A stretch of DNA of 59,935 nt from Chiloscyllium plagiosum. Taxonomy: Eukaryota. The notes beneath the pieces are model-generated. The model saw only the letters and a list, made by a program, of their open reading frames with translations. It made no database searches and was not told the origin of the DNA. Location: positions 6,574,702 to 6,634,636 of the forward strand of contig NC_057749.1 in NCBI RefSeq assembly GCF_004010195.1, read 5' to 3'. The translations under genes were made by a program, and so were the position numbers. This document shows, piece by piece, positions 1 through 59,935 of the stretch (positions are counted from its first letter, which is position 1; every line of letters begins with the position of its first letter).

Positions 1-180
1 CCCCACTGACCTATTGTACTCTATGCTACTCTATCCCCAACCCCACCCTCCTCTAGCTTATCTCTCCACGCTTCAGGCTCTCTGCCTTTATTCCTGATGA
101 AGGGCTTTTGCCCGAAACGTCGATTTCGAAGCTTTTCGGATGCTGCCTGAATTGCTGTGCTCTTCCAGCACCACTGATTC
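1..180 (+). mobile_element. Penelope-type element 3' end / pseudo-LTR fragment (family A)
   Basis: Contains cctgatgaagggcttttgcccgaaacgtcga followed by the ggatgctgcctga..tgctgtgct..tccagca tail that recurs many times in the window. Confidence 0.7.
94..121 (+). ncRNA. Minimal type I hammerhead ribozyme core (family A)
   Basis: CUGAUGA-A-GGGC(UUUU)GCCC-GAAA-CGUC: complete catalytic core, 4-bp stem II, ACGU palindrome in place of stem III, GUC cleavage triplet. Confidence 0.75.
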
Positions 181-745
181 AGAAGGAAACCACTATACTC
201 ACTACTGCAGCCTTTCTCTTGGACAGACTTAAAACAACGATTAACTTATCTGATTCTGTGCTGTGAACTTCACCCACAGTTCCTCCAAGATTAATTGTGA
301 ATTTCACTGTTTGTTAATTTTCCCAGATGCACTCCGACGTCCAGCGATACACGAATTCAAACAGCAAAGACAGTAGCTGTGCAGGTTCTCTCTCTCTCTC
401 CCTGTCTTGCTCTCTCTCTCTCTCCTGCACTGTCCACTCTTCTCCCTTTTAAAACTGCTGTTGTTTTGACTTTTGTTTCCCCCAAAGTTCCAAAACAATG
501 CAACAGCATATAAAACAGTAATTGCTGCTCCTGGAATTTGAGTAAATCACCTCCAACACCTAAAATACCTCAAAAAAAGGAGCATTTCTTACAGCCAGAA
601 ATTTTTCCCCTCCTCCATCTTGGATTTGTTAGGTGAAGGGGTAAATGTAGAGGAATGGGTCTGGGTGGGTTGCTTTTCGGTGGGTCGCTGTGGACTTGTT
701 GGGCCGAAGGGCCTGTTTCCACACTAAGTAATCTAATCTAATCAA

Positions 746-1830
746 GATGGGCCAACTGGCTGAGAAGTGGCAGATGGAGTTTAATTTAGATAAATGTGAG
801 ATGCTGCATTTTGGGAAAGCAAACCTGAACAGGAGTTATACACTTAATAGTAAGAGTTGAAACTTTATTGCTGGAACAGCACAGCAGGTCAGGCAGCATC
901 CAGGGAACAGGAGATTCGACGTTTCGGGCACAGGCCCTTCTTCACGAATAGTAAGATCCTAGGGAGTGTTGCTGAACAAAGAGACTTTCGAGTGCAGGTT
1001 CTTACTCCTTGAAAGTAGAGTTGAAGGTAGATAGGGTAAAGAAGAAGGCGTTTGGTATGCTTTCCTTTATTGGTCAGCATATTGAGTACAGGAGTTGCGG
1101 CTATATAGGACATTGGTTTGGCCATTTTTGGAATATTGCGTGCAATTCTGGTCTCCTCCCTATCAGAAAGATGTTGTGAAACTTGAAAGGGTTCAGAAAA
1201 GATTTATAAAGATATTGCCAGGGTTGGAGGATTTGAGCTACAGGGAGAGGCCGAATAGATTAGATTAGATTCCCTACAGTGTGGAAACAGGCCCTTCGGT
1301 CCAACCAGTCCACACTGACCTTCCAAAGAGTAACCCACCCAGACCCATTTCCCTCTGACTAATGCCCCTAACACTACGGGCAATTTAGCATGGCCAATTC
1401 ACCTGACCTAGGCTGGGGCTGTTTTCACTGGAGCATCAGAGGCTGAGGGATGACCTTATAGAGGTTTATAAAATCATGAGGTGCATGAATAGGGTAAATA
1501 GATAAGGTCTTTTCCCTGGGGTGGGGAGTCCAGAACTGGAGGGCACAGGTTTAGGGTGAGAGGGGAAAAGATATAAAAGAGACCTAATGGGCAACATTTT
1601 TCATGTAGAGGGTGGTATGTGTATGGAATGAACTGCCAGAGGAAGTGGTGGAGGCTGTTACAATTGCAACATTTAAGAGGCATTTGGATGGGGATATGAA
1701 TAGGAAGGGTTTGGAGGGATATGGGCCAGGTGCTCATAGGTGGGACTAGATTGGGTTGGGGTATCTGGTCGGCTTGGACGGGTTGGACCGAAGGGTCTGT
1801 TTCTGTGCTGTACATCTCTTTGTCTCTGAC
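746..1830 (+). mobile_element. CR1/HER1-like LINE 3' fragment, interrupted by a Penelope-type insert (855-946) and an antisense HE1 fragment (~1255-1408)
   Basis: RT C-terminal relics (WQMEFNLDKCE, LEYCVQFWSP, RLRDDLIEVYKIMR) and the typical 3' tail gaagggtctgtttctgtgctgtacatctc. Confidence 0.85.
855..946 (-). mobile_element. ~92-bp Penelope-type insert carrying a hammerhead core with one substitution
   Basis: TSD aatagtaag at 846-854 and 947-955; minus strand reads AUUC-(G)UGAAGA-A-GGGC(CUGU)GCCC-GAAA-CGUC-GAAU. Confidence 0.75.
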
Positions 1831-2464
1831 TGTAATCATGCTGTTGAGATGCCCCACACAATTTAGAAATCACCTGAACTGACTAGAACTTCCTGTTTTC
1901 ATTGTCGGATCGCCATTAACCTTTTCCGGTTAAGTTACGACTTGTTAATGAGGTGTAACTGAGTTATTAAGTCTATTAAGCTATAATAATTATTGGAGAC
2001 CCCCTTAAGCCCTGAAAACATAATTTTAGATTTGGATAAAGATTATATTCTGTATTATGAAATATTCATAGTTTTTGCCTCAATTCATTTTAAAAACCTG
2101 TTTGCTTATATTTTGACTTCTAATATGTTTGTGTCCATTTTTATTTTGTCGTCTTTAAAATTTGTAAGATGTGAAGGGTAATTAAACCATTTTACTTCCA
2201 GGTTTGTTATCTATGAAAATTGACTTTTTATCCTGCATGGTGACAGAAACGTTGCTGGATGCATGGAGATCTTTTGGCTTAGCAACCAATCCAAATTAAC
2301 ATTGGGAAAGGGGAAATCAATATTTCAGAGCTAGTAAGATCATTAGATAGCTTTCTTTGTGGTCAGCCATGGGTGCTCTCCACCTCAGTACTGATTTAAA
2401 GATTAATAACTGATCTTTCAAACAAAATTAAATATAGAAAAGATGAAAGGCATTGAGATTCATC

Positions 2465-2800
2465 ACCAGTGGCTCAGTGGTTAGAACTGCTCCCTCACTG
2501 TGCTAAAGACCTGGGTTCAATTCCAACCTTGTCTAACTGTCTGTGAGGTGTTTGCACATTCTCCCTGTGTCTGTGCGGGTTTGCTGTGGCTTCCTCCCAC
2601 AGTCCAGGTTAGGTGGATTGACTGTACTAAATTGCTCATCGTGTCCAGGGATGTGTGAGCTAGGTGGGTTACCAATGGGAAATGCAAGGTTTCAGGGACA
2701 GTATAGGTGGATGAGTCTGGGTTTGACACTCTTCAGATGATTGGTGTGGACTCATTAGACTGAATGGCCTGCTTCCACACTGTGTAGGGATTCTATGATT
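2465..2800 (+). mobile_element. HE1-like tRNA-derived V-SINE
   Basis: A box tggctcagtgg, B box gggttcaattcc, V-domain tttgcacattctcc, CR1-type tail. Confidence 0.8.
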
Positions 2801-4369
2801 GTGAAAAATAGTTGATCGTTGAACATTAAAAGTATTGGTGTCGGAGCATAGAATTTTCAAACAGAAGTGTCCATTTCTTTTCAAAAGATATCTAAAATGT
2901 ATTAATATTGAATGGATTAAAGCAGATTGAGAAACCCTGATTTAGAATCCAAGCTAGGGTACTTTTGAATGAATCAAGAGGTACCATTTGTGGGTCAATA
3001 TGGATTTCAGCCAATGTGTTGTTGCCAGTTTTGACAGAACCCCTTTTTTCTGTTCGCCCTATTTTGAAGACAATTGCCCTGATTACAAGCAAGTTGCAGC
3101 ATCAACAGCTCAGTCCATTGCTGTGGTTGAACAAGAATAGGGCTCAAATTGCCGAATTTTAATCTTCAGATTTTATTGTCTTGTGTACTCATATACAAAA
3201 GTACAGGAGTACAGTGAAAAGTGTATAATGTCATTACACAAGGTGCCATCTTCGGTACCAGGAATATACCCTGAGGATATATAATTTTACAGGTGGGTGA
3301 ATAAAATTGTTACAGAAAAGAATCCCCATAGCTGTTGCCTCTTTACTCACTCTTTGGTAATATCAGTGAAACTAAAACTGGAGTACAAACTATTGCACCA
3401 CACATTTTAGCCTGGTAAATATCAGTATTGTTCCATGACTACTGATAGAGTTTAAATAAAGCTGTCAACTTGCCTCAGGCCTATAAACAGAGGAAGCAAT
3501 ATCATCCTAATGCAAATTGTTACTTCAATCAAATTTTGTCCAATGCAGTAAAAGAAAATACAATAGGGAGAACATTTCTGGAGTTCTATAGAGATAGCTT
3601 TAACAATTGGCAAAGATCAAACTGATTGCCTTGATGGCTGTGATAAATGCAATTGAGATATGACATTGGTCTTTTTCTGTGCTATGAATATATTCATCCC
3701 AATTAGTCCATTCTGGTATTTATAATCTAAGGGAAATTCCTCTCACTCAAAATTCGGTGACTCCTTACTGGGCATCCCTACACTCCAAAGAAAAATTCAA
3801 AAAGGCAGACCCCAACCAACATTTCAGGGGTATTTAGAGATGCGGAATGAAAATTGGTGGAGCTAATTCATTTCATCTTAAAATGATAACGTTCTGTTCC
3901 TTTCTCCAAATGAAGGGATGTTCTTAATGGTGCTCTTTTCTCCCCAAGCTCTTGTCTCTCATTACTATAGGGCCAACATCTCAACAAGGCAAGGTTAATA
4001 AGTGAAACAGAAATCACTGTAATGAGTGAGGAAGATTTGGCAGAAAACTGAGATCCTTTATTTTCAAACTTTATCTTCTTGCAAGACCGGTTCAGATTTT
4101 GTAAAGTCCCTTGACCCATTTCAACCCTGGTCATTGAGAAAGTTGTCCACATGTTTTTGCACCAAGGTTCTGATCTGTGCCATAGAATGAGCCTTTCTAA
4201 AAGAGAGCTGGCAGTAAATCAGCTCTCCCTTCAGTACTTCACTCGAACATACAGGCCTCATAACTACGTCTACATTTTTAAACATTCATTGTGAAATATG
4301 AGCATCAGTGTTGTCCAGTCCTATTTGCCATTGAGAGGTGGTTGTGAGGTGTCTTCTTGAACCACAGTT

Positions 4370-4850
4370 AGACTCATAGACTCACAGAGATGTGCAGCAC
4401 AGAAACAGATCCTTAGCTCTAACTTGTCCATGCCGACCAGATATCCTAAATTAATCTAGTCCCATTTGCCAGCATTTGGCCCATATCCCTCTAAACCCTT
4501 CCTATTCATGTACCCATCCAGATGCCTTTTAAATATTGTAATTGTACCAGCCTCCACCACTTCCTCTGGCAGCTCATTCCATACACGCACCACCCTCTGC
4601 ATGAAAAAGTTGCCACTTAGGTTACTTTTAGTTCTTTCCCCTCTCAACTTAAAACCTATGCCCTCTAGTTCTGGATCCCACCCACCCCCCCCCCCCACCC
4701 CAGAGAATATTCATGTACTGCCAGTTATCGAGTCATAGAGTCGTATGGCACAGAAACAGACCCTTCGGTTCAACCATTCCATGGTGAACATAATCCCAAA
4801 CTAAACTAGCTCCACTTGCCTGCCCCCAGCCCATATCCCTCCAAACCTTC
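4370..4850 (-). mobile_element. Two CR1 3'-end fragments
   Basis: Minus-strand GNFFMQRVVRVWNELPEEVVEAG and CR1 tails. Confidence 0.85.
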
Positions 4851-5277
4851 CTATTAAACTGTAAAGACTATAATAAAATGGTAATAAATCTTTAACTAAG
4901 CCTGCAATCTCAGGAGCAGCTGCAAGATCGACATTGCTCCCACAGCTAAAAATGGGTATATCACAAAACCATGGCATTTATTTTCCTTGCTTTTTTTGGC
5001 CTCTTTAATCTCAAACTTAATCACAACACAAAGTTAGTGCAAGATGGATCTCTCCAAGCAGTATTCCAACATCATGCTTTGATTCTGCGTTAGAATTAGT
5101 GAAAGTCTCTTCCTTCATGATCAATATTGACTGGAGAAGTTAGCACAGGCCAACAAGGTCTTTGCTAGACCTTGACGTGGAATAGGACAACGCAAATCTC
5201 AAATTACATAAATTTCACAATCATTCAAATCTAGCCATGGCTATTAAAACTGGTTCATTTTGGGCATTTGCAAATTG

Positions 5278-5590
5278 GGCGGCATGGTGGCTCAGTGGTT
5301 AGCACTGCTGCCTCACAGCGCCAGGTTCCCGGGTTCGATTCTGGCCTCAGGCGACTGTGTGGAGTTTGCACGTTCTCCCCGTGTCTGTGTGGGTTTCCTC
5401 TGGGTGCTCCGGTTTCCTCCCACAGTCCAAAGATGTGCAGGTCAGGTGAACTGGCCATGCTAAATTGCCTGTAGTGTTAGGTGCATTAGTCAGAGGAAAA
5501 TGGGACTGGGTGGGTTACTCTTCGGAGGGTCGGTGTGGACTTGTTGGGCTGAAGGGCCTGTTTCCACACTGTAGGGAATCTAACCTAACC
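5278..5590 (+). mobile_element. HE1 SINE, full length
   Basis: ggcggcatggtggctcagtggttagcactgctgcctcacagcgcc head, B box gggttcgattc, tail gaagggcctgtttccacactgtagggaatctaa. Confidence 0.9.
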
Positions 5591-6829
5591 ATCAAACTTT
5601 CTGGCAGCTCCACCAAATGTTTGCTCTGTGCAAAGGCTAGAATGCAAATTAAGATAGATGAGCATTGCCAATGAAGATATCAAAGGGACTTCATTTAGAA
5701 AGATGAGATTTTCGAACCCACTTGACCAGAAACAAGTTTGATTTGGTCAGTGTAGTGTTAGGAATTACATCAAATCTAAGGCTTATATTGTTCACGGACT
5801 TAGCATCGGTTACTCTCTCCGAATTGGAACTGTCTGAGGTTGTTAAGCCTCTGTGAGAATTCTACTGGGACTTTTAAAAGCTTTTCTCACTTAAAAATGT
5901 TTCATTACTTCAAGTATTACTACTTAGCCCAGATCCACAATGGCATGGAAAAACAATTAAAGTAGAAGTACTTTTCATTGCCACAATCTTAAAAAGCAGA
6001 CACTACAATATAGGTGATCAATTAAAATCCATATTTACAGCTTATTTGATGTGTTCTTTTGTTAAAAGGCATTCAGGCTTTCAAGGAAACACAATACTGC
6101 ATGCTTCACACGTGGCTGTATGTGCTTTGAGATGCATGGCCTTTAGAATTACATTGAAAGCCTTTTGTTTGGAGGCTGCTACACTCACATTTGCAAAATA
6201 AATGCACTTTGGCACTCTTCACCAGCCCCTGGGGTACAGCCAGATCCAATGTAGTTCAACAATGCTGGGTTTCAGAACGGAGGAGTTAAAAGGACACATG
6301 AACAAGTCAGAAGGAGTCTTTTGCAATTGGAAATAAAAACAGAAAATGCTGGACACTGTCAGGATCAGGTTGGAGTGAGAATCAGAGTTAACCATTCAGG
6401 TTAAATGGCCCTTCAGGACCACAACTAATGCAGTCTGTGGTTTACTATAATTTAGCCTGTGTAGCATACACCACAAAACTTGAGTCAGTTATTGTGAAGT
6501 TGATTTGTAACACTAACTATTTGTAATATCACAGACTTACACCTGCAGTCTGGGGACAGAAACTTGTAGGGGCCTGAATAAAGTGCGCTGTGGCAAAATT
6601 ATATGTTGAATTGTAAGAGAAGTCTGAAGCCTACCTGGACAATGAGAACAATTTGCTGCATATTTTATGGTGGGTCACAAGGCAGTGGTGAACTGTTTAT
6701 TTAGGGAATTATTCCTTATAATGATCTCATTAATAGTACCTCACTTTATTAATATTTCGTTTCCCATATTATCAAACACTATGAACAAAGTAGTCATTGA
6801 TGGCATGGGCTCTTATTTTAGTCAGTAAC

Positions 6830-7780
6830 TTCTCGTACAGCACCTTGTCAAAGGCCTTCTGGATTTCCAAATTGATCATAGACTCCTTCAGCTTTGTCCA
6901 ATTGCTCAGTACCTCCTCAAAGAATGGTTTCTAAAATCTTACCAATAACAGAGTTCAGGCTAATTGGCTGGCAGTTTCCAGTCTTCTGCGCATCTCCCTT
7001 CTTAAACAGGAGTGTTACATTAGCTACGTTCTAGTCCTCTGGCACCCTTCCTGACTGCATTGATTCCTGAAAGACCACCACCAATGTCAGTTATCTCCTT
7101 CAGAACTCCGGGTTGCAGTCCATCTGGTCCGAGTGATTCATCCATCTTCAGAACTTCCAACTTCCCCAACATCTTTTTCTTCATGATGGCCACTACACTC
7201 ACTTTTGCCTCTGACTCCCTTGAAGTTCTGGTATGCTGCTGCTATCTTCTGGGAGAAAGTGAGGACTGCAGATGCTGGAGATCAGAGTCGAGAGTGTGTT
7301 GGTGGGGAAGCACAGCAGGTCAGGCAGCATCTGAGGAGGAGCAGGAGAATCAACGCTTTGGACATAAGCCTTTCATCAGGAATCAGCCCTTCCTGATGAA
7401 GGGCTTATGCCTGAAACGTCGATTCTATTGCTCCTCGGATGCTGCCTGACCTGCTGTGCTTTACCAGCAACACACTCTCGACTGCTGGTGTCCTCCACTG
7501 TGAAAACTGTTACAATGTACCTATTCAGTTCCTCCATCATTTTTTTGTTCCACATTGCTATTTCTCCAGCCTCATTTTTCCATTGACTCAATGTCCACTA
7601 TTTATTGCATTTCTCTCTTACCTTGTAGACATCTAAAAAAAGCTCTTGCAATCTTCTTTCATATTACTAGCTTGCTTACTCTCATATTTCATCTTCTCCC
7701 TCTTTATGACTTTTATACTCATCCTCTGCTGGTTTTAAAATGCTTCCCAATCTTCTGGCTTCCCACTGATTCAGGGTTAA
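6830..7780 (-). mobile_element. CR1 ORF2 internal fragment
   Basis: Minus-strand GPDGLQPGVLKE and MMEELNRYIVTVFTVED relics of the RT N-terminal region. Confidence 0.75.
7251..7485. mobile_element. Inverted-pair Penelope-type cassette (family A); + strand hammerhead core at 7393-7420
   Basis: ~100-bp inverted arms centred near 7385; CUGAUGA-A-GGGC(UUAU)GCCU-GAAA-CGUC. Confidence 0.75.
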
Positions 7781-7979
7781 TGTAGTAGTGAATTGGGGTG
7801 GGTCACACTGCATGTGATGGAAGATGTTGCCGGTAACACTGAGAGTGGAAGACAGCCTGTGCCCTGGCGAGAGGGGGGGCGCGGGAATGCGAGAGAGCAG
7901 AGAGAAAGAGTGAGTGTGAGGCACCTGAGAGAGGATGGTGACACCGAAGCTGGTGGTGTGGCAAAGAGCCTTCTTCCTA

Positions 7980-8330
7980 CAGGTGGCTCAATGGTTAGCA
8001 CTGCTCCTTTACAGTACCAGGGACCCAGGTTTGATTTCAGCCTTGGGCGACTGTCTGTGTGGAGTTTGCATATTCTCCCCGTGTCTGTGTGGATTTCCTC
8101 CAGGTGCTCCAGTTTCCTCCGACAGTCCAAAGATGTGCAGGTCAGAGTGGATTGGTCATCCTAAATAGCCCGTAGTGTTCAGGAGTGTGTAGATTAGTTG
8201 CATTAGTCACAGGAAATGTCAAGTAATCAGGTAGGAGAATGGGCCTGGGGGGGGATACTTCTTGGTGGATTGGTGTGCACTTGTTGACTCAAATGGCCTG
8301 TTTCCATACTATAGGCATTCTATGATTCTA
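7980..8330 (+). mobile_element. HE1-like SINE
   Basis: tRNA-like head, V-domain, tail. Confidence 0.85.
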
Positions 8331-8699
8331 ACCTGGGAAATTTTTCCATTGGCTTAAGATGCACTGACCCAGGTGGCAATCTCAGACTCGGCTGACATGG
8401 TCTGTTTTCTGGCCTTCTGGCAAGAGGATATCCTATTTCTACAGTGCCTCATCCAAAAAGACCTCTAGGTGCCTGTTGCAACATGGGCCACCCATTTACC
8501 GATGGCTGCCATATACAGGGAAAAATGTCAGGAACAAGCGAGGCAGCTCCAGACTAGTAGTGCTTGCTTGGCAGCATGGCAGCCTTTTAAAGATGATACC
8601 AGGACATTCTGGGATATCCTGGCAGTGGTGAATTGTTCTAGGAATGGTATGTGTTGAGATGGAGTTGGAATTGGGTAGCGTAGGGTTGGGGTACGTAGT

Positions 8700-9870
8700 T
8701 AATTTTTGGTCAGACTTTTGGAATACAGCATAGAATTCTGGTCTCCCTGCTAAAGAAGGATGCTGTGAAACTTGAAAGGGTGCAGAAAAGATTTACAAGA
8801 ATGTTGCAAGAGTTGGAGGGTTTGAGCTATAGGGAGAGGCTGAGGCTGTTTTCCCTGGAACGTCGGAGGCTAAGAGGTGACCTTATAGAGGTTTATAAAA
8901 TCATGAGGGGCATGTATAGGGTGAATGGACAAGATCTTTCCCCAGAATGGGGGGAGTTCAAAACTCGAGGTCATGGGTTTAAGGTGAGAGGAGAAAGATT
9001 TAAAAGGGACCTAAGGGGCAATTTTTTCACACAAAGGTTGGAGGGACAATGTTTTAGGCATAAGCCCTTTCATTAGCCCTGATGAAGGGCTTATGAATGA
9101 AATGCTGACTCTCCTGCTCCTCGGATGCTGCCTGACCTGCTGTGCTTTTCCAGCACCACACTTTTCGACTCTGACTCTCCAGCATTTGCAGTCCTCCCTT
9201 TCTCCTTACAGGGATATGGATCAAATGCTGGCAAATTGGACTTGATTAATTTAGGATATCTGGTCGGCATTGGACAAGTTAGACCGAAGGGTCTGTTTCT
9301 GTGCTATACAACTCTCTGGCTCTATGACTGTGAGATATGGTGTGAGTTTTCTCCTTGCCTCACAGTGATGAACCCTCTAAAAAACTCAACAAAGATTTAC
9401 AAGGATGTTGCCAGGGTTGGAGGATTTGAGCTTTAGGGAGAGACTGAATAGGCTGGGGCTGTTTTCCTTGGAGTGTCAGAGGCTGAGGGGTGACCTTATA
9501 GAGGTTTATAAAATCGTGAGAGACATGGATAGGATAAGTAAACAAAGTCTCTTTCCTGGGGTGGGGGAGTCCAGAACTAGAGGGCATAGGTTGAGGGTGA
9601 GAGGGGAAAGCTATAAAAGAGACCTAAGGGGCAACATTTTTGTGCAGAAGGTGGTACGTGTATGGAATGAGCTGCCAAAGGAAGTGGTGGAGGCTGGTAC
9701 GATTGCAACATTTAAAAGACATCTGGATGGGCATATGAATAGGAGGGGTTTGGAGGGAAAGAGGCCAGGTACTGGCTAGTGGGACTAGATTGGGTTGGGG
9801 TATCTAGTCGGCATGGACGAGTTGGACCAAAGGGTCTGTTTCCGTGCTGCACATCTCTGTGACTCTATGA
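8700..9870 (+). mobile_element. Two tandem CR1 3' fragments; the first has a family A Penelope-type insert (~9040-9205)
   Basis: ORFs 8765..9076 and 9405..9779 are CR1 RT C-terminus (LERVQKRFTRML, RLRGDLIEVYKI). Confidence 0.88.
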
Positions 9871-10234
9871 CAACTGACACTTTGCCAATAAAGCCCTAAG
9901 ATTCAGTCCTGAGTTTTGTCTTTACTGATATTACCATACATTACGTAACTGACTGAACGCACTACCCTGACTCCATTACACAGAGAAGGTGACTGAAAGT
10001 GAGGTAGGTCTCAGCTCTTGATGTCATGGGATTATCCTAAAGTTACAGGCCTGTCTGATCTGGAATCTATGCCATAATACAACAACAACAACAATAATGA
10101 TGTCTGGGCCAAAACAGGCAGGCTTGGTGATTTTATGACAGGTGACCTCTTAATTGGCCAATTACAAGCCTATCAAATTAAAACCGGTCCAGTCAGTGGA
10201 TCCAAAGCTTTGAGTGGGGGGGAGGGGGTGGGAG

Positions 10235-10570
10235 TGGCATGGTGGCTCAGTGGCTTAGTGGTTAGCACTGCTGCCTCACAGTGCTAGGGACCTGGATTCG
10301 ATTCCAGGCCTTGAGTAATCATCAGTGTGGGGTTTGCACATTTTCCCCGTGTCTGCGTGGGTTTGCTCTGCTTTTCTCCAAAGATGTGCAGGGTAGGTGG
10401 GCTTGGCCGTGCCACATTACTCATAGTGTCCAGAAATGTATGGCCCAGGAGGCTCAGTCATGATAAATGCTAGGTTACAGGAATGTGAATGTGGTAGTGT
10501 CCAGGTAGGATACTCTTTACAAAATCAGTAGAGAGTCCATGGGCCAAGTGGTCACTTTCTGCCCTCCAGG
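10235..10570 (+). mobile_element. Older HE1-like SINE
   Basis: ggcatggtggctcagtgg head, diverged body. Confidence 0.75.
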
Positions 10571-11411
10571 AAAGGATGACACTACCAGACCACCTGGGTA
10601 ATTTTTGGTAAACTCAAAAATTAATAACAATAATCAGGTGGCCCCGGATTGGACAGGAAAATACTTCCAAGGGAATAGTTGCCTTCTGACCCACTCATGG
10701 AGCCAAGGAATTTCCAAACACAATGGCTTCTTCAGGGACCCTCCCGCATCTACATTAAGCTCATGGAATTGTCATGCATTGGGATTCTGAATAACATTGG
10801 TAAAATACCAGCAGTTTTGGAAAATAAAGCTCTTCCAGAAGGTCTTACAGAATGTAGTTTTGCTGTCCACCTCCAGTCGCTGCTGCCAATCCTGTTGTGG
10901 AGAAACTATTTTACTCCAACTCTCACCTAACCAGTTAATTTCTGTCCAAGGTTCAGATCAATAATCTGTTTATCAAAAGTCCATTAAGGATCTGAAGACT
11001 GGTTATCAGGTTGGGATGTGAACTCTGTTCCTCACTCCACTGACCTGTTAACAATTTCTGAAACGTTTTGCTTTCATTTTGCATTTGTAGGGTTTGTTTT
11101 TGTTTTTACGATTGCAGTGGTATCCATAAATAAATTGGGAAAAAAAATCTAATTGTTACAGTGATCAAGTTATCAAGGGAAATGATTAGATGAAGGATAA
11201 GATTTGATTATTATCATGATAAGATGCTATCATTTTAAATTAAATCTGGTCTCTGGGGAAGGGAAATAATTAATGAGCTTTTTGAGACATCTTTGTAAAA
11301 GATAGCAAAGGAGATTGGATTATTTGAACAGACTTTGCAGAATGCTACTGCTTCAGCCCTCTTTGCCATTGAGCAACAGAAAGTGAGTTTAAGGCGCGAG
11401 ACTTGACCAGG

Positions 11412-11850
11412 GAGGCATGGTGGCTCAGTGGTTGGCACTGCTGCCTCACAGTGCCAGGGACCTGGGTTTGATCCTGCCCTCAGGTGAATGACTGTGTGTG
11501 TGTGTCTGTGTGTGTGTATTCCTCTGGGTGCTCTGGTTTCCTCCAGCTGTCCAAAGTTGGGCCACTTACTTCAAAACATTAACTCTGAACTCTCTCCTCA
11601 GTTGTCGCCAGACCTGCTGAGCTTTTCCAGCAATTTGTGCTTTTGTTGCCAAAGATGTGCATGTTAGCTGGATTGGCTGTGCTGAATTGCCCATTTGTCC
11701 ATGGATTTGGTGGCTAGGTGGGTAGTCATGGGAAAATGCAGAGTTGCAGGAAGAGGGTAGGAATTGGGTCTTGGTGGGATGCTGTTCAGACGTTTGGTGT
11801 GGACTCAATGGACTGAATAGCCTGCTTCCACACTGTGCAGACTCTGTGAT
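11412..11850 (+). mobile_element. HE1-like SINE with an internal Penelope-type (family C) fragment at ~11570-11650
   Basis: SINE head and tail flank aaacattaactctg...gacctgctgagcttttccagcaattt. Confidence 0.75.
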
Positions 11851-13110
11851 ACTCAATGAATAATCCCCAAGCAAGAACCTGGTTGTTGCTCCCCACAGTC
11901 ATGTTAAAACATCTGTCCCTCTTGCTTCAGCCCACTGCTGGCTGAGGTCAACCTTTCAGTCTGGAATAATGCATGGCATAAGAGAAGGAGGGAATACCTA
12001 GAGATTATCCTTTAACATTTCATTAGATTAGAAGTTGGGAAAACCAATGGGCAATTGTCAATTTTTTTATTCAGACACAGTATACGGGCATCACTGGCTG
12101 TTTATTGCCTGGCACTAATTGTCCAGAGGGCAGTTAGGAGTCACCTGCATTGCTGTGGGTCTAGAGCCACTATCAGATTAAGTAAGGACAGCATGTTTCT
12201 TTCTAAAAGGACATCAGTGAAAAGATGAGTTTGTTTTTTAAAAAGGCAATCGATTGTGGTAGGCTGGTCTTTTATTCAGACGGAAGGGACTCGGTTTGCT
12301 TTATTGCATATTGTTTGCCTAACCAACCTGTTCAGAGATGTTATGACACACCTCTGGAGCAGTTGGGACTTGAATCCATGCCTCCCGGTCCAGGGGTAGG
12401 GACAGTACCACTGCACCCTACATGTGATGTGGCTAAGAGCAGAATCACAGGCCAGACATTTACTGACTGCCAGGAGGCATTTTGTTGGCGGTAGATGGTT
12501 GGGGGATGGCATTAACATTCGAGAAAGGTGGATTGGATTGGTGCAATCTGGGTGACGGTGAGACTGGATGCTAATTTATATCGTTCAAAACCAAATTAAT
12601 GTTAATTTAACATTGTTGATAGCAATGGCAATGCCTATGCGGAGACTTCAAGGCAACCTTCTAATGGATTCCCAGAGCAACGTTGGATGGAAGAGCAGGC
12701 CAGGGCTTTTGAAAGACAGATCCAGGGAGCCTCAGTGACCTCCCTTGCACGGTTTTTCCCTCTGACCCTCAACCTCAAGGGTATTAATTTTTTTCAAATG
12801 TTTCTCCTGAGGCTCCAGGTTGCCTGAATTTCATGGGGTGATCACCTTCTCTGGTGGCGCTGCCGCCTCCCACTGGAGTGTGTCTGCCATTTTTCAGTTG
12901 AGTCCAATGGCGGAGTGCCTTTCTGGTCCATTAGCCATGTGGGGTTCACTTCTTATCCTGCACTCCTCCATCTCCTCAGCCATAGGAGGTTTCACTCACC
13001 AGCTTCTGAAGTGGTCAAAATTTATAAAATTGCTTATTATATTCTAGGAAGTGTAACATTAGCAATCAAATCTGATTATTTCACATCAGTCACAGTCTCA
13101 CACTGTATTC

Positions 13111-13681
13111 TGTTATGGACCAGGCCAGACCCCTTCAAACCTTTTTGAGAAAGTAGCCGTAACTTCTCCTGATTTTAAAGGCAGATATGAAGTGGGTATT
13201 CCAGGAGTGATGCAGCTAGTCAAACCACTCGACTTTAAGCAAAACAGCATTTATTTACACACTACAGATGAAACACGAACAAAAGAAAACAGAGTTTAGA
13301 ATAACTTAACTTATTTCATAACCAACCGACTCTATCGCAACTTAACAAAGGGGCTGTTCCAATCCCTGCAACATCCCATAACACATCCCTTGACAAAAAG
13401 TCGATCAAACACAACTTCCTACAGGCAGGAGAGATTGCAGAGAGAAAAGTCAGCAAGAAACATCTGTTGAAGCACGGAACTTTTTTTTACCTGTAGCTGC
13501 ATCTCTCGATCCCCAGCAGCCTCTGACTGCCTGCTGAAACCCATCAAACTTGAAAGAAATTCCTGAACTGGCCACTCCCCTGCCGTTGTTTTCAAGTAGC
13601 CACTTCCAGACCTCTTTACGACCCGTCTTGAAAAAAAAATGAAGGACAACATAACCATGTTAAAGGGACAGCATCATCACG
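13111..13681. mobile_element. Solo LTR (Gypsy/ERV type)
   Basis: TGTTATGG...CATCAC(G) termini, 4-bp TSD attc; homologous to ~22021-22608 and 48989-49694. Confidence 0.7.
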
Positions 13682-14064
13682 ATTCTCAAAATAAACTTCT
13701 GGATGAGCTCAGTGCTGGAATCACAGCATTGCAGAAGTACGAACAATCACCAAGGTGATAGGCTATAGATCCACTGCTCTGATTCACTACATCTCAGGTT
13801 TCAGATCCCTCTTGCACATTTATACCAGTACCACAAGGAGATCAGTGTATCTGTTTGAAGAACAAATTAGTTCATGTTAATGTCATGAGCAATCTACTCC
13901 TTGGTCAGTTTGTTTGGATACTTCAGAATATAAAAGTCAGCTTATGGTGGAGATGTTAAGGTTAGATGGAAAGGAGTAGAGAGGTGCACAACGTAACATT
14001 GGTATTGTTGAAAAGAGAGACAGGTCACTGAGGGCTTTCATCTTGCACTGATTAGGGTAAAGGC

Positions 14065-17000
14065 AGGAAGATGATGGCCTTGAAGTATTATCACTAGACT
14101 ATTAATACCGAGACACAGATAATGTTCTGGGAAGCCAGGTTTGAATCCTGCCATGGTGGAATTTAAATTCAATATTGTTTAAAAAATAAAAATCTGGAAT
14201 TGAGGATCTACTGATGAGCGTGAAACCCATCTGGTTCACAAATGTCCTTTCAGAAAGGAAACTGCCATCCTCGCCTGGTCTGGTCTACATGTGACTCCAG
14301 ACCCACAGCAATGTGATTGATTCTCAGGAGCTCTCTGAAATGGCCCAGCAAGCCATTCACTTGCACCAATCACTACAAACTCTCAAACAAATGAAACTGG
14401 GTGGATTACCAGACATCGACCCAGGCACCGGAAAGACTATGGTAGAAACAGCCCTGTTGACCCTGCAAAGTCCTCCTTACTAACATCTGGAGGCCCATGC
14501 CAAAATTGGGACAGCTCTCTCAGAGACTTGTCAAGCAACAGCCTGATATTGTCATATCATGAAATCATACCTTAAGACCATGTCCTAGACACCACCACCA
14601 CCATCCCTGGGTATGTCCTTTCCCACTTACAGGACAGACCCAACAGAGGTGGTGGCCAGTTGGGAGACATTTGGGAGAGAGCTTTTCTGGGAGTCCTCAA
14701 CATTGACTCCATTCCCCATGAAGTTTCATGGCTTCAGATATAACATGGGCAAGGTATTGGTCAGAGCATTGAGTAAACGGGTTGGGAGGTCATGTTGTGA
14801 CTGTACAGGACATTGATTAGGCACTTTTGGAATATTGTTTGAAATTCTGGTCTCCCTCCTATAGGAAGGATGCCGTGAAACTTGAAAAGGTTCAGAAAAG
14901 ATTTACAGGGATGTTACCAGGGTTGGAGGGTTTGAGTGATAGGGAGATGCTTAATAGGTTGGGGCTGTTTTCCCTGGAGCATCGGAGGCTGAGGGGTGAC
15001 TTTATAAAATCATGAGCGGTGTGGATAGGGTAAATACACAAGGTCTATTGTGGGGTGGGGGAGTCCAGAACTAGAGGGCATAGATATAAAAGCGACCTAA
15101 GGGACAACTTTTCCATGCAGAGGGTGGTACTTGTATGGAATGAGCTGCCAGAGGAAGTGGTGGAGCCTGGTGCAATTAAAACATTTAAAATGCATCTGAC
15201 AGATATATGAACAGGAAGGGTTTAGAGGGATATGGGCCAAGTGGGACTAGATTAATTTAGGATATCTGATCAGCATGGAGGTATTGGACCAAAGGGTCTG
15301 TTTCCTTGCTGTACATCTCTGTGACTCTATGAAACCTCTGCTGATTACCCCCAACTGTCCTCCCACAGCTGATGAATCAGTACTCCTCCATGTTGAACAA
15401 TACTTTGAGGAAGCACTGAGGATGGCAAAAAGTACTCTGGGTGGGGGGATTTCAACGCCCACCACCAAGAGTAGATCAAACTGGTTAGGTCCTGAAGGAT
15501 GTAGCTGCCAGACTGGGTCTGCAGCAGGTGATAAGGGAACTAACTGCAGATGTATCTGTCCATGACAGTATTGGTAAGAGAGACCACCGCACAGTCCTTG
15601 TGGAGATGAAGTCCCACCTTCACATTGAAAATACCCTCCATCGTGTGGCACTATCATCACGCTAAATGGGACAGACTTCGAGCTGATCTAACAACTCAAG
15701 ACTGGGTATCTATGAGGCTCTGTAGGCCATCAACAGCAGCAGAATTGTTCTCCAGCACAATCTGTAACCTCATGGCCCAGCATATTCCTCACTCAACCAT
15801 TACCATCAAGCCAGGGGATCAACCCTGATTCAATGGATAGTGCAGGAGGGCATGCAAAGAACAGCACCTGACATACCTGAAGATAAGTGAGGTTACCAAA
15901 CAGGATTACTTACATGCCAAAAAACATAAGCAGCAAGTGATAGACAGAGCTAAGCGACCCCACAACCAATGGATCAGATCTAAGCTCTGCAGTCCTGTCA
16001 CATCCAGACATGAATGGTGATGGACAATTAAGCAACTCATTACAGGAGGAGGCTGCACAATTATCCCCATCCTCAATGATGGAAGAATCCAACACATTAG
16101 GGCAAAAGATAAGGCTGAAGCTTTCACAGCAATCTTCAGCCAAAAGGGCCGAGCGGTTGATCCATCCCGGCCTCCTCCAGTGATCCTCAGCATTACAGAG
16201 ACCAGTCTTCAACCAATTCTGTTCACTCCATGTGATCTTAAGAAATGGAGGCACTGGATACTGCAGAGGAGACAGGCCCTGACAACATTCCATCCATAGT
16301 GCTGAAGACCTGTGCTCCGGAAGTTGCTGCTCCCCTAGCCAAGCTGTTCCAGTACAGTTCCATGATTGGTTCCACCCAACAATGTGAAAAATTGCCCAGG
16401 TAGACCCTGCGCATAAAAAGCAGGACAAATCCAACCTAGTCAATTACCGTCCCATCATCTCAGTCATCAGGAACGTAATGGAAGTTGCCATCAACAGGTG
16501 CTATCATGCTGCACCTGTTCAGCAATAACTGCTCAGTGACTTCCAGTTTGGATTCTGCCAGGGTCACTCAGCTCCTGACCTCATTCCAGCCTAAGTTCAA
16601 ACCTGGACAAAAGAGCTGAATTCTAGAGAGGAGGTGAGAGTGTCAGCCCTTGACATCAAGGCTGCATTCGACCAAGTGTGGCATTAAGCGTCGGACGTTG
16701 AGGGGTGACCGTAGAAAGGTTTATAAAATCATGAGGGGCATGGTTAGGGTGAATAGACAAGGTATTTTCCCTGGGGTGGAAGTCCAGAACTAAAGGGCAT
16801 AGGTTTAAAGTGAGAAAGGAAAAATTTAAAAGGGTCCTAAGGGGCAACTTTTTCACACAGAGGGTGGTGCTGAATAGAATGAGATGACAGACTAAGTGGT
16901 AGAGGCTGGTACAATTGCAACATTTAAAAAGCATCTAGATGGGTGTAGGAATATAAAGGATTTAGGGGGTATGGGCTAAGGGTTGGCAAATGGGACTAGA

Positions 17001-17705
17001 TTAGATTGGGATGTCTGGTCGGCATGAAGAAGTTGGACGTACATCTGTGCTGTACATCTCTATGACTCTATCAAGGAGTTTGAGCAAAACTGGAATCAAT
17101 GGGTATTGTAGGTGCGGTGACTACAGAGCAGGTCAGAGACTAGGAATACTGTAGTGAGTAACACACCTCCTGGCTCCTGAAAGTCTGTTCACCATCTATA
17201 AGGCACAAGTCAGGAGTGCAATGGAATGCTCCCCACATGTCTGGATATTTACAGCTCCAATAACACTCAAAGCTTGACACCATCTAGGACAAAGCAGCCA
17301 CTTGATTGGCACCTCATCCACAAGCATCTACTCCCTCCACCACTGATGCTCAGTAGCAGCAGTTGTTATATCTACAAGATGCATGGCAGACATTCACCAA
17401 AGATCCTTCAACAGCACCTTCCAAACCCACGACCACTTCTATGAAGAAAGACAAGGGCAGCAGATATATGGGAACATCACTACCTTCGAGTTCCCCTCCA
17501 AGCCGCTTATCATCCTGACTTGGAAATATTTCGCCATTCCTTCAGTGTTACTGGGTTAAATTCCTAGAATTCCCTCCCTAATGGCATTGTGGGTCAACCC
17601 ACAGCAGGTGGACTGCAGTAATTCAACACCAGCTTCTCAAGGGGCAACAAGGGATGGGCAATAAATACTGGGCCCAGCCAACGACACCCACATCCCATAA
17701 AATGA
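14065..17705 (+). mobile_element. Decayed APE-RT LINE with a tRNA-like 5' head; interrupted by CR1 inserts at ~14750-15330 and ~16690-17070
   Basis: APE start LTNIW..PKLGQLSQRLVKQQPDIVI at ~14476; RT relics HKKQDKSNLVNYRPI, QFGFCQGHSAPDLI, ALDIKAAFDQVW; 3' tail agggatgggcaataaat. Confidence 0.8.
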
Positions 17706-18574
17706 GTAAATTTTCAAAATGCTAAAATGCCAAATTTTAAATGGTCACGGCAACTTGTATTACAAGAGGAAAGGGTGTGGATTCGTTGGAAACTCTGAGG
17801 TACTGCCATATCAAAAAAACATAATTCATAAAAAGGCGCAGGGGTTGTTTGCTGGGAATGTTTCTCCATAAGAAATATGTATCCATCCTAGCAAAATGTT
17901 AATGAGCCACATTGCGATTGACTGCTGATCTTAAATTGTTTGTTGGTCTCGCTGTCGGCATACTTGGCATTATTCAGCAAGTGTCACCCGATTGTGGAAT
18001 CACATCAGTAGTTGGTTTGTTCTGTTTTTGGGTTTTGCTTGAATATGGTCTGCACTCTGCCTGTTAGAGACAGTCAGTCAGAAGAACAGGTTTGATTTGA
18101 TCAAGCAGTTGCTGGAACGAGCCTGCCATCAGGCAGGTACTGAAATTCGTCCACCATGAGTGTAAGACAAAAATCTCTCTTAATGTGTCTCTCTTTTCAA
18201 TAAGTTGGAGCTGAGTAGTGACACCTTTTACATTTCTCTGGGATTTCCCACTTGAAACAAATTAATGGGGAACTGCAGAATGAATAGAGGCAAAGAACAC
18301 CAGCATGCAGTTTCAAATCCGATCCATACCCTTCAAGTTATCAACAGGATGGGAAAAAGTAATCAAGCTAAAATGTCATTCATTTCATACTATCCAGACC
18401 ATACAGATCTTGAGCCAGAAACTTACAAGTACAAGTCAATTAAACTCACTCGCAATCTTCCTCCTCCTCATTGCAATCACCCTCTGGCTGGCCCCAGGGT
18501 CTGCAGCAATGATTGGATTTTTGTGGGTTCAAATGGAGGAGTCATATTAGATATTGCTGAAATTTAGAATGATA

Positions 18575-19025
18575 CAGTTTGTCAAGGATTTTGTCAGGGT
18601 TGGAGAGTTTGAGCTACAGGGAGAAGCTGAATAGATTGGCCTGTTTTTCCTGGAGGGTCAGAGGCTAACAGGTCACCTCATAGAGGTTTATAAAATCATG
18701 AGGGGCATGAATAGATTGAATAGCCAAGGTCTTTGCCCGAGAGTCAGAGAGTCCAAAACTAGAGGGCATAGGTTTAAGGGGCCTAAGGGGCAACTTTTTC
18801 ACACAGAGGGTGGTGCGTGCATGGAATGAGTGCCAGAGGAAGTGTGGAGGCTGGTACAATTACAACATCCAAAAGGCATCAAGATGGGTATATGAATAGA
18901 AAGGGTTTAGACAGATATGGGGCCAATTCTGGCAAATGGGACTAGATTAATTTAGGATATCTGTTTGGCATGGATGAGTTGGACCAAAGGGTCTGTTTCC
19001 ATCTCTGTGACTCTATGACTCTATT
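18575..19025 (+). mobile_element. CR1 3' fragment
   Basis: CR1 RT C-terminus and gactctat tail. Confidence 0.85.
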
Positions 19026-20357
19026 GTGAGGTTTGACAGTCATTTTAGCACGAACAATGCCATGGGAGATCTAATAGGTTCACTTATGAGTTGCTGCACA
19101 GGATAACAGAGTAAGGAAGGTCACTGAATACAGAGTAGGACCAGATGTGTACCTTCCTCTGCAATGCTTAAATGCCAAATCCATGATTTGGGGTAATTTT
19201 GTTAACTAAAAGTCTGTTAACAAGAAGATACCCTTTCACCCTTGTAAACACTCATTCCCATATTCATCTGAGCATTGATGATTTGTTATTAAAGTACTGG
19301 ACAGCCATTGCTTAAAAATAATACAGTGCTTCCTTTCCAATAGATACATGAGATGGCCCAGTCAGAAATATCAACCCAACAGGTAGGACAGATGACATTA
19401 AAGCTTTCTGTTAGTGGGAACGTTCAAAACTTTGTTTATTGTAAAACTGCTGTTGACTGAATGAATAACTTTATGCTGTTGGAATCCTCTTAAAGATCAC
19501 CTTTTATTTACTGAGGGATAGTTTGAGCTGAAATAAGCTGAAATAAATATACTGTGATTAATAATTGGTGAAAGGAAGCAATTGGGAAAAAAAATTACTG
19601 TAAGATGTGGTGGTTGAGTAAATCAATGTGGCACCAGATGATTTGATCCAGAATTGAATCTCTTAAGAATGTTCTCAGCCCTTTGAAAGGTCACAACAGG
19701 ATTTGATGCATAAACCTTTAATATTGTTTAATTAAAAATTCAATGTGACTTCACATTCTGTTTAATTCACACAGCCTGGGACGTGCTATGTGCTGTTTCT
19801 GAATGATGTATTTTTCACTGTAGCACTGAATGTAGCATTGGGTTTAAATAATGTGTAAAAGGATATTTGTTGAACATTGTTGTCAAACAGAATATTTATA
19901 GGTTTCAGACAAACTCTCTGTTCTAATACAATTTGAAATGCCAGAAAGATCCCCACTGTATTCTCCCTCTTTGTTACTGTATATACATCCTGTGACTGTG
20001 TGCTTCAGAACAAAGCACTCACAACACAAATGCATAAGGGATCAAAATGTAATGTATACTTTATCTGAGTCACTTATTAAAGAGCAAGTGTTGAACAGAT
20101 CATGATACAAATAGAAGCAAATTTATTTAAACAGAGTGACAGGCTGTGACAGTCACTCAACTTTTAAACAACCATTTGGTCAATTTAGATTCCAACTACA
20201 TGGAAAGAAAACTTACTTTTGTATGCAAAACACACATTGGTTGTAAAATCTTGAACCTGTTATGTTTTTTTGTTAACATTTTCCACTGTGCATTCCAATG
20301 TCCCCATTTATTATAAATGTGTTGTTAGTTCAAACTTCCATCAAAAGTGGTACTCCA

Positions 20358-20850
20358 GTAGAGTCATAGAGCTGTATGGTATGGGAACGGACCCTTTGGT
20401 CCAGCTCAGCCGTGCTGGCCAGTTATCCTTAATTAATCTAGTCCCATTTGGTGCATATCCCTCTAAACCCTTCACATTCATATAACCATCCAGATGCCTT
20501 TTAAATGCTGTACTTGTACCAGACTCCACCACTTCGTCCGGCAGCTCGTTCCACACATGCACCACCCTCTGCATGAAAAGCTTACCCCCTTAGATCCCTT
20601 TTAAACCTTTCCCCTCTCACCTTAAACCAAAGCCCTCTAGTTTTGGATTCTCCTCCCTAGGAAAAAGAACTTGGCTACTCACCCTATCCATGCCCCTCAT
20701 GATTTTATAAACCTCTGTAAGGTCACCCCTCAGCTGCAAATGCTCCAGGGAAAAAATAGCCCAAGCCTACACAGAGCACCCCCTCTGTAACCCAGTCCTG
20801 GCAACATCCTTGTAAATCTTTTCTGCACCCTCTCAAGTTTAACAACACTA
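20358..20850 (-). mobile_element. CR1 3' fragment
   Basis: MQRVVHVWNELPDEVVE on the minus strand. Confidence 0.85.
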
Positions 20851-20959
20851 TAGAAGAGCAACCCAAATTGTATGAATTTTAGTTTGCAATTCTTAATAAC
20901 AAAATAAAAATAAAGAAAAATATTGAAGTCACAGAAACCTGTAGTAAATGTCCTATTGA

Positions 20960-21745
20960 GTGCCAAGTACAACCCATCAGCCACCTTTAGCCAATTCAGT
21001 TCACTCCAGCTGATATCAACAAACAGTGCAGGTACTGGATACTGAACAGATTATGGGGCTGAAAACATTCTGGTAATGGTAATGAAGACGTATACTCCAG
21101 AATTTGCCATGCCCTTAGCCAAACTGTTCCAGTACAGCTACAACACTAGCATCACCCTGGCAACTTATAAAGTGGCCAAGGGATGTCCTGCACACAAAAA
21201 GTAGGACAGCTCCAGCCTAGCATATTATCACCCACTTATATATATGGAATACTCCCCACTTGCCTGGATGGGTGGAGCTCCAATAAATACTCAAGAAGCT
21301 TGATACCATCCAGGACAAAGCAGCCCACTTGATTGGCCACATCCACAAGCACCCATTCCTTCCACAACTGACGCTCAGCAGCAGCAGTGTGTAATATCTA
21401 CAAGGTGCAGTGCAAAAATTCACCAAAGATCCTCAGATAGCACCTTCCAGACCCATGACCACTTCCATCTAGAAGGACAAAGGAAGGATACATGAACATC
21501 ACCATCTGTAAGTTGCTCTCCAAGCCACTCACCATCCTGACTTGGAAATATATCGTTGTTCCTTCATTGTCGCTGGGTCAAAATCCTGAAATTCCCTCAC
21601 TAAGGGCATTGTGGGTTGACCCATAACACATGGATTGCAGCGGTTCAAGAAGATAGGTCACCACCATCTTCTCAAGGGGCAACTAGGAATGGGCAATAAA
21701 AACTGGGCAGTCAGTGACACCCACATCCCAGGAGTGATAAAAAAA
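20960..21745 (+). mobile_element. Internally deleted copy of the LINE family at 14065-17705
   Basis: Shares ccctagccaa.ctgttccagtacag and the entire 3' ~500 bp. Confidence 0.8.
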
Positions 21746-22020
21746 TTAAGATCCATGTCTGTCTGAGCTATCAGCTTCCAATTTCTAATCTCACTTCTCT
21801 TGCAGGCAATAATTTCTTTTGTCTTCTAGAGTTTTATTCTACAGATGATTAACAAGAAATGTGTTAAAATTATTGGACTTAGAGTTTCACACTTATTACA
21901 TGTAGTACATTTACTATCACACTTAACCTTTTATATTCTTCTGGAGTCCTGTGTAGAAATTGCCACAGCAGTTCCCTTATTGATTCAATGCTGTTATATA
22001 GATTATTGAACTGTTCAACT

Positions 22021-22608
22021 TGTTAATGACCAGACAATACTCCCTCAAAATATTTTGAGAAGGTAGTCTAGTCCTAACTTTTTCTTATTTCTACTCGATG
22101 TTAAGCAAGACAATTTATTTAAACTTTACAGTTAAAATGCAACAAAAGAATGAGGAATTTAAAATATCTTAAAGCTATTGGAGAACAATAGATACAGTAA
22201 CTATTAATAATTAACTGTTCCAATGTGGTAACATCCTATAATCACCCCTTTTGGCGAAAAGGTAGATTCAGCAAAACAGAGTTATCTCTGGTAACCCAGC
22301 AGCTGAGAGAAACTACCAACTTCTAGTTGTAACTCAGAGAGAGAAAGATTGCTTCTGCTTCTTCAAGGCCACAACAGCAACTGCTTAAAGCTCAACCTGA
22401 AAACTAAAAAGAATATAGAGAGCCTGGTCTGTGAGAGTTGACTCACCCATCCAGGCTGCTTCTATTGCTCCAACTTACAAAACAAAATCTAAGAAATCAC
22501 AAACTGTTAAATCTTGTGGTTCTGGTAGACCACTCAGTACCTCTGCCTTACAACCTCTCTTAAAAATAAAGGATAAATAACACCTCTTAAAGCCACAACA
22601 TTGTCACA
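22021..22608. mobile_element. Solo LTR, same family as 13111-13681
   Basis: TGTTAATGACCAG...TTGTCACA termini and shared internal blocks; TSD unclear. Confidence 0.6.
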
Positions 22609-23099
22609 GACCAACTATATAATGGTTTGCTCTGGTGAACTCAGAGTCCAAAATGACAGTGATAGAATATAATTAATGAGAAAAACAAATGCAGAAGAAT
22701 TTGATTTTCCTTTATGTTAGAGTCTAATACCAAATCACCATCCTCTTCATAATATCAATGCCAAAATTGGCTTTTTGAAAAAAATTCAAACACAGATCCA
22801 CAGTTTTCCTTGCATTTCAGCTTTCACTTGTGCGACATTTCCATTCTGGCAATGGCATTTCTGTTGTCCCCATTGTTTCTCTCTCCTTGCTGGAGTTTGC
22901 ATTAATGGTAGCTGTTTCTTCAACAATGCAGAGAGGCAACCCATCCAAGCACCAAAGGAAACCTGTGGATGACTCTTGCACCTTTGTCAAACTCCTGAGG
23001 ACAAACTTTGTTCTTGACCACAGGAGGTGGAGGCTTAAGTTAATGTGCCACCCACACTAGCACTGCTCATTGACATCCTTCAAACGTCTAACCTTTGTC

Positions 23100-23640
23100 A
23101 CAGAGTCAGAGAGGTTTACAGCATGGAAACAGGCCCTTCATCCCATCTTGTTCATGCTGTCTAGTTTTCACAATTAATCTAGTCCCATTACTCTGCATTT
23201 GGCCCATATCCCTCCAAACCAATCCCATCCATGTACCTGTCTAAATCTTTCTTAAATGACGAAATCGTACTCACTTCCACTACTAACTCTGGCAGCCCAT
23301 TCCAGACCTCCACCACCCCCTGTGTGAAAACAAATTGCCTCCTAGATACTTTTGTATCTCTCCCCTCTCAATTTAAACCTATGCCGTCTAGTTTTAGTCT
23401 TCCCTAAGATGGAGAAAAGCTGTTGGCTGTCTACCTTTATTTATGCTTTATAAATGTCTCCTACGCTCCAGGGGAAAAAATCCCAGCCTATCCAACATCT
23501 CCTTATAACTCAAACCTTCCAGTCCAGGTAACATCCTCCTAAATCTTTCTCTGCATGCTTTCCAGTTTCCTATCCTTTCTTTAGTAAGGTGACCAGAACT
23601 GCACACAATACTCCAAATGTGGCCTCACCAATGTCTTGCA
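23100..23640 (-). mobile_element. CR1 3' fragment
   Basis: Reverse-complement CR1 tail and RT C-terminus. Confidence 0.8.
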
Positions 23641-24964
23641 ACTATGACGTGATTCCATCAGAATCTGTTATTCTAGAGGCAAGTCTTAGCTGTGAGGAGA
23701 CCAGCACTTTGCAAGGGCAACGAGGGATGGGTAATAATTTGTGGCCCTGATGCAACTTGCAGCTTATCTCTGAACCTCGCCCAACATGCCCACACTTACC
23801 AGTAAGAGATTAATGATTTGAAGCAGAAATGAGCACATTATTTTGTTTCTCTAGGGCAGTTATAAGGGACTTCCAGCAACCCAGCCTATATAAGGATAGA
23901 GGCTTGAAGCCTCCCTGGTCAGTTCAGCTCAGTAAATCAGCAGTCGGTGTCCATTTACTATCTAAACTATCAGAATACCAGGAATAGGCCATTCAGCCTC
24001 TCAACCCTGGTCTGTCGTTTAATCAGATCAAGGATAGAGCCTAAATGTGATATGCCTGTGCTAGCTGTGTAAATCTCGGATCTGAGCTGTTTTGGAGGAA
24101 GGAATTACAGATTTCCAAGGCCCTATGATTGAAGAAATGCTGTCTCCTAGTAATTCTCTGAATGTTGCAGATCTGGTTTTTAAGGTTTTGCGGATCCCTT
24201 TCCTGGACTCTCTCGTCAGAGGAAGTAGTCTCTTTCCAGGTCCCATTTTAAATGTTTCATTGGATCACCCCTTTGTCACCCTTTATATTCATGGCAATGC
24301 AAATCTAATCTTTGCAACTTGAGGTTTAACCTTTTTAACCCCAGTTTGGATCCAATGAAAAACGATGTATTTATACATGAGTAGTTGATTCATTGACATA
24401 GTTAAAGGGTCAATTCAAAGAGGTACACATTTAAAGTGAAAGGTTGGAGGTTTAGGGGGGACTGGAGGAAATTTCTTTTCACCTAGAGGATGGTGGGGGT
24501 CTGGAATACCCTGCCTAGGAGGGTAATTGAGGTGGCTAACCTCATAACCTTTAAAAAATACGCAGATGAGCACTTGAAGTGGCATAACATCGAAGGCTAT
24601 GGGCCTGGTGCAGGAAATGTGCGATTAGTATACTTTTCGTGGCACAGATTTGATGGGCCGACGGGCCTCTTCTATGCTGCATAATTCTGCGATTTTTTAC
24701 AGTAAGGTGACACACACGACCTTGGAGAAGATTTCGCAAACCGAGCAGCATTCAGTTGTCGCACTGGTGACAGGCAGAGCAGCATTGCAATCCCAAAATT
24801 TCTCCAGCAATGACAAACCTGAAAAGGCTTGACCTAGCAGGGAAACTTAAAACAATGGAGCGTTTTTGGAGAGAAGGTGCTTTCAGCTGAGGGTCAGTCT
24901 AAAATCAGGAGGTTCTCGATATAAGATAGTGTCTAATAAATCCAACAAGAAAGTCAGAAAGATC

Positions 24965-25295
24965 TTCTTTTTTGTACTTGTTCACAGGATGAGGGTGTCA
25001 CTGGCGAGGTGACATTTATTGCCCAGAGGATATTTAAGACTCAATCATATTGTTGTGGATCTAGAGTCACATGAAGACCAGACAAGATAAGGATGGTGGT
25101 TTCCTTCCCTAAAAGTCATCAGATTGGCTTTTCCTGACAATTGGCTATGGACTCTCAGTCATCATTAGATTCTTAATTCTAGATATTTATTAAATTCAAA
25201 TCCCACCATCTGCTGTGGCAGGATTTGATCCTCTGTCCCCAGACCATTCCCTGGATCTACAGTCCAGTGATAATGCCACTAGGCCATTACCTCCC
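24965..25295 (-). mobile_element. tRNA-headed SINE sharing head and tail with the LINE at 14065-17705
   Basis: Reverse complement of head (ggag.taatggcctagtgg) and of the body/tail blocks. Confidence 0.75.
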
Positions 25296-25851
25296 TGTTA
25301 AGAGTGGTTAGAATGAGGCTGTGACATGAGTTAGATGTTTTTGTTCGAAACATTGACTTTCCTGCTTCTCGGATGCTGCCTGACCTGCTGTGCTTTTCCA
25401 GCACCACATTCTTGACTCATGAGGTAGAGAGGTTGATGCAATTAGTAAGGATATACTGAAGGAGTAACATGGGAAAGAAAAACGGAAACTAAGAGCAGGA
25501 GAAGGCTGTTTGGCCCTTTGTGCCTGATCTTGGGATTGAACAGGTAGCGTCCTTACTCCTGAAACAGAAGCTCTTGGGTCAAGTCCAATTCTGGGACTTG
25601 ACAACCAAGGAAGGTGCATTCATAATGCAGCAACCCAGGTTATGAGTTAATCTGTGAATCCTTCTAGCATAACGCTAAAGGCAAGCAGCTAGATTAAAGG
25701 AGAAAGCTGGTACCTCGCCCATTAGTATCAGTGGTTCCAGACTGTATGCAAATGGTGCCACAGCAACTCAAATTCCTTAATGAAGGTAGGAGGTAGGGTC
25801 AATTGGCGGGATGGCCGGTCTGCATTAAGTCAGAGCCAAAAGCATTGGGTT

Positions 25852-26078
25852 TGTACTGAGGTCAGTCAGATGGATCTTGCAGAATATGACTTCTCAGATT
25901 GAGGCTGATAACCTAGTCCAATCAGGGAACTCTGGCTGTTAGCCTCTGACATTCCTATTTATATCTATGTTCAATCTGAGACCTGGCTCTGAGGGAGCTG
26001 GATCAGTGTCAAGTACTGTGCATGTGTAAACAAAAGGTGACTCGGTGATGGGATACCGGCCTCTGTTGAGTCATTTCA
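25852..26078 (+). mobile_element. Short solo LTR inserted in an old SINE head
   Basis: TG...TTTCA termini, near-TSD gggtt/aggtt, homologous to 55841-56057. Confidence 0.6.
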
Positions 26079-26167
26079 AGGTTCCCTTCCTGTTTTAGCT
26101 CAGATTGATTCTGGACCAGTCTCCATGCCAATTTGTGGCATAGTGGATCAGGAGTGCTCCTTTAGGC

Positions 26168-27220
26168 AGAGTCATTGAGTCATACAGCAAAGAAACAGAC
26201 CCTTCAGTCCGAATCATCCATGTGGACTGGATATAACAATCTGACCTAGTCCCATTTGCCAGCACTTGGTTCATATCTCTCTAAACTATGCATATACCCA
26301 TCTAGATGTCTTTTAAATGTTGTAATTGTAATCACCTCCATCACTTCCTCTGGCAGCTCATTCCATATGTGTACCATCCTCTACATGAAAAAGTAACCCT
26401 TCAGTCCATTTTTAAACCTTTCCCCTCTCACCTTAAACCTATGCCTTCTGGTTTTGGACTCTTCCTCCCCAGGGGAAAGACATTGGCTATTCACTCTATC
26501 TATGCTCCTCATGCTTTTATAAACCTCTAAAATGTTACCCCTCGGCCTCTGACGCTCCAGGGAAAATCAGCCCCAGCCTATTCAGCCTCTCCCAATAGCT
26601 CAAACCCTCCAGTCCTGGTAACATTTTTGTAAATCTTTTCTGAACCCTCTCAAGTTTAGCAACATCATTGGCGGCACGGTGGCCCAGTGGTTAGCACTGC
26701 TGCCTCACAGCGCCTGTAGACCCGGGTTCAATTCCCGACTCAGGCGACTGACTGTGTGGAGTTTGCACATTCTCCCCGTGTCTGCGTGGGTTTCCTCCGG
26801 GTGCTCCGGTTTCCTCCCACAGTCCAAAGATGTGCGGGTCAGGTGAATTGGCCATGCTAAATTGCCCGTAGTGATAGGTTAAAGGGGTAAAGGTAGGGGT
26901 ATGGGTGGGTTGCGCTTCGGCGGGTCGGTGTGGACTTGTTGGGCCGAAGGGCCTGTTTCCACACTGTAAGTAATCTAATCTAATCTAATCTAATCATTCT
27001 TATGGAAGGGCTACTGGAAACTGTCAGCATTATTCTAAAAGTGGCCTCACCAATGTCCTGTACAGCTGCAATGTGACGTCCCAACTCCTGTACAGACCAA
27101 TAAAGGCAATGCCTTCTTTACCACACTGACTATCTGTGACTCCACTTTCAGGGAGCTAAATGCCTGCACCCCAAGGGTTCAGCAACAGTCCCCAGGGCCA
27201 TCCCATTAGCTGTATAAGTC
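26168..27220 (-). mobile_element. CR1 3' fragment interrupted by a young HE1
   Basis: CR1 sequence resumes on both sides of 26670-26992. Confidence 0.85.
26670..26992 (+). mobile_element. Young full-length HE1 SINE
   Basis: CpG-rich; intact A and B boxes; (TAATC)n tail; TSD atcatt at 26664-26669 and 26993-26998. Confidence 0.93.
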
Positions 27221-27719
27221 CTAGAGAAATGAAGGAGAAAACCTAAGGGGAAACAATATAAGCACATGAGAGAAACAGAATAGAAACATTGGATGAATTG
27301 GTTTGGGAGGTAGTTTGCGTGGTGTGTATGGGCTGAATGGCTTGCTTTGGTGTTTTAAGTTCTATTTTTGATCAAACTAAAATCTAAAGGCAAAATCATG
27401 TATTGGAAGACTTTAATATGCTAGCCACTCATTGTAAAAACGCTGCATTGTGGAATTGTGCCAGTTTCTCAAGTTAATGTAACTTTTCTCAGAGGAGCAA
27501 AGGGGGGAGATTCTCACTGCAGCAGAGAAAGCTTTTGATGTAATTTAATCTGTCCCATTGAGTGACTCATGGTGCTTTTGTTGTATGATGTTGCTCCACC
27601 CACTGAACCTCCCAGCACGACGACATGGGCGCTATAAAAATTCATGTCAATGGATTTTCCCCTTTAAAACTGGATTCAAACACCTCTCACATTACTGAAG
27701 CTCACACAGGGAAACAAAT

Positions 27720-27775
27720 GAGAGAGACAAACAAAAAGACCAAGACAGAGACAGAGAGAGAGAGAGAGAGACACA
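27720..27775. repeat. (AG)n-rich microsatellite
   Basis: gagagagag run. Confidence 0.8.
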
Positions 27776-27937
27776 CCAAAGGAGACAATAAAAGCAAGAC
27801 TCAGACTGTGAGGGGAGAGAAGATGACTGAGCTGGCCTGAATCCTAGTAAGACCAAAACATCAGCAGTGCCTGTGTGGTGACAGCTCTTTCTCAAACAAG
27901 CCTGACAATATATTACAGCGTGTGTCTGTTTTTATAG

Positions 27938-28032
27938 GGGAGCTGTGCAGCTGATCTATACCGACACCCACAGCTCGATGCAGACATTGAAGCGGTGAAA
28001 GAAATTTATGGAGAAAATTCTGTCTCTGTCAG
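27938..28032 (+). CDS. PARP6: PARP6 coding exon (GSCAADLYRHPQLDADIEAVKEIYGENSVSV-R)
   Basis: Acceptor tttttatag at 27937, donor ag|gtgagt; 95 nt, phase 0 to 2. Confidence 0.95.
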
Positions 28033-31000
28033 GTGAGTGTTTAACATCCTGATTTTCAAGTGTTGCAGAACTGATCATTTTTACTATGCTTTTTTTCCCT
28101 CAGTCTGGCATTTTGGTTGTAATTTTATGAGGCTCTTCAGGGGATAAAAGCTAAAGACTCTTCTTGTTTTTGAAAGAAAACCTTTCTTAGGTCTTTTTAG
28201 CTTAATTGTTTTCTCTCCCATGTTCTTTGCTTCCACGCTTCGGTCCATTTAGCAGAAGGATGGAGTAGTCTGAGATGTATTTCCTCTCAGCGCTCTGTAA
28301 TAGCTGCTTTCCAATTAGTACTGCAGTGTGGGACCAGGCCTGCAAGATTTCCCTCTGTCCAACGATGGATCACTCTGCACCTACGCAGGGTTCAGCTTGA
28401 TGGGCGACTGAGGAGCCTGAATGGCCATGAAAACTTGGATACTAACTTAGACCTGCCCTGTCCAAACAGACCCCCCAATACCTAATTATACAAGTGCCAC
28501 TTTATACAAAGTTGTCTGTTCCAACTAAATTATTGATGTTTGATGGCATTTGCTTTACGACCCTATTTTGTGAGATGCAAAACCTGCAGTGCATCACTAC
28601 AACATGCGAACATAACTTATTAAACTTATCTTTCAAATGGATTTTGCGCTTGACTAGTCAGGGGCCCTTTAAGGATAATGTTGCGTAATGGCGCTAAGTG
28701 TTCCTGGTATTAATTATGTGCTAAAGAAAAGTCATTCAGTTCAAACCTCATAGTTCACATTCATTGAAGAGTCAATATAACACTGAACAAAGCCATTCGT
28801 CGCATTGAATCCATGCCAGCATGCTGGTCAAGCAATCAGTCAGTCCCATTCCCCTCCTCTGTCCCTACAACCCTGCAAGTTCAGCTCCCTCTAGTGCCAA
28901 ACAAATTATTTCTTCTTGGCTCTCCATTTTACACTCCCTTCCATTGACTAATGGGCGTCACGATGGTGCAGTGTTTAGCACTGCTGCCTCACAGGAGCAA
29001 GGACCTGGGTTCAATTCCAGCCCTGGCAACTGTCTGTGTGGAGTTTGCATGTTCTCCCTGCGTCTGTGTGGGTTTCCTCCGGGTGCTCTGGTTTCCTCCC
29101 ACAGCACTCTGGAAATTTCCCAGAGTGTCCAAGGATGTATAGGATTCGCCATGGTAAATAGGGAGGTAGGGTAGGAGGGCTGGGTCTGGGTGGGGTGCTC
29201 TTCAGAAGGTCAGCGCAGTCTCGATGGGGCTGAATGGTGTCTCACTGCAGTGTAGGAATTCCATGACTTCAAAGGCCGCCTTTGAACCTTAATCCTGACA
29301 CTTGTCTCTTCTTGTTACTCCTGCTCAGTAGCTCACAATTTTAGGACCTTGGAAAAATACCTGTAGACAGCATGCGAGCGCATTATGCAAGTAAGACCTG
29401 GTATTCCTTTACGTTCCTATAAACATGATGCAAAAGAACCCAATAAAATAGTATCATCTGCAAAATCGATTTGCAGATTTTTCTGCAGTTTCCATTGAAA
29501 TAATATTTAGCTCCTCATTCTTCCTGCCAAAGTATGGGATCTCACATTTCCCCACAGTATATTCAATCTGCCACATTTTTGCCGACTTGCTTAAGCTGTG
29601 TCTCTGCAGACTTTTTATGGCATCCATATCACTTGCCTTCCCATTGATTTCAACCACTTCTGGTTTGAGAGGGAAACGTGAAGCTAAAGTCCAGGGACTG
29701 ATTATGAAGACATCTGAATCAGTTGAAGAACCAATGCTATTGGTGAGGCCTCTTGTGTATCTAATAAGACACACGGGATAAATATATTTACTGTTCAAGA
29801 TTGAGCCTAAGGTATGGTGTGGACATCTTTCCCCTCATGGCTTCAGTGGCCTAGACTAATGCCGAAAAGAATAATTGGTGGTAATGAATTTACCAGGGAA
29901 TCCCCACTCATATCCAATGTTATGATAATATGTAGCAGCAGAAAGAACAAGCCTCCATAAAAGCTGAATTCAAGTTAAATCTGTGACTTTCACTGGTGTT
30001 CTTTCAGCCTGATAAAGTGACTACTGAAAGAAAAATATTGTATATTTCATAAAAGACCCCAAGGATAAATTACTATGTTTTGCCTCTGTGATTTACTTGG
30101 ATATCCTATTTGTTTTACCCCTTGAGCTGTTCACACTCACCTTTGTCAGGCTTTTAACTTCAGTCATTCTTGGGACTTGAGTCAAAGTCAACATTTATTT
30201 TGGATGATAAAAATATGCTGGAAATCTGAAACAAAAGCAAAAAGTGCTGGGAAGCCCAGTGGGAGTAGCATGGAGGCTCAGTGGTTAGCACTGCTGCCTC
30301 ACAGCGTCCAGGAACTGGGTTCGATTTTACCCTTGGGCAACGGTCTGTGTGGTCTTTGCACGTTCTCCCCGTGTCTGTGTGGGTTTCCTCTGGGCGCTCT
30401 GGTTTCCTCCCACAGTCCAAAGATGTGCAGGTTTGGTGGATTGACCACAGGAATTACAGGGATAGGACAGGGTGACCTTCGGAGGAGAGGTGTGGATTTG
30501 ATGGGCCAACTGGCCTGCTTCCACACTATGGGAATTTTAAATCTGGTAGCATCTGTGATAGGAGATACAGAGTTAATGCTTTGAAACAAAAACAGAAGTT
30601 GCTGGAAAAGCTGAACAGGTCTGGCAGCATCTGTGAAGAGAAATCAAAGTTAATGTTTTGGGTCCATTGACCCTTCCTCAGAACGGTTCTTGCAGTTAAT
30701 GTTTTGAGTCTGTCATGACTCTTCTTTGGAATGCCTCCTTCATTCCCTTTCATTAGCTATGTGGTGGACATTATCATCATAGAGATCTGTAGCACAGGAA
30801 AAGGCCCTTCAGCCCATAAATTCTATACTGGTCAAAAACAACCACCTAACTACTCTAATTCCATTTTCCAGTAGTTGGCTCATAGCCTAGTATGCCTTGA
30901 ATTCGCTTTTACTGTATTTGTAATAAATACACATGACAATTAATTTATTAAATCAAGGGTTTTGATTTATTTATTGTCATGTGTATTTATTACAAAAGAT

Positions 31001-34000
31001 TTGATTTGATGTATTCTTGTCACATGTACTGAAATATAGTGAGAAGTATTGTTTAGTGTGCTAAGCAGATAAATCATACATCAGTGTCTGAGAATCGAAT
31101 GCACAGTATAGTGTTACAGCTAAAGAGAAGGAGCAGAAAAAGATCAACTCTAACATATGAGAGCACCATTCATAAGTCTGATAAGATTGGTTCATTGGAT
31201 AAACATATGGATGAAAATGGAATAGTGTAGAATAGATAGGCTTCACATTGGTTCCACAGGTTGGTGCCACATCGAGGGCTGAACGGCCTGTACTGCGTTG
31301 TAAAGTTCTATGGTCTAACAGCAGGGAAGAATCTATTCTTGAATCTGTTGGCATTGCAACTGCACATCTAAATACATCTTAAATGTTATGAGCGTTTCTG
31401 CCTTTACCACCCTTTGTCCTCATATTGCCTCTAAACTTTCTGCCCCTAGCCTTAAATCGATATCCCCAGCCATCCATCCCTCCACAAAGGGGAAATGTTT
31501 CTCTCTGTCTCTATGCCTTGGATAAACTTAATCATGCCCCCCACCCCTGTCTCCACTCCTTGAAGGGAAACGACCCCAGCTTATGCAATTTCTCTTTGTA
31601 ACATGAAACACTGTACTTTGTTATAACTTAATGGCTCCATTGGTGACTGCAAAGGGAATGTGAGTGTCGAATGTGCTGGTGTGAGACTAGACCAGGTCAG
31701 CTTAGTAGATGTTCCTCCCAAAGGACGTTAGTGAACTTGTTGGGATTTAATGACAACCCATAAGCTTCAGGATTACCTGTACTGAAATCTGCTTTCAGAT
31801 CTAGACTTTTTAAAAATATATACACACATACAATATAACATCAAATTCCTGCGTTAGTGGGATTGAGCTCCTATTTCTACAATTACGCACTCTGTCCATA
31901 TTAGTCCAATAATATAACTGTTGAGCCACCAAAGCCCTTTGACAGCAGCACTGAATGATTTGCACTGAATTGTTGATCACAGTGGTTAGCACTTCTGCCT
32001 CACGGTGCCAGGGACCTGGGTTTAATTCCAGCCTTGAATGACTGTCTATGTGGATTTTCACATTCTCACTGCATAGGTGTGGGTTTCCCTTGGGTGCTCT
32101 GGATTCCTCTCACAGTCCAAAGATGTGCAGGTTAGGTGGATTGGCCATGGAAAATTACCCACACTGTCCAAGGATGTGCAGGCTAGATGGATTAGCCATG
32201 GAAAATACAGGGTATGGGTCTGGCTGGGGTTCTCTTTGGAGGGGCAGTGTGATTTGATGGGCCAAAGGGCCTGCTTACCTCCTGTAGGGATTCCATTTTA
32301 AATAAGAATTTCCTATAATTCCAAACTGGGAACTTTGAAGGAGACTGGAAGACTCCAAGTATTTCCCCTGGAGCTTCTGCTATTAGATGATGGGGTGGTC
32401 AAGTTGTGGGGTTTTTTTCTTACAAAATGCAGTGGATGCTAGTTCAGTTAATACATTTTAAAGATGAGATTTTTGCTCGACCAAGGCCCAAAAGGAAATG
32501 AAGCCAAAATGAACGGAGTTAATGGAGAGAGATTGGTCTTGATCTTATTCAACAGCAGGACAGGCTTGAAAGGGTGAATGACCTTTTCCCGTTCCAATGT
32601 TCCCTCTGTGTATTTTGCAGACCATAACTGAATAGTCCTAAAACCTTGATGTTTCTGATGAGCTGTGATTTATTACTTTAAAATATTTCTTCCTGCAGGG
32701 AATATGGGACGATTGATGATGTTGATGTGGACCTGCACATTAATATGAGCTTTCTTGATGTAAGTCCAGTGTCAATTGCTGCATATTCTTCCTTTTGCTT
32801 TGTATGGTCTTAATTTACAGTCATAAAGAGTAATAAATAAAATCCCAAAATGGGTAGTGGACATTTCTGAAAGCAAAATGTATTTCCACTGGCCCACATT
32901 AAAACTCCTGCATTTAGAGGTCACATCTTGGCGATATTACATCTACTGCCTGTGACGTTTTCTCTCCCAAAGTCATAGAGTTATACAGCATGGAAACAGA
33001 CCATTTTGTCCAACCATAATCCCAAACTAAACTAGTCCCACCTGCCTGCTCCTAGCCCAAACCTTTCCTATTCATGTGTCTATCTAAATTTCTTTTAAAC
33101 ATTGTAATTGTACCTACATCCACCACATCCTCAGGAAATCATTCCACATGTACCACCCTCTGTGTAAAAAAAATGCCTCTTACATCTTTTTAAATCTCTC
33201 TCCTCTCACCTTAAAAATGTGTCCTCAGTTTTGAAATCCCCTTTTATAGGAAAAAGCTAACTACCATTAACTCTATCTATACCTCTCATTATTTTATAAA
33301 CTTCTATCAGATCAACTTTCAACCAGTGCTCCAGTGAAAAAAGTCCCAGTCTATCCAGCCTTTCTTTATAACTCAAATCTTGCATACCCGGCAACATCCT
33401 GATAAGTCTCTTCTGAGCTCTCTCCAGTGTGATAATATCCTTCCAATAACTGGGCCACCAGAACTGGACACTGTATTCCAGAAGAGGCCTCACCAATGTC
33501 CTGTACAACTTCAATGTGATTCCCCAACTCTTATAAGAGCATAAGAACTAGGAGTAGGAGTAGGCCATCTGGCCCCTCAAGCTTGTGCTGCCATTCAATA
33601 AGATCATGACTGATCTTTTTGTGGTCTCAGCTCCACACACCCACCCTCTCACCATAACCCATAATTCCTTGACTGTTCAAAAAATTATTTATCTTAGCTT
33701 TGAAAGCATTTATTGAGGAAGCCTCAACTACTTCACTGGGCAGGGAATTCCATCGATGCACAACCCTCTGGGTGAAGAAGTTCCTCCTCACTTCATTTTT
33801 AAATCTGCTGCCCCTAATTTTGTCTTAGTTTCACCCCTCCAATGGAAATATCCTCTCTACCTCTATCATATCTATTCCCGTCATTATTTCATATGTTTCT
33901 GAAAGAGCCCTCCTCATTCTTCGAAATTCCTATGAATATAATCCCAGCCTACTCAGTCTCTCCTCATAAGCAAACCCCCTCAACTCCAGAATCAACCTCG

Positions 34001-37000
34001 TGAACCTCCTCTGTACCCCATCAAGTAAGGAGACCAAAACTGCATGTAGTACTCCAGGTGTGGCCTCACCAGCACCCTGTACAGCTGCAACATGACCTCC
34101 CTGCTTTTAAACTCACAATGAAGGACAAAATTGCACTTGCCTTTGTAATGACCTAATGTACCCTGCAGACCAACCTTCTGTGATTCATGCACAAGGACAT
34201 TCAGGTCCCTCTGCATAACAGCATGCTGCAATTTTTTACAAATGAAGTAATAATCATTTTTACTATTTTTCCTACCAAAATGAATTACTTCACATTTATT
34301 AACATTGTACTCCAGCTGCCAGCAGACATTTGCCCACTCACTTAAACTATGTCGCTCTGCAAAGCTTCACTGTCCTCTGCGCACTTTGCTCTGCCACTCA
34401 TCTTAGTGTCATCTACAACCTTTGATACACTACACATGGTCACCAACTCTAAATCATCTTTGTAAATTGTGAATAATTGCGGTCCCAACACTGACCCCTG
34501 AGGCACACCACAAGTCACCAATCAGAAAAGCACTCAAAGGAGTGAACAATGAAGGCAAGCATGACAACACCTTTTTAACCACCCTGTCTATATGTGATGC
34601 AAACTTCAAAGAATTATGTACCTGCACCCTTAGTTCCCTCTGTTTTACAACACTACCCAAGGCCCTACCATTAATTAATTCCTAATTGTATAAGCTCGAG
34701 CCCTTGTTTGTTGTACCAAAATGCAATACCTCGCATTTATCCAAATTGAACTCCATCTGCCATTTTTTTCACCCCATTGACCCATTTGATCAAGATTCCC
34801 TTGTAATCTTGTAAACTCCTATTGTAAAATAATACTATCACATTGATTAGTTTTTTTACTATGTGTCACTGATTATTTCCATTGTGCACGGTATTAAGCC
34901 CATTTTTTAAATTTAAAAATTCTCTTTTGTAGTTTATTTCTGTGGCCTGATAGACTGTTTCATTACAATATTGTCTTTACATGGCACTTGTAAATATTTG
35001 TAACTATATTTATGAGAGATATCATTGACAATGTGAGTGTAATTGAGTGTATTTAGGACAGAGAGCGGTTGTCGATTATTAAAGGGAAAAGGCAGGAGAG
35101 TGGGTCTGAGAAGCATATTGGCTATGATCTCATGGTGGAGCAGATTCAATGGGCCAAATGGCCTCATTCTGCTCCAGTGCACACACGTTGTCAGAAAGTG
35201 TGGCTTATTTTTGAAAGAAGCTGTATTCAAGCATTATTTCTTGGATGTGGCACATTATAGATTATTTTGCATAGTCTGCACATATACTCACAAAGGGCTA
35301 TTGCAAACCTCAGCATCTTTCATTAGGCAGAAATCCTCATTGTATTTAAAAAAAAATGAACAGGTAGTTGAGGTGCAACCAACTTCCAGAGCAACAGACC
35401 AAAAGCTGGAAGATAGGATTAGCTCCTTCTCACTTGGCAAGTATATGATTTTTTTTTCATTACTCATTCATGGGACATGGATGTAACTGGCTGCATCTAT
35501 TGCCCACCCCCAGTTGCCCTTGAGAAGGTGGTGATGAGTTGCCTTCTCGCACCACTGCAGTTGACCCGCAATGCCCCTAGGGAAAGAATCCCAGGAGTTT
35601 GACCCAGAGATGCTGAAGGAACAGGAATATATTTCCAAGTCCGGATGGTGAGTGGCCCAGAAGGGAATTTGCAGGGGGTGGTGTTCTTCTAAATGGAAGT
35701 GGTCATAAATTTGGAAGATGCTAAGGAACTTTGGTGAACTTCTGCAGTGCATCCTGTAGATATATCGTACGCAATGCTGCTACTGAGAGTCAGTGGTGGA
35801 AGGAGTGGATGTGATGCCAATCAAGTGGGCTACTTTGTCTACGGTGGGCCAAATGGCCTCCTCCTACTTTCTAGCATTGCTGAGGGACCATGCAACAACT
35901 CCTCTTTTCCACCTGGTCAAATGTCTTGGGGTGGATGGTGGCATAGTGGCAATGTCATTGGCCTCTTAATCTACAGTACTGACCCAATGTTCTGTGGCAT
36001 CGAGTTCAAATCTTGCCATGTCAGAAATTTGGAATGCAATAATTGGAATGAAAAGCTAGTCTAATAATAACCACTATCAATTGCTGTAAAATTCCATCTA
36101 GTTCACCAGTGCCCTTTTTTAGGTAAGGAAATTGCCCATCCTTCCACTTCAGACCCACAGAATAATGATTCACTCATAGTTAGGGATGGGTAATAAAAGC
36201 TGGCCCATGACACCCACACCCCATCAACAAATTGAAGAGAACCCATTCATCCAGCCAAGTGTTCGGGGACCACATAAATTGGCACCTTTATGGGCACCAT
36301 CCAGAGCAAAGATGGTCAAGTGGTCAACAGAGGGACCTAGGTGTTTGGATGCATAGTTCTTTGAAATTTGCATTTTTGGTAGACAGGTTGGTAAAAAAGG
36401 CCTTTAACACACTTGCCTTTACTGCTCAGATGTCATGTCAAAGTTGTACAGAACGTTAGTGAGGCCACTTTTGGAGCAAGATGGACAGTTCTGGTTGCCC
36501 TGCCATAGGAAGGATGTTATTAAATTGGAGAAAATTCAGACACAATTCACCAGGATGTTGCCACGATGGAGAGTTTGAATTTTAAGGAGAAGCCGGATAG
36601 GCTGGGACTTTTTTCACTGAGCATAGGAGGCTGAGAGGTGACCTTATAACAGGTTTATAAAATCATGATGGGCATAGATAAGGTGAACAACAAAGGTCCT
36701 TGCCGAGGGTGGGGTGTTCCAAACCCGCAACATTGACATTCCTGCTCCTCCGATGCTGTCTGATCTGCTGTGCTTTTCCAGCTCCAAATCTTATGGACTC
36801 TGATTTCCAGCATGTGCAATCCTTGCTATCTCAAAACTAGGGGGCATACGTTTAAGGTGAGAGGGGAAATATTTAAAAGGGAACTGAAGGGCAACTTTTT
36901 CACAGAGGGAGTGGCTCATATGTGGAACGGACTGACAGAGGAAGTAGCTTAGAGGTACAGTTACAACATTTGGACAGGTACATGAATAGGAAAGGTTTAG

Positions 37001-40000
37001 ATGGATATGGGTCAAATGCAAGTAAGTGGAACAACTTTAGTTTGGGAAACTTGGTCGGTATGGATGAGTTGGACCAAAGGGTCTGTTTCTATGTTGTATG
37101 ACTCTGTGACTCTGTAAGTGACCATCACTGAAATATATTAATTGTGACAGACAGTTCCTAGGGGAAAAAAAACAATTGGAGTGAATATAGTTAGTTAGGA
37201 AAGGAACTATAAATAACATACTGTCAATGAAAGAAACAATTTCGATTCCACGCAATCAGCAGCTTGCTTGGGAAGAGGATGATATTTTATTTTGTCCCTG
37301 TTCATTGCAAGACTTCACCGTGAATGGTTAGTTTGCTTTGCATTGAATGATGCATCAGTCCTAAGGTACAGGCTTTGTGTCGATTATAGTCATTCAAGTA
37401 GAAATTAGCACTCTGTGGCCGTTTATTCACGAGTGGATAGCTCACTCGATCTGGTGGATTAATGGAGGGAGGAACAGAGAGGATGGAATGTGAATGGGAA
37501 CTGAAGCATGCATTGTGCCATATGTTGTATTAGTTTAAGCTGCTGCAGGTCTGACAACAGATGCTATATCTCCAACCAGGTCATACACACAAACCAGGGT
37601 GAACCAGCTCCAGCCGAGAGGAAGGAGAAGCATTTTTCTGCAAAAATAAAACACAGAAATCCATTTCTCAATGAAACTCAAAGGCAGATCCCAAGGGTTA
37701 TATTTTCATGTCTAATAATTGCATGGTCTCACTTAGCTAGTGTCTTACTGGTTGGGGACTCACTGTATATATCTTCATTTCAGAAGATTACTATTGTTTG
37801 CTTATTTCAGTGAAGCTAACTCTGCCTCGGGGCTTTTTCTTTTGGCTCATCTTGAATTTACTGTGGTCCTGTGCTGACTTGTTGATTCAAGAACTACTCA
37901 GCCTCTGCCCAGCCACTGGTTGGAATTCGTGGAGTTTAATTTAATTTGTGCGCTAACCAACAGAAAAAGACATTAAAGTTGTTGCTGGTGTTAGAGGATT
38001 TGAGCGAAAGGGAGAGGCTGAATAGACTGGGGCTGTCTCACTGGAGAGTCGGAGGCTGAGAGATGACCTAACAAGGCTTATAAAGTCATGAGGGGCATGG
38101 TTAGGGTGAATAGCCAAGGTCTTTTCCCCAGGGGAGGGCATAGGTTTAGGGTGAGAGGGATACAATTTAAAAGGGACCTAAGGGGCAACTTTTTCACAAA
38201 GAGGGTGGTACATGTATGGAATGACCTGCAGAGGAAGTGGTGGAGGCTGGTACAATGACAGCATTTAAAAGGGCACCTGGGTGGGTATACGAATAGGAAA
38301 GAGTTTAGAGCGTTATGGGTTAAATGTTGGCAAATGGGACTAGATAAATATAGGATATCTGGTTGGCATGGGCGAGTTGGACCAAAGCTTCTTGTTCTGT
38401 GCTGTACATCTCTATGGTTCCAAGTTAAGAAAGGATGGTACAATTTCAGGTAGTACATGAACCACTATTGTCAGTCACCTGTTGTCCATCCATGTTGCAG
38501 GTAGAAATCAGCAGAAATTCATGCTTCTTAAGCCATTGTAACATTTTTCTTTACTCATTCATGGGATGTGGTCATTTCTTGCACATCCCTAATTGCACAG
38601 AGGACAAGTAAGAGTCAACACATTGTAGGTCTGGAGCGACATGTTGGCCAGACCAGGTAGGGATGACAGATTTCCTTCCCTAAAGGGTATTAGTGAACCA
38701 GATGGATTTTCCCCAACAATCATCAACGAATTCATGGTCATCATTTGACTCCAAATTCTAGATTTTTATTGAATTCAAATTCCGCCATCTGCCATGGCAG
38801 GATTTGAACCTGGGTCTTCAGATTATTCCCAGGGTCTCTAGATTAACAGCTGGAAATGTGTTGCTGGAAAAGCGTAGCAGGTCAGGCAGCATCCAGGGAA
38901 CAGGAGAATCGATGTTTCGGGCATAAGCCCTTCTTCAGGACTGCGCTTTTCCAGCAACACATTTCCAGCTCTGATCTCCAGCATCTGCAGACCTCACTTT
39001 CTCCTTCTCTAGATTAACAATCTACCAACAATACTGCTAGGCTGTCACCTCCCCATCTACTGTAATCATGTCTGCTGCACGTGGAAAGAAGCTATGGGGG
39101 ACACTGGGAATGATGCCAAAGGAAAGTTCTCTTTCTAGCATTATTCATGTTCTAACTTCCAAACAGCAAACCAAAAAACCCTCACCTGCAACAGATTAAA
39201 CATCCATTAACCCCAGCAAAGATTTTATGTGGCTGACAAAAAAGATGCAATTTATTTCTAATTTGTTCTTGGGTTGATAACAGCAACTCTGAATGTGCAT
39301 CAATTGCCCTTGGTGCTGTCTATTTAGTGTTAGTGTCAGTGCTTTTCTCTGTCGGGGGTTGATGTAACTGAATGGATTGCTGGTGAGGTTAAGAGTCATG
39401 ATTTGGAAGAGCCAGTGTTGGACTGGAGTGTACAAAGTTAAAAATCACACAACACCAGGTTATAGTCCACCAGGTTATAATTGGAAGCACTAGCTTTCGG
39501 AGCGCTGCTCCTTCATCAGGTGGTTGTGGCTAAGGTTAAGAATGACATTATATTTATGGGCAGCATGGTTAGCACTACTGCCTCAGGGCACGAGGGACCT
39601 GGGTTTGATTCCAGCCTTGGGTGGTTGTCTGTATGGGTTTCCGCCGGGTTCTCTGGTTTCCTCTCACATTCCAAAGATGTGCATCGGAACTTGGTGCTCT
39701 CAGTCATCTCCTCCTCAGCGCCACTGATGCAGACAGGGGTTTGTCCTCCACTCTGCTTCCTGAAATCACTTTGCTGATGTTGATGGAGGGCTTGTTATCT
39801 TTTCACCATGCCGTTAAGCATTCTATCTCCTTCCAGTACTCCATCTCATTATTGTTTGAGATCCAATCTATAATAGATTATATTGAATAAGACACGAGAG
39901 AAAATTTCAAGTACTCAAGCCAAGGTTCATTATAATTCTATCAAAGCCCCATGCTAATAAAACAGAAAAGGAAATGCACATTAAGAAATGCAGTGGAAAA

Positions 40001-43000
40001 GAAGTCAAAAGTAAAGGCAGTCCTGATGTGAACTTAATAATGGTCTTCACTTCAGTAGGTCTCAGGCAGTGCAAGTTGTATATTCAGTAGTCAGTTTTAA
40101 CATAATCTTGATCTCCAGGTTCAAAGGAACTTTGAACAGAAGCTGTAGAACCAAAAATAACCATTGCCACACAGACCCACCAGGGTTTCCCTTCTTACCT
40201 AATCCCAAACAGCAAAACCTCAACTTCTCTGCATTTATCAAACAATACAGGAGTAGCTTCCAAGGGACAGAGAAGAAAAACCAAACAGCTTGATATTCTT
40301 CGATCAACAAAATTCGGCAGCAGTGAGATTTTCTTCCAACTGCTTCAGCCACTTATAGATTAAATACATGAGCAGAGCCTGTGATGCGATACCCTTTTCT
40401 ATGTCCCAGTGGATGGAGCTGGTGTCTTGGGTCTAATGATCTTTATGTGGTATGTACTTTATGTTTTTAGGTTGCTAAGCAACAATGTCCATTAAAGGCC
40501 TGTCTAAGTGCAGGCATTTTGCTTGAATTCCACAGTAATAAAATAGCCCACTATAGTTCATGGTGGTTTCAGGATCAGATATTAAGTGAGAACTAATTGA
40601 ACAATGTTTTGCTGTGTGTAACCAATTGTAATTTGATAACAGGAGGAGATAGCAACAGCCTGGAAGGTGGCAAGGATTGAGCCAATGGTACTCAGGCTGA
40701 GATTTTCTCTGTCTCAGTACCTGGATGGACCTGGTAAGTAACGAGTGTGAATTTTGCTAAACATTTTTCCTTGAAATTTTCTCGACTGAATTCTATAGTT
40801 GACTCACTGACTTTTTGTTATTTGCTTATGGGTTGTGGGCTTTTTTGGCTAGGCCAGCATTTATCACCCATCCCTAATTGCCCAGAGGAGTCACACAAAT
40901 TGCTGTGCGTCAGGAGTCACATGTAGGCCAGATCCAGTAAGGATGGCAGTTTCCTTCCGAGAGGGCATCAGTGAACCAGATGGATTTTTCTGACAATCAA
41001 TTCATGGTCACCATTAGACCCTTAGTTCCGGATTATTTATTGAATTCAGATTCGACCATGGTGGGATTCGAACCCAGGTCTCCAGAGCATTAGCTGAGTT
41101 TCTGGATTAATATTCTTGTAATAAAATCACTAGACCATTGCATTGTAGGCAAATCACAGGCCCTAATAACACACATAGGCCCTAATAACACACTCTGTGG
41201 GGAGATGGTGATGTAGTGGTAATACGAGTGCCCTTAATATCACCAAAGGCTCAGTCTAATGGACATGAGCTCAAATTGCATTACAGTAGCTGGTAGCATT
41301 TCAATTCGGATTAACAAATCTGGAATATGAAAGCAGTCTCTGTAATGGTAATCATGGCATCCATCATTTTGTTTTTTATTTAAAAAATGTACTTTATTCA
41401 TAAAAAAATTCATTATATATATATACAAAGTCACAAATGCAGTTCGGTTCCGTACAGTAGCATATCAAGGAAACAATCAAACATTGGAATTTGATTCTAC
41501 CCAAACAAATTAAAGGTGTCTCTTACTTGAACCAGACTATATTTACATGCATTTGATGCATGAGATGGGTCTGATAACTGAACGGACCCCAATTTACCTT
41601 TGGCAGAAAGACCTCAGACAGTGGGCTTTCCCCATTGCGCCTTGGCAGCAGCTTCCCAACGCTTTAGTGCATCCCTCAGCACGTGGTCCTAGCTATCATT
41701 TAATTTTCTTTAAAGTTTCAAACATATACTTTATTCATAAAAAATATCTTTGTATATATACATAGTCGCAAACATAGTTCGGCTTTGTACCATTGCATAT
41801 CATTGGAACAACGCAAACATTGGAGTTTGACTCTATCCAAATAGACCACAAACCTCTCTTACACATACAATACTATATTTACATACATTTATTGTTGTAA
41901 AACACACCTATTCACTAATGCTTTGGAAAGGAAAGGTCCCAAAATAAATTGGTCTGATTCACATGTGTCTCCTGGTCAATGTTACTTTTGAACTCATTGT
42001 TGCCTTCTGTAATGGATGTGTTCAAGGGCAATTGGAGATGCTGACCTTGTTAACAACCCCCACATAACTTGATAACACGTAAATACTGCAAATCAGCAGC
42101 AATTAGTTTCTCTCTGTCTCCATCCTTTGCAGATGATAATACGACATTGAGTAAATTATATGTTGCTAATTATAAAATCTGTTTTATGCTTTATCTGTTG
42201 AGCTATTAAGGGCTGATTCATTTCTTGGGTAAAATACCTTTTCTTATAGGTGCATAAATACATTCTAATAATTTACTTTAATGCAATTTATTTTCCATGC
42301 AAAATGATCGCAAGTTGTTTCACAGATGTGTCATTCACTGTGGAATTATTCACCACTTTAACATATCTCAGGTTTATGCCCATTGCTCCATATCCCCAAT
42401 ACCTGTCAGGTGAGTGGAACCAAACATTGCCCATGTAGTTGAAACTTTGCTGAGATTGGCTTCCAACCAGCATGGACTTGATGGGCCAAAGGGTCTTCAT
42501 CTGTGCTGTAGATCAGTGATTGATTGATTTATTGTCAAGTGTGCTGGAGTACAGTGCAAAGCTTTGTTTATGAACAGTACAGGCAGATCATAGCAAGCAA
42601 GCATGTAAAGATCAAAAACACTTAGGTAGAAGCATACAGATTACATGCACAGGACATGCCCAAGGCGACATCAGTGTTAGCAAGATCAGTTTTACTTGTG
42701 GCTGATAATGGCTGTATGCCTCTATGACTGTAAAAAAATGCAGCTTCCTTTACTGCTATTTGCACTAAGACACATTGTGAGATTTTCTGAGCAAGATAAT
42801 ACTGCAATCTTTAACTTCTATTTATATTATCTGATTTACAAGACCAAGTTGTTATGGTTCTGTTCGCCGAGCTGGAAGTTTTTGTTGCAAACGTTTCGTC
42901 CCCTGGCTAGGCGACATCATCAGTGAATGGGAGCCTCCTGCGAAGCGCTTCTTTGATGTTTCCTCCGGTGTTTATAGTGGTCTGTCCCTGCCGCTTCCGG

Positions 43001-46000
43001 TTGTCAGTTTCAGCTGTCCGCTGTAGTGGTTGGAATATTGGGTCCAGGTCAATGTGTTTGTTGATGGAGTTTGTGGATGAATGCCATGCCTCTAGGAATT
43101 CCCTGGCTGTTCTCTGTCTGGCTTGCCCTATGATAGTAGTGTTGTCCCAGTCAAATTCATGTTGCTTGTTGTCTGCGTGTGTGGCTACTAAGGATAGCTG
43201 GTCGTGTCGTTTCGTGGCTAGTTGATGTTCATGTATGCGGATTGTTAGCTGTCTTCCTGTTTGTCCTATATAGTGTTTAGTGCAGTCCTTGCATGGTATT
43301 TTGTACACTACATACGTGGAGCACCAATAATGTTTTTGTGGTGTTAACTGAAGGAGAGGGGTGGGGGACCAATCTTTCCTCCTCATTAAAAAAAAGAGTA
43401 GCCACTCATAATTAGTTGTGAGATTTTGCTGTGCACAAAATGGCTGCCACATTCCCCATATTTTTGAATGAGTTCACTTCTATGAGGTTCTTTGAAGAGC
43501 GTTGCAGCAAAAATGTTTCTTGGAGTAGCAAGCCTTGCTTCTTCCCACCTCTCAGTTGTTCAATGGTAAATTCTGGTGAATTTAAAGAGTGTTCAAAGTT
43601 AAAAATCACACAACACCAGGTTATAGTCCAACAGGTTTAATTGGAAGCACGAGCTTTTGGAGCACCACTCCTTCATCAGGTGGTTGTGGAGGATACAATT
43701 GTAAGGCACAGAATTTATAGCAAAAATTGACAGTGTGATGTAACTGAAATTATACATTAACAATAATTTGATTGTCTGTTGAGTCTTTCATCTGTTCAAA
43801 TACCATGATAGTTTCACTACTTTCATGTGTAAATCACAAAACCTTTTTTTAAAAGTTGCATTCTCGATTAGCTGTAACAATTGGTGTTAGCTCGACAATA
43901 TGTTGAAGGTGTTGGCCCCCTGTGTTCTCTGTCTATGCCATGATGTTTTGATTGATTCTAATCTAAAAAGTGAGATAACAGAGTTTTATATGAATTCATG
44001 CAGTACAATGTAACCCTGCAAGTACAAATTCACCCCACAAAGTATATGTGCGCATGTGGGTCTTTGTGTCTGTCTCTGTGTGTGTCTGTCTGGGTTGGGG
44101 ATTGTGAGTGTGAGAATGTGTATGCGTGTGTGTAGTGAGTGCAGAGTGTCTTAAGTCTGTGAGGGGGTGCATGTGTGAGTGTGGGTTTGAACAAGACCAA
44201 GTCTTTAAAGACGACTGACATTTTCTTTCGAAAAGGTTATTCTTTCATGGGATGTGGGTGTTGCTGGCAAGGCCAACATTAGTTCCTCCATCCCTAATTG
44301 CCCTATGACCTGGATGGCTCGCTCAGTGATTCTAAGAGGGTGGTTCAGAGCTAACTACTTTGCAGTGGCCCTGGAGTCACGGGTAGGTCAGACTGGGTAA
44401 GGTTGGCAGACTTCCTTTCCTGATGGGGAACAGATGAAAGTTTCATGGTCACCATTGCAGAAATTAGCTTTCAATTCCAGTTTGATCAATTCATTATATT
44501 TACATTCCCCCATAATGGACTTTGAACCTGTAATCTAGGCCTCTGCATTACTCTCTGTGAGTCAGCATTTATTGCCTCAAGGCTAATCCTGTTTCTTCCC
44601 CTCAGATGATCTGTAAAATATTTTCCAGCATTTTCTGCTGTCATTTCAGAACTCTACTTTTTTCGATTCAAACCAAAATTGTGTGGATTCAAGTTCCCAG
44701 TGAGGACTAAATCCTGTCATCCATGTTGATACTCCAGTGCAGAAGATGGAAGATCTGTCTCTTGGATAAGATATTCATTTGAGAGTTTCTTTCCAATCTA
44801 ATAATATGGAGCACCAATAATGTTTTTGTGGTGTTAACTGAAGGAGAGGGGTGGGGGGTCTCCTCATGTTTTGGCCAATCTTTCCTCCTCATTTAAAAAA
44901 AAGAGTAGCCACTCATAATTAGTTGTAAGATTTTGCTGTGCACAAAATGGCTGCCATATTCCCCATATTTTTGAATTAGTTCACTTCTATGAGTTCTTTG
45001 AAGAGCGTTGCAGCAAAAATGTTTCTTGGAGTAGCAAGCCTTGCTTCTTCCCACATCTCAGTTGTTCAATGGTAAATTCTGGTGAATTTAAAGGTGTTTA
45101 AAGTTAAAAATCACACAACACCAGGTTATAGTCCAACAGGTTTTAATTGGAAGCACTAGCTTTTGGAGCACCGCTCCTTCATCAGGTGGTTGTGGAGGAT
45201 ACAATTGTAAGGCACAGAATTTATAGCAAACATTGACAGTGTGATGTAACTGAAATTATACATTAAAAATACTTTGAATGTCTGTTGAGTCTTTCATCTG
45301 TTCGAATAACATGATAGTTTCACTTCTTTCATGTGTAAATCACAAAACCTTTTTTTAAAAGTCGCATTCTCAGATTAGCTGTAACAATTGGTGTTAGCTC
45401 GACAATATGTTGAAGGTGTTGGCCCCCTGTGTTCTCTGTCTATGCCATGATGTTTTGATTGATTCTAATCTAAAAAGTGAGATAACGGAGTTTTATATGA
45501 ATTCATGCAGTACAATGTAACCCTGCAAGTACAAATTCACCCCACAAAGTATATGTGCGCATGTGGGTCTTTGTGTCTGTCTCTGTGTGTGTCTGTCTGG
45601 GTTGAGGGTTGTGAGTGTGAGAGACAGTGTATATGTGTAGTGAGTGTAGAGTGTCTGTGTGCATGTGCGTGTATAGGAGTGCCTCTGTGCGTGTGTGTAG
45701 GAGTGTCTGTGTGTGTCTATAGTGCAATGGTGGTCACCTGTAGAGTGTTGATTGTAACCCTTTGACCTAGTAGCCATTGTAATGAGACCCTCACAGTGAC
45801 CCTATTTTAATTTCCCGACAGAACCATCGGTAGATGTTTTCCAGCCATCCAATAAAGAAGGGTTTGGCCTTGGACTTCAACTGAAGAAGTGAGTACACGG
45901 GTCCAAAATAATTTCACAAAAATCGGTGATCATCACTTCATGGGATCTTGCTGAGTCCAATAGCTTTTGCACTGTCTTATTTTCAACCGTGACAACACTT

Positions 46001-49000
46001 CATTGCCTGTAAAGTGCTTTGTGATATCCTGAGGCTGTGAAAAGCATTATCTCAATGTAAAAAATTCTCTTTATATCAGAATGTTATCTTTTAAAATCAT
46101 GATTACAAGTAATTGCACAGGGATTATATGTGTAACTATATCTCTCAAAAGACAATCAAAGTCTTGCAAATGATTTGCATTTTCTGTAGGTGTCAAACTG
46201 ATCTGTAAAAACATTCCCATCACATTGTCATTAATTCCAACCCTCTATTTATAAAACTGCGTAACTTGAATCTCATCAAGCACGACCATGAGAGATCTGG
46301 CAGGGCATGTAAAACATGTGCATAATACAAAGTGAGGTCAATTTTATGGTTACCAAACATCTGATTTGAACAGGAGGGGCCATGTAAACGAAAGTGATTG
46401 GCAGCCCATTGTCTTCCTGTCACACCCCTCATGCTGCCCCCGACATAATAAAGAGAAGACCTATTAGCACGGAGATAAGGAGAAACTTCTTCAGCCAGAG
46501 AGTGGTGAATCTGTGGAATTCATTGTCTCAGAAGGCTTTGGAGGCCAGGTCATTGAGTATATTTGAAACAGAGAGAGAGAAATGCTTGATTGCCAAGGGG
46601 ATCAAAGGTTATGGGCAGAAAATGGGAAAATGGGATTGGAAAACTTATCAGCCATGATTGAATAGGGGAGCATACTTGATGGTCCGAATGGCGTAATTAC
46701 TGATGCTATGCTGTATGGTCTTATAGCAAAGGATAGCCAATGCCTTAGTAACAGCCAGCACTCCCTTAAGCCTATTGAAGTCCTTGAATGGAAATGAACT
46801 GCCACATAAGGGCCTCCTTCTATGCCGCAATTTTCCTGTCTGTGAGGGAAGACGAGAACAAGGTGAGGGCAGTATGGTAGCTCGCCATTATTACGATCCC
46901 AGCTGATATTAGATTAGATTAGATTAGATTAGATTTTTAGATTAGATTAGATTACAGTGTGGAAACAGGCCCTTCGGCCCAACAAGTCCACACCGACCCG
47001 CCGAAGCGAAACCCACCCATACCCCTACATTTACCCAGAGTGAAATCTGACTTGTTAGATCTTAAATTTGTATTGTTTATATCAACCCAGCTCCCAAAAC
47101 TAAGATAAGCAAGTAAGACTTTTTTGGACCAAAGGAGAAAGTGAGGATTGGAAATGCTGGAGATCAGAGTCAAAACATGTGGTGCTGGAGAAGCACAGTT
47201 GGTCAGGCAGCATCCGGGAACAGGAGAGGTGACATTTTGAGCATAAACTCCTTCCTGATGAAGAACTTATGCTTGAAATGTCGACTCTCCTGCTCCTTGG
47301 ATGCTGCCTGACTGGCTGTGCTTTTCCAGCACCACATTTTTTGACTCGATATTTGGGACAAAAGTCCAGGTACGACTTTTACATGAGATGGACAATTACT
47401 TGTACAGGTCCTGACCAAAGGATGCAGGTGATGGAGTAGGCGCAGCTCCCGAGAAAAGTCTTAACCATTTGTTGGGAATGGAGATGACCGTGAGATGTTT
47501 GTGTGAAGACGGTCAGTGTCCTTTGTTGGTCCTTTTTGCAGAATCCTAGGAATGTTCACATCTCAACAGTGGAAGCACCTAAGCAACGATTTCCTGAAGC
47601 GCCAACAAGAGAAGAGGCAGAGCTGGTTCAAGTCGAGCAGTCGAGTGAAGAAATTCCGATCTGGGCTCAGCATCTTCTCGTCAATCCCAAAGTAAGGGGA
47701 ATCGTGGGCTAGGTGCAAAAATGATAGTGTTAAGGGCAGCATCGTGTGATTCTCGATAGAGAAAAGTCACCAACCATAAATGCTTCGAAGTGTCAGCACT
47801 TGGCTGCCTAGCCACTGAGATATCTTACCTTTTTCCCAATCTCTAAATGTATTTAGGACTAACGTAGGAAAGTGTTTGAAGAAAATGGACATTAAAAAAA
47901 AACAAATTAAGTGTTGATTTCTCTTCTTGCAACAGCTTCTAGGGCCCTAATCTTTAATCCTGGGAGGTTCCAGGAAAATCTCCGAAGGGTGGCTACCTGC
48001 AATCGGGTATTTTAAAATATACGATTCCATTAATTAACATAGGTAAGTGTTGCCAATAAATGCTGACCCAGCCAGAGATGCTGACATCCCATAAGAGAAT
48101 AGAAAAGTAGGAAGAGTTCCGTTGGCTTCTTGGGTAGAATCCTTCCTTCTGAACCAGTGGCCTGCGGTTCGAGACTCAATCTAGGATTTGACGGAGGAGA
48201 GAGGTGCATTCATGACATATCCCAATCATTAATGTGCAAGTCCTGCCAACGTATTAGTGGTAGGGCTGGGAATGTCTTTTAGTCAGCTATACTCAGTCTG
48301 GTGTGGCACCTTTCCCGCGATGGCCTCTAATGGTAGCTGACGGCCTGGTCTAGGTAAAATGAGTGTCAGAAACAACCATTGCTGCCTCTGTCCCATGCAA
48401 TTCTAGATATGGGAAGAGACTCAAAAAGAATTGATAGAGTCTTTTCCATACTAAGAAACAATTTAGTGAAAATCCTACTAACACTGAACTGATGACTTCC
48501 TTCTGTAGGAGCACTAAAATATTGCCATTGCTGATAGGGTCATTGATGAGTGGTTAACGCCATTGACAATTGTGAAGTAGCTGTCCATGAAAAGCGAAAT
48601 GTAGATCTTACCCTCTGATGACAAAATGACGCAGAAGAAGGCCATTCAGGCCATTGTGCCTGTACCGGCAGCTCAATGTTTGTATCATCCTGCCAACTGA
48701 TAAAACAATCTCTCCACCTCTTGTTCCAGATCTCCAAGTTTCCCCCTCATTCAGGACTCCATGCTGAAGAGCAAACTCGGGGTGCCAGATCTCCGAGTCA
48801 ATCGCATCATTAATCGTTCCATCTCTTGCACCATGAAATCGCCCAAAGTGGAACTCCTTGGAATCCCCTCAGCTAATCAGGCAAGTTCCCCCCCACACCC
48901 CACCCTCCCTCACCACCTCTGTAATGTAAAGTCAAAATGAAGTTACCACAGCTCAAGAGGAGTATAGGGGTGCCGTCTCATTAGAGAGTGTTATGGATCA

Positions 49001-52000
49001 GAGCAAACCACCTCAAAATATATTTAAAAAGATAGCCTGTACCGTAATGTTTTCTTATTTTAAAGGTAAATGTGAGATGTTGCATTTCAATTGGTCAAAC
49101 TACCAGATTTAAAGTAAAACACACTTTATTCATCCACTATAGTTAAAATACAATGAACAAAGAACTAAGAAAATTACAGCACAGAAACAGGCCCTTCACC
49201 CTCTAAGCCTGCGCTGATCCAAATCCTCTCTCTAAACCTGTCGCATGTTTCCTAGGTCTGTATCCCTTTGCTCCCTGCCCATTCATGCATCCATCCGGAA
49301 TGAAAGAAATGGAATAACTTAACGCTGTTGGAAAATTTGGTAACTGTGACTAATTAACTGTTCCAATATAGTAACATCCCATAACCCCTTGGCAAAAAGA
49401 CACATTCAGGAACCAGATTATCTCACGTGCAACTCCCATGAGAGAGTGAAAAAATTAGCTTTCACTGCTTCAAGGCCTCCAGTAGCAACTGCTGAGAGCT
49501 AAAGCTAAAAATCATGGATCTGCGAGAGCTCGATCACACCCATTCAGGCTGCTTCTATTGTTCCAACTTTGAAAAATTCACCCAAGGCCTCACAAGTTGG
49601 TTATCTTCTCATAGACTGCTAATTTTCTGGCCCCAATCTCTTTCTACAAGAAACCAGGGCAAAACGCACCTCTGAAAGCCACAGTATCATCACAAGAGAG
49701 ATGACTGATGATTAGTTTAAACTGATGGTCAATGTACTTAAGCCAAGGGGAGAGGTTGAGAAGAGGTTGGGATTTTCATGGTAACCTCCGGATTTGAGCC
49801 TGTACTGTTGACATCATTCTGCATCACAAGCCAGCTCTCCAGCCAACTGTGTAAATTATCTACAACTGCTGGCTCGTTTAAGTAGATAGGCGATGCATTT
49901 ACGCAACCTGGATAACTCAAAGCTTTTCACAGTTTATGACAAACAATGCTAAGCCATTTGAATTGTGTTCATTTTAAGGTGAAAGGCACCCCCAAGTGAT
50001 GATTATGTCTCAGCACAGATTGTTCAGAGTGATAGTGACCAACAATGATAAATCATTCAATAATAAATTATATTCCACAATTCTCACTATATTCTCCCAG
50101 TGGAATAGCTGAGCAGCGTGGTGGCTTAGTGGTTAGCACTGCTGCCTCACAGCACCAGGTGGTTGGGTTTTCTCCCACAGTCCAAAGAAGTGCATGTTAG
50201 GTGGATTGGCAATGCTAAATTGCCTCATAGTGCTAGGTGCATTAGTCAGAGGGAATTGTGCTTGGGTGGGTTACTCTTCAGAGGGTCAGTGTGGACTTGT
50301 TAGGCCAAATGACCTGTTTCCACACTGTAGGGAATCTAATCTTAAATACTTGGATTCTCCTTGCTCTGTTCCATCACAGTGGAAAACAGTTGTGATACGC
50401 CAAAGGAGAATTGCGCATGGTCAAAATGCATTTTTGTGTGTCTGTGAGCTTATAACTTATTTTACAGTTCAGCAAGAATCCAATTTAAAAAAAAAAGCAA
50501 AAGTAAATCTGAAACAAACACAGAGAATGCTAAAGCAGCTCAGCAGATCTGGCAGCATCTGTAGAGAGAGAATCAGAGATAACATTGGAATCCTATGGAA
50601 CTCTTCCTCAGAGCAGGCTATTGTACTGAGTCAGAATTTTCTGAGCTGAGGCAAATGGCGATGACATAGCAGCGATGTCACTGGGTCAGAAATCCAAAAG
50701 CCTCGGGCTGTGGGTTCAAATCCCATCATGGCAGTTTATGCAATTTGAATTTGATGAATAATTCTGAAATTGAACACAAGTCTCAGGAATGGTCACCAAA
50801 ACAACTATCATTGACTGTTGAATTAACAAACTACCAGTTTCACTATTGCTCCTTGGTAAAATCTGCTTGTCCTGACCCTGGTCTGGCCTACGTGTAACTC
50901 CAGGCAATGTGGTTGACTCTTAACTGCCCTCTGAAATGGCTCAATAAGTCTCTTGGTTGAGGAGGTGATAGCCTAGTGGCATTACTGCTTGTTTTCATTC
51001 TAGTGATAATGTTCTGGAGACCTGGCTTCAAATCCCAACATGATAGAAATCTAGAATTAAGAGGCTAATGATGACCATAAAACTCTTGCCAATTATTGGA
51101 AAACTCCACCTGGTTCACTGATGACCTTTATGCGGTGTTCTTACCTGGTCTGACCTACATGTGACCCCAGACCCACAGCAATGTGGTTGGCGATTAGGGA
51201 TGGGCAATAAATATTAGCCCAGTCAGCAATGCCCATGTTCTGTGAATGCAAAACTGATACTGGCATTGTTGGTGATGCCCACATCCAATTGTTGCATTAA
51301 TGGTTAATTTATAAAACATAAAATACTTCATTTGCTGAATCTGTTACAAATTTTATCTGTTTATCCACAGGCTGGGAGCCACTGCAAGAACATTCCAACA
51401 TTAGAGTATGGCTTTCTTGTACAGGTAAACTCTGAGAAAATTGTGGCACTTATAGTCAATAATGAGCAACAAATGAATGATTTCTTTTCAAAAACGTTAG
51501 CCAATTATAATGAGACCATAAGAAATAAAATCAAGCCTCTAAAGCTTGCTCTGCTATTCAGTAAGATCGTGACTGAACTGACGTTCCTCAGGCCCATTTT
51601 TCTTCACTTTTTCCCATAACCTTTGGTCCTTCTACTGACCAAGAATCTATCTATCTCAGCTTTATGGACACTTCTTTCTTGTCAGCTCCTTCTCCTTCAA
51701 ACCCTTGCATCGAATCCCATCTTCCCAAGTTATTCTCCTTTCCGTGGTTTTCGTCTACCTCCTCAATGCCTTATGAAGACATCTGTTCATGAATGCTATG
51801 AAACAGAATTAAGAGGAAACCTATGTGTAATAATAATGGAGATCCAAACATAAATTACAATTGCAAACAAAGTGTCAATCTGTTGAGCCGTCTCTCAGCC
51901 GACTAAACTGAGGCAGGGCAGGACTTAGAACAAGCTGTCTATTTACTGAGCAAACCACATCTGTTTAAAAGAGTCTTTATGTACTACAACAGAGCTCATG

Positions 52001-55000
52001 ATCAAAATTACAGCAAAGTCTTCCGATTAGGGGCAGCACAGTGACTCAGTAGTTAGCACTGCTGCCACACAGCGTCAGGGACCCAGGTTCAATTCCCACC
52101 TCGGGTGCCTGAATGTGTGGAGTTTGCACGTTGTCCCCATATCTGTGTGGGTTTCCTCCGGGTGCTCCGGTTTCCTCCCACAATCCAAAGATGTGCAGGT
52201 CAGGTGAATTGGCCATGCTAAATTGCCCATAGCGTTAGGTGCATAAGTCAGGGGTAAATATAAGGTAGTGGAATGTGTGTGGGTGGGTAACTCTTTGGAG
52301 AGTCGGTGTGGACTTGTTGGACTGTAGGGAATTTAATCTAATCTAATTAAAAAAGGAAAAAGTTGCAGAAAGTGGGAGGACAATTACCTAATCCACAATT
52401 ATGTACAGGTGTCCCCCTCTATCTGAAAGTAGAATGTTTGTAAGCCGAAATGATGTAAAGCGAAAAAACAATTACCATTAGTTTATATTGCAAAAATCTT
52501 TCCGTGTTCCCAGACCCAAAAAAGACCTATCAAATCATACCAAATAACACATAAAACCTAAAATAACATGAATATATAGTAAAGGGCATTGGAGGTTGGG
52601 GTAGTGGAAGGTACAGGATACCTTAGGACACATCTTGCCAACAGAGGTTCAAAATAAATGGAGATAAGGCACAAATGCTCACAGGCACAGGTCAAAGCTG
52701 TGGTGGATTGATGCTGAGTGTAGTTTCCGGGGAAGGCACTTGGTGACGCCATTCTCACTGAGCACGCTTTTTTGTAAAAGCGAAGATCCTCTTCCGGTTA
52801 GTGAAAATAGGGTTGAAAGTAAGTCTTTTCTAAAAGTGACTTGGTGTAAAGCGAACTTTTAAAAAGTGGGGAATACCTCTATTTCAAATAAATCCCAGTT
52901 CATAAGGATCGAGGAGCAGAGGTGGGCCTTTTAACCCATCAAGTCTTCTCTGTCTTTCAATAAGGTCATGGCTGATTTGATAATTCTCAACAATCCATTG
53001 TCAATTGTCAGGAAAAACCATTCTGGCTCACTAAGTCCATTAGCAAAGGAAACTGCCATCCTTACCTGATCTGGCCTACATGTGACTTCAGACCCACAGC
53101 AATGTGGCTGACTCTTAACTGCCCTCTGGGCAATTAGGGATGGGCAATAAATGCTGACTTAGCCAGTAATGCGCTCATCCCATGAATGAATACTCCACTC
53201 TCCTGTCTTTTCTGTTTAACACTTAATTCCCTTATTGATTCCCTGATTAAAGATCTGTCTATCTCAGCCTTGAATTTAGTTAATGGCTCAGCTTCAAGAG
53301 TCCACTATGGTAAAGAGTTGCACAGATTCAAAAAAATTCTCCACATCTCTGTCTTAAATATATGACCCCTTATTCGGACTTTATGCCTTCTTCACCTAGA
53401 TTGTCCGACAAGGGGAAACAAACTTTCCGCATCTACCCTGTCAGGTCCCCTCAGAATTTTGGATGTTTCAATAAGGCCACCTCGAATTCTTCTAATTTCC
53501 AATAAGTATCAGCTCAAACTACTCAACCTCGCCTCATAGGACAGTCCCTCCATACTTGATAACAGACTGGTGAACATTCTCTGGATTCCCACCAATGCCA
53601 GGATATTTTTCCTTAGATAAAGGACCTAAAACTGTCCACTGTATCCAGCTGTGGTTTGACTAGTGTCTTGTATAGTTTTAACAAAGCCTCCCTAATTCTA
53701 TAGAGGGTAGTGTGGTGCTAGAAAAACACAGCTGGTCAGGCAGCATCCAAAGAGCTGGGAATTGACTGTCATCCATAATCTCTTCATAGACTTTCTCCCT
53801 ATTTCTATACTCCATCCCCTTTGAAATAAAGGCCAACATCCCATTTGCACTCCCTATTACCCAATGAAGTTGAATAGGGACTGCTAAATCCCTCTGTTTA
53901 GTCATGGTGTAGAGATGCCAGTGTTGGACAGGGGTGGACAAAGTCAGAAGTCACATGACATCAGGTTATTGTCCAACAAGTTTATTTGAAATCACAAGTT
54001 TTCTGAGTGCTGCTCCTTTGTCACGGAGGGGCAGTGCTCTGAAAGTTCATGATCTCAAATAAACCTGTTGGACCATTACCTGGTGTCCTGTGACTTCTGA
54101 CTTTGTCCCTCTGATTAGAACAGTCCTTTATAATAATATGGTCTTTAGGCATGACTGCTGGAGAAATTACCCAACCGTCTCCATTCTAGTCTGACTTTGT
54201 GAAATATCCTAGTCAAGATGACTGTTCTTTGGGCATCTTGTGAGGAAGCTGTGTCCGCGTTTTGAGACTGTTATGAGGAAAGGAAGGACTCTTGGCCACA
54301 AAAAACAATTCAAAAATCAAAGTAGTAAAATCCTCAAGAATACAGTGAGTTTGTTGTGGGTAGATCAGCACAAATTAAATTTAATTCAGCTACATATTAA
54401 GAAATCTCACAGACAATCAAATATTGAAGCAATAGTTTAATTTTTATTGCATGTAGCTACCTAAATAAGACCCCCTCAAGTAAGCAAGTTAAGTTTCACT
54501 ACCCAACTTGGCTATTTCTCAATTAATGATGAAATCTGGCCAAGACTTTACAAGCAGTGTCTGTCTCTGGAAGCGTCTTTATGCAGTGTTCTTCGAAGTT
54601 CTGCTATTGACTAGTTTTGGTGTTGGATTCTTGTGCAATTTTCATTTTTTCAAGTTTGTGGTGTGACATTATTGATAATTCAATGGCTTCTTTCATTTCC
54701 AATATTTATTATTTTCCTGAGGACCTCACATCTGTAGCTTACCTTCTTATCAGAAGCAGCTCCTCTGTTCCTTTTACACTTGGAGTTAGCTGTCTGTTTA
54801 AAACACAGTCTTCCCTGCAATTAACTCTTTAAATTCTTCTGCAGGGCAATCCTTGTCCTTTGTGGTAATACCACATCCAGTTTATTAAGCAATTTTATTT
54901 CTGTAAACATGCCAAGACATGGCTCATTGCTTTCAGTCTCAGTGTTAAACCTTGTCTTTGATCTTTTCCTCTCAAGAAACCGCTTACTCCAGACAGAGAT

Positions 55001-58000
55001 ATTTGCTGATTCTTTCTGTGTATAACAGTTCATCTTTTGTTGGTTCATTCAATCAATGCATAGTTATTAAATCTGTGAAGTTTATATTGCCACAAGTTCA
55101 AGGTGTCGGTTGCAATGTGGTGATTGTGCAATTTATGCCATTGACTTTGGACATGCAAAGATGTTGCATTTAGCACAAGCTTCTCCTGTCACACTCCAGA
55201 TGGTGTTCGTTATAGATAGAAAACACTCTCAATAAAGTGTTGTGCTATGGTTTCAGGACCCTGCAGCAACCTCAAGATGATGTTGCATATCATGGAGTAT
55301 AAATAGCACAGTCTGGGGTGGAGCTTGAATGTTCTACAAGGCGAGTTGAAAGCACATTGACATGGACACAAGGAGAAGATAGATTAGTCCTTAACCAGTA
55401 TCATGATAAATCAAGACCTGGTATGCCTATGATTACCATGGATGACAATATTTACGACTAATGTGTAACAAATAGCATTTGAAAGCCTAATTCTGAAGAC
55501 ATTTCTTGACTTTATCCTCCCCTCAAATAATCTATCTTGAACTCAAACTCATAGTATGGCATTGAACCACACATAACAGACAAAAAGGGGAAAACCAGCC
55601 ATTTGACTGGGAGATTGAGATTTACAATTGCACTTAACATTCAGTAGTTTGTATAAATACTACTAAATCAGTTCTACTCAGTGAAAGTTCAGGAGTTATC
55701 AAACTAAATATCACAGTTGTTCTTCAGACTAAACTATAGTTAGCTTTATATTTAGAACTTGGTAACGCTGCTCTAGCATGTATCTGCCTTAACTGTATGG
55801 TAGGTATAGTGTGCCTTAACTGTATGGTAGGTATAGTGATTGTCACGAGGTCAGCCAGGTGGACCTCATAGAATAGGAGTTCCCTGACTGGGGCTGTTAA
55901 CTTGGTCCAATCAGGGAGCCCTGACTGACCGATATAAACAGGGGTTCTGCTCACGCTGAGAGCCAGCTCTGGAGAAGCCGGACCAGTGTCAGTGCTATGC
56001 ACGGGTAAATAAAGGGTGACTTGATGACGGGATACCAGTCTCTGTGGAGATATTTCAGATGCTGTTGTTTACGTTTTAGTGCATTAGGAGAAAGGATTAT
56101 TCTCATCACTCTGTGTGTGTCACAGCTTCTTTAATGCATTTGAAGAGAAAATGTTGAAAATATGTTGTGACATTTATAGATCGAAACATTTCCTCATGTA
56201 ACATCCGCCCTTTTAAATGTCAATGGGGACAAAATTCTTCCCTTTTAGCCCAGTTTGGGTGTCTTATCCACCTTCCCATTGCACATGACGTGAGAAACAA
56301 GGTCCAGAGAATGGCTCTTCCTGCTAACTGTTGCCTGCGGCGTTCCCTGCTCTGCCAAACGCACGTCGGATTTAATTGGGACTAATTTGATGTCTCTGTA
56401 CTGTTCCCTGTGCAGCCAACTATTCAAATCCCAAGAAAGTTTGACCAATTTACAACAATGCTTTGAGTGATCGATGGCCTGAGGTCACATTGGAACTCGG
56501 CTGTCATGTCGCTTTAGCTATGAATCACTTGTTTAGTGCTTCAGCTCAACCGATGCTGGAATGTAACCAGAAGTGATCGTCGATGTTTTCAGCATTGTAC
56601 GGAAAACTACGAAAGGGAATTGGATACACATACAATGGTAAACTTTTCAGGGCTGTGGGAAAAGAGCGTTGGTGGTGGAATTAACTGAATAACTCTCTCA
56701 AAGCCAAACCCAAATATAATTAACTGAATGGCCTATTATCCTATTCTCCTTCTTCATGTATGTCTCCAAACTGTCCTGCAGCTGTGAAACACACACACAT
56801 GGAATCCAGGCCATAATTCCCTTTCAAAGGAATGACAAGCTCACAAAGCCTAAACATGCTTAACTGTAGACATATTCATGTGTTTCTCACTGTTCTAGAC
56901 CATGAAGTACGCAGAGCAGAGGATTCCCACTCTGAATGAATACTGTGTTGTCTGTGACGAGCAGCATGTCTTCCAGAATGGGTCAATGTTGAAGGTAAGC
57001 ACAACTGTATCATCTTTGCAGTCAGGGGAACATGCCTTGGAATGTCATTTGCTTCAATGGACACAGAATGGGATCATGGAACAGTGACCAATATTCCCAT
57101 GCAGCAACTTTGTAATCTTGGCTGGGTTACCAGGTCAAAGAATGACATTGCTACATCCAATGTTTGCCATTGTCTTTTAACAGGGGAGGATAAAATGAAT
57201 GGGAGGTCATCATTTCAGAGATTACTCCAGGAAAACACTGGCCAAAACTCAGGAATTTGATGCAGGAAATGTTGTCAGATTTCAGCTTTTTTCGACTTTT
57301 TTCATTTCCAAAGTATTTCTCGACTTAAAAGTTTGTATATTCGGAGAACAGAGTTGAGGAGAAACTTCTTCACCCAGAGAGTGGTGGATTTATGGAATGC
57401 TCTGCCCCAGAAGGCAGTGGAGACCATGTCACTGGATATTTTCAAGAAAGAGATGGATAGATCTCTTAAAGATAGTGGAATCAAGGGTTATGGGGATAAG
57501 GCAGGAACAGGATACTGATTGTGGATGATCAGCCATGATCATAATGACTGATGGTGCTGGTTCGAAGGGCCGAATGGCCTATTGTCTATTGTCTACAAAT
57601 AGGTTCAAAAACAGCTTTTACCCCACTGTTATTAGACCTCTGAATGAACCTCTCAAATTTTAAACTGAATGTTGATCTCGTTGATTTATATGTTCTGATT
57701 TGCATGTCTTAGAAACAGTACCAAGAAAAGGTCTATCCAGCTTGGTTCTGAAATTTTCAGTTGACTTCAAGAGTCAATAGTTTTCTGTATTCATGGACTC
57801 CTTTCCTGACAGGTCCTTCTCAATACTCACTCAAATAACCAGCTGAACTTCGTCAGAAGCCAATCTTCCTGCATCTACTTTTCTTGATGTTATTAAAGAC
57901 ATGACAATAATCTAGCAATTGGTTCATCCCAGCCAACTGTACCTCAGTTCGTTACTACTGAAGACCTTAGGGTACATAAATGTCAGGAATTTGATCTGGT

Positions 58001-59240
58001 CAAATTGTCTTAAACAAAAGACTTTGCATTTATAGAGCACCTCTCACAGCATTAAGACATGAGAGTGGTCCAGGTACATAACTCTTTGAAGGTTGTACCA
58101 TATGGAAACAAGGTAGTTCAGAAGGCATTTAGCACACTTGCCTTCATTGGTCAGACCATTGATTATAGGAGGCCATGTTGAAGTTGTAAAAGATGTTGAT
58201 GAGGCCTCTTCTGGAGTAGTGTGTCCAATTCTGGTCACCCTGTTATAGGAAGGATATCATTAAGCCAGAGAGGGATCACGATGTTGATGGGAGTGCAGGG
58301 TTTGAGTTATAAGGAGAGGCTGGATAGGATGAGATGTATTTTTCACTGGAGGATAGGAGATTGAGGGGTGACCTCACAGAGGTTTATAAAATCATGAGGG
58401 GCATAGACAAGGTGAATAGCAAGGGTCTTTTCCCCAGGGTGGGGAATTTCAAGACTTGGGGGAATATTTTTAAGATGAGTGGAGAAAGATTTAAAAAGGA
58501 CGTGAGGGGCAACGTTTTTGCGCAGAGTAGTTTGTGTGTGGAATGAACTTCCAGAGGAAGTGGGTACAGTTATTATGCTTAAAAGACATTTTGATAAATA
58601 CATGAATAGAAAATGTTTGGAGGGATATGGGCCAAGCGCAGGCAGGTGGGACTAGGTTAGTTCGGGATTATAGTCGGCATGGGCTGGTTGGACCGAAGGG
58701 TCTGTTTCCGTGCTGTATGACTCGATGACTCTTGACTAGTTTTGGAGTGTGGTCACTATTGTAATGTAGGAAGCACATGGTTAGTACATGGCAAGTTCTA
58801 CAAATATCATGGTGTTAGTGATCAAATAAACAGTTTCAGTTGCATATTTGGGGATGATCTTGGTCTGAAAACTGAATAGTGTTCTTGTTCTTTGGAGAAA
58901 TATTATTTTACTGAGAGAGGCCAAACAGTGCAGCATTCCTTCAGTACTGCATTGGAAGGGTCAGCCTAGATTTTGTTGGGGAGTCTCTGGGATGGGAGTT
59001 GAACTCTCAACCTCCTGGTGTTAGGATACTAACATTAAACCTGGCTGAGATATAAGTGCATGAGGTCCTGATGCTTGTGTCACCCTTACCTGCTGCTTGA
59101 ATTTCAGAGGCTTGACAATTTTCATTCTTTACTTCACTCTCACCCAGCCTGCAGTTTGTACTCGGGAACTATGCGTTTTCTCATTCTACACACTGGGAGT
59201 GATGTCTGGAGCAGCAGAAGAAGTTGCCACTGGAGCAGAG
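27938..59240 (+). CDS. PARP6: PARP6 (mono-ADP-ribosyltransferase ARTD17), partial multi-exon gene: 9 coding exons visible, N-terminal exon(s) and catalytic domain outside the window or not found
   Basis: The spliced translation GSCAADLYRHPQLDADIEAVKEIY...EYGTIDDVDVDLHIN...FSLSQYLDGPEPSVDVFQPSNKEGFGLGLQLKKILGMFTSQQWKHLSNDFLK...HCKNIPTLEYGFLVQTMKYAEQRIPTLNEYCVVCDEQHVFQNGSMLKPAVCTRELCVFSFYTLGVMSGAAEEVATGAE closely matches vertebrate PARP6 as I recall it. All exon phases are compatible. Confidence 0.95.
28953..29268 (+). mobile_element. HE1-like SINE
   Basis: tRNA-like head, V-domain, tail. Confidence 0.8.
30265..30545 (+). mobile_element. HE1-like SINE
   Basis: tRNA-like head, V-domain, tail. 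Confidence 0.8.
30583..30730 (-). mobile_element. Penelope-type fragment (family C) with a decayed hammerhead core at ~30649-30684
   Basis: Minus strand GUU-CUGAGGA-A-GGGUC(AAUG)GACCC-(A)AAA-C(A)UU-AAC; both deviations are consistent with CpG decay. Confidence 0.65.
31980..32300 (+). mobile_element. HE1-like SINE with an internal duplication
   Basis: The gtccaa.gatgtgcagg.tag.tggatt.gccatggaaaat block is present twice. Confidence 0.8.
32699..32759 (+). CDS. PARP6: PARP6 coding exon (EYGTIDDVDVDLHINMSFLD)
   Basis: Acceptor ttcttcctgcag, donor gat|gtaagt; 61 nt. Confidence 0.95.
32970..34810 (-). mobile_element. Nested CR1 LINE fragments (two subfamilies)
   Basis: LYRTLVRPLLEYSVQFW and LYRVLVRPHLEY on the minus strand; a second tail starts at ~33535. 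Confidence 0.88.
35455..35835 (-). mobile_element. 3' fragment of the tRNA-headed LINE family
   Basis: Reverse complement of the 17300-17700 block. Confidence 0.7.
36320..37115 (+). mobile_element. CR1 3' fragment with a family A Penelope-type insert (~36724-36832)
   Basis: CR1 relics QRDLGVWMHSSLK and KTRGHTFKVRGE flank the insert. Confidence 0.82.
37975..38420 (+). mobile_element. CR1 3' fragment
   Basis: CR1 RT C-terminus and tail. Confidence 0.82.
38545..39055 (-). mobile_element. tRNA-headed SINE interrupted by a Penelope-type insert (38849-39005)
   Basis: 14-bp TSD tctctagattaaca at 38835-38848 and 39006-39019. Confidence 0.8.
39395..39532 (-). mobile_element. Short Penelope-type insert (family B)
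   Basis: TSD-like aggttaaga at 39386-39394 and 39533-39541; same sequence as the ends of the 43596 and 45100 elements. Confidence 0.72.
39488..39522 (-). ncRNA. Minimal type I hammerhead ribozyme core (family B)
   Basis: CAC-CUGAUGA-A-GGAGC(AGC)GCUCC-GAAA-GCUA-GUG: intact core, 5-bp stem II, AGCU palindrome, CAC/GUG stem I. Confidence 0.75.
40643..40733 (+). CDS. PARP6: PARP6 coding exon (EEIATAWKVARIEPMVLRLRFSLSQYLDGP)
   Basis: Acceptor gataacag, donor g|gtaagt; 91 nt. Confidence 0.95.
40810..41140 (-). mobile_element. tRNA-headed SINE
   Basis: B box gggttcgaatcc on the minus strand; tail gggcaattagggatggg. Confidence 0.78.
41369..41892 (-). mobile_element. Two tandem 3'-end fragments of a Tx1/L1-like LINE inside a SINE
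   Basis: Minus-strand DHVLRDALK..AAAKAQWGK C-terminus, AATAAA and an A-rich end; second copy from ~41700. Confidence 0.65.
42850..43316 (-). mobile_element. Penelope-like element 3' fragment encoding a GIY-YIG endonuclease (family D)
   Basis: VVYKIPCKDCTKHYIGQTGRQLTIRIHEH...HEFDWDNTTIIG..R.AREFLEAWH in an open frame ending at 42907. Confidence 0.92.
42886..42927 (-). ncRNA. Minimal type I hammerhead ribozyme core overlapping the GIY-YIG stop codon
   Basis: CA-CUGAUGA-U-GUCGCCU(AGCC)AGGGGAC-GAAA-CGUU-UG. Confidence 0.75.
43317..44190 (+). repeat. Local duplicate of ~44807-45655
   Basis: Near-identical direct copy beginning tggagcaccaataatgtttttgtgg, including a family B Penelope-type 3' end. 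Confidence 0.92.
45098..45760 (-). mobile_element. Penelope-type 3' region (family B) with a GT-rich segment and a decayed hammerhead (~45157-45187)
   Basis: aaagttaaaaatcacacaacaccagg...tagcttttggagcaccgctccttcatcaggtgg. Confidence 0.72.
45822..45888 (+). CDS. PARP6: PARP6 coding exon (EPSVDVFQPSNKEGFGLGLQLKK)
   Basis: Acceptor tttcccgacag, donor aa|gtgagt; 67 nt. Confidence 0.95.
46907..47037 (-). mobile_element. HE1 3' fragment with an expanded (TAATC)n tail
   Basis: (ttaga)n at ~46908-46953 followed by cagtgtggaaacaggcccttcggccc. Confidence 0.85.
47133..47348. mobile_element. Inverted-pair Penelope-type cassette (family A), decayed cores
   Basis: Inverted arms around ~47250; ctgatga at 47255-47261. 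Confidence 0.72.
47542..47691 (+). CDS. PARP6: PARP6 coding exon (ILGMFTSQQWKHLSNDFLKRQQEKRQSWFKSSSRVKKFRSGLSIFSSIPK)
   Basis: Acceptor ctttttgcag, donor aa|gtaagg; 150 nt. The reading frame differs from ORF 47503..47712 in the supplied track. Confidence 0.95.
48730..48880 (+). CDS. PARP6: PARP6 coding exon (SPSFPLIQDSMLKSKLGVPDLRVNRIINRSISCTMKSPKVELLGIPSANQ), ending at a GC donor
   Basis: Acceptor cttgttccag; 151 nt; CAG|GCAAGT non-canonical donor gives phase 0, which matches the next exon. Confidence 0.88.
48989..49694. mobile_element. Solo LTR (13111 family) inserted into an antisense tRNA-SINE; contains a CR1 tail insert
   Basis: TGTTATGG...CATCACA termini, agagag on both flanks. Confidence 0.72.
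50110..50345 (+). mobile_element. Internally deleted HE1 SINE
   Basis: Head and tail present, V-domain partly missing. Confidence 0.8.
50655..51250 (+). mobile_element. Two tRNA-headed SINE copies (LINE-derived family)
   Basis: Heads at ~50660 and ~50960; shared cctggtct..cctacatgtgac block and tagggatgggcaataaat tail. Confidence 0.75.
51371..51424 (+). CDS. PARP6: PARP6 coding exon (AGSHCKNIPTLEYGFLVQ)
   Basis: Acceptor tttatccacag, donor cag|gtaaac; 54 nt. Confidence 0.95.
52030..52347 (+). mobile_element. HE1 SINE
   Basis: A and B boxes, V-domain, taatctaatc tail. Confidence 0.88.
52406..52879. mobile_element. Non-autonomous Tc1/mariner-pogo-like DNA transposon (MITE)
   Basis: TA|CAGGTGTCCCC ... 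GGGGAATACCT(C)|TA imperfect TIRs; repeated gtaaagcgaa subterminal motifs. Confidence 0.55.
52900..53890 (-). mobile_element. CR1 3' fragment interrupted by a SINE (~52995-53190) and a family A fragment (~53710-53770)
   Basis: Reverse-complement CR1 tail and ANGMLAFISKGMEYRNRE relic. Confidence 0.75.
53902..54106. mobile_element. Inverted-pair Penelope-type cassette (family B-related)
   Basis: ~85-bp inverted arms ggacaaagtcagaagtcac...gtgacttctgactttgtcc; TSD ccctctg(t/a)ttag at 53890-53901 and 54107-54118. Confidence 0.72.
55785..55838. repeat. Perfect 27-bp tandem duplication
   Basis: tgccttaactgtatggtaggtatagtg x2. Confidence 0.9.
55841..56057 (+). mobile_element. Short solo LTR with CCAAT, TATA and AATAAA
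   Basis: TGTCAC...TTTCA termini; ccaat ~55907, tataaa ~55933, aataaa ~56008; homologous to 25852-26078. Confidence 0.68.
56899..56994 (+). CDS. PARP6: PARP6 coding exon (TMKYAEQRIPTLNEYCVVCDEQHVFQNGSMLK)
   Basis: Acceptor ctgttctag, donor aag|gtaagc; 96 nt. Confidence 0.96.
57340..57595 (+). mobile_element. CR1 3' end (second subfamily)
   Basis: RTELRRNFFTQRVVDLWNALPQKAVE. Confidence 0.85.
58040..58735 (+). mobile_element. CR1 3' fragment
   Basis: FSLEDRRLRGDLTEVYKIMRG and tail. Confidence 0.85.
58740..59050 (-). mobile_element. Ancient DeuSINE (SacSINE1/AmnSINE-like) remnant
   Basis: Minus-strand cca.tgcagtactga.gga.tgctgcactg Deu-domain motif and a B-box-like gagttcaactcc. Confidence 0.55.
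59148..59240 (+). CDS. PARP6: PARP6 coding exon (PAVCTRELCVFSFYTLGVMSGAAEEVATGAE)
   Basis: Acceptor ctctcacccag, donor gag|gtaagt; 93 nt. Confidence 0.96.
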
Positions 59241-59614
59241 GTAAGTAAGACAGGATTTGCCTGAAGCTAATCAACTTAACAACAACAACTCGTATTTGCG
59301 TGAGGACTTTAATATCTCAGGATGCGACACATGAATATTAAAAAAAACAAGGTAATGTACTAAGCCACATGAACTATTTGATCAGATTACAAGACCTTTG
59401 GACATAGATGTGGCTTTTACATGTCCCACCTGAAGAATGTGAGATGGGAGGCAGAGAGGTGTAGGGAGAGAATTCCTGAAGCCTCGACGGGAGAGGTTGT
59501 GGCCACCAATGGTGGAGTGATTAACACAGAGAATTCTGGAGAAACTCAGCTGGTCTGACAGCATCCGTGGAGAGAGAAACAGAGTTAGCGTTTTGAGTCC
59601 AATATGACTCAACA

Positions 59615-59935
59615 GTCAAGGCAGGCAGGGATCAGGACTAATAAATTAAACTGCATTTATTTCAATGCAAGGGGCCTAACAGGGAAGGCAGATGAACTCA
59701 GGGCATGGTTAGGAACATGGGACTGGGATATCATAGCAATTACGGAAACATGGCTCAGGGATGGGCAGGACTGGCAGCTGAATGTTCCAGGATACCAATG
59801 CTTCAGGAAGGATAGAAAGGGAGGCAAAAGAGGAGGGGGAGTGGCATTTTTGATTAGGGATAGCATTACAGCTGTGCTGAGGGAGGATATCCCCGGAAAT
59901 AAATCCAGGGAAGTTATTTGGGTGGAACTAAGAAA
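59615..59935 (+). mobile_element. Young CR1 LINE ORF2 N-terminus (APE endonuclease), running off the window
   Basis: Uninterrupted frame from 59643: KLNCIYFNARGLTGKADELRAWLGTWDWDIIAITETWL...PGYQCFRKDRKGGKRGGGVAFLI. Confidence 0.9.

Follow-up and report, generated by a model that had tools for sequence, protein, structure and literature searches.

The stretch of DNA analysed here, hereafter the window, spans 59,935 nucleotides of the Chiloscyllium plagiosum genome (contig NC_057749.1, positions 6,574,702 to 6,634,636 of the forward strand) and contains 22 arms or remnants of hammerhead-bearing repeats: 13 of family A, 3 of family C, 5 of family B (including two arms that form a segmental duplicate pair) and 1 of family D. 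The initial annotation had spoken of more than ten copies or remnants in 60 kb, a figure that the count comfortably bears out, and every site that it quoted is found where it was placed.

Family A is seen both as single arms and as inverted pairs. A solo arm with a short 3′ end occupies 93-174 (+) and carries an intact motif with a UUUU loop (94-121). A solo insertion at 849-946 (-), bounded by an exact 10-bp target-site duplication, begins 1 nt before its motif (918-945), and a solo short arm at 53709-53792 (-) combines a decayed motif with a 15-bp duplication containing 1 mismatch. The short arm at 25354-25422 (+) is 5′-truncated within the motif and has an 11-bp duplication with 1 mismatch; the long arm at 36734-36832 (+) is 5′-truncated in stem II. 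The host of the latter is a repeat of family E, the two halves of which overlap by ~10 nt. Head-to-head foldback 7252-7487 joins a long arm (7252-7380, -), with a decayed motif at 7352-7379, to a short arm (7392-7487, +), with an intact motif at 7393-7420. In foldback 38854-39006 (-), the short arm carries motif 38911-38938 (CUGAAGA, ACAU) and the partner is an inverted long arm 5′-truncated at +61; a single duplication of 13-14 bp surrounds the pair. In foldback 47132-47347, the long arm (47132-47254, -) begins 5 nt inside the core, and the short arm (47254-47347, +) has a motif with two deviations (47255-47282). Finally, at 9048-9209, a long arm (9079-9209, +; decayed motif 9079-9106) is accompanied by an inverted stub (9048-9076, -). 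This stub adjoins family E, an abundant and unrelated repeat.

The other families are less numerous. Family C is represented by an arm at 11572-11647 (+), 5′-truncated within stem II; by a copy at 50506-50640 (-), whose decayed motif (50580-50611) has a different, still largely paired stem II; and by a copy at 30540-30729 (-), with a motif at 30652-30681 (AAAA, CAUU), a second, more decayed motif 48 nt upstream (30698-30729, -; stem GAGUC/GACUC) and a partial extra unit at 30542-30583. Family B includes a solo long unit at 39394-39529 (-), which begins 10 nt before C3, contains an intact motif (39491-39519) and is flanked by a 9-bp duplication spotted by eye. Its short units at 43587-43689 (-; motif 43651-43679, with AAAA for GAAA) and 45094-45195 (-; motif 45157-45185) are the segmental duplicates. 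A head-to-head foldback of family B at 53900-54106 comprises a long arm (53900-54018, -) and a short arm (54027-54106, +), in each of which truncation reaches 6-7 nt into the core; a 13-bp duplication with 1 mismatch encloses the pair. The single occurrence of family D, at 42802-43314 (-), appears to be a 5′-truncated Penelope-like element (PLE), made up of an ORF tail (42907-43314), the motif (42890-42923) and a 3′ end placed tentatively at +88.

To describe the motif strictly, we used CUGANGA, an optional bulge, a stem II of at least 4 bp, GAAA, paired positions 15.2/16.2, U and H. Three sites in the window match this descriptor; 500 dinucleotide shuffles gave 0.008 on average, and only 4 of them contained at least one match. 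The perfect sites are 94-121 (+), 7393-7420 (+), where a G·U closing pair is tolerated, and 39491-39519 (-). When up to one deviation is allowed, the window holds 8 sites, all of them in families A, B or D, and the shuffles hold a mean of 0.13 (60 shuffles). The deviations are a G at the C3 position (918-945, -), ACAU instead of ACGU (38911-38938, -), a single G·G mismatch within the 7-bp stem II (42890-42923, -), and AAAA instead of GAAA (43651-43679 and 45157-45185, both -). Sites with exactly two deviations number 6, versus a mean of 1.58 in shuffles; two are family members (30652-30681 and 47255-47282), and four (2851, 10708, 25096, 52979) lie outside the families and are background-like. 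In the family C member (30652-30681, -), the deviations are AAAA and CAUU, both CpG-to-CpA changes. The CUGANGA and GAAA boxes around stem II are thus seen intact at 3 sites, in one-deviation copies of A, B and D, and in a two-deviation copy of C. We conclude that the hammerhead motifs of the window are genuine and exceed chance expectation.

Two further features lie outside what the boxes and the stem test demand. A single unpaired nucleotide follows A9 (A in families A, B and C; U in D), and, in the best copy from each of the four families, stem II is closed by a G10.1-C11.1 pair; Cervera and de la Peña 2014 (PMC4209133) give both as hallmarks. The published >80% consensus consists of a 3-nt helix I, CUGANGA plus H, a G...C stem II, GAAA, N, a palindrome, N, U, H and helix I (PMC4209133). 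The motifs of all four families fit this consensus for metazoan PLE minimal hammerheads (supplementary Fig. S3 text, PMC4209133), allowing for the CpG decay of C. Stem II changes between families and still pairs (GGGC/GCCC, GGAGC/GCUCC, GGGUC/GACCC and GUCGCCU/AGGGGAC), as had been proposed, with G10.1-C11.1 constant in 4/4. A helix III hairpin is absent and is replaced by a palindrome plus H17: ACGU-C in A, AGCU-A in B and ACGU-U in D. The proposal that helix III is always a palindrome fails for present-day copies, namely family C, which now reads ACAU-U through CpG decay, and the A copy at 38911. Compared with Hammerhead_1 and the other Rfam hammerheads, the window motifs have the same catalytic core nucleotides, but the hairpin at helix III, the contacts between loops and the long helix I are all missing. 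An Rfam search of the window gave 0 matches at the gathering score; at E values up to 10 there were 11 matches, none of them to a hammerhead family.

The four families were initially taken to be distinct in sequence. Their stem II sequences do differ, but A and C have in common a block, ~33 nt long, downstream of the motif; this block and the core are conserved between them, in contrast to the spacers and stem II. On this evidence A and C are sister families, so that three lineages, rather than four distinct families, are represented. Likewise, the idea that the core is kept as its surroundings change applies well between families and poorly within family A, where core identity to the majority is 0.895, barely better than the 0.82 for the rest of the alignment (7 arms, in which the last downstream columns overrun the ends of the short arms and are partly flanking DNA).

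The clearest tie to PLEs comes from family D. ORF 42907-43314 (-) encodes 135 aa plus a stop and is of GIY-YIG type and 5′-truncated; the GIY-YIG signature stands at its beginning, followed by a C-x2-C ... H-x-H pattern (VYKIPCKDC...IHEH). Such a CCHH motif is described as universal to PLE endonucleases in the accessible text of PMC8557442. The hammerhead overlaps the last codons and the stop of the ORF: Thr-Asp-Asp codons spell CUGAUGA, and the stop codon falls in loop II. Fifteen homologues were found in Chiloscyllium, Hemiscyllium, Stegostoma and Rhincodon, the best of them 86-87% identical, the ORF matching the C-termini of proteins from orectolobiform sharks in which RVT_1 lies upstream. 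Nine of the 15 have a precomputed PF26215 assignment, and 5 of those 9 have PF00078 too. In the 463-aa homologue P0002, the ORF aligns to residues 330-462 and RVT_1 occupies residues 30-159; RVT_1 also precedes the aligned region in P0010 and P0013. P0010, a metagenome protein with RVT_1 and GIY-YIG, is 52% identical to the ORF across its GIY-YIG stretch, which scores 24.6 bits in Pfam, above the 22.6 cut-off. The window ORF itself scores 16 bits with the Pfam GIY-YIG model (E 0.015), below the cut-off. Reverse transcriptase upstream of GIY-YIG in the shark homologues is, judged from domain order, the PLE layout. A reverse-transcriptase domain search of the window found none, as would follow from the 5′ truncation of the D copy. 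Families A, B and C have no detectable sequence in common with the 3′ region of D, so their dependence on a PLE is suggested by anatomy only.

That anatomy is distinctive. Families A and B are short units of ~100 or ~135 nt that begin 4-10 nt upstream of the hammerhead. They are flanked by target-site duplications of variable length (9-15 bp), with a duplication score of at least 9 at 5 of 14 insertions examined, versus 14/2000 in the null; two more duplications were recognized, one by eye (B 39519) and one inferred from overlapping host-repeat coordinates. A single duplication encloses both foldback arms at 38854-39006 and 53900-54106; that at 47132-47347 is approximate only. Five foldbacks were found, and all 4 complete ones pair one long with one short arm, the extra 33-38 nt being present on one arm only. 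The two arms have the same 3′ end and differ by this discrete tail. Measured from the predicted cut, family A ends at +53 to +70 (7 arms) or at +98 to +101 (4 arms, besides 9079+, the reference arm, with an end judged by eye to lie at ~+103), and family B ends at +59 to +65 (3 arms, 2 independent) or at +97 (1 arm, with reference 39519 placed in this class by eye). Overall, then, there are two discrete 3′ ends, ~+63 and ~+99. Truncations affect the motif side always and the tail side never, with arms starting at +27, +27, +61 and +5 to +7, which indicates that the motif lay at the 5′ end of the template.

All of this recalls what has been described for PLEs. According to the accessible portions of PMC8557442 and PMC11167929, PLE insertions show 5′ truncation, an adjacent inverted 5′-truncated copy and an optional tail of 30-40 bp, often at one end only; reverse transcription has two internal start sites, and the 3′ end lies several tens of nucleotides downstream of the hammerhead. 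Families A and B carry these signatures: the truncated inverted partner, the one-sided tail and a 3′ end past the hammerhead. Together with the overlap of the D motif with a GIY-YIG ORF whose shark homologues bear RVT_1, this upholds the link to PLEs that the initial annotation had drawn.

Other observations speak against this reading. Helix I, formed between the 5′ flank and the sequence after the cut and ~3-5 bp long in PLE minimal hammerheads, is weak here, with 3/3 pairs in B (CAC/GUG) and C (GUU/AAC), and 2/3 in A (UUC/GAU) and D (UCA/UGC); a 2-bp helix I has precedent in D. virilis (PMC4209133). Full-length A units begin only ~4 nt upstream of C3 and therefore have almost no 5′ strand for helix I. 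Monomers are predicted to fold no more stably than shuffles (four z values lie between -0.65 and +0.39, and a fifth is -1.13). As RNA, foldback 7252-7487 has a predicted hairpin of -160 kcal/mol, which in foldback copies would bury the motif. Low activity in vitro has been reported even for dimers (PMC4209133).

Given the excess of motifs, the ORF link and the insertion anatomy, we consider it highly probable that these are minimal type-I hammerhead motifs of PLEs. Family D would be a 5′-truncated autonomous PLE whose reverse-transcriptase/GIY-YIG ORF ends inside the motif; A, B and C, short non-coding units of the motif and ~60-100 nt downstream, most likely represent minimal 3′ modules or non-autonomous passengers, which the PLE reverse transcriptase/endonuclease would copy in trans. 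The PLE protein would cut both DNA strands, and cDNA synthesis would start at one of two internal RNA sites, ~63 or ~99 nt 3′ of the hammerhead cut. Copying would then traverse the motif and stop at the 5′ terminus of the RNA, a few nucleotides upstream of it, yielding solo arms or head-to-head inverted pairs with a tail of 33-38 nt on one arm and a duplication of 9-15 bp. In master copies, selection would keep the motif, as the constant core and the compensated stem II between families suggest. Any cleavage would require pairing between two motifs, mediated by the ACGU or AGCU palindrome that stands in for helix III. Once inserted, copies would decay neutrally, fastest at CpGs within the motif.

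A more specific version of this model is considerably less probable. A PLE reverse transcriptase may need no more than the motif and ~100 nt to mobilise a unit, with the hammerhead fold anchoring both start-site distances; A and B would then have converged on one architecture, with a start 4-10 nt ahead of C3 and an end at ~+63 or ~+99 relative to the scissile bond. It is equally conceivable, and in our view also somewhat doubtful, that the fold serves mainly as a recognition and positioning "ruler" by which the PLE reverse transcriptase sets its two initiation sites, and that it is a non-working self-cleaver in these short elements. The sequence-unrelated A and B share the two distances that separate motif and 3′ end, units begin just upstream of the motif and not at the predicted cut site, and helix I is minimal in A. 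In addition, the accessible text of PMC11167929 reports that the Anolis PLE still inserts in vitro with ribozyme-dead mutants and that no RNA-seq reads end at the cut site. However, the catalytic CUGANGA, GAAA, U16.1 and H17 are all kept between families, although mere binding would not need every one of them, and the palindromic 15.2/16.2 positions point to dimer formation. The tentative +88 end of D also fits neither class, and the sample is 18 arms in one window.

Other origins for the short families were weighed. Families A, B and C could be non-LTR retrozymes, in which tandem master arrays self-cleave as dimers and circularise and the dispersed copies are monomer offspring. Animal retrozymes, as presented in the accessible text of a preprint (bioRxiv 10.64898/2026.07.22.740005), carry type-I hammerheads, have been put forward as non-autonomous derivatives of PLEs and turned up in the only chondrichthyan surveyed, and the family C copy at 30540-30729 does have two motifs 48 nt apart and a partial third unit. 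Yet those two motifs are decayed and full repeated units are lacking there; an array of at least two full A or B units was not found in the window; and copies begin upstream of the motif, whereas recircularised units would be permuted at the cut site. The units are also 100-135 nt long, compared with an average of 363 bp in the sampled chondrichthyan according to the same source. We regard this origin as unlikely. Less likely still is an origin in which the resemblance to a hammerhead is incidental and A and B are either LINE-dependent SINEs or foldback MITEs derived from a DNA transposon. LINE and SINE debris is abundant in the window, and the foldbacks are MITE-like, with weak miRNA-like Rfam matches of 35, 29.4 and 25.5 bits, all below the gathering score. 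Nevertheless, A and B neither begin with a tRNA, 5S or 7SL head nor terminate in A-rich or microsatellite sequence. The two arms of a foldback share a 3′ end and differ by a discrete tail. Solo arms have variable duplications of their own, which are not expected of a cut-and-paste element with fixed terminal repeats, and the motif has all the non-descriptor hallmarks of PLE hammerheads. As for chance matches in AT/GC-biased repeats, the two-deviation sites outside the families do sit at background level, and Rfam returned no hammerhead; but against three perfect sites where 0.008 are expected, a strict fit in the unrelated A and B, a D motif that misses by one stem II mismatch, and the position of that motif against a PLE ORF, this explanation has a negligible probability.

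The association between PLEs and hammerheads is known, and is found here in a shark, where the copies are unusually short and have the ribozyme motif at their start. As in the metazoan PLE minimal hammerheads of PMC4209133, the family D motif lies 3′ of a reverse-transcriptase/endonuclease ORF and motifs are mostly dispersed and single; opposite-strand pairs a short distance apart occur in the published set too. Chondrichthyans are not among the 40 species in Fig. S3 or the Table S1 text of that study. Unlike the published elements, the commonest families of the window are units of ~100-135 nt beginning at the motif, and stem II of A has 4 bp, as against the 7-8 bp typical in Schistosoma (PMC4209133). 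The Poseidon element PAc of Anolis carolinensis offers a mechanistic parallel. As set out in the accessible text of Frangieh et al. 2024 (PMC11167929), PAc insertion involves cutting and extending both strands of the DNA. Its reverse transcription has two neighbouring internal starting points, ~85-92 nt downstream of the hammerhead cut, and the stretch between these points is an optional genomic "tail". For A and B the corresponding distances are ~63 and ~99 nt; for D the distance is tentatively 88 nt. In PAc and in D alike, an ORF boundary falls within the hammerhead: the PAc ORF starts in stem II, and the D ORF ends in the motif. Animal non-LTR retrozymes (accessible parts of PMC7229834 and of the Li et al. 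2026 preprint) are similarly non-autonomous, with type-I hammerheads and kinship to PLE pseudo-LTRs, and are found in a chondrichthyan. They are defined by tandem arrays, whereas A and B in the window are solo or inverted and never in direct tandem. Short non-autonomous Penelope elements of Heliconius, described in the accessible part of PMC6685494, provide a precedent for short, non-coding, high-copy PLE derivatives.

Several implications follow for shark genomes and for PLEs. These families account for part of the unclassified repeat fraction of shark genomes, which is given as 10.8% for the whale shark in the accessible text of PMC8455134, and their foldback copies can mimic microRNA precursors in annotation. 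The role of hammerhead ribozymes in PLEs is unsettled, with weak cleavage in published assays and in vitro insertion without catalysis. Stripped to the motif and the reverse-transcription entry region, with a fixed geometry in two unrelated sequences, the units described here make compact natural test substrates. They could address whether cleavage or only the fold is needed for mobilisation, and whether the distance from the motif sets the start sites. If the minimal-unit reading is true and the window is typical, "hammerhead-first" passengers would rank with the most abundant repeats in orectolobiform sharks, and would provide natural minimal substrates for settling the role of the ribozyme in PLEs.

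The hammerhead motifs of the window are real, with corrections. We scanned the full window with a strict descriptor (CUGANGA, an optional unpaired base, stem II of 4–8 bp with a 3–6 nt loop, GAAA, paired 15.2/16.2, U16.1 and H17). Three perfect matches were found, at 94–121(+), 7393–7420(+) and 39491–39519(−), along with five sites carrying one deviation, at 918–945(−), 38911–38938(−), 42890–42923(−), 43651–43679(−) and 45157–45185(−). Among 500 dinucleotide shuffles, 4 contained a perfect site (0.008 expected per window), and 60 dinucleotide shuffles put the expectation for at most one deviation at 0.13, compared to the eight observed. All eight belong to the repeat families A, B or D, and the four two-deviation matches outside the families (2851, 10708, 25096 and 52979) come close to the 1.58 expected as background. 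The sites quoted in the initial annotation could all be read and parsed; the family C motif at 30652–30681(−) has two deviations, precisely at the positions bracketed there. No Rfam model matches the window at its gathering score, and none of the 11 matches at E ≤ 10 is a hammerhead family. While this is still a negative result, it is expected, because the motifs lack a helix III hairpin. The CPEB3 ribozyme model matches weakly at 25592–25665(+) (23.2 bits versus a gathering score of 35, E 0.096), with non-standard pairs in the first helix; this match is probably due to chance.

BLAST of the repeat units, combined with alignments, identifies 13 arms (repeat copies starting near the hammerhead) or remnants of family A in the window, five arms of family B and three of family C; family D occurs once by BLAST. 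Two of the B arms, 43587–43689 and 45094–45195, are copies of a single segmental duplication. The four families had been described as distinct in sequence. This holds for A, B and D, among which BLAST and alignment find nothing alignable outside the motif in the window, but not for C, which is a sister of A: the two align over a block of ~33 nt that lies about 20 nt 3′ of the motif, whereas their spacers and stem II differ. A 19-nt piece of this block matches 48 metagenome loci, none of them similar beyond 33 nt, and we regard all of these matches as chance.

The consensus for the minimal hammerhead (Fig. S3 of Cervera and de la Peña, PMC4209133) runs NNN, CUGANGA plus H, G-stem-C, GAAA, N, palindrome, N, U, H, NNN. 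Family A has helix I UUC/GAU (2/3 pairs), a bulged A, a stem II of 4 bp and the palindrome ACGU; family B has CAC/GUG (3/3 pairs), a bulged A, 5 bp and AGCU. Family C has GUU/AAC (3/3 pairs), a bulged A and 5 bp, its palindrome and G12 being lost to CpG decay; and family D has UCA/UGC (2/3 pairs), a bulged U, 7 bp with one G.G, and ACGU. Stem II was compared by descriptor parse, as MAFFT alignments of the motif misplaced stem II and shifted family B. Across A, B, C and D, the pairs at 10.3–11.3 are G-C, A-U, G-C and C-G, and those at 10.4–11.4 are C-G, G-C, U-A and G.G. Thus both sides change at these positions and, with the exception of the G.G in D, stem II differs between families yet pairs, as initially proposed. 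The stretch at 36715(+), considered as a variant stem II, was rejected as part of the host repeat family E. This abundant repeat, unrelated to the hammerhead families, is ~330 bp or more in length and has roughly 14 copies in the window (for example 1126–1603, 8700–9041, 9391–9640, 14823–15127, 16689–16867, 20562–20847, 26388–26669 and 33153–33484); two family A insertions lie in or beside copies of it.

The idea that the core is conserved relative to the rest fares differently within and between families. In an alignment of 7 family A arms, the core has an identity to the majority of 0.895, versus 0.82 downstream, where the last columns extend beyond the short arms into flanking DNA, and the best-conserved stretch is the block in common with C rather than the core. 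Many core losses are CpG transitions at C11.1–G12 and C15.2–G16.2. Given the weak core excess and these CpG losses, the inserted copies look neutral. This is no argument against function, as it is the master copies that selection acts on. Between lineages, by contrast, A, B and D have a constant core although nothing else in them can be aligned, and the sisters A and C keep core and block while their spacers drift. The conservation signal that matters is the one between lineages, not within inserted copies.

Family D links the motif to coding sequence. An ORF of 135 codons at 42907–43314(−) runs into the hammerhead, such that its last codons, Thr-Asp-Asp-Val-Ala, spell out the CUGAUGA box together with the 5′ half of stem II, and its stop codon lies within loop II; coding sequence and ribozyme motif overlap at 42907–42923(−). 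The ORF begins with a GIY-YIG signature and contains a C-x2-C ... H-x-H pattern, although Pfam GIY-YIG scores only 16 bits (E 0.015). Fifteen homologues were found among longer proteins, the best of them (Chiloscyllium punctatum, Hemiscyllium ocellatum, Stegostoma tigrinum and Rhincodon typus) being 86–87% identical; PF26215 is precomputed in 9 of the 15, and PF00078 as well in 5 of those 9. One homologue, P0002, aligns with the ORF over residues 330–462 of its 463 and contains RVT_1 at residues 30–159. Another, P0010, is 52% identical to the ORF across its above-threshold Pfam GIY-YIG stretch. The 5′ side of the D copy is cut off within a duplicated host segment. From this homology and truncation we infer that D is a 5′-truncated reverse-transcriptase/endonuclease element with a hammerhead at the end of its ORF, an arrangement given for Penelope-like elements (PLEs) by Cervera and de la Peña 2014 (PMC4209133); judged by its sequence, family D is a 5′-truncated PLE. 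P0002 ends in ...STEDV, and Thr-Glu-Asp would still encode CUGAAGA, which would place the amino-acid change on N7, the only free core position. The local segmental duplication (43360–43900 and 44860–45400) contains a family B unit in each copy, with the D fragment at the edge of the lower copy. Separately, three annotated shark gene models, P0005, P0007 and P0011 (isoforms of MAP3K7, NT5DC1 and CUEDC2), include stretches 69–92% identical to the PLE endonuclease fragment of the window, suggesting that predicted exons have incorporated parts of PLEs.

For families A and B, the evidence comes from the anatomy of the insertions. Target-site duplications scoring at least 9 were found for 5 of 14 insertions examined, versus 14 of 2000 in the null. 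Duplications are seen at 849–946 (10 bp, exact), at the foldback 38854–39006 (at least 11 bp, 13–14 by eye), at 53709–53792 (15 bp, one mismatch), at 25354–25422 (11 bp, one mismatch) and at the B foldback 53900–54106 (13 bp, one mismatch). Another, of 9 bp, was identified by eye at the B insertion 39394–39529, outside the scored five, and one of ~10 bp at 36734–36832 is indicated by the overlapping coordinates of a split host repeat. The window contains five foldbacks, or head-to-head inverted pairs of arms. Duplications, where visible, surround the two arms together, and hence each pair represents a single insertion event.

The 3′ ends, measured from the predicted scissile bond, are of two kinds. 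In family A, short ends lie at +53 to +70 (7 arms) and long ends at +98 to +101 (4 arms), with the reference arm 9079(+) at ~+103 by eye; in family B, short ends lie at +59 to +65 (3 arms, 2 independent) and the long end at +97 (1 arm), where the reference 39519 was also placed by eye. The same pair of distances is thus seen in two unrelated sequences of this single window. The long arms owe their extra length to a fixed sequence of 33 nt in A and to ~36 nt in B, and all four complete foldbacks pair one long arm with one short arm. Truncation is always at the motif side: A arms start at +27, +27 or +61, and arms within foldbacks at +5 to +7. Untruncated A arms start at −4 to +5 relative to C3 (8 arms, local alignment), and where duplications delimit the unit, it starts near −1 or −6 for A and at −10 for B. 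Full-length A and B units start shortly before the motif and not at the predicted cut site. For family D, strict alignment to the paralogous duplicate places the 3′ end tentatively at +88 (3 of 300 shuffles were as good), outside both classes, and a looser alignment does not fix it.

No LINE-type tails, SINE promoter heads or fixed terminal inverted repeats were found in the A and B copies of the window by sequence and alignment. An open reading frame does run through family A arms, but one is expected by chance. Features described for PLEs (Craig et al. 2021, PMC8557442; Frangieh et al. 2024, PMC11167929) include high 5′ truncation, an adjacent inverted 5′-truncated copy and a tail of 30–40 bp, often at one end only; insertion there involves cleavage and extension of both DNA strands, and reverse transcription from two internal sites downstream of the hammerhead. 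The anatomy of A and B (5′ truncation, inverted partner, one-sided tail and two 3′ ends) matches these features. Together with the homology of the D ORF, it supports the attribution of the hammerhead repeats to PLEs made in the initial annotation. Elsewhere, a frame at 59589–59933(+) that continues beyond the window has a Pfam match to Exo_endo_phos (45.3 bits) and is probably the endonuclease of a LINE.

Published data on PLE hammerhead cleavage are ambivalent. Dimers of minimal hammerheads are described as cleaving weakly in vitro (PMC4209133; review PMC6765202), the same review cites dimer cleavage from Lünse et al. 2017, and in Anolis the ribozyme is reported to be active but dispensable for insertion in vitro (PMC11167929). 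Thermodynamic folding of monomers is unremarkable, and nearest-neighbour models are unfit for judging an intermolecular helix III of 4 bp. The foldback 7252–7487 has a predicted folding energy of −160 kcal/mol (z = −15.5), and in a foldback transcript such a hairpin would hide the motif. On the boldest reading, the hammerhead fold may serve to position reverse transcriptase; the +88 end of D does not fit, and the sample is one window. Two family C motifs, 30698–30729(−) and 30652–30681(−), form a direct tandem only 48 nt apart, with different but paired stems II (GAGUC/GACUC and GGGUC/GACCC); part of a third unit follows at 30542–30583. This arrangement could allow palindrome pairing between two minimal motifs within the same RNA. 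The A foldbacks 7252–7487 and 47132–47347 also give sub-threshold Rfam matches to miRNA precursors (MIR1144, 35 bits; mir-980, 29.4; MIR3627, 25.5), and insertions of this kind might be misread as hairpin sources of small RNA, or might develop into them.

Finally, chondrichthyans are absent from the 40 species in Table S1 and the Fig. S3 alignment text of PMC4209133. PLEs as such are reported from every vertebrate lineage, and from the whale shark (PMC4350176, PMC8455134), and a 2026 preprint reports tandem retrozymes in the only chondrichthyan that it sampled (bioRxiv 10.64898/2026.07.22.740005). Literature searches on shark and chondrichthyan PLE hammerheads and on non-autonomous PLEs turned up no account of families A–D, although the supplements of that preprint may name chondrichthyan families. 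PLE hammerheads as a kind are already known; what is new is a set of shark families with an unusually minimal, hammerhead-first architecture.

Follow-up and report, generated by a model that had tools for sequence, protein, structure and literature searches.

The PARP6 intron studied here carries an insert in which the 3′ end of a Penelope-like element (family A) is joined to a copy of intron DNA from a short distance downstream, and on balance we lean towards a single integration event during which a broken end copied nearby chromosomal DNA. The insert lies within 59,935 nucleotides of Chiloscyllium plagiosum, the whole stretch that was analysed and that we call the window, in the intron between the PARP6 exons at 40643-40732 and 45822-45888. 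PARP6 is read from the plus strand and the two Penelope pieces from the minus strand, antisense to the gene, while the copy is direct. With this window we compared four sequencing runs, which cover organisms B and C and the same species, the latter through one run, X15, from another study. Being a lone intronic case, the insert has no evident function and is most likely inert intronic DNA.

Structure of the insert

A 12-bp direct repeat that occurs exactly twice in the whole window, at 42838 and 44191, brackets 1341 bp; among 1500 random position pairs a repeat of at least 12 bases at paired boundaries occurred once. The left repeat copy (42838..42849, plus strand) is followed by the family A piece (42850..43313, minus strand), a 3′ end of 464 bp with an open frame which is 5′-truncated inside the GIY-YIG domain. 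Three extra bases (43314..43316) then lead into a copy of 869 bp (43317-44185), which at the right joint is separated by 5 extra bases (44186..44190) from the right repeat copy (44191..44202, plus strand). The copy itself consists of host intron flank (43317..43585, plus strand, carrying a 16-bp deletion; source 44807-45091), of the 8-bp left target duplication of an older family B element (43586..43593, plus strand) and of the 3′ part of this element (43594..44185, minus strand) with a hammerhead-like core at 43655-43679. An unduplicated spacer of 604 bp (44203..44806), to which like the extra bases no strand is assigned, separates the target site from the source block (44807..45656, plus strand). 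This block reaches into the older family B insertion (45099..45741, minus strand), a stub of 643 bp with a hammerhead-like core at 45161-45185, and ends 165 bases before the downstream exon (plus strand).

The preliminary description of this DNA had reported the perfect repeat with the length of the insert, the truncated GIY-YIG fragment joined to a local copy, a source about 600 bp from the target site and a source end less than 200 bp from a PARP6 exon. All of this was reproduced, the joint being refined to 43313 plus 3 extra bases. The copied block had been described as a family B 3′ end plus about 280 bp of flank; the composition is right, and the flank measures 269 bp plus the 8-bp duplication.

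At the left joint the run-on of family A past 43313, as read from loose contig ends, differs from the window in all four runs. At the right joint family B has other letters than the window after 44185, hence 44186-44190 are counted as extra bases. The TGG after the 3-base filler is also the next three bases of family A, interrupted here by 3 bases, and clean microhomology was found at neither joint. Local sequence offered the two fillers no template beyond matches of 6 to 8 bases, and these we judged to be chance matches in AT-rich DNA. Two other stubs within the window have duplications of 8-9 bp and one of them a 3-base filler. No other near-identical local duplication was found in the window, and one of the nine listed low-copy pairs within 6 kb exceeds 82%.

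The minus-strand frame of the family A piece (42910-43314) is open and 65-92% identical to its eight best shark protein matches, five of which contain reverse transcriptase or related Pfam domains. The piece matches the C-terminus of reverse transcriptase-bearing shark proteins with 87% identity over 99% of the query, and it carries the C-terminal GIY-YIG domain of endonuclease-bearing Penelope-like elements. Because the piece is truncated, the Pfam domain PF01541 alone scores weakly (E 0.015, below the cut-off). The reverse transcriptase (PF00078) lies outside the piece in the window, yet upstream in the same frame of the closest relative P0001. The element has a short target duplication without a poly(A) tail, no A or T tract being present at 42850. 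A pattern search gave a minimal hammerhead-like core at 42894-42923, and an Rfam search with E up to 1 gave two matches far below the cut-offs and no hammerhead. Energy folding of four hammerhead-like segments produced only partial stems and was not counted as evidence.

The older family B element is bounded by an 8-bp target duplication at 45092-45098, where one base has been lost, and at 45742-45749; its left part is mutated in the source and intact in the copy. In each of the four runs loose contig ends accumulate at 43589-43598, the 3′ end of family B, and continue into a shared extension. Family B copies share this 3′ end, an optional tail of about 30-40 bases, the hammerhead core and a short target duplication; the window copy at 39395-39529 carries the tail extension. 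The hammerhead core of copy and source shows the same change relative to a paralogue in the window. No coding frame was recognised in the 643-bp stub. One frame of the copy, used as a protein query, gave four candidates, none of them significant, and metagenome contigs scanned twice by pattern for copies of family B gave 0 loci.

The empty site and the age of the copy

In organism B a contig of run X9 (record 24, 449 letters) joins 42610-42837 directly to 44191-44412 (228 and 221 letters) and thereby bridges an empty site with a single 12-mer. Record 1 of X11 ends at 42837 with 76 letters left over, as expected for an empty site. The bridged site is seen in a single contig of a single run, and for organism C the contigs listed do not include the second side. 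Organisms A, B and C all have the left junction of the source block (records 17, 25, 11 and 3), and contigs of the relatives extend 23-25 bases into the older family B insertion. The family A piece and the genomic duplicate thus lie inside one target-site duplication and are absent together at the empty site; a duplicate without the Penelope piece, which the preliminary description had named as an observation against its reading, was seen in neither B nor C. These data support its view that the 12-mer is a target-site duplication and that the insert is newer than the source, and they support a lineage-specific insert.

It is extremely unlikely, in our opinion, that the structure is an artefact of assembly or of joined haplotypes. 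One could suspect this from X15, an independent run of the same species, which shows only the source letter at 43470 (1 contig), an unbroken contig across 44806/44807 (record 17) and no copy-specific junction among its listed contigs, the cover being patchy. Its depth is zero at several places in 42305-42740, which we did not take as evidence of absence, and contig assembly from short reads can lose thinly covered links to repeats of very high copy number. A false haplotype join, however, would repeat the 604-bp spacer too and would not yield a Penelope piece inside a 12-bp duplication. In addition the copy keeps ancestral sequence absent from the source, namely the intact 8-bp duplication and 34 family B bases, and holds derived changes of its own.

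Aligned with gaps, 43317-44151 and 44807-45656 are 94.2% identical; apart from 21 substitutions they differ by a 16-bp gap and several small ones. The copy runs on in family B sequence to 44185, 34 bases beyond the match with the present source; this stretch (44152-44185) follows family B and is missing from the present-day source. Copy and source share four derived letters, one with respect to both relatives (43355) and three with respect to the family (43694, 43893 and 43949), and we therefore conclude that the template was the source locus after the split from B and C. The shared letters together with the sequence later lost by the source indicate a copy of the source locus and no plain haplotype duplicate. 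The row at 43867, beside an indel and with a share varying from 17% to 98% between runs, was left out of this count, and 15 of the 21 substitutions are unpolarised. The divergence between copy and source (19/799) equals that of the flank to organism B (30/1260).

The preliminary description had also proposed to compare the divergence of the two parts. At least 4 private changes fall into the 464 bases of the family A piece and at least 5 into the 869 bases of the copy, similar rates (Fisher p 0.51); the counts are lower bounds, and the comparison has little power. A dispersed composite element was ruled out, as in all four runs the copied flank has the depth of single-copy sequence (4-8, read at 43355 and 43470).

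Possible routes to the insert

That both parts stem from one event is supported by inference, because the Penelope end abuts the duplicated 12-mer and both parts carry similar numbers of private changes. The endonuclease of family A would have cut the two strands 12 bases apart, and the left end would have primed reverse transcription of family A RNA, stopping after 464 bases. Before closure a free 3′ end, either of the cDNA or of the opposite chromosomal end, may have copied about 870-885 intron bases, starting 604 bases away on the chromosomal template as in synthesis-dependent strand annealing. The ends would then have been joined with the 3 and 5 extra bases, and filling in the stagger would have given the 12-bp duplication. 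Later drift would have set the copies about 2.4% apart, the source losing the stretch kept by the copy.

The single target-primed event with a template switch put forward earlier is in this way retained in part, as one event by inference, with local DNA as the most economical template. Neither an exon, an exon junction, a splice site nor an acceptor was found in the copied block, and because the block has no exon junction a DNA and an unspliced RNA template are inseparable from the sequence.

An RNA template would be used in twin priming, with the left end extended on family A RNA, the right end extended on nascent unspliced PARP6 RNA from near 45690 back to 44807, and the two cDNAs joined. 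The orientation fits (gene plus, element minus, copy direct), nascent RNA accounts for the proximity, and a Penelope protein of a lizard can cut both strands and extend them in vitro (PMC11167929); L1 insertions from two opposite-sense RNAs are described in PMC11702581 and PMC13174262. The target end is, however, not complementary to the priming point and is followed by 5 extra bases instead, the supposed RNA origin bears no exon-junction mark, and any part of the gene could have served as donor, yet the donor lies only 604 bp from the cut. We thus regard twin priming as unlikely. Priming on PARP6 pre-mRNA from the other broken end was absent from the options listed in the preliminary description.

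The alternative RNA, an antisense read-through transcript of element B extending about 270 bases into the flank and reached by a jump of the family A reverse transcriptase, is very unlikely to us and the weakest of the template options, because the joint has no poly(A) tract and none of ten poly(A) signal hexamers occurs in 44807-44920 (114 bases). Extra bases at a joint are typical of reverse transcriptase jumps, and they are present here. The block also resembles a 3′ transduction unit, elements A and B have the same orientation as in template-switch chimeras (PMC13174262), and with its changed hammerhead core, judged from the sequence, the B RNA might not have cut itself. But element B is a 643-bp stub in which no coding frame was seen, the nearness of the donor, at 604 bp, would be left unexplained by a released RNA, and the flank is single-copy in depth with no other transductions seen. 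Unlike in a 3′ transduction the flank is internal, at the truncation point of A, and has neither a poly(A) tract nor a listed signal.

Two separate steps would lead to the identical final sequence and are compatible with an empty site in the relatives. Here a 1.5-kb tandem duplication from 44191 to about 45690 would come first and element A would later enter its first unit, 12 bases in, with removal of 604 bp, or a repair duplication would receive an A insertion exactly at its edge, and the 12-mer would be a leftover and no Penelope target duplication. Repair duplications that bring filler and a target duplication of their own are known, a target-site duplication being listed for 6 of 39 proximal cases (Table 1 of PMC2671141). 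The Penelope 3′ end would, however, have to hit a 1.5-kb unit within about one target-site duplication length of a breakpoint to which it is unrelated, which we estimate by simple proportion at roughly 1 in 100. The A insertion would also have to delete 604 bp or to leave no duplication of its own, an intermediate allele was seen in none of the four runs, and both parts look similar in age. We hold a two-step origin to be quite unlikely.

Returning to local copying during integration, the claim that Penelope elements offer a route for duplicating host intronic DNA is overstated in its extent, only about 270 bp being host sequence and the rest an older Penelope-type stub. It is conceivable, if doubtful, that in these sharks integration regularly leaves two ends that can be extended, and that the second of them, or a stalled cDNA, takes up several hundred bases from nearby DNA or from nascent host transcript. 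Given the abundance of these elements, local duplications, possibly of exons, would then arise systematically and would give a genomic read-out of an undescribed second-end step in Penelope integration.

Relation to known systems

Genomic templates at L1 integration sites have been described in PMC11702581 and in bioRxiv 2024.08.27.596794, the latter giving 22 cases of templated insertions, typically <250 bp with the template within 15 bp. Compared with these cases, the present insertion is old and germline, involves a Penelope-like element that has a GIY-YIG endonuclease and lacks a poly(A) tail, and has a template of about 870 bp at a distance of 604 bp.

The repair duplications of Pace et al. 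(2009, PMC2671141) have proximal donors within 5 kb, filler and microhomology. Our case resembles them in its donor within 5 kb, its filler bases, the missing poly(A) and the empty site in relatives, and has a donor that is more than 50 bp away and found at one other place, uniqueness being taken from the single-copy flank depth. Chimeric acceptors are known among these duplications and L1-made breaks have been suggested as their source. In contrast, the longest of these proximal duplications measures 619 bp, less than our copy, and the probable break-making retroelement sits inside the insert; their pipeline removed transposon insertions, and cartilaginous fish were not among the genomes. The present insertion is longer than the templated insertions reported for break repair and than the L1 cases cited.

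Penelope captures in the rotifer Adineta vaga (PMC3846280) likewise involve host sequence, a target duplication and an empty-site check. In the rotifer the cargo is enclosed by terminal repeats and is carried to other loci; the extra DNA of our insert stems from the same intron and adjoins the 5′ truncation point. LINE-1 chimeras made by template switching, ligation or twin priming (PMC13174262) likewise gain foreign sequence in one event where a truncated element has its 5′ end. They join small RNAs, Alu or spliced mRNA of other origin, whereas ours joins unspliced intron of the same locus, in which nothing marks an RNA origin.

While both L1 integration and break repair are known to yield templated insertions, we found no description of one for a Penelope element; completion of Penelope insertion after first-strand synthesis is stated to be unvalidated (PMC11167929). 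With its empty site, readable joints and datable donor, the present case suggests that a Penelope intermediate can copy local sequence as L1 intermediates do, and its value would be that of a template for a genome-wide count able to tell DNA from RNA templates.

The composite insertion and its empty site

The preliminary description had reported a perfect 12-bp direct repeat at 42838-42849 and 44191-44202, and a search of the window indeed found it at these two places and nowhere else. Among 1500 random pairs of positions with the same spacing only one had a repeat of at least 12 bases lying no more than 15 bases from both boundaries. The repeat encloses a 5'-truncated Penelope GIY-YIG end of family A on the minus strand (42850-43313) and a local duplicate, the copy (43317-44185). 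Aligned with its source (44807-45656), which lies 604 bp from the target site and comprises intron flank and part of an older family B element, the copy (43317-44151) is 94.2% identical with gaps, differing by 21 substitutions, a 16-bp gap on the copy side and small gaps. No second near-identical local duplication was found within the window, leaving copy and source as the sole case. The composite insertion is genuine and well resolved. It sits within the PARP6 intron between 40732 and 45822 (nine exons were mapped on the plus strand), and the copy ends before the splice acceptor and the PARP6 exon, which are outside it. The insertion bears no sign of function.

We compared the region 42000-44806 with four of 24 runs, namely X15 from a separate study of the same species (organism A), X9 from the related organism B, and X13 and X11 from one sample of the related organism C. 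Record 24 of X9 (449 letters) consists of 44191-44412 and 42610-42837 with no sequence between, demonstrating the proposed empty site with a single uninterrupted 12-mer in organism B. In organism C, record 1 of X11 ends at 42837 with 76 letters over and fits an empty site, the other side not being among the contigs listed; X13 has no contig at 42837 among those listed. The source junction is spanned by record 11 of X13 and record 17 of X15 and implied by record 25 of X9 and record 3 of X11, and the records of B and C extend 23-25 bases into the family B element. Family B and its flank are therefore older than the split, with the composite younger; family B preceded family A. Among the filtered records of X15 no copy-specific contig was listed, only the source letter was seen at 43470, and record 17 passes through the source start without break, all of which counts against the insertion; the depth of X15 is zero at seven of the places listed (42315-42736). 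That the composite is an artefact we consider highly improbable.

Origin and age of the copied block

The copy originates from the source in the window. Both have a letter at 43355 which is absent from both relatives, and at 43694, 43893 and 43949 they agree and differ from most of family B. In the copy, five substitutions (43470, 43651, 43667, 43798 and 43819) are derived; the 16-bp gap is probably derived too, given the 10-15 gaps at this place in the records of the relatives. The source has at least three derived changes: the loss of a duplication base, a change at 45099 and the loss of at least 34 bases. Comparing the copy–source divergence (19/799 in the region up to 44115) with that of the flanks (30/1260 to B, 46/1255 to C) gives the event roughly the age of the split from organism B. 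A comparison of the two parts of the insert yielded similar rates of private changes, at least 4/464 in the family A piece and at least 5/869 in the copy (p 0.51), both counts being lower bounds. An origin in two steps would have given an identical final sequence but requires a close coincidence, and we regard it as improbable.

The family A and family B elements

The minus-strand frame 42910-43314 of family A is open and matches C-terminal ends of proteins of Chiloscyllium punctatum and Hemiscyllium ocellatum with 82-92% identity; 153 candidates gave 15 hits in all, and the best match has an RT domain upstream. The Pfam GIY-YIG match is weak, and a hammerhead-like core at 42894-42923 was found by pattern match, Rfam giving no detection. 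Beyond 43313 the family A copies of all four runs depart from the window sequence, reading TGG and then different letters, so that the joint consists of family A, three extra bases and the copied block. The copied block likewise starts with TGG, which may reflect interrupted microhomology or chance. At 43066 and 43071 the window letters are the majority in family A contigs of A and C (other letter 2-5%) and rare in those of B (other letter 94-99%), these shares being summed contig depth, which is not copy number; in contrast, the unique flanks place B (2.4%) nearer to the window than C (3.7%). Uneven amplification or transfer could account for a family A subfamily that A and C have in common and that is scarce in B.

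An 8-bp duplication brackets the family B element (45099-45741, minus strand): its right-hand unit (45742-45749) is intact, as is the unit carried in the copy (43586-43593), but one base is missing in the source. Family B contigs track the copy up to 44185 and diverge beyond, with loose ends in X13 and X11; the copy thus retains 34 bases gone from the source, and 44186-44190 is filler. Family B is a putative Penelope family, judged by a shared 3' end whose tail is optional, by the hammerhead core and by the duplication; a protein search with one frame of the copy found no coding link. Compared with a family B stub at 39386-39541, copy (43658) and source (45164) carry one and the same change in the GAAA portion of the hammerhead core; the ribozyme was therefore probably altered before copying. 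This stub (135 bp, 39395-39529, with tail and intact hammerhead-like core) is set in a target duplication of 9 bp, with a filler of 3 bases at the 5' joint. A diverged fold-back (palindromic) stub at 53900-54110 is about 76-79% identical to the family B end.

Other repeats were also noted. The copied flank part 43410-43503 has slightly raised depth, and a similar-looking worn repeat follows the exon at 45940-46060; this suggests putative old SINE remnants. A direct repeat of roughly 195 bp (41363-41554 and 41695-41890; 74% identity, 140 bp between), also older and with no further match in the window, represents either the end of a repeat family or an old duplication made locally. At 47134-47347 there is a head-to-head pair of another short repeat family bearing a hammerhead, with more copies at 93, 7392, 9078, 25326, 36706 and 38850-38940.

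Possible mechanism and related systems

A staggered cut of 12 bases at the target would have allowed the left end to prime family A cDNA, the nearby block would then have been copied into the break, and the ends would have been joined with fillers. Of the two templates put forward in the preliminary description, we lean slightly towards chromosomal DNA, and antisense read-through RNA of the family B element appears decidedly doubtful. Nascent PARP6 pre-mRNA, with the right end as primer, is a further, unlikely template. Given the 3-base filler of the plain family B stub at 39395-39529, such short fillers are nothing unusual in these elements and favour no template.

Of 1136 human duplicons, 824 had a donor no further than 5 kb away; the duplicons measured at most 619 bp and showed filler and microhomology (PMC2671141). 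Three L1-mediated insertions contain sequence templated from DNA near the site and nine were built from two RNAs (PMC11702581), and L1 chimeras obey orientation rules (PMC13174262). In a set of 22 templated insertions at L1 integration sites, lengths are typically below 250 bp and distances no more than 15 bp (bioRxiv 2024.08.27.596794). Penelope terminal repeats can enclose captured host DNA (PMC3846280), and a Penelope protein from a lizard cuts both strands and extends them, priming without homology, the later steps of integration being described there as unvalidated (PMC11167929). Our search of the mostly open-access literature revealed no description of a Penelope element capturing local sequence by templating. 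The process itself is known; here it involves a different class of retroelement and a larger size.
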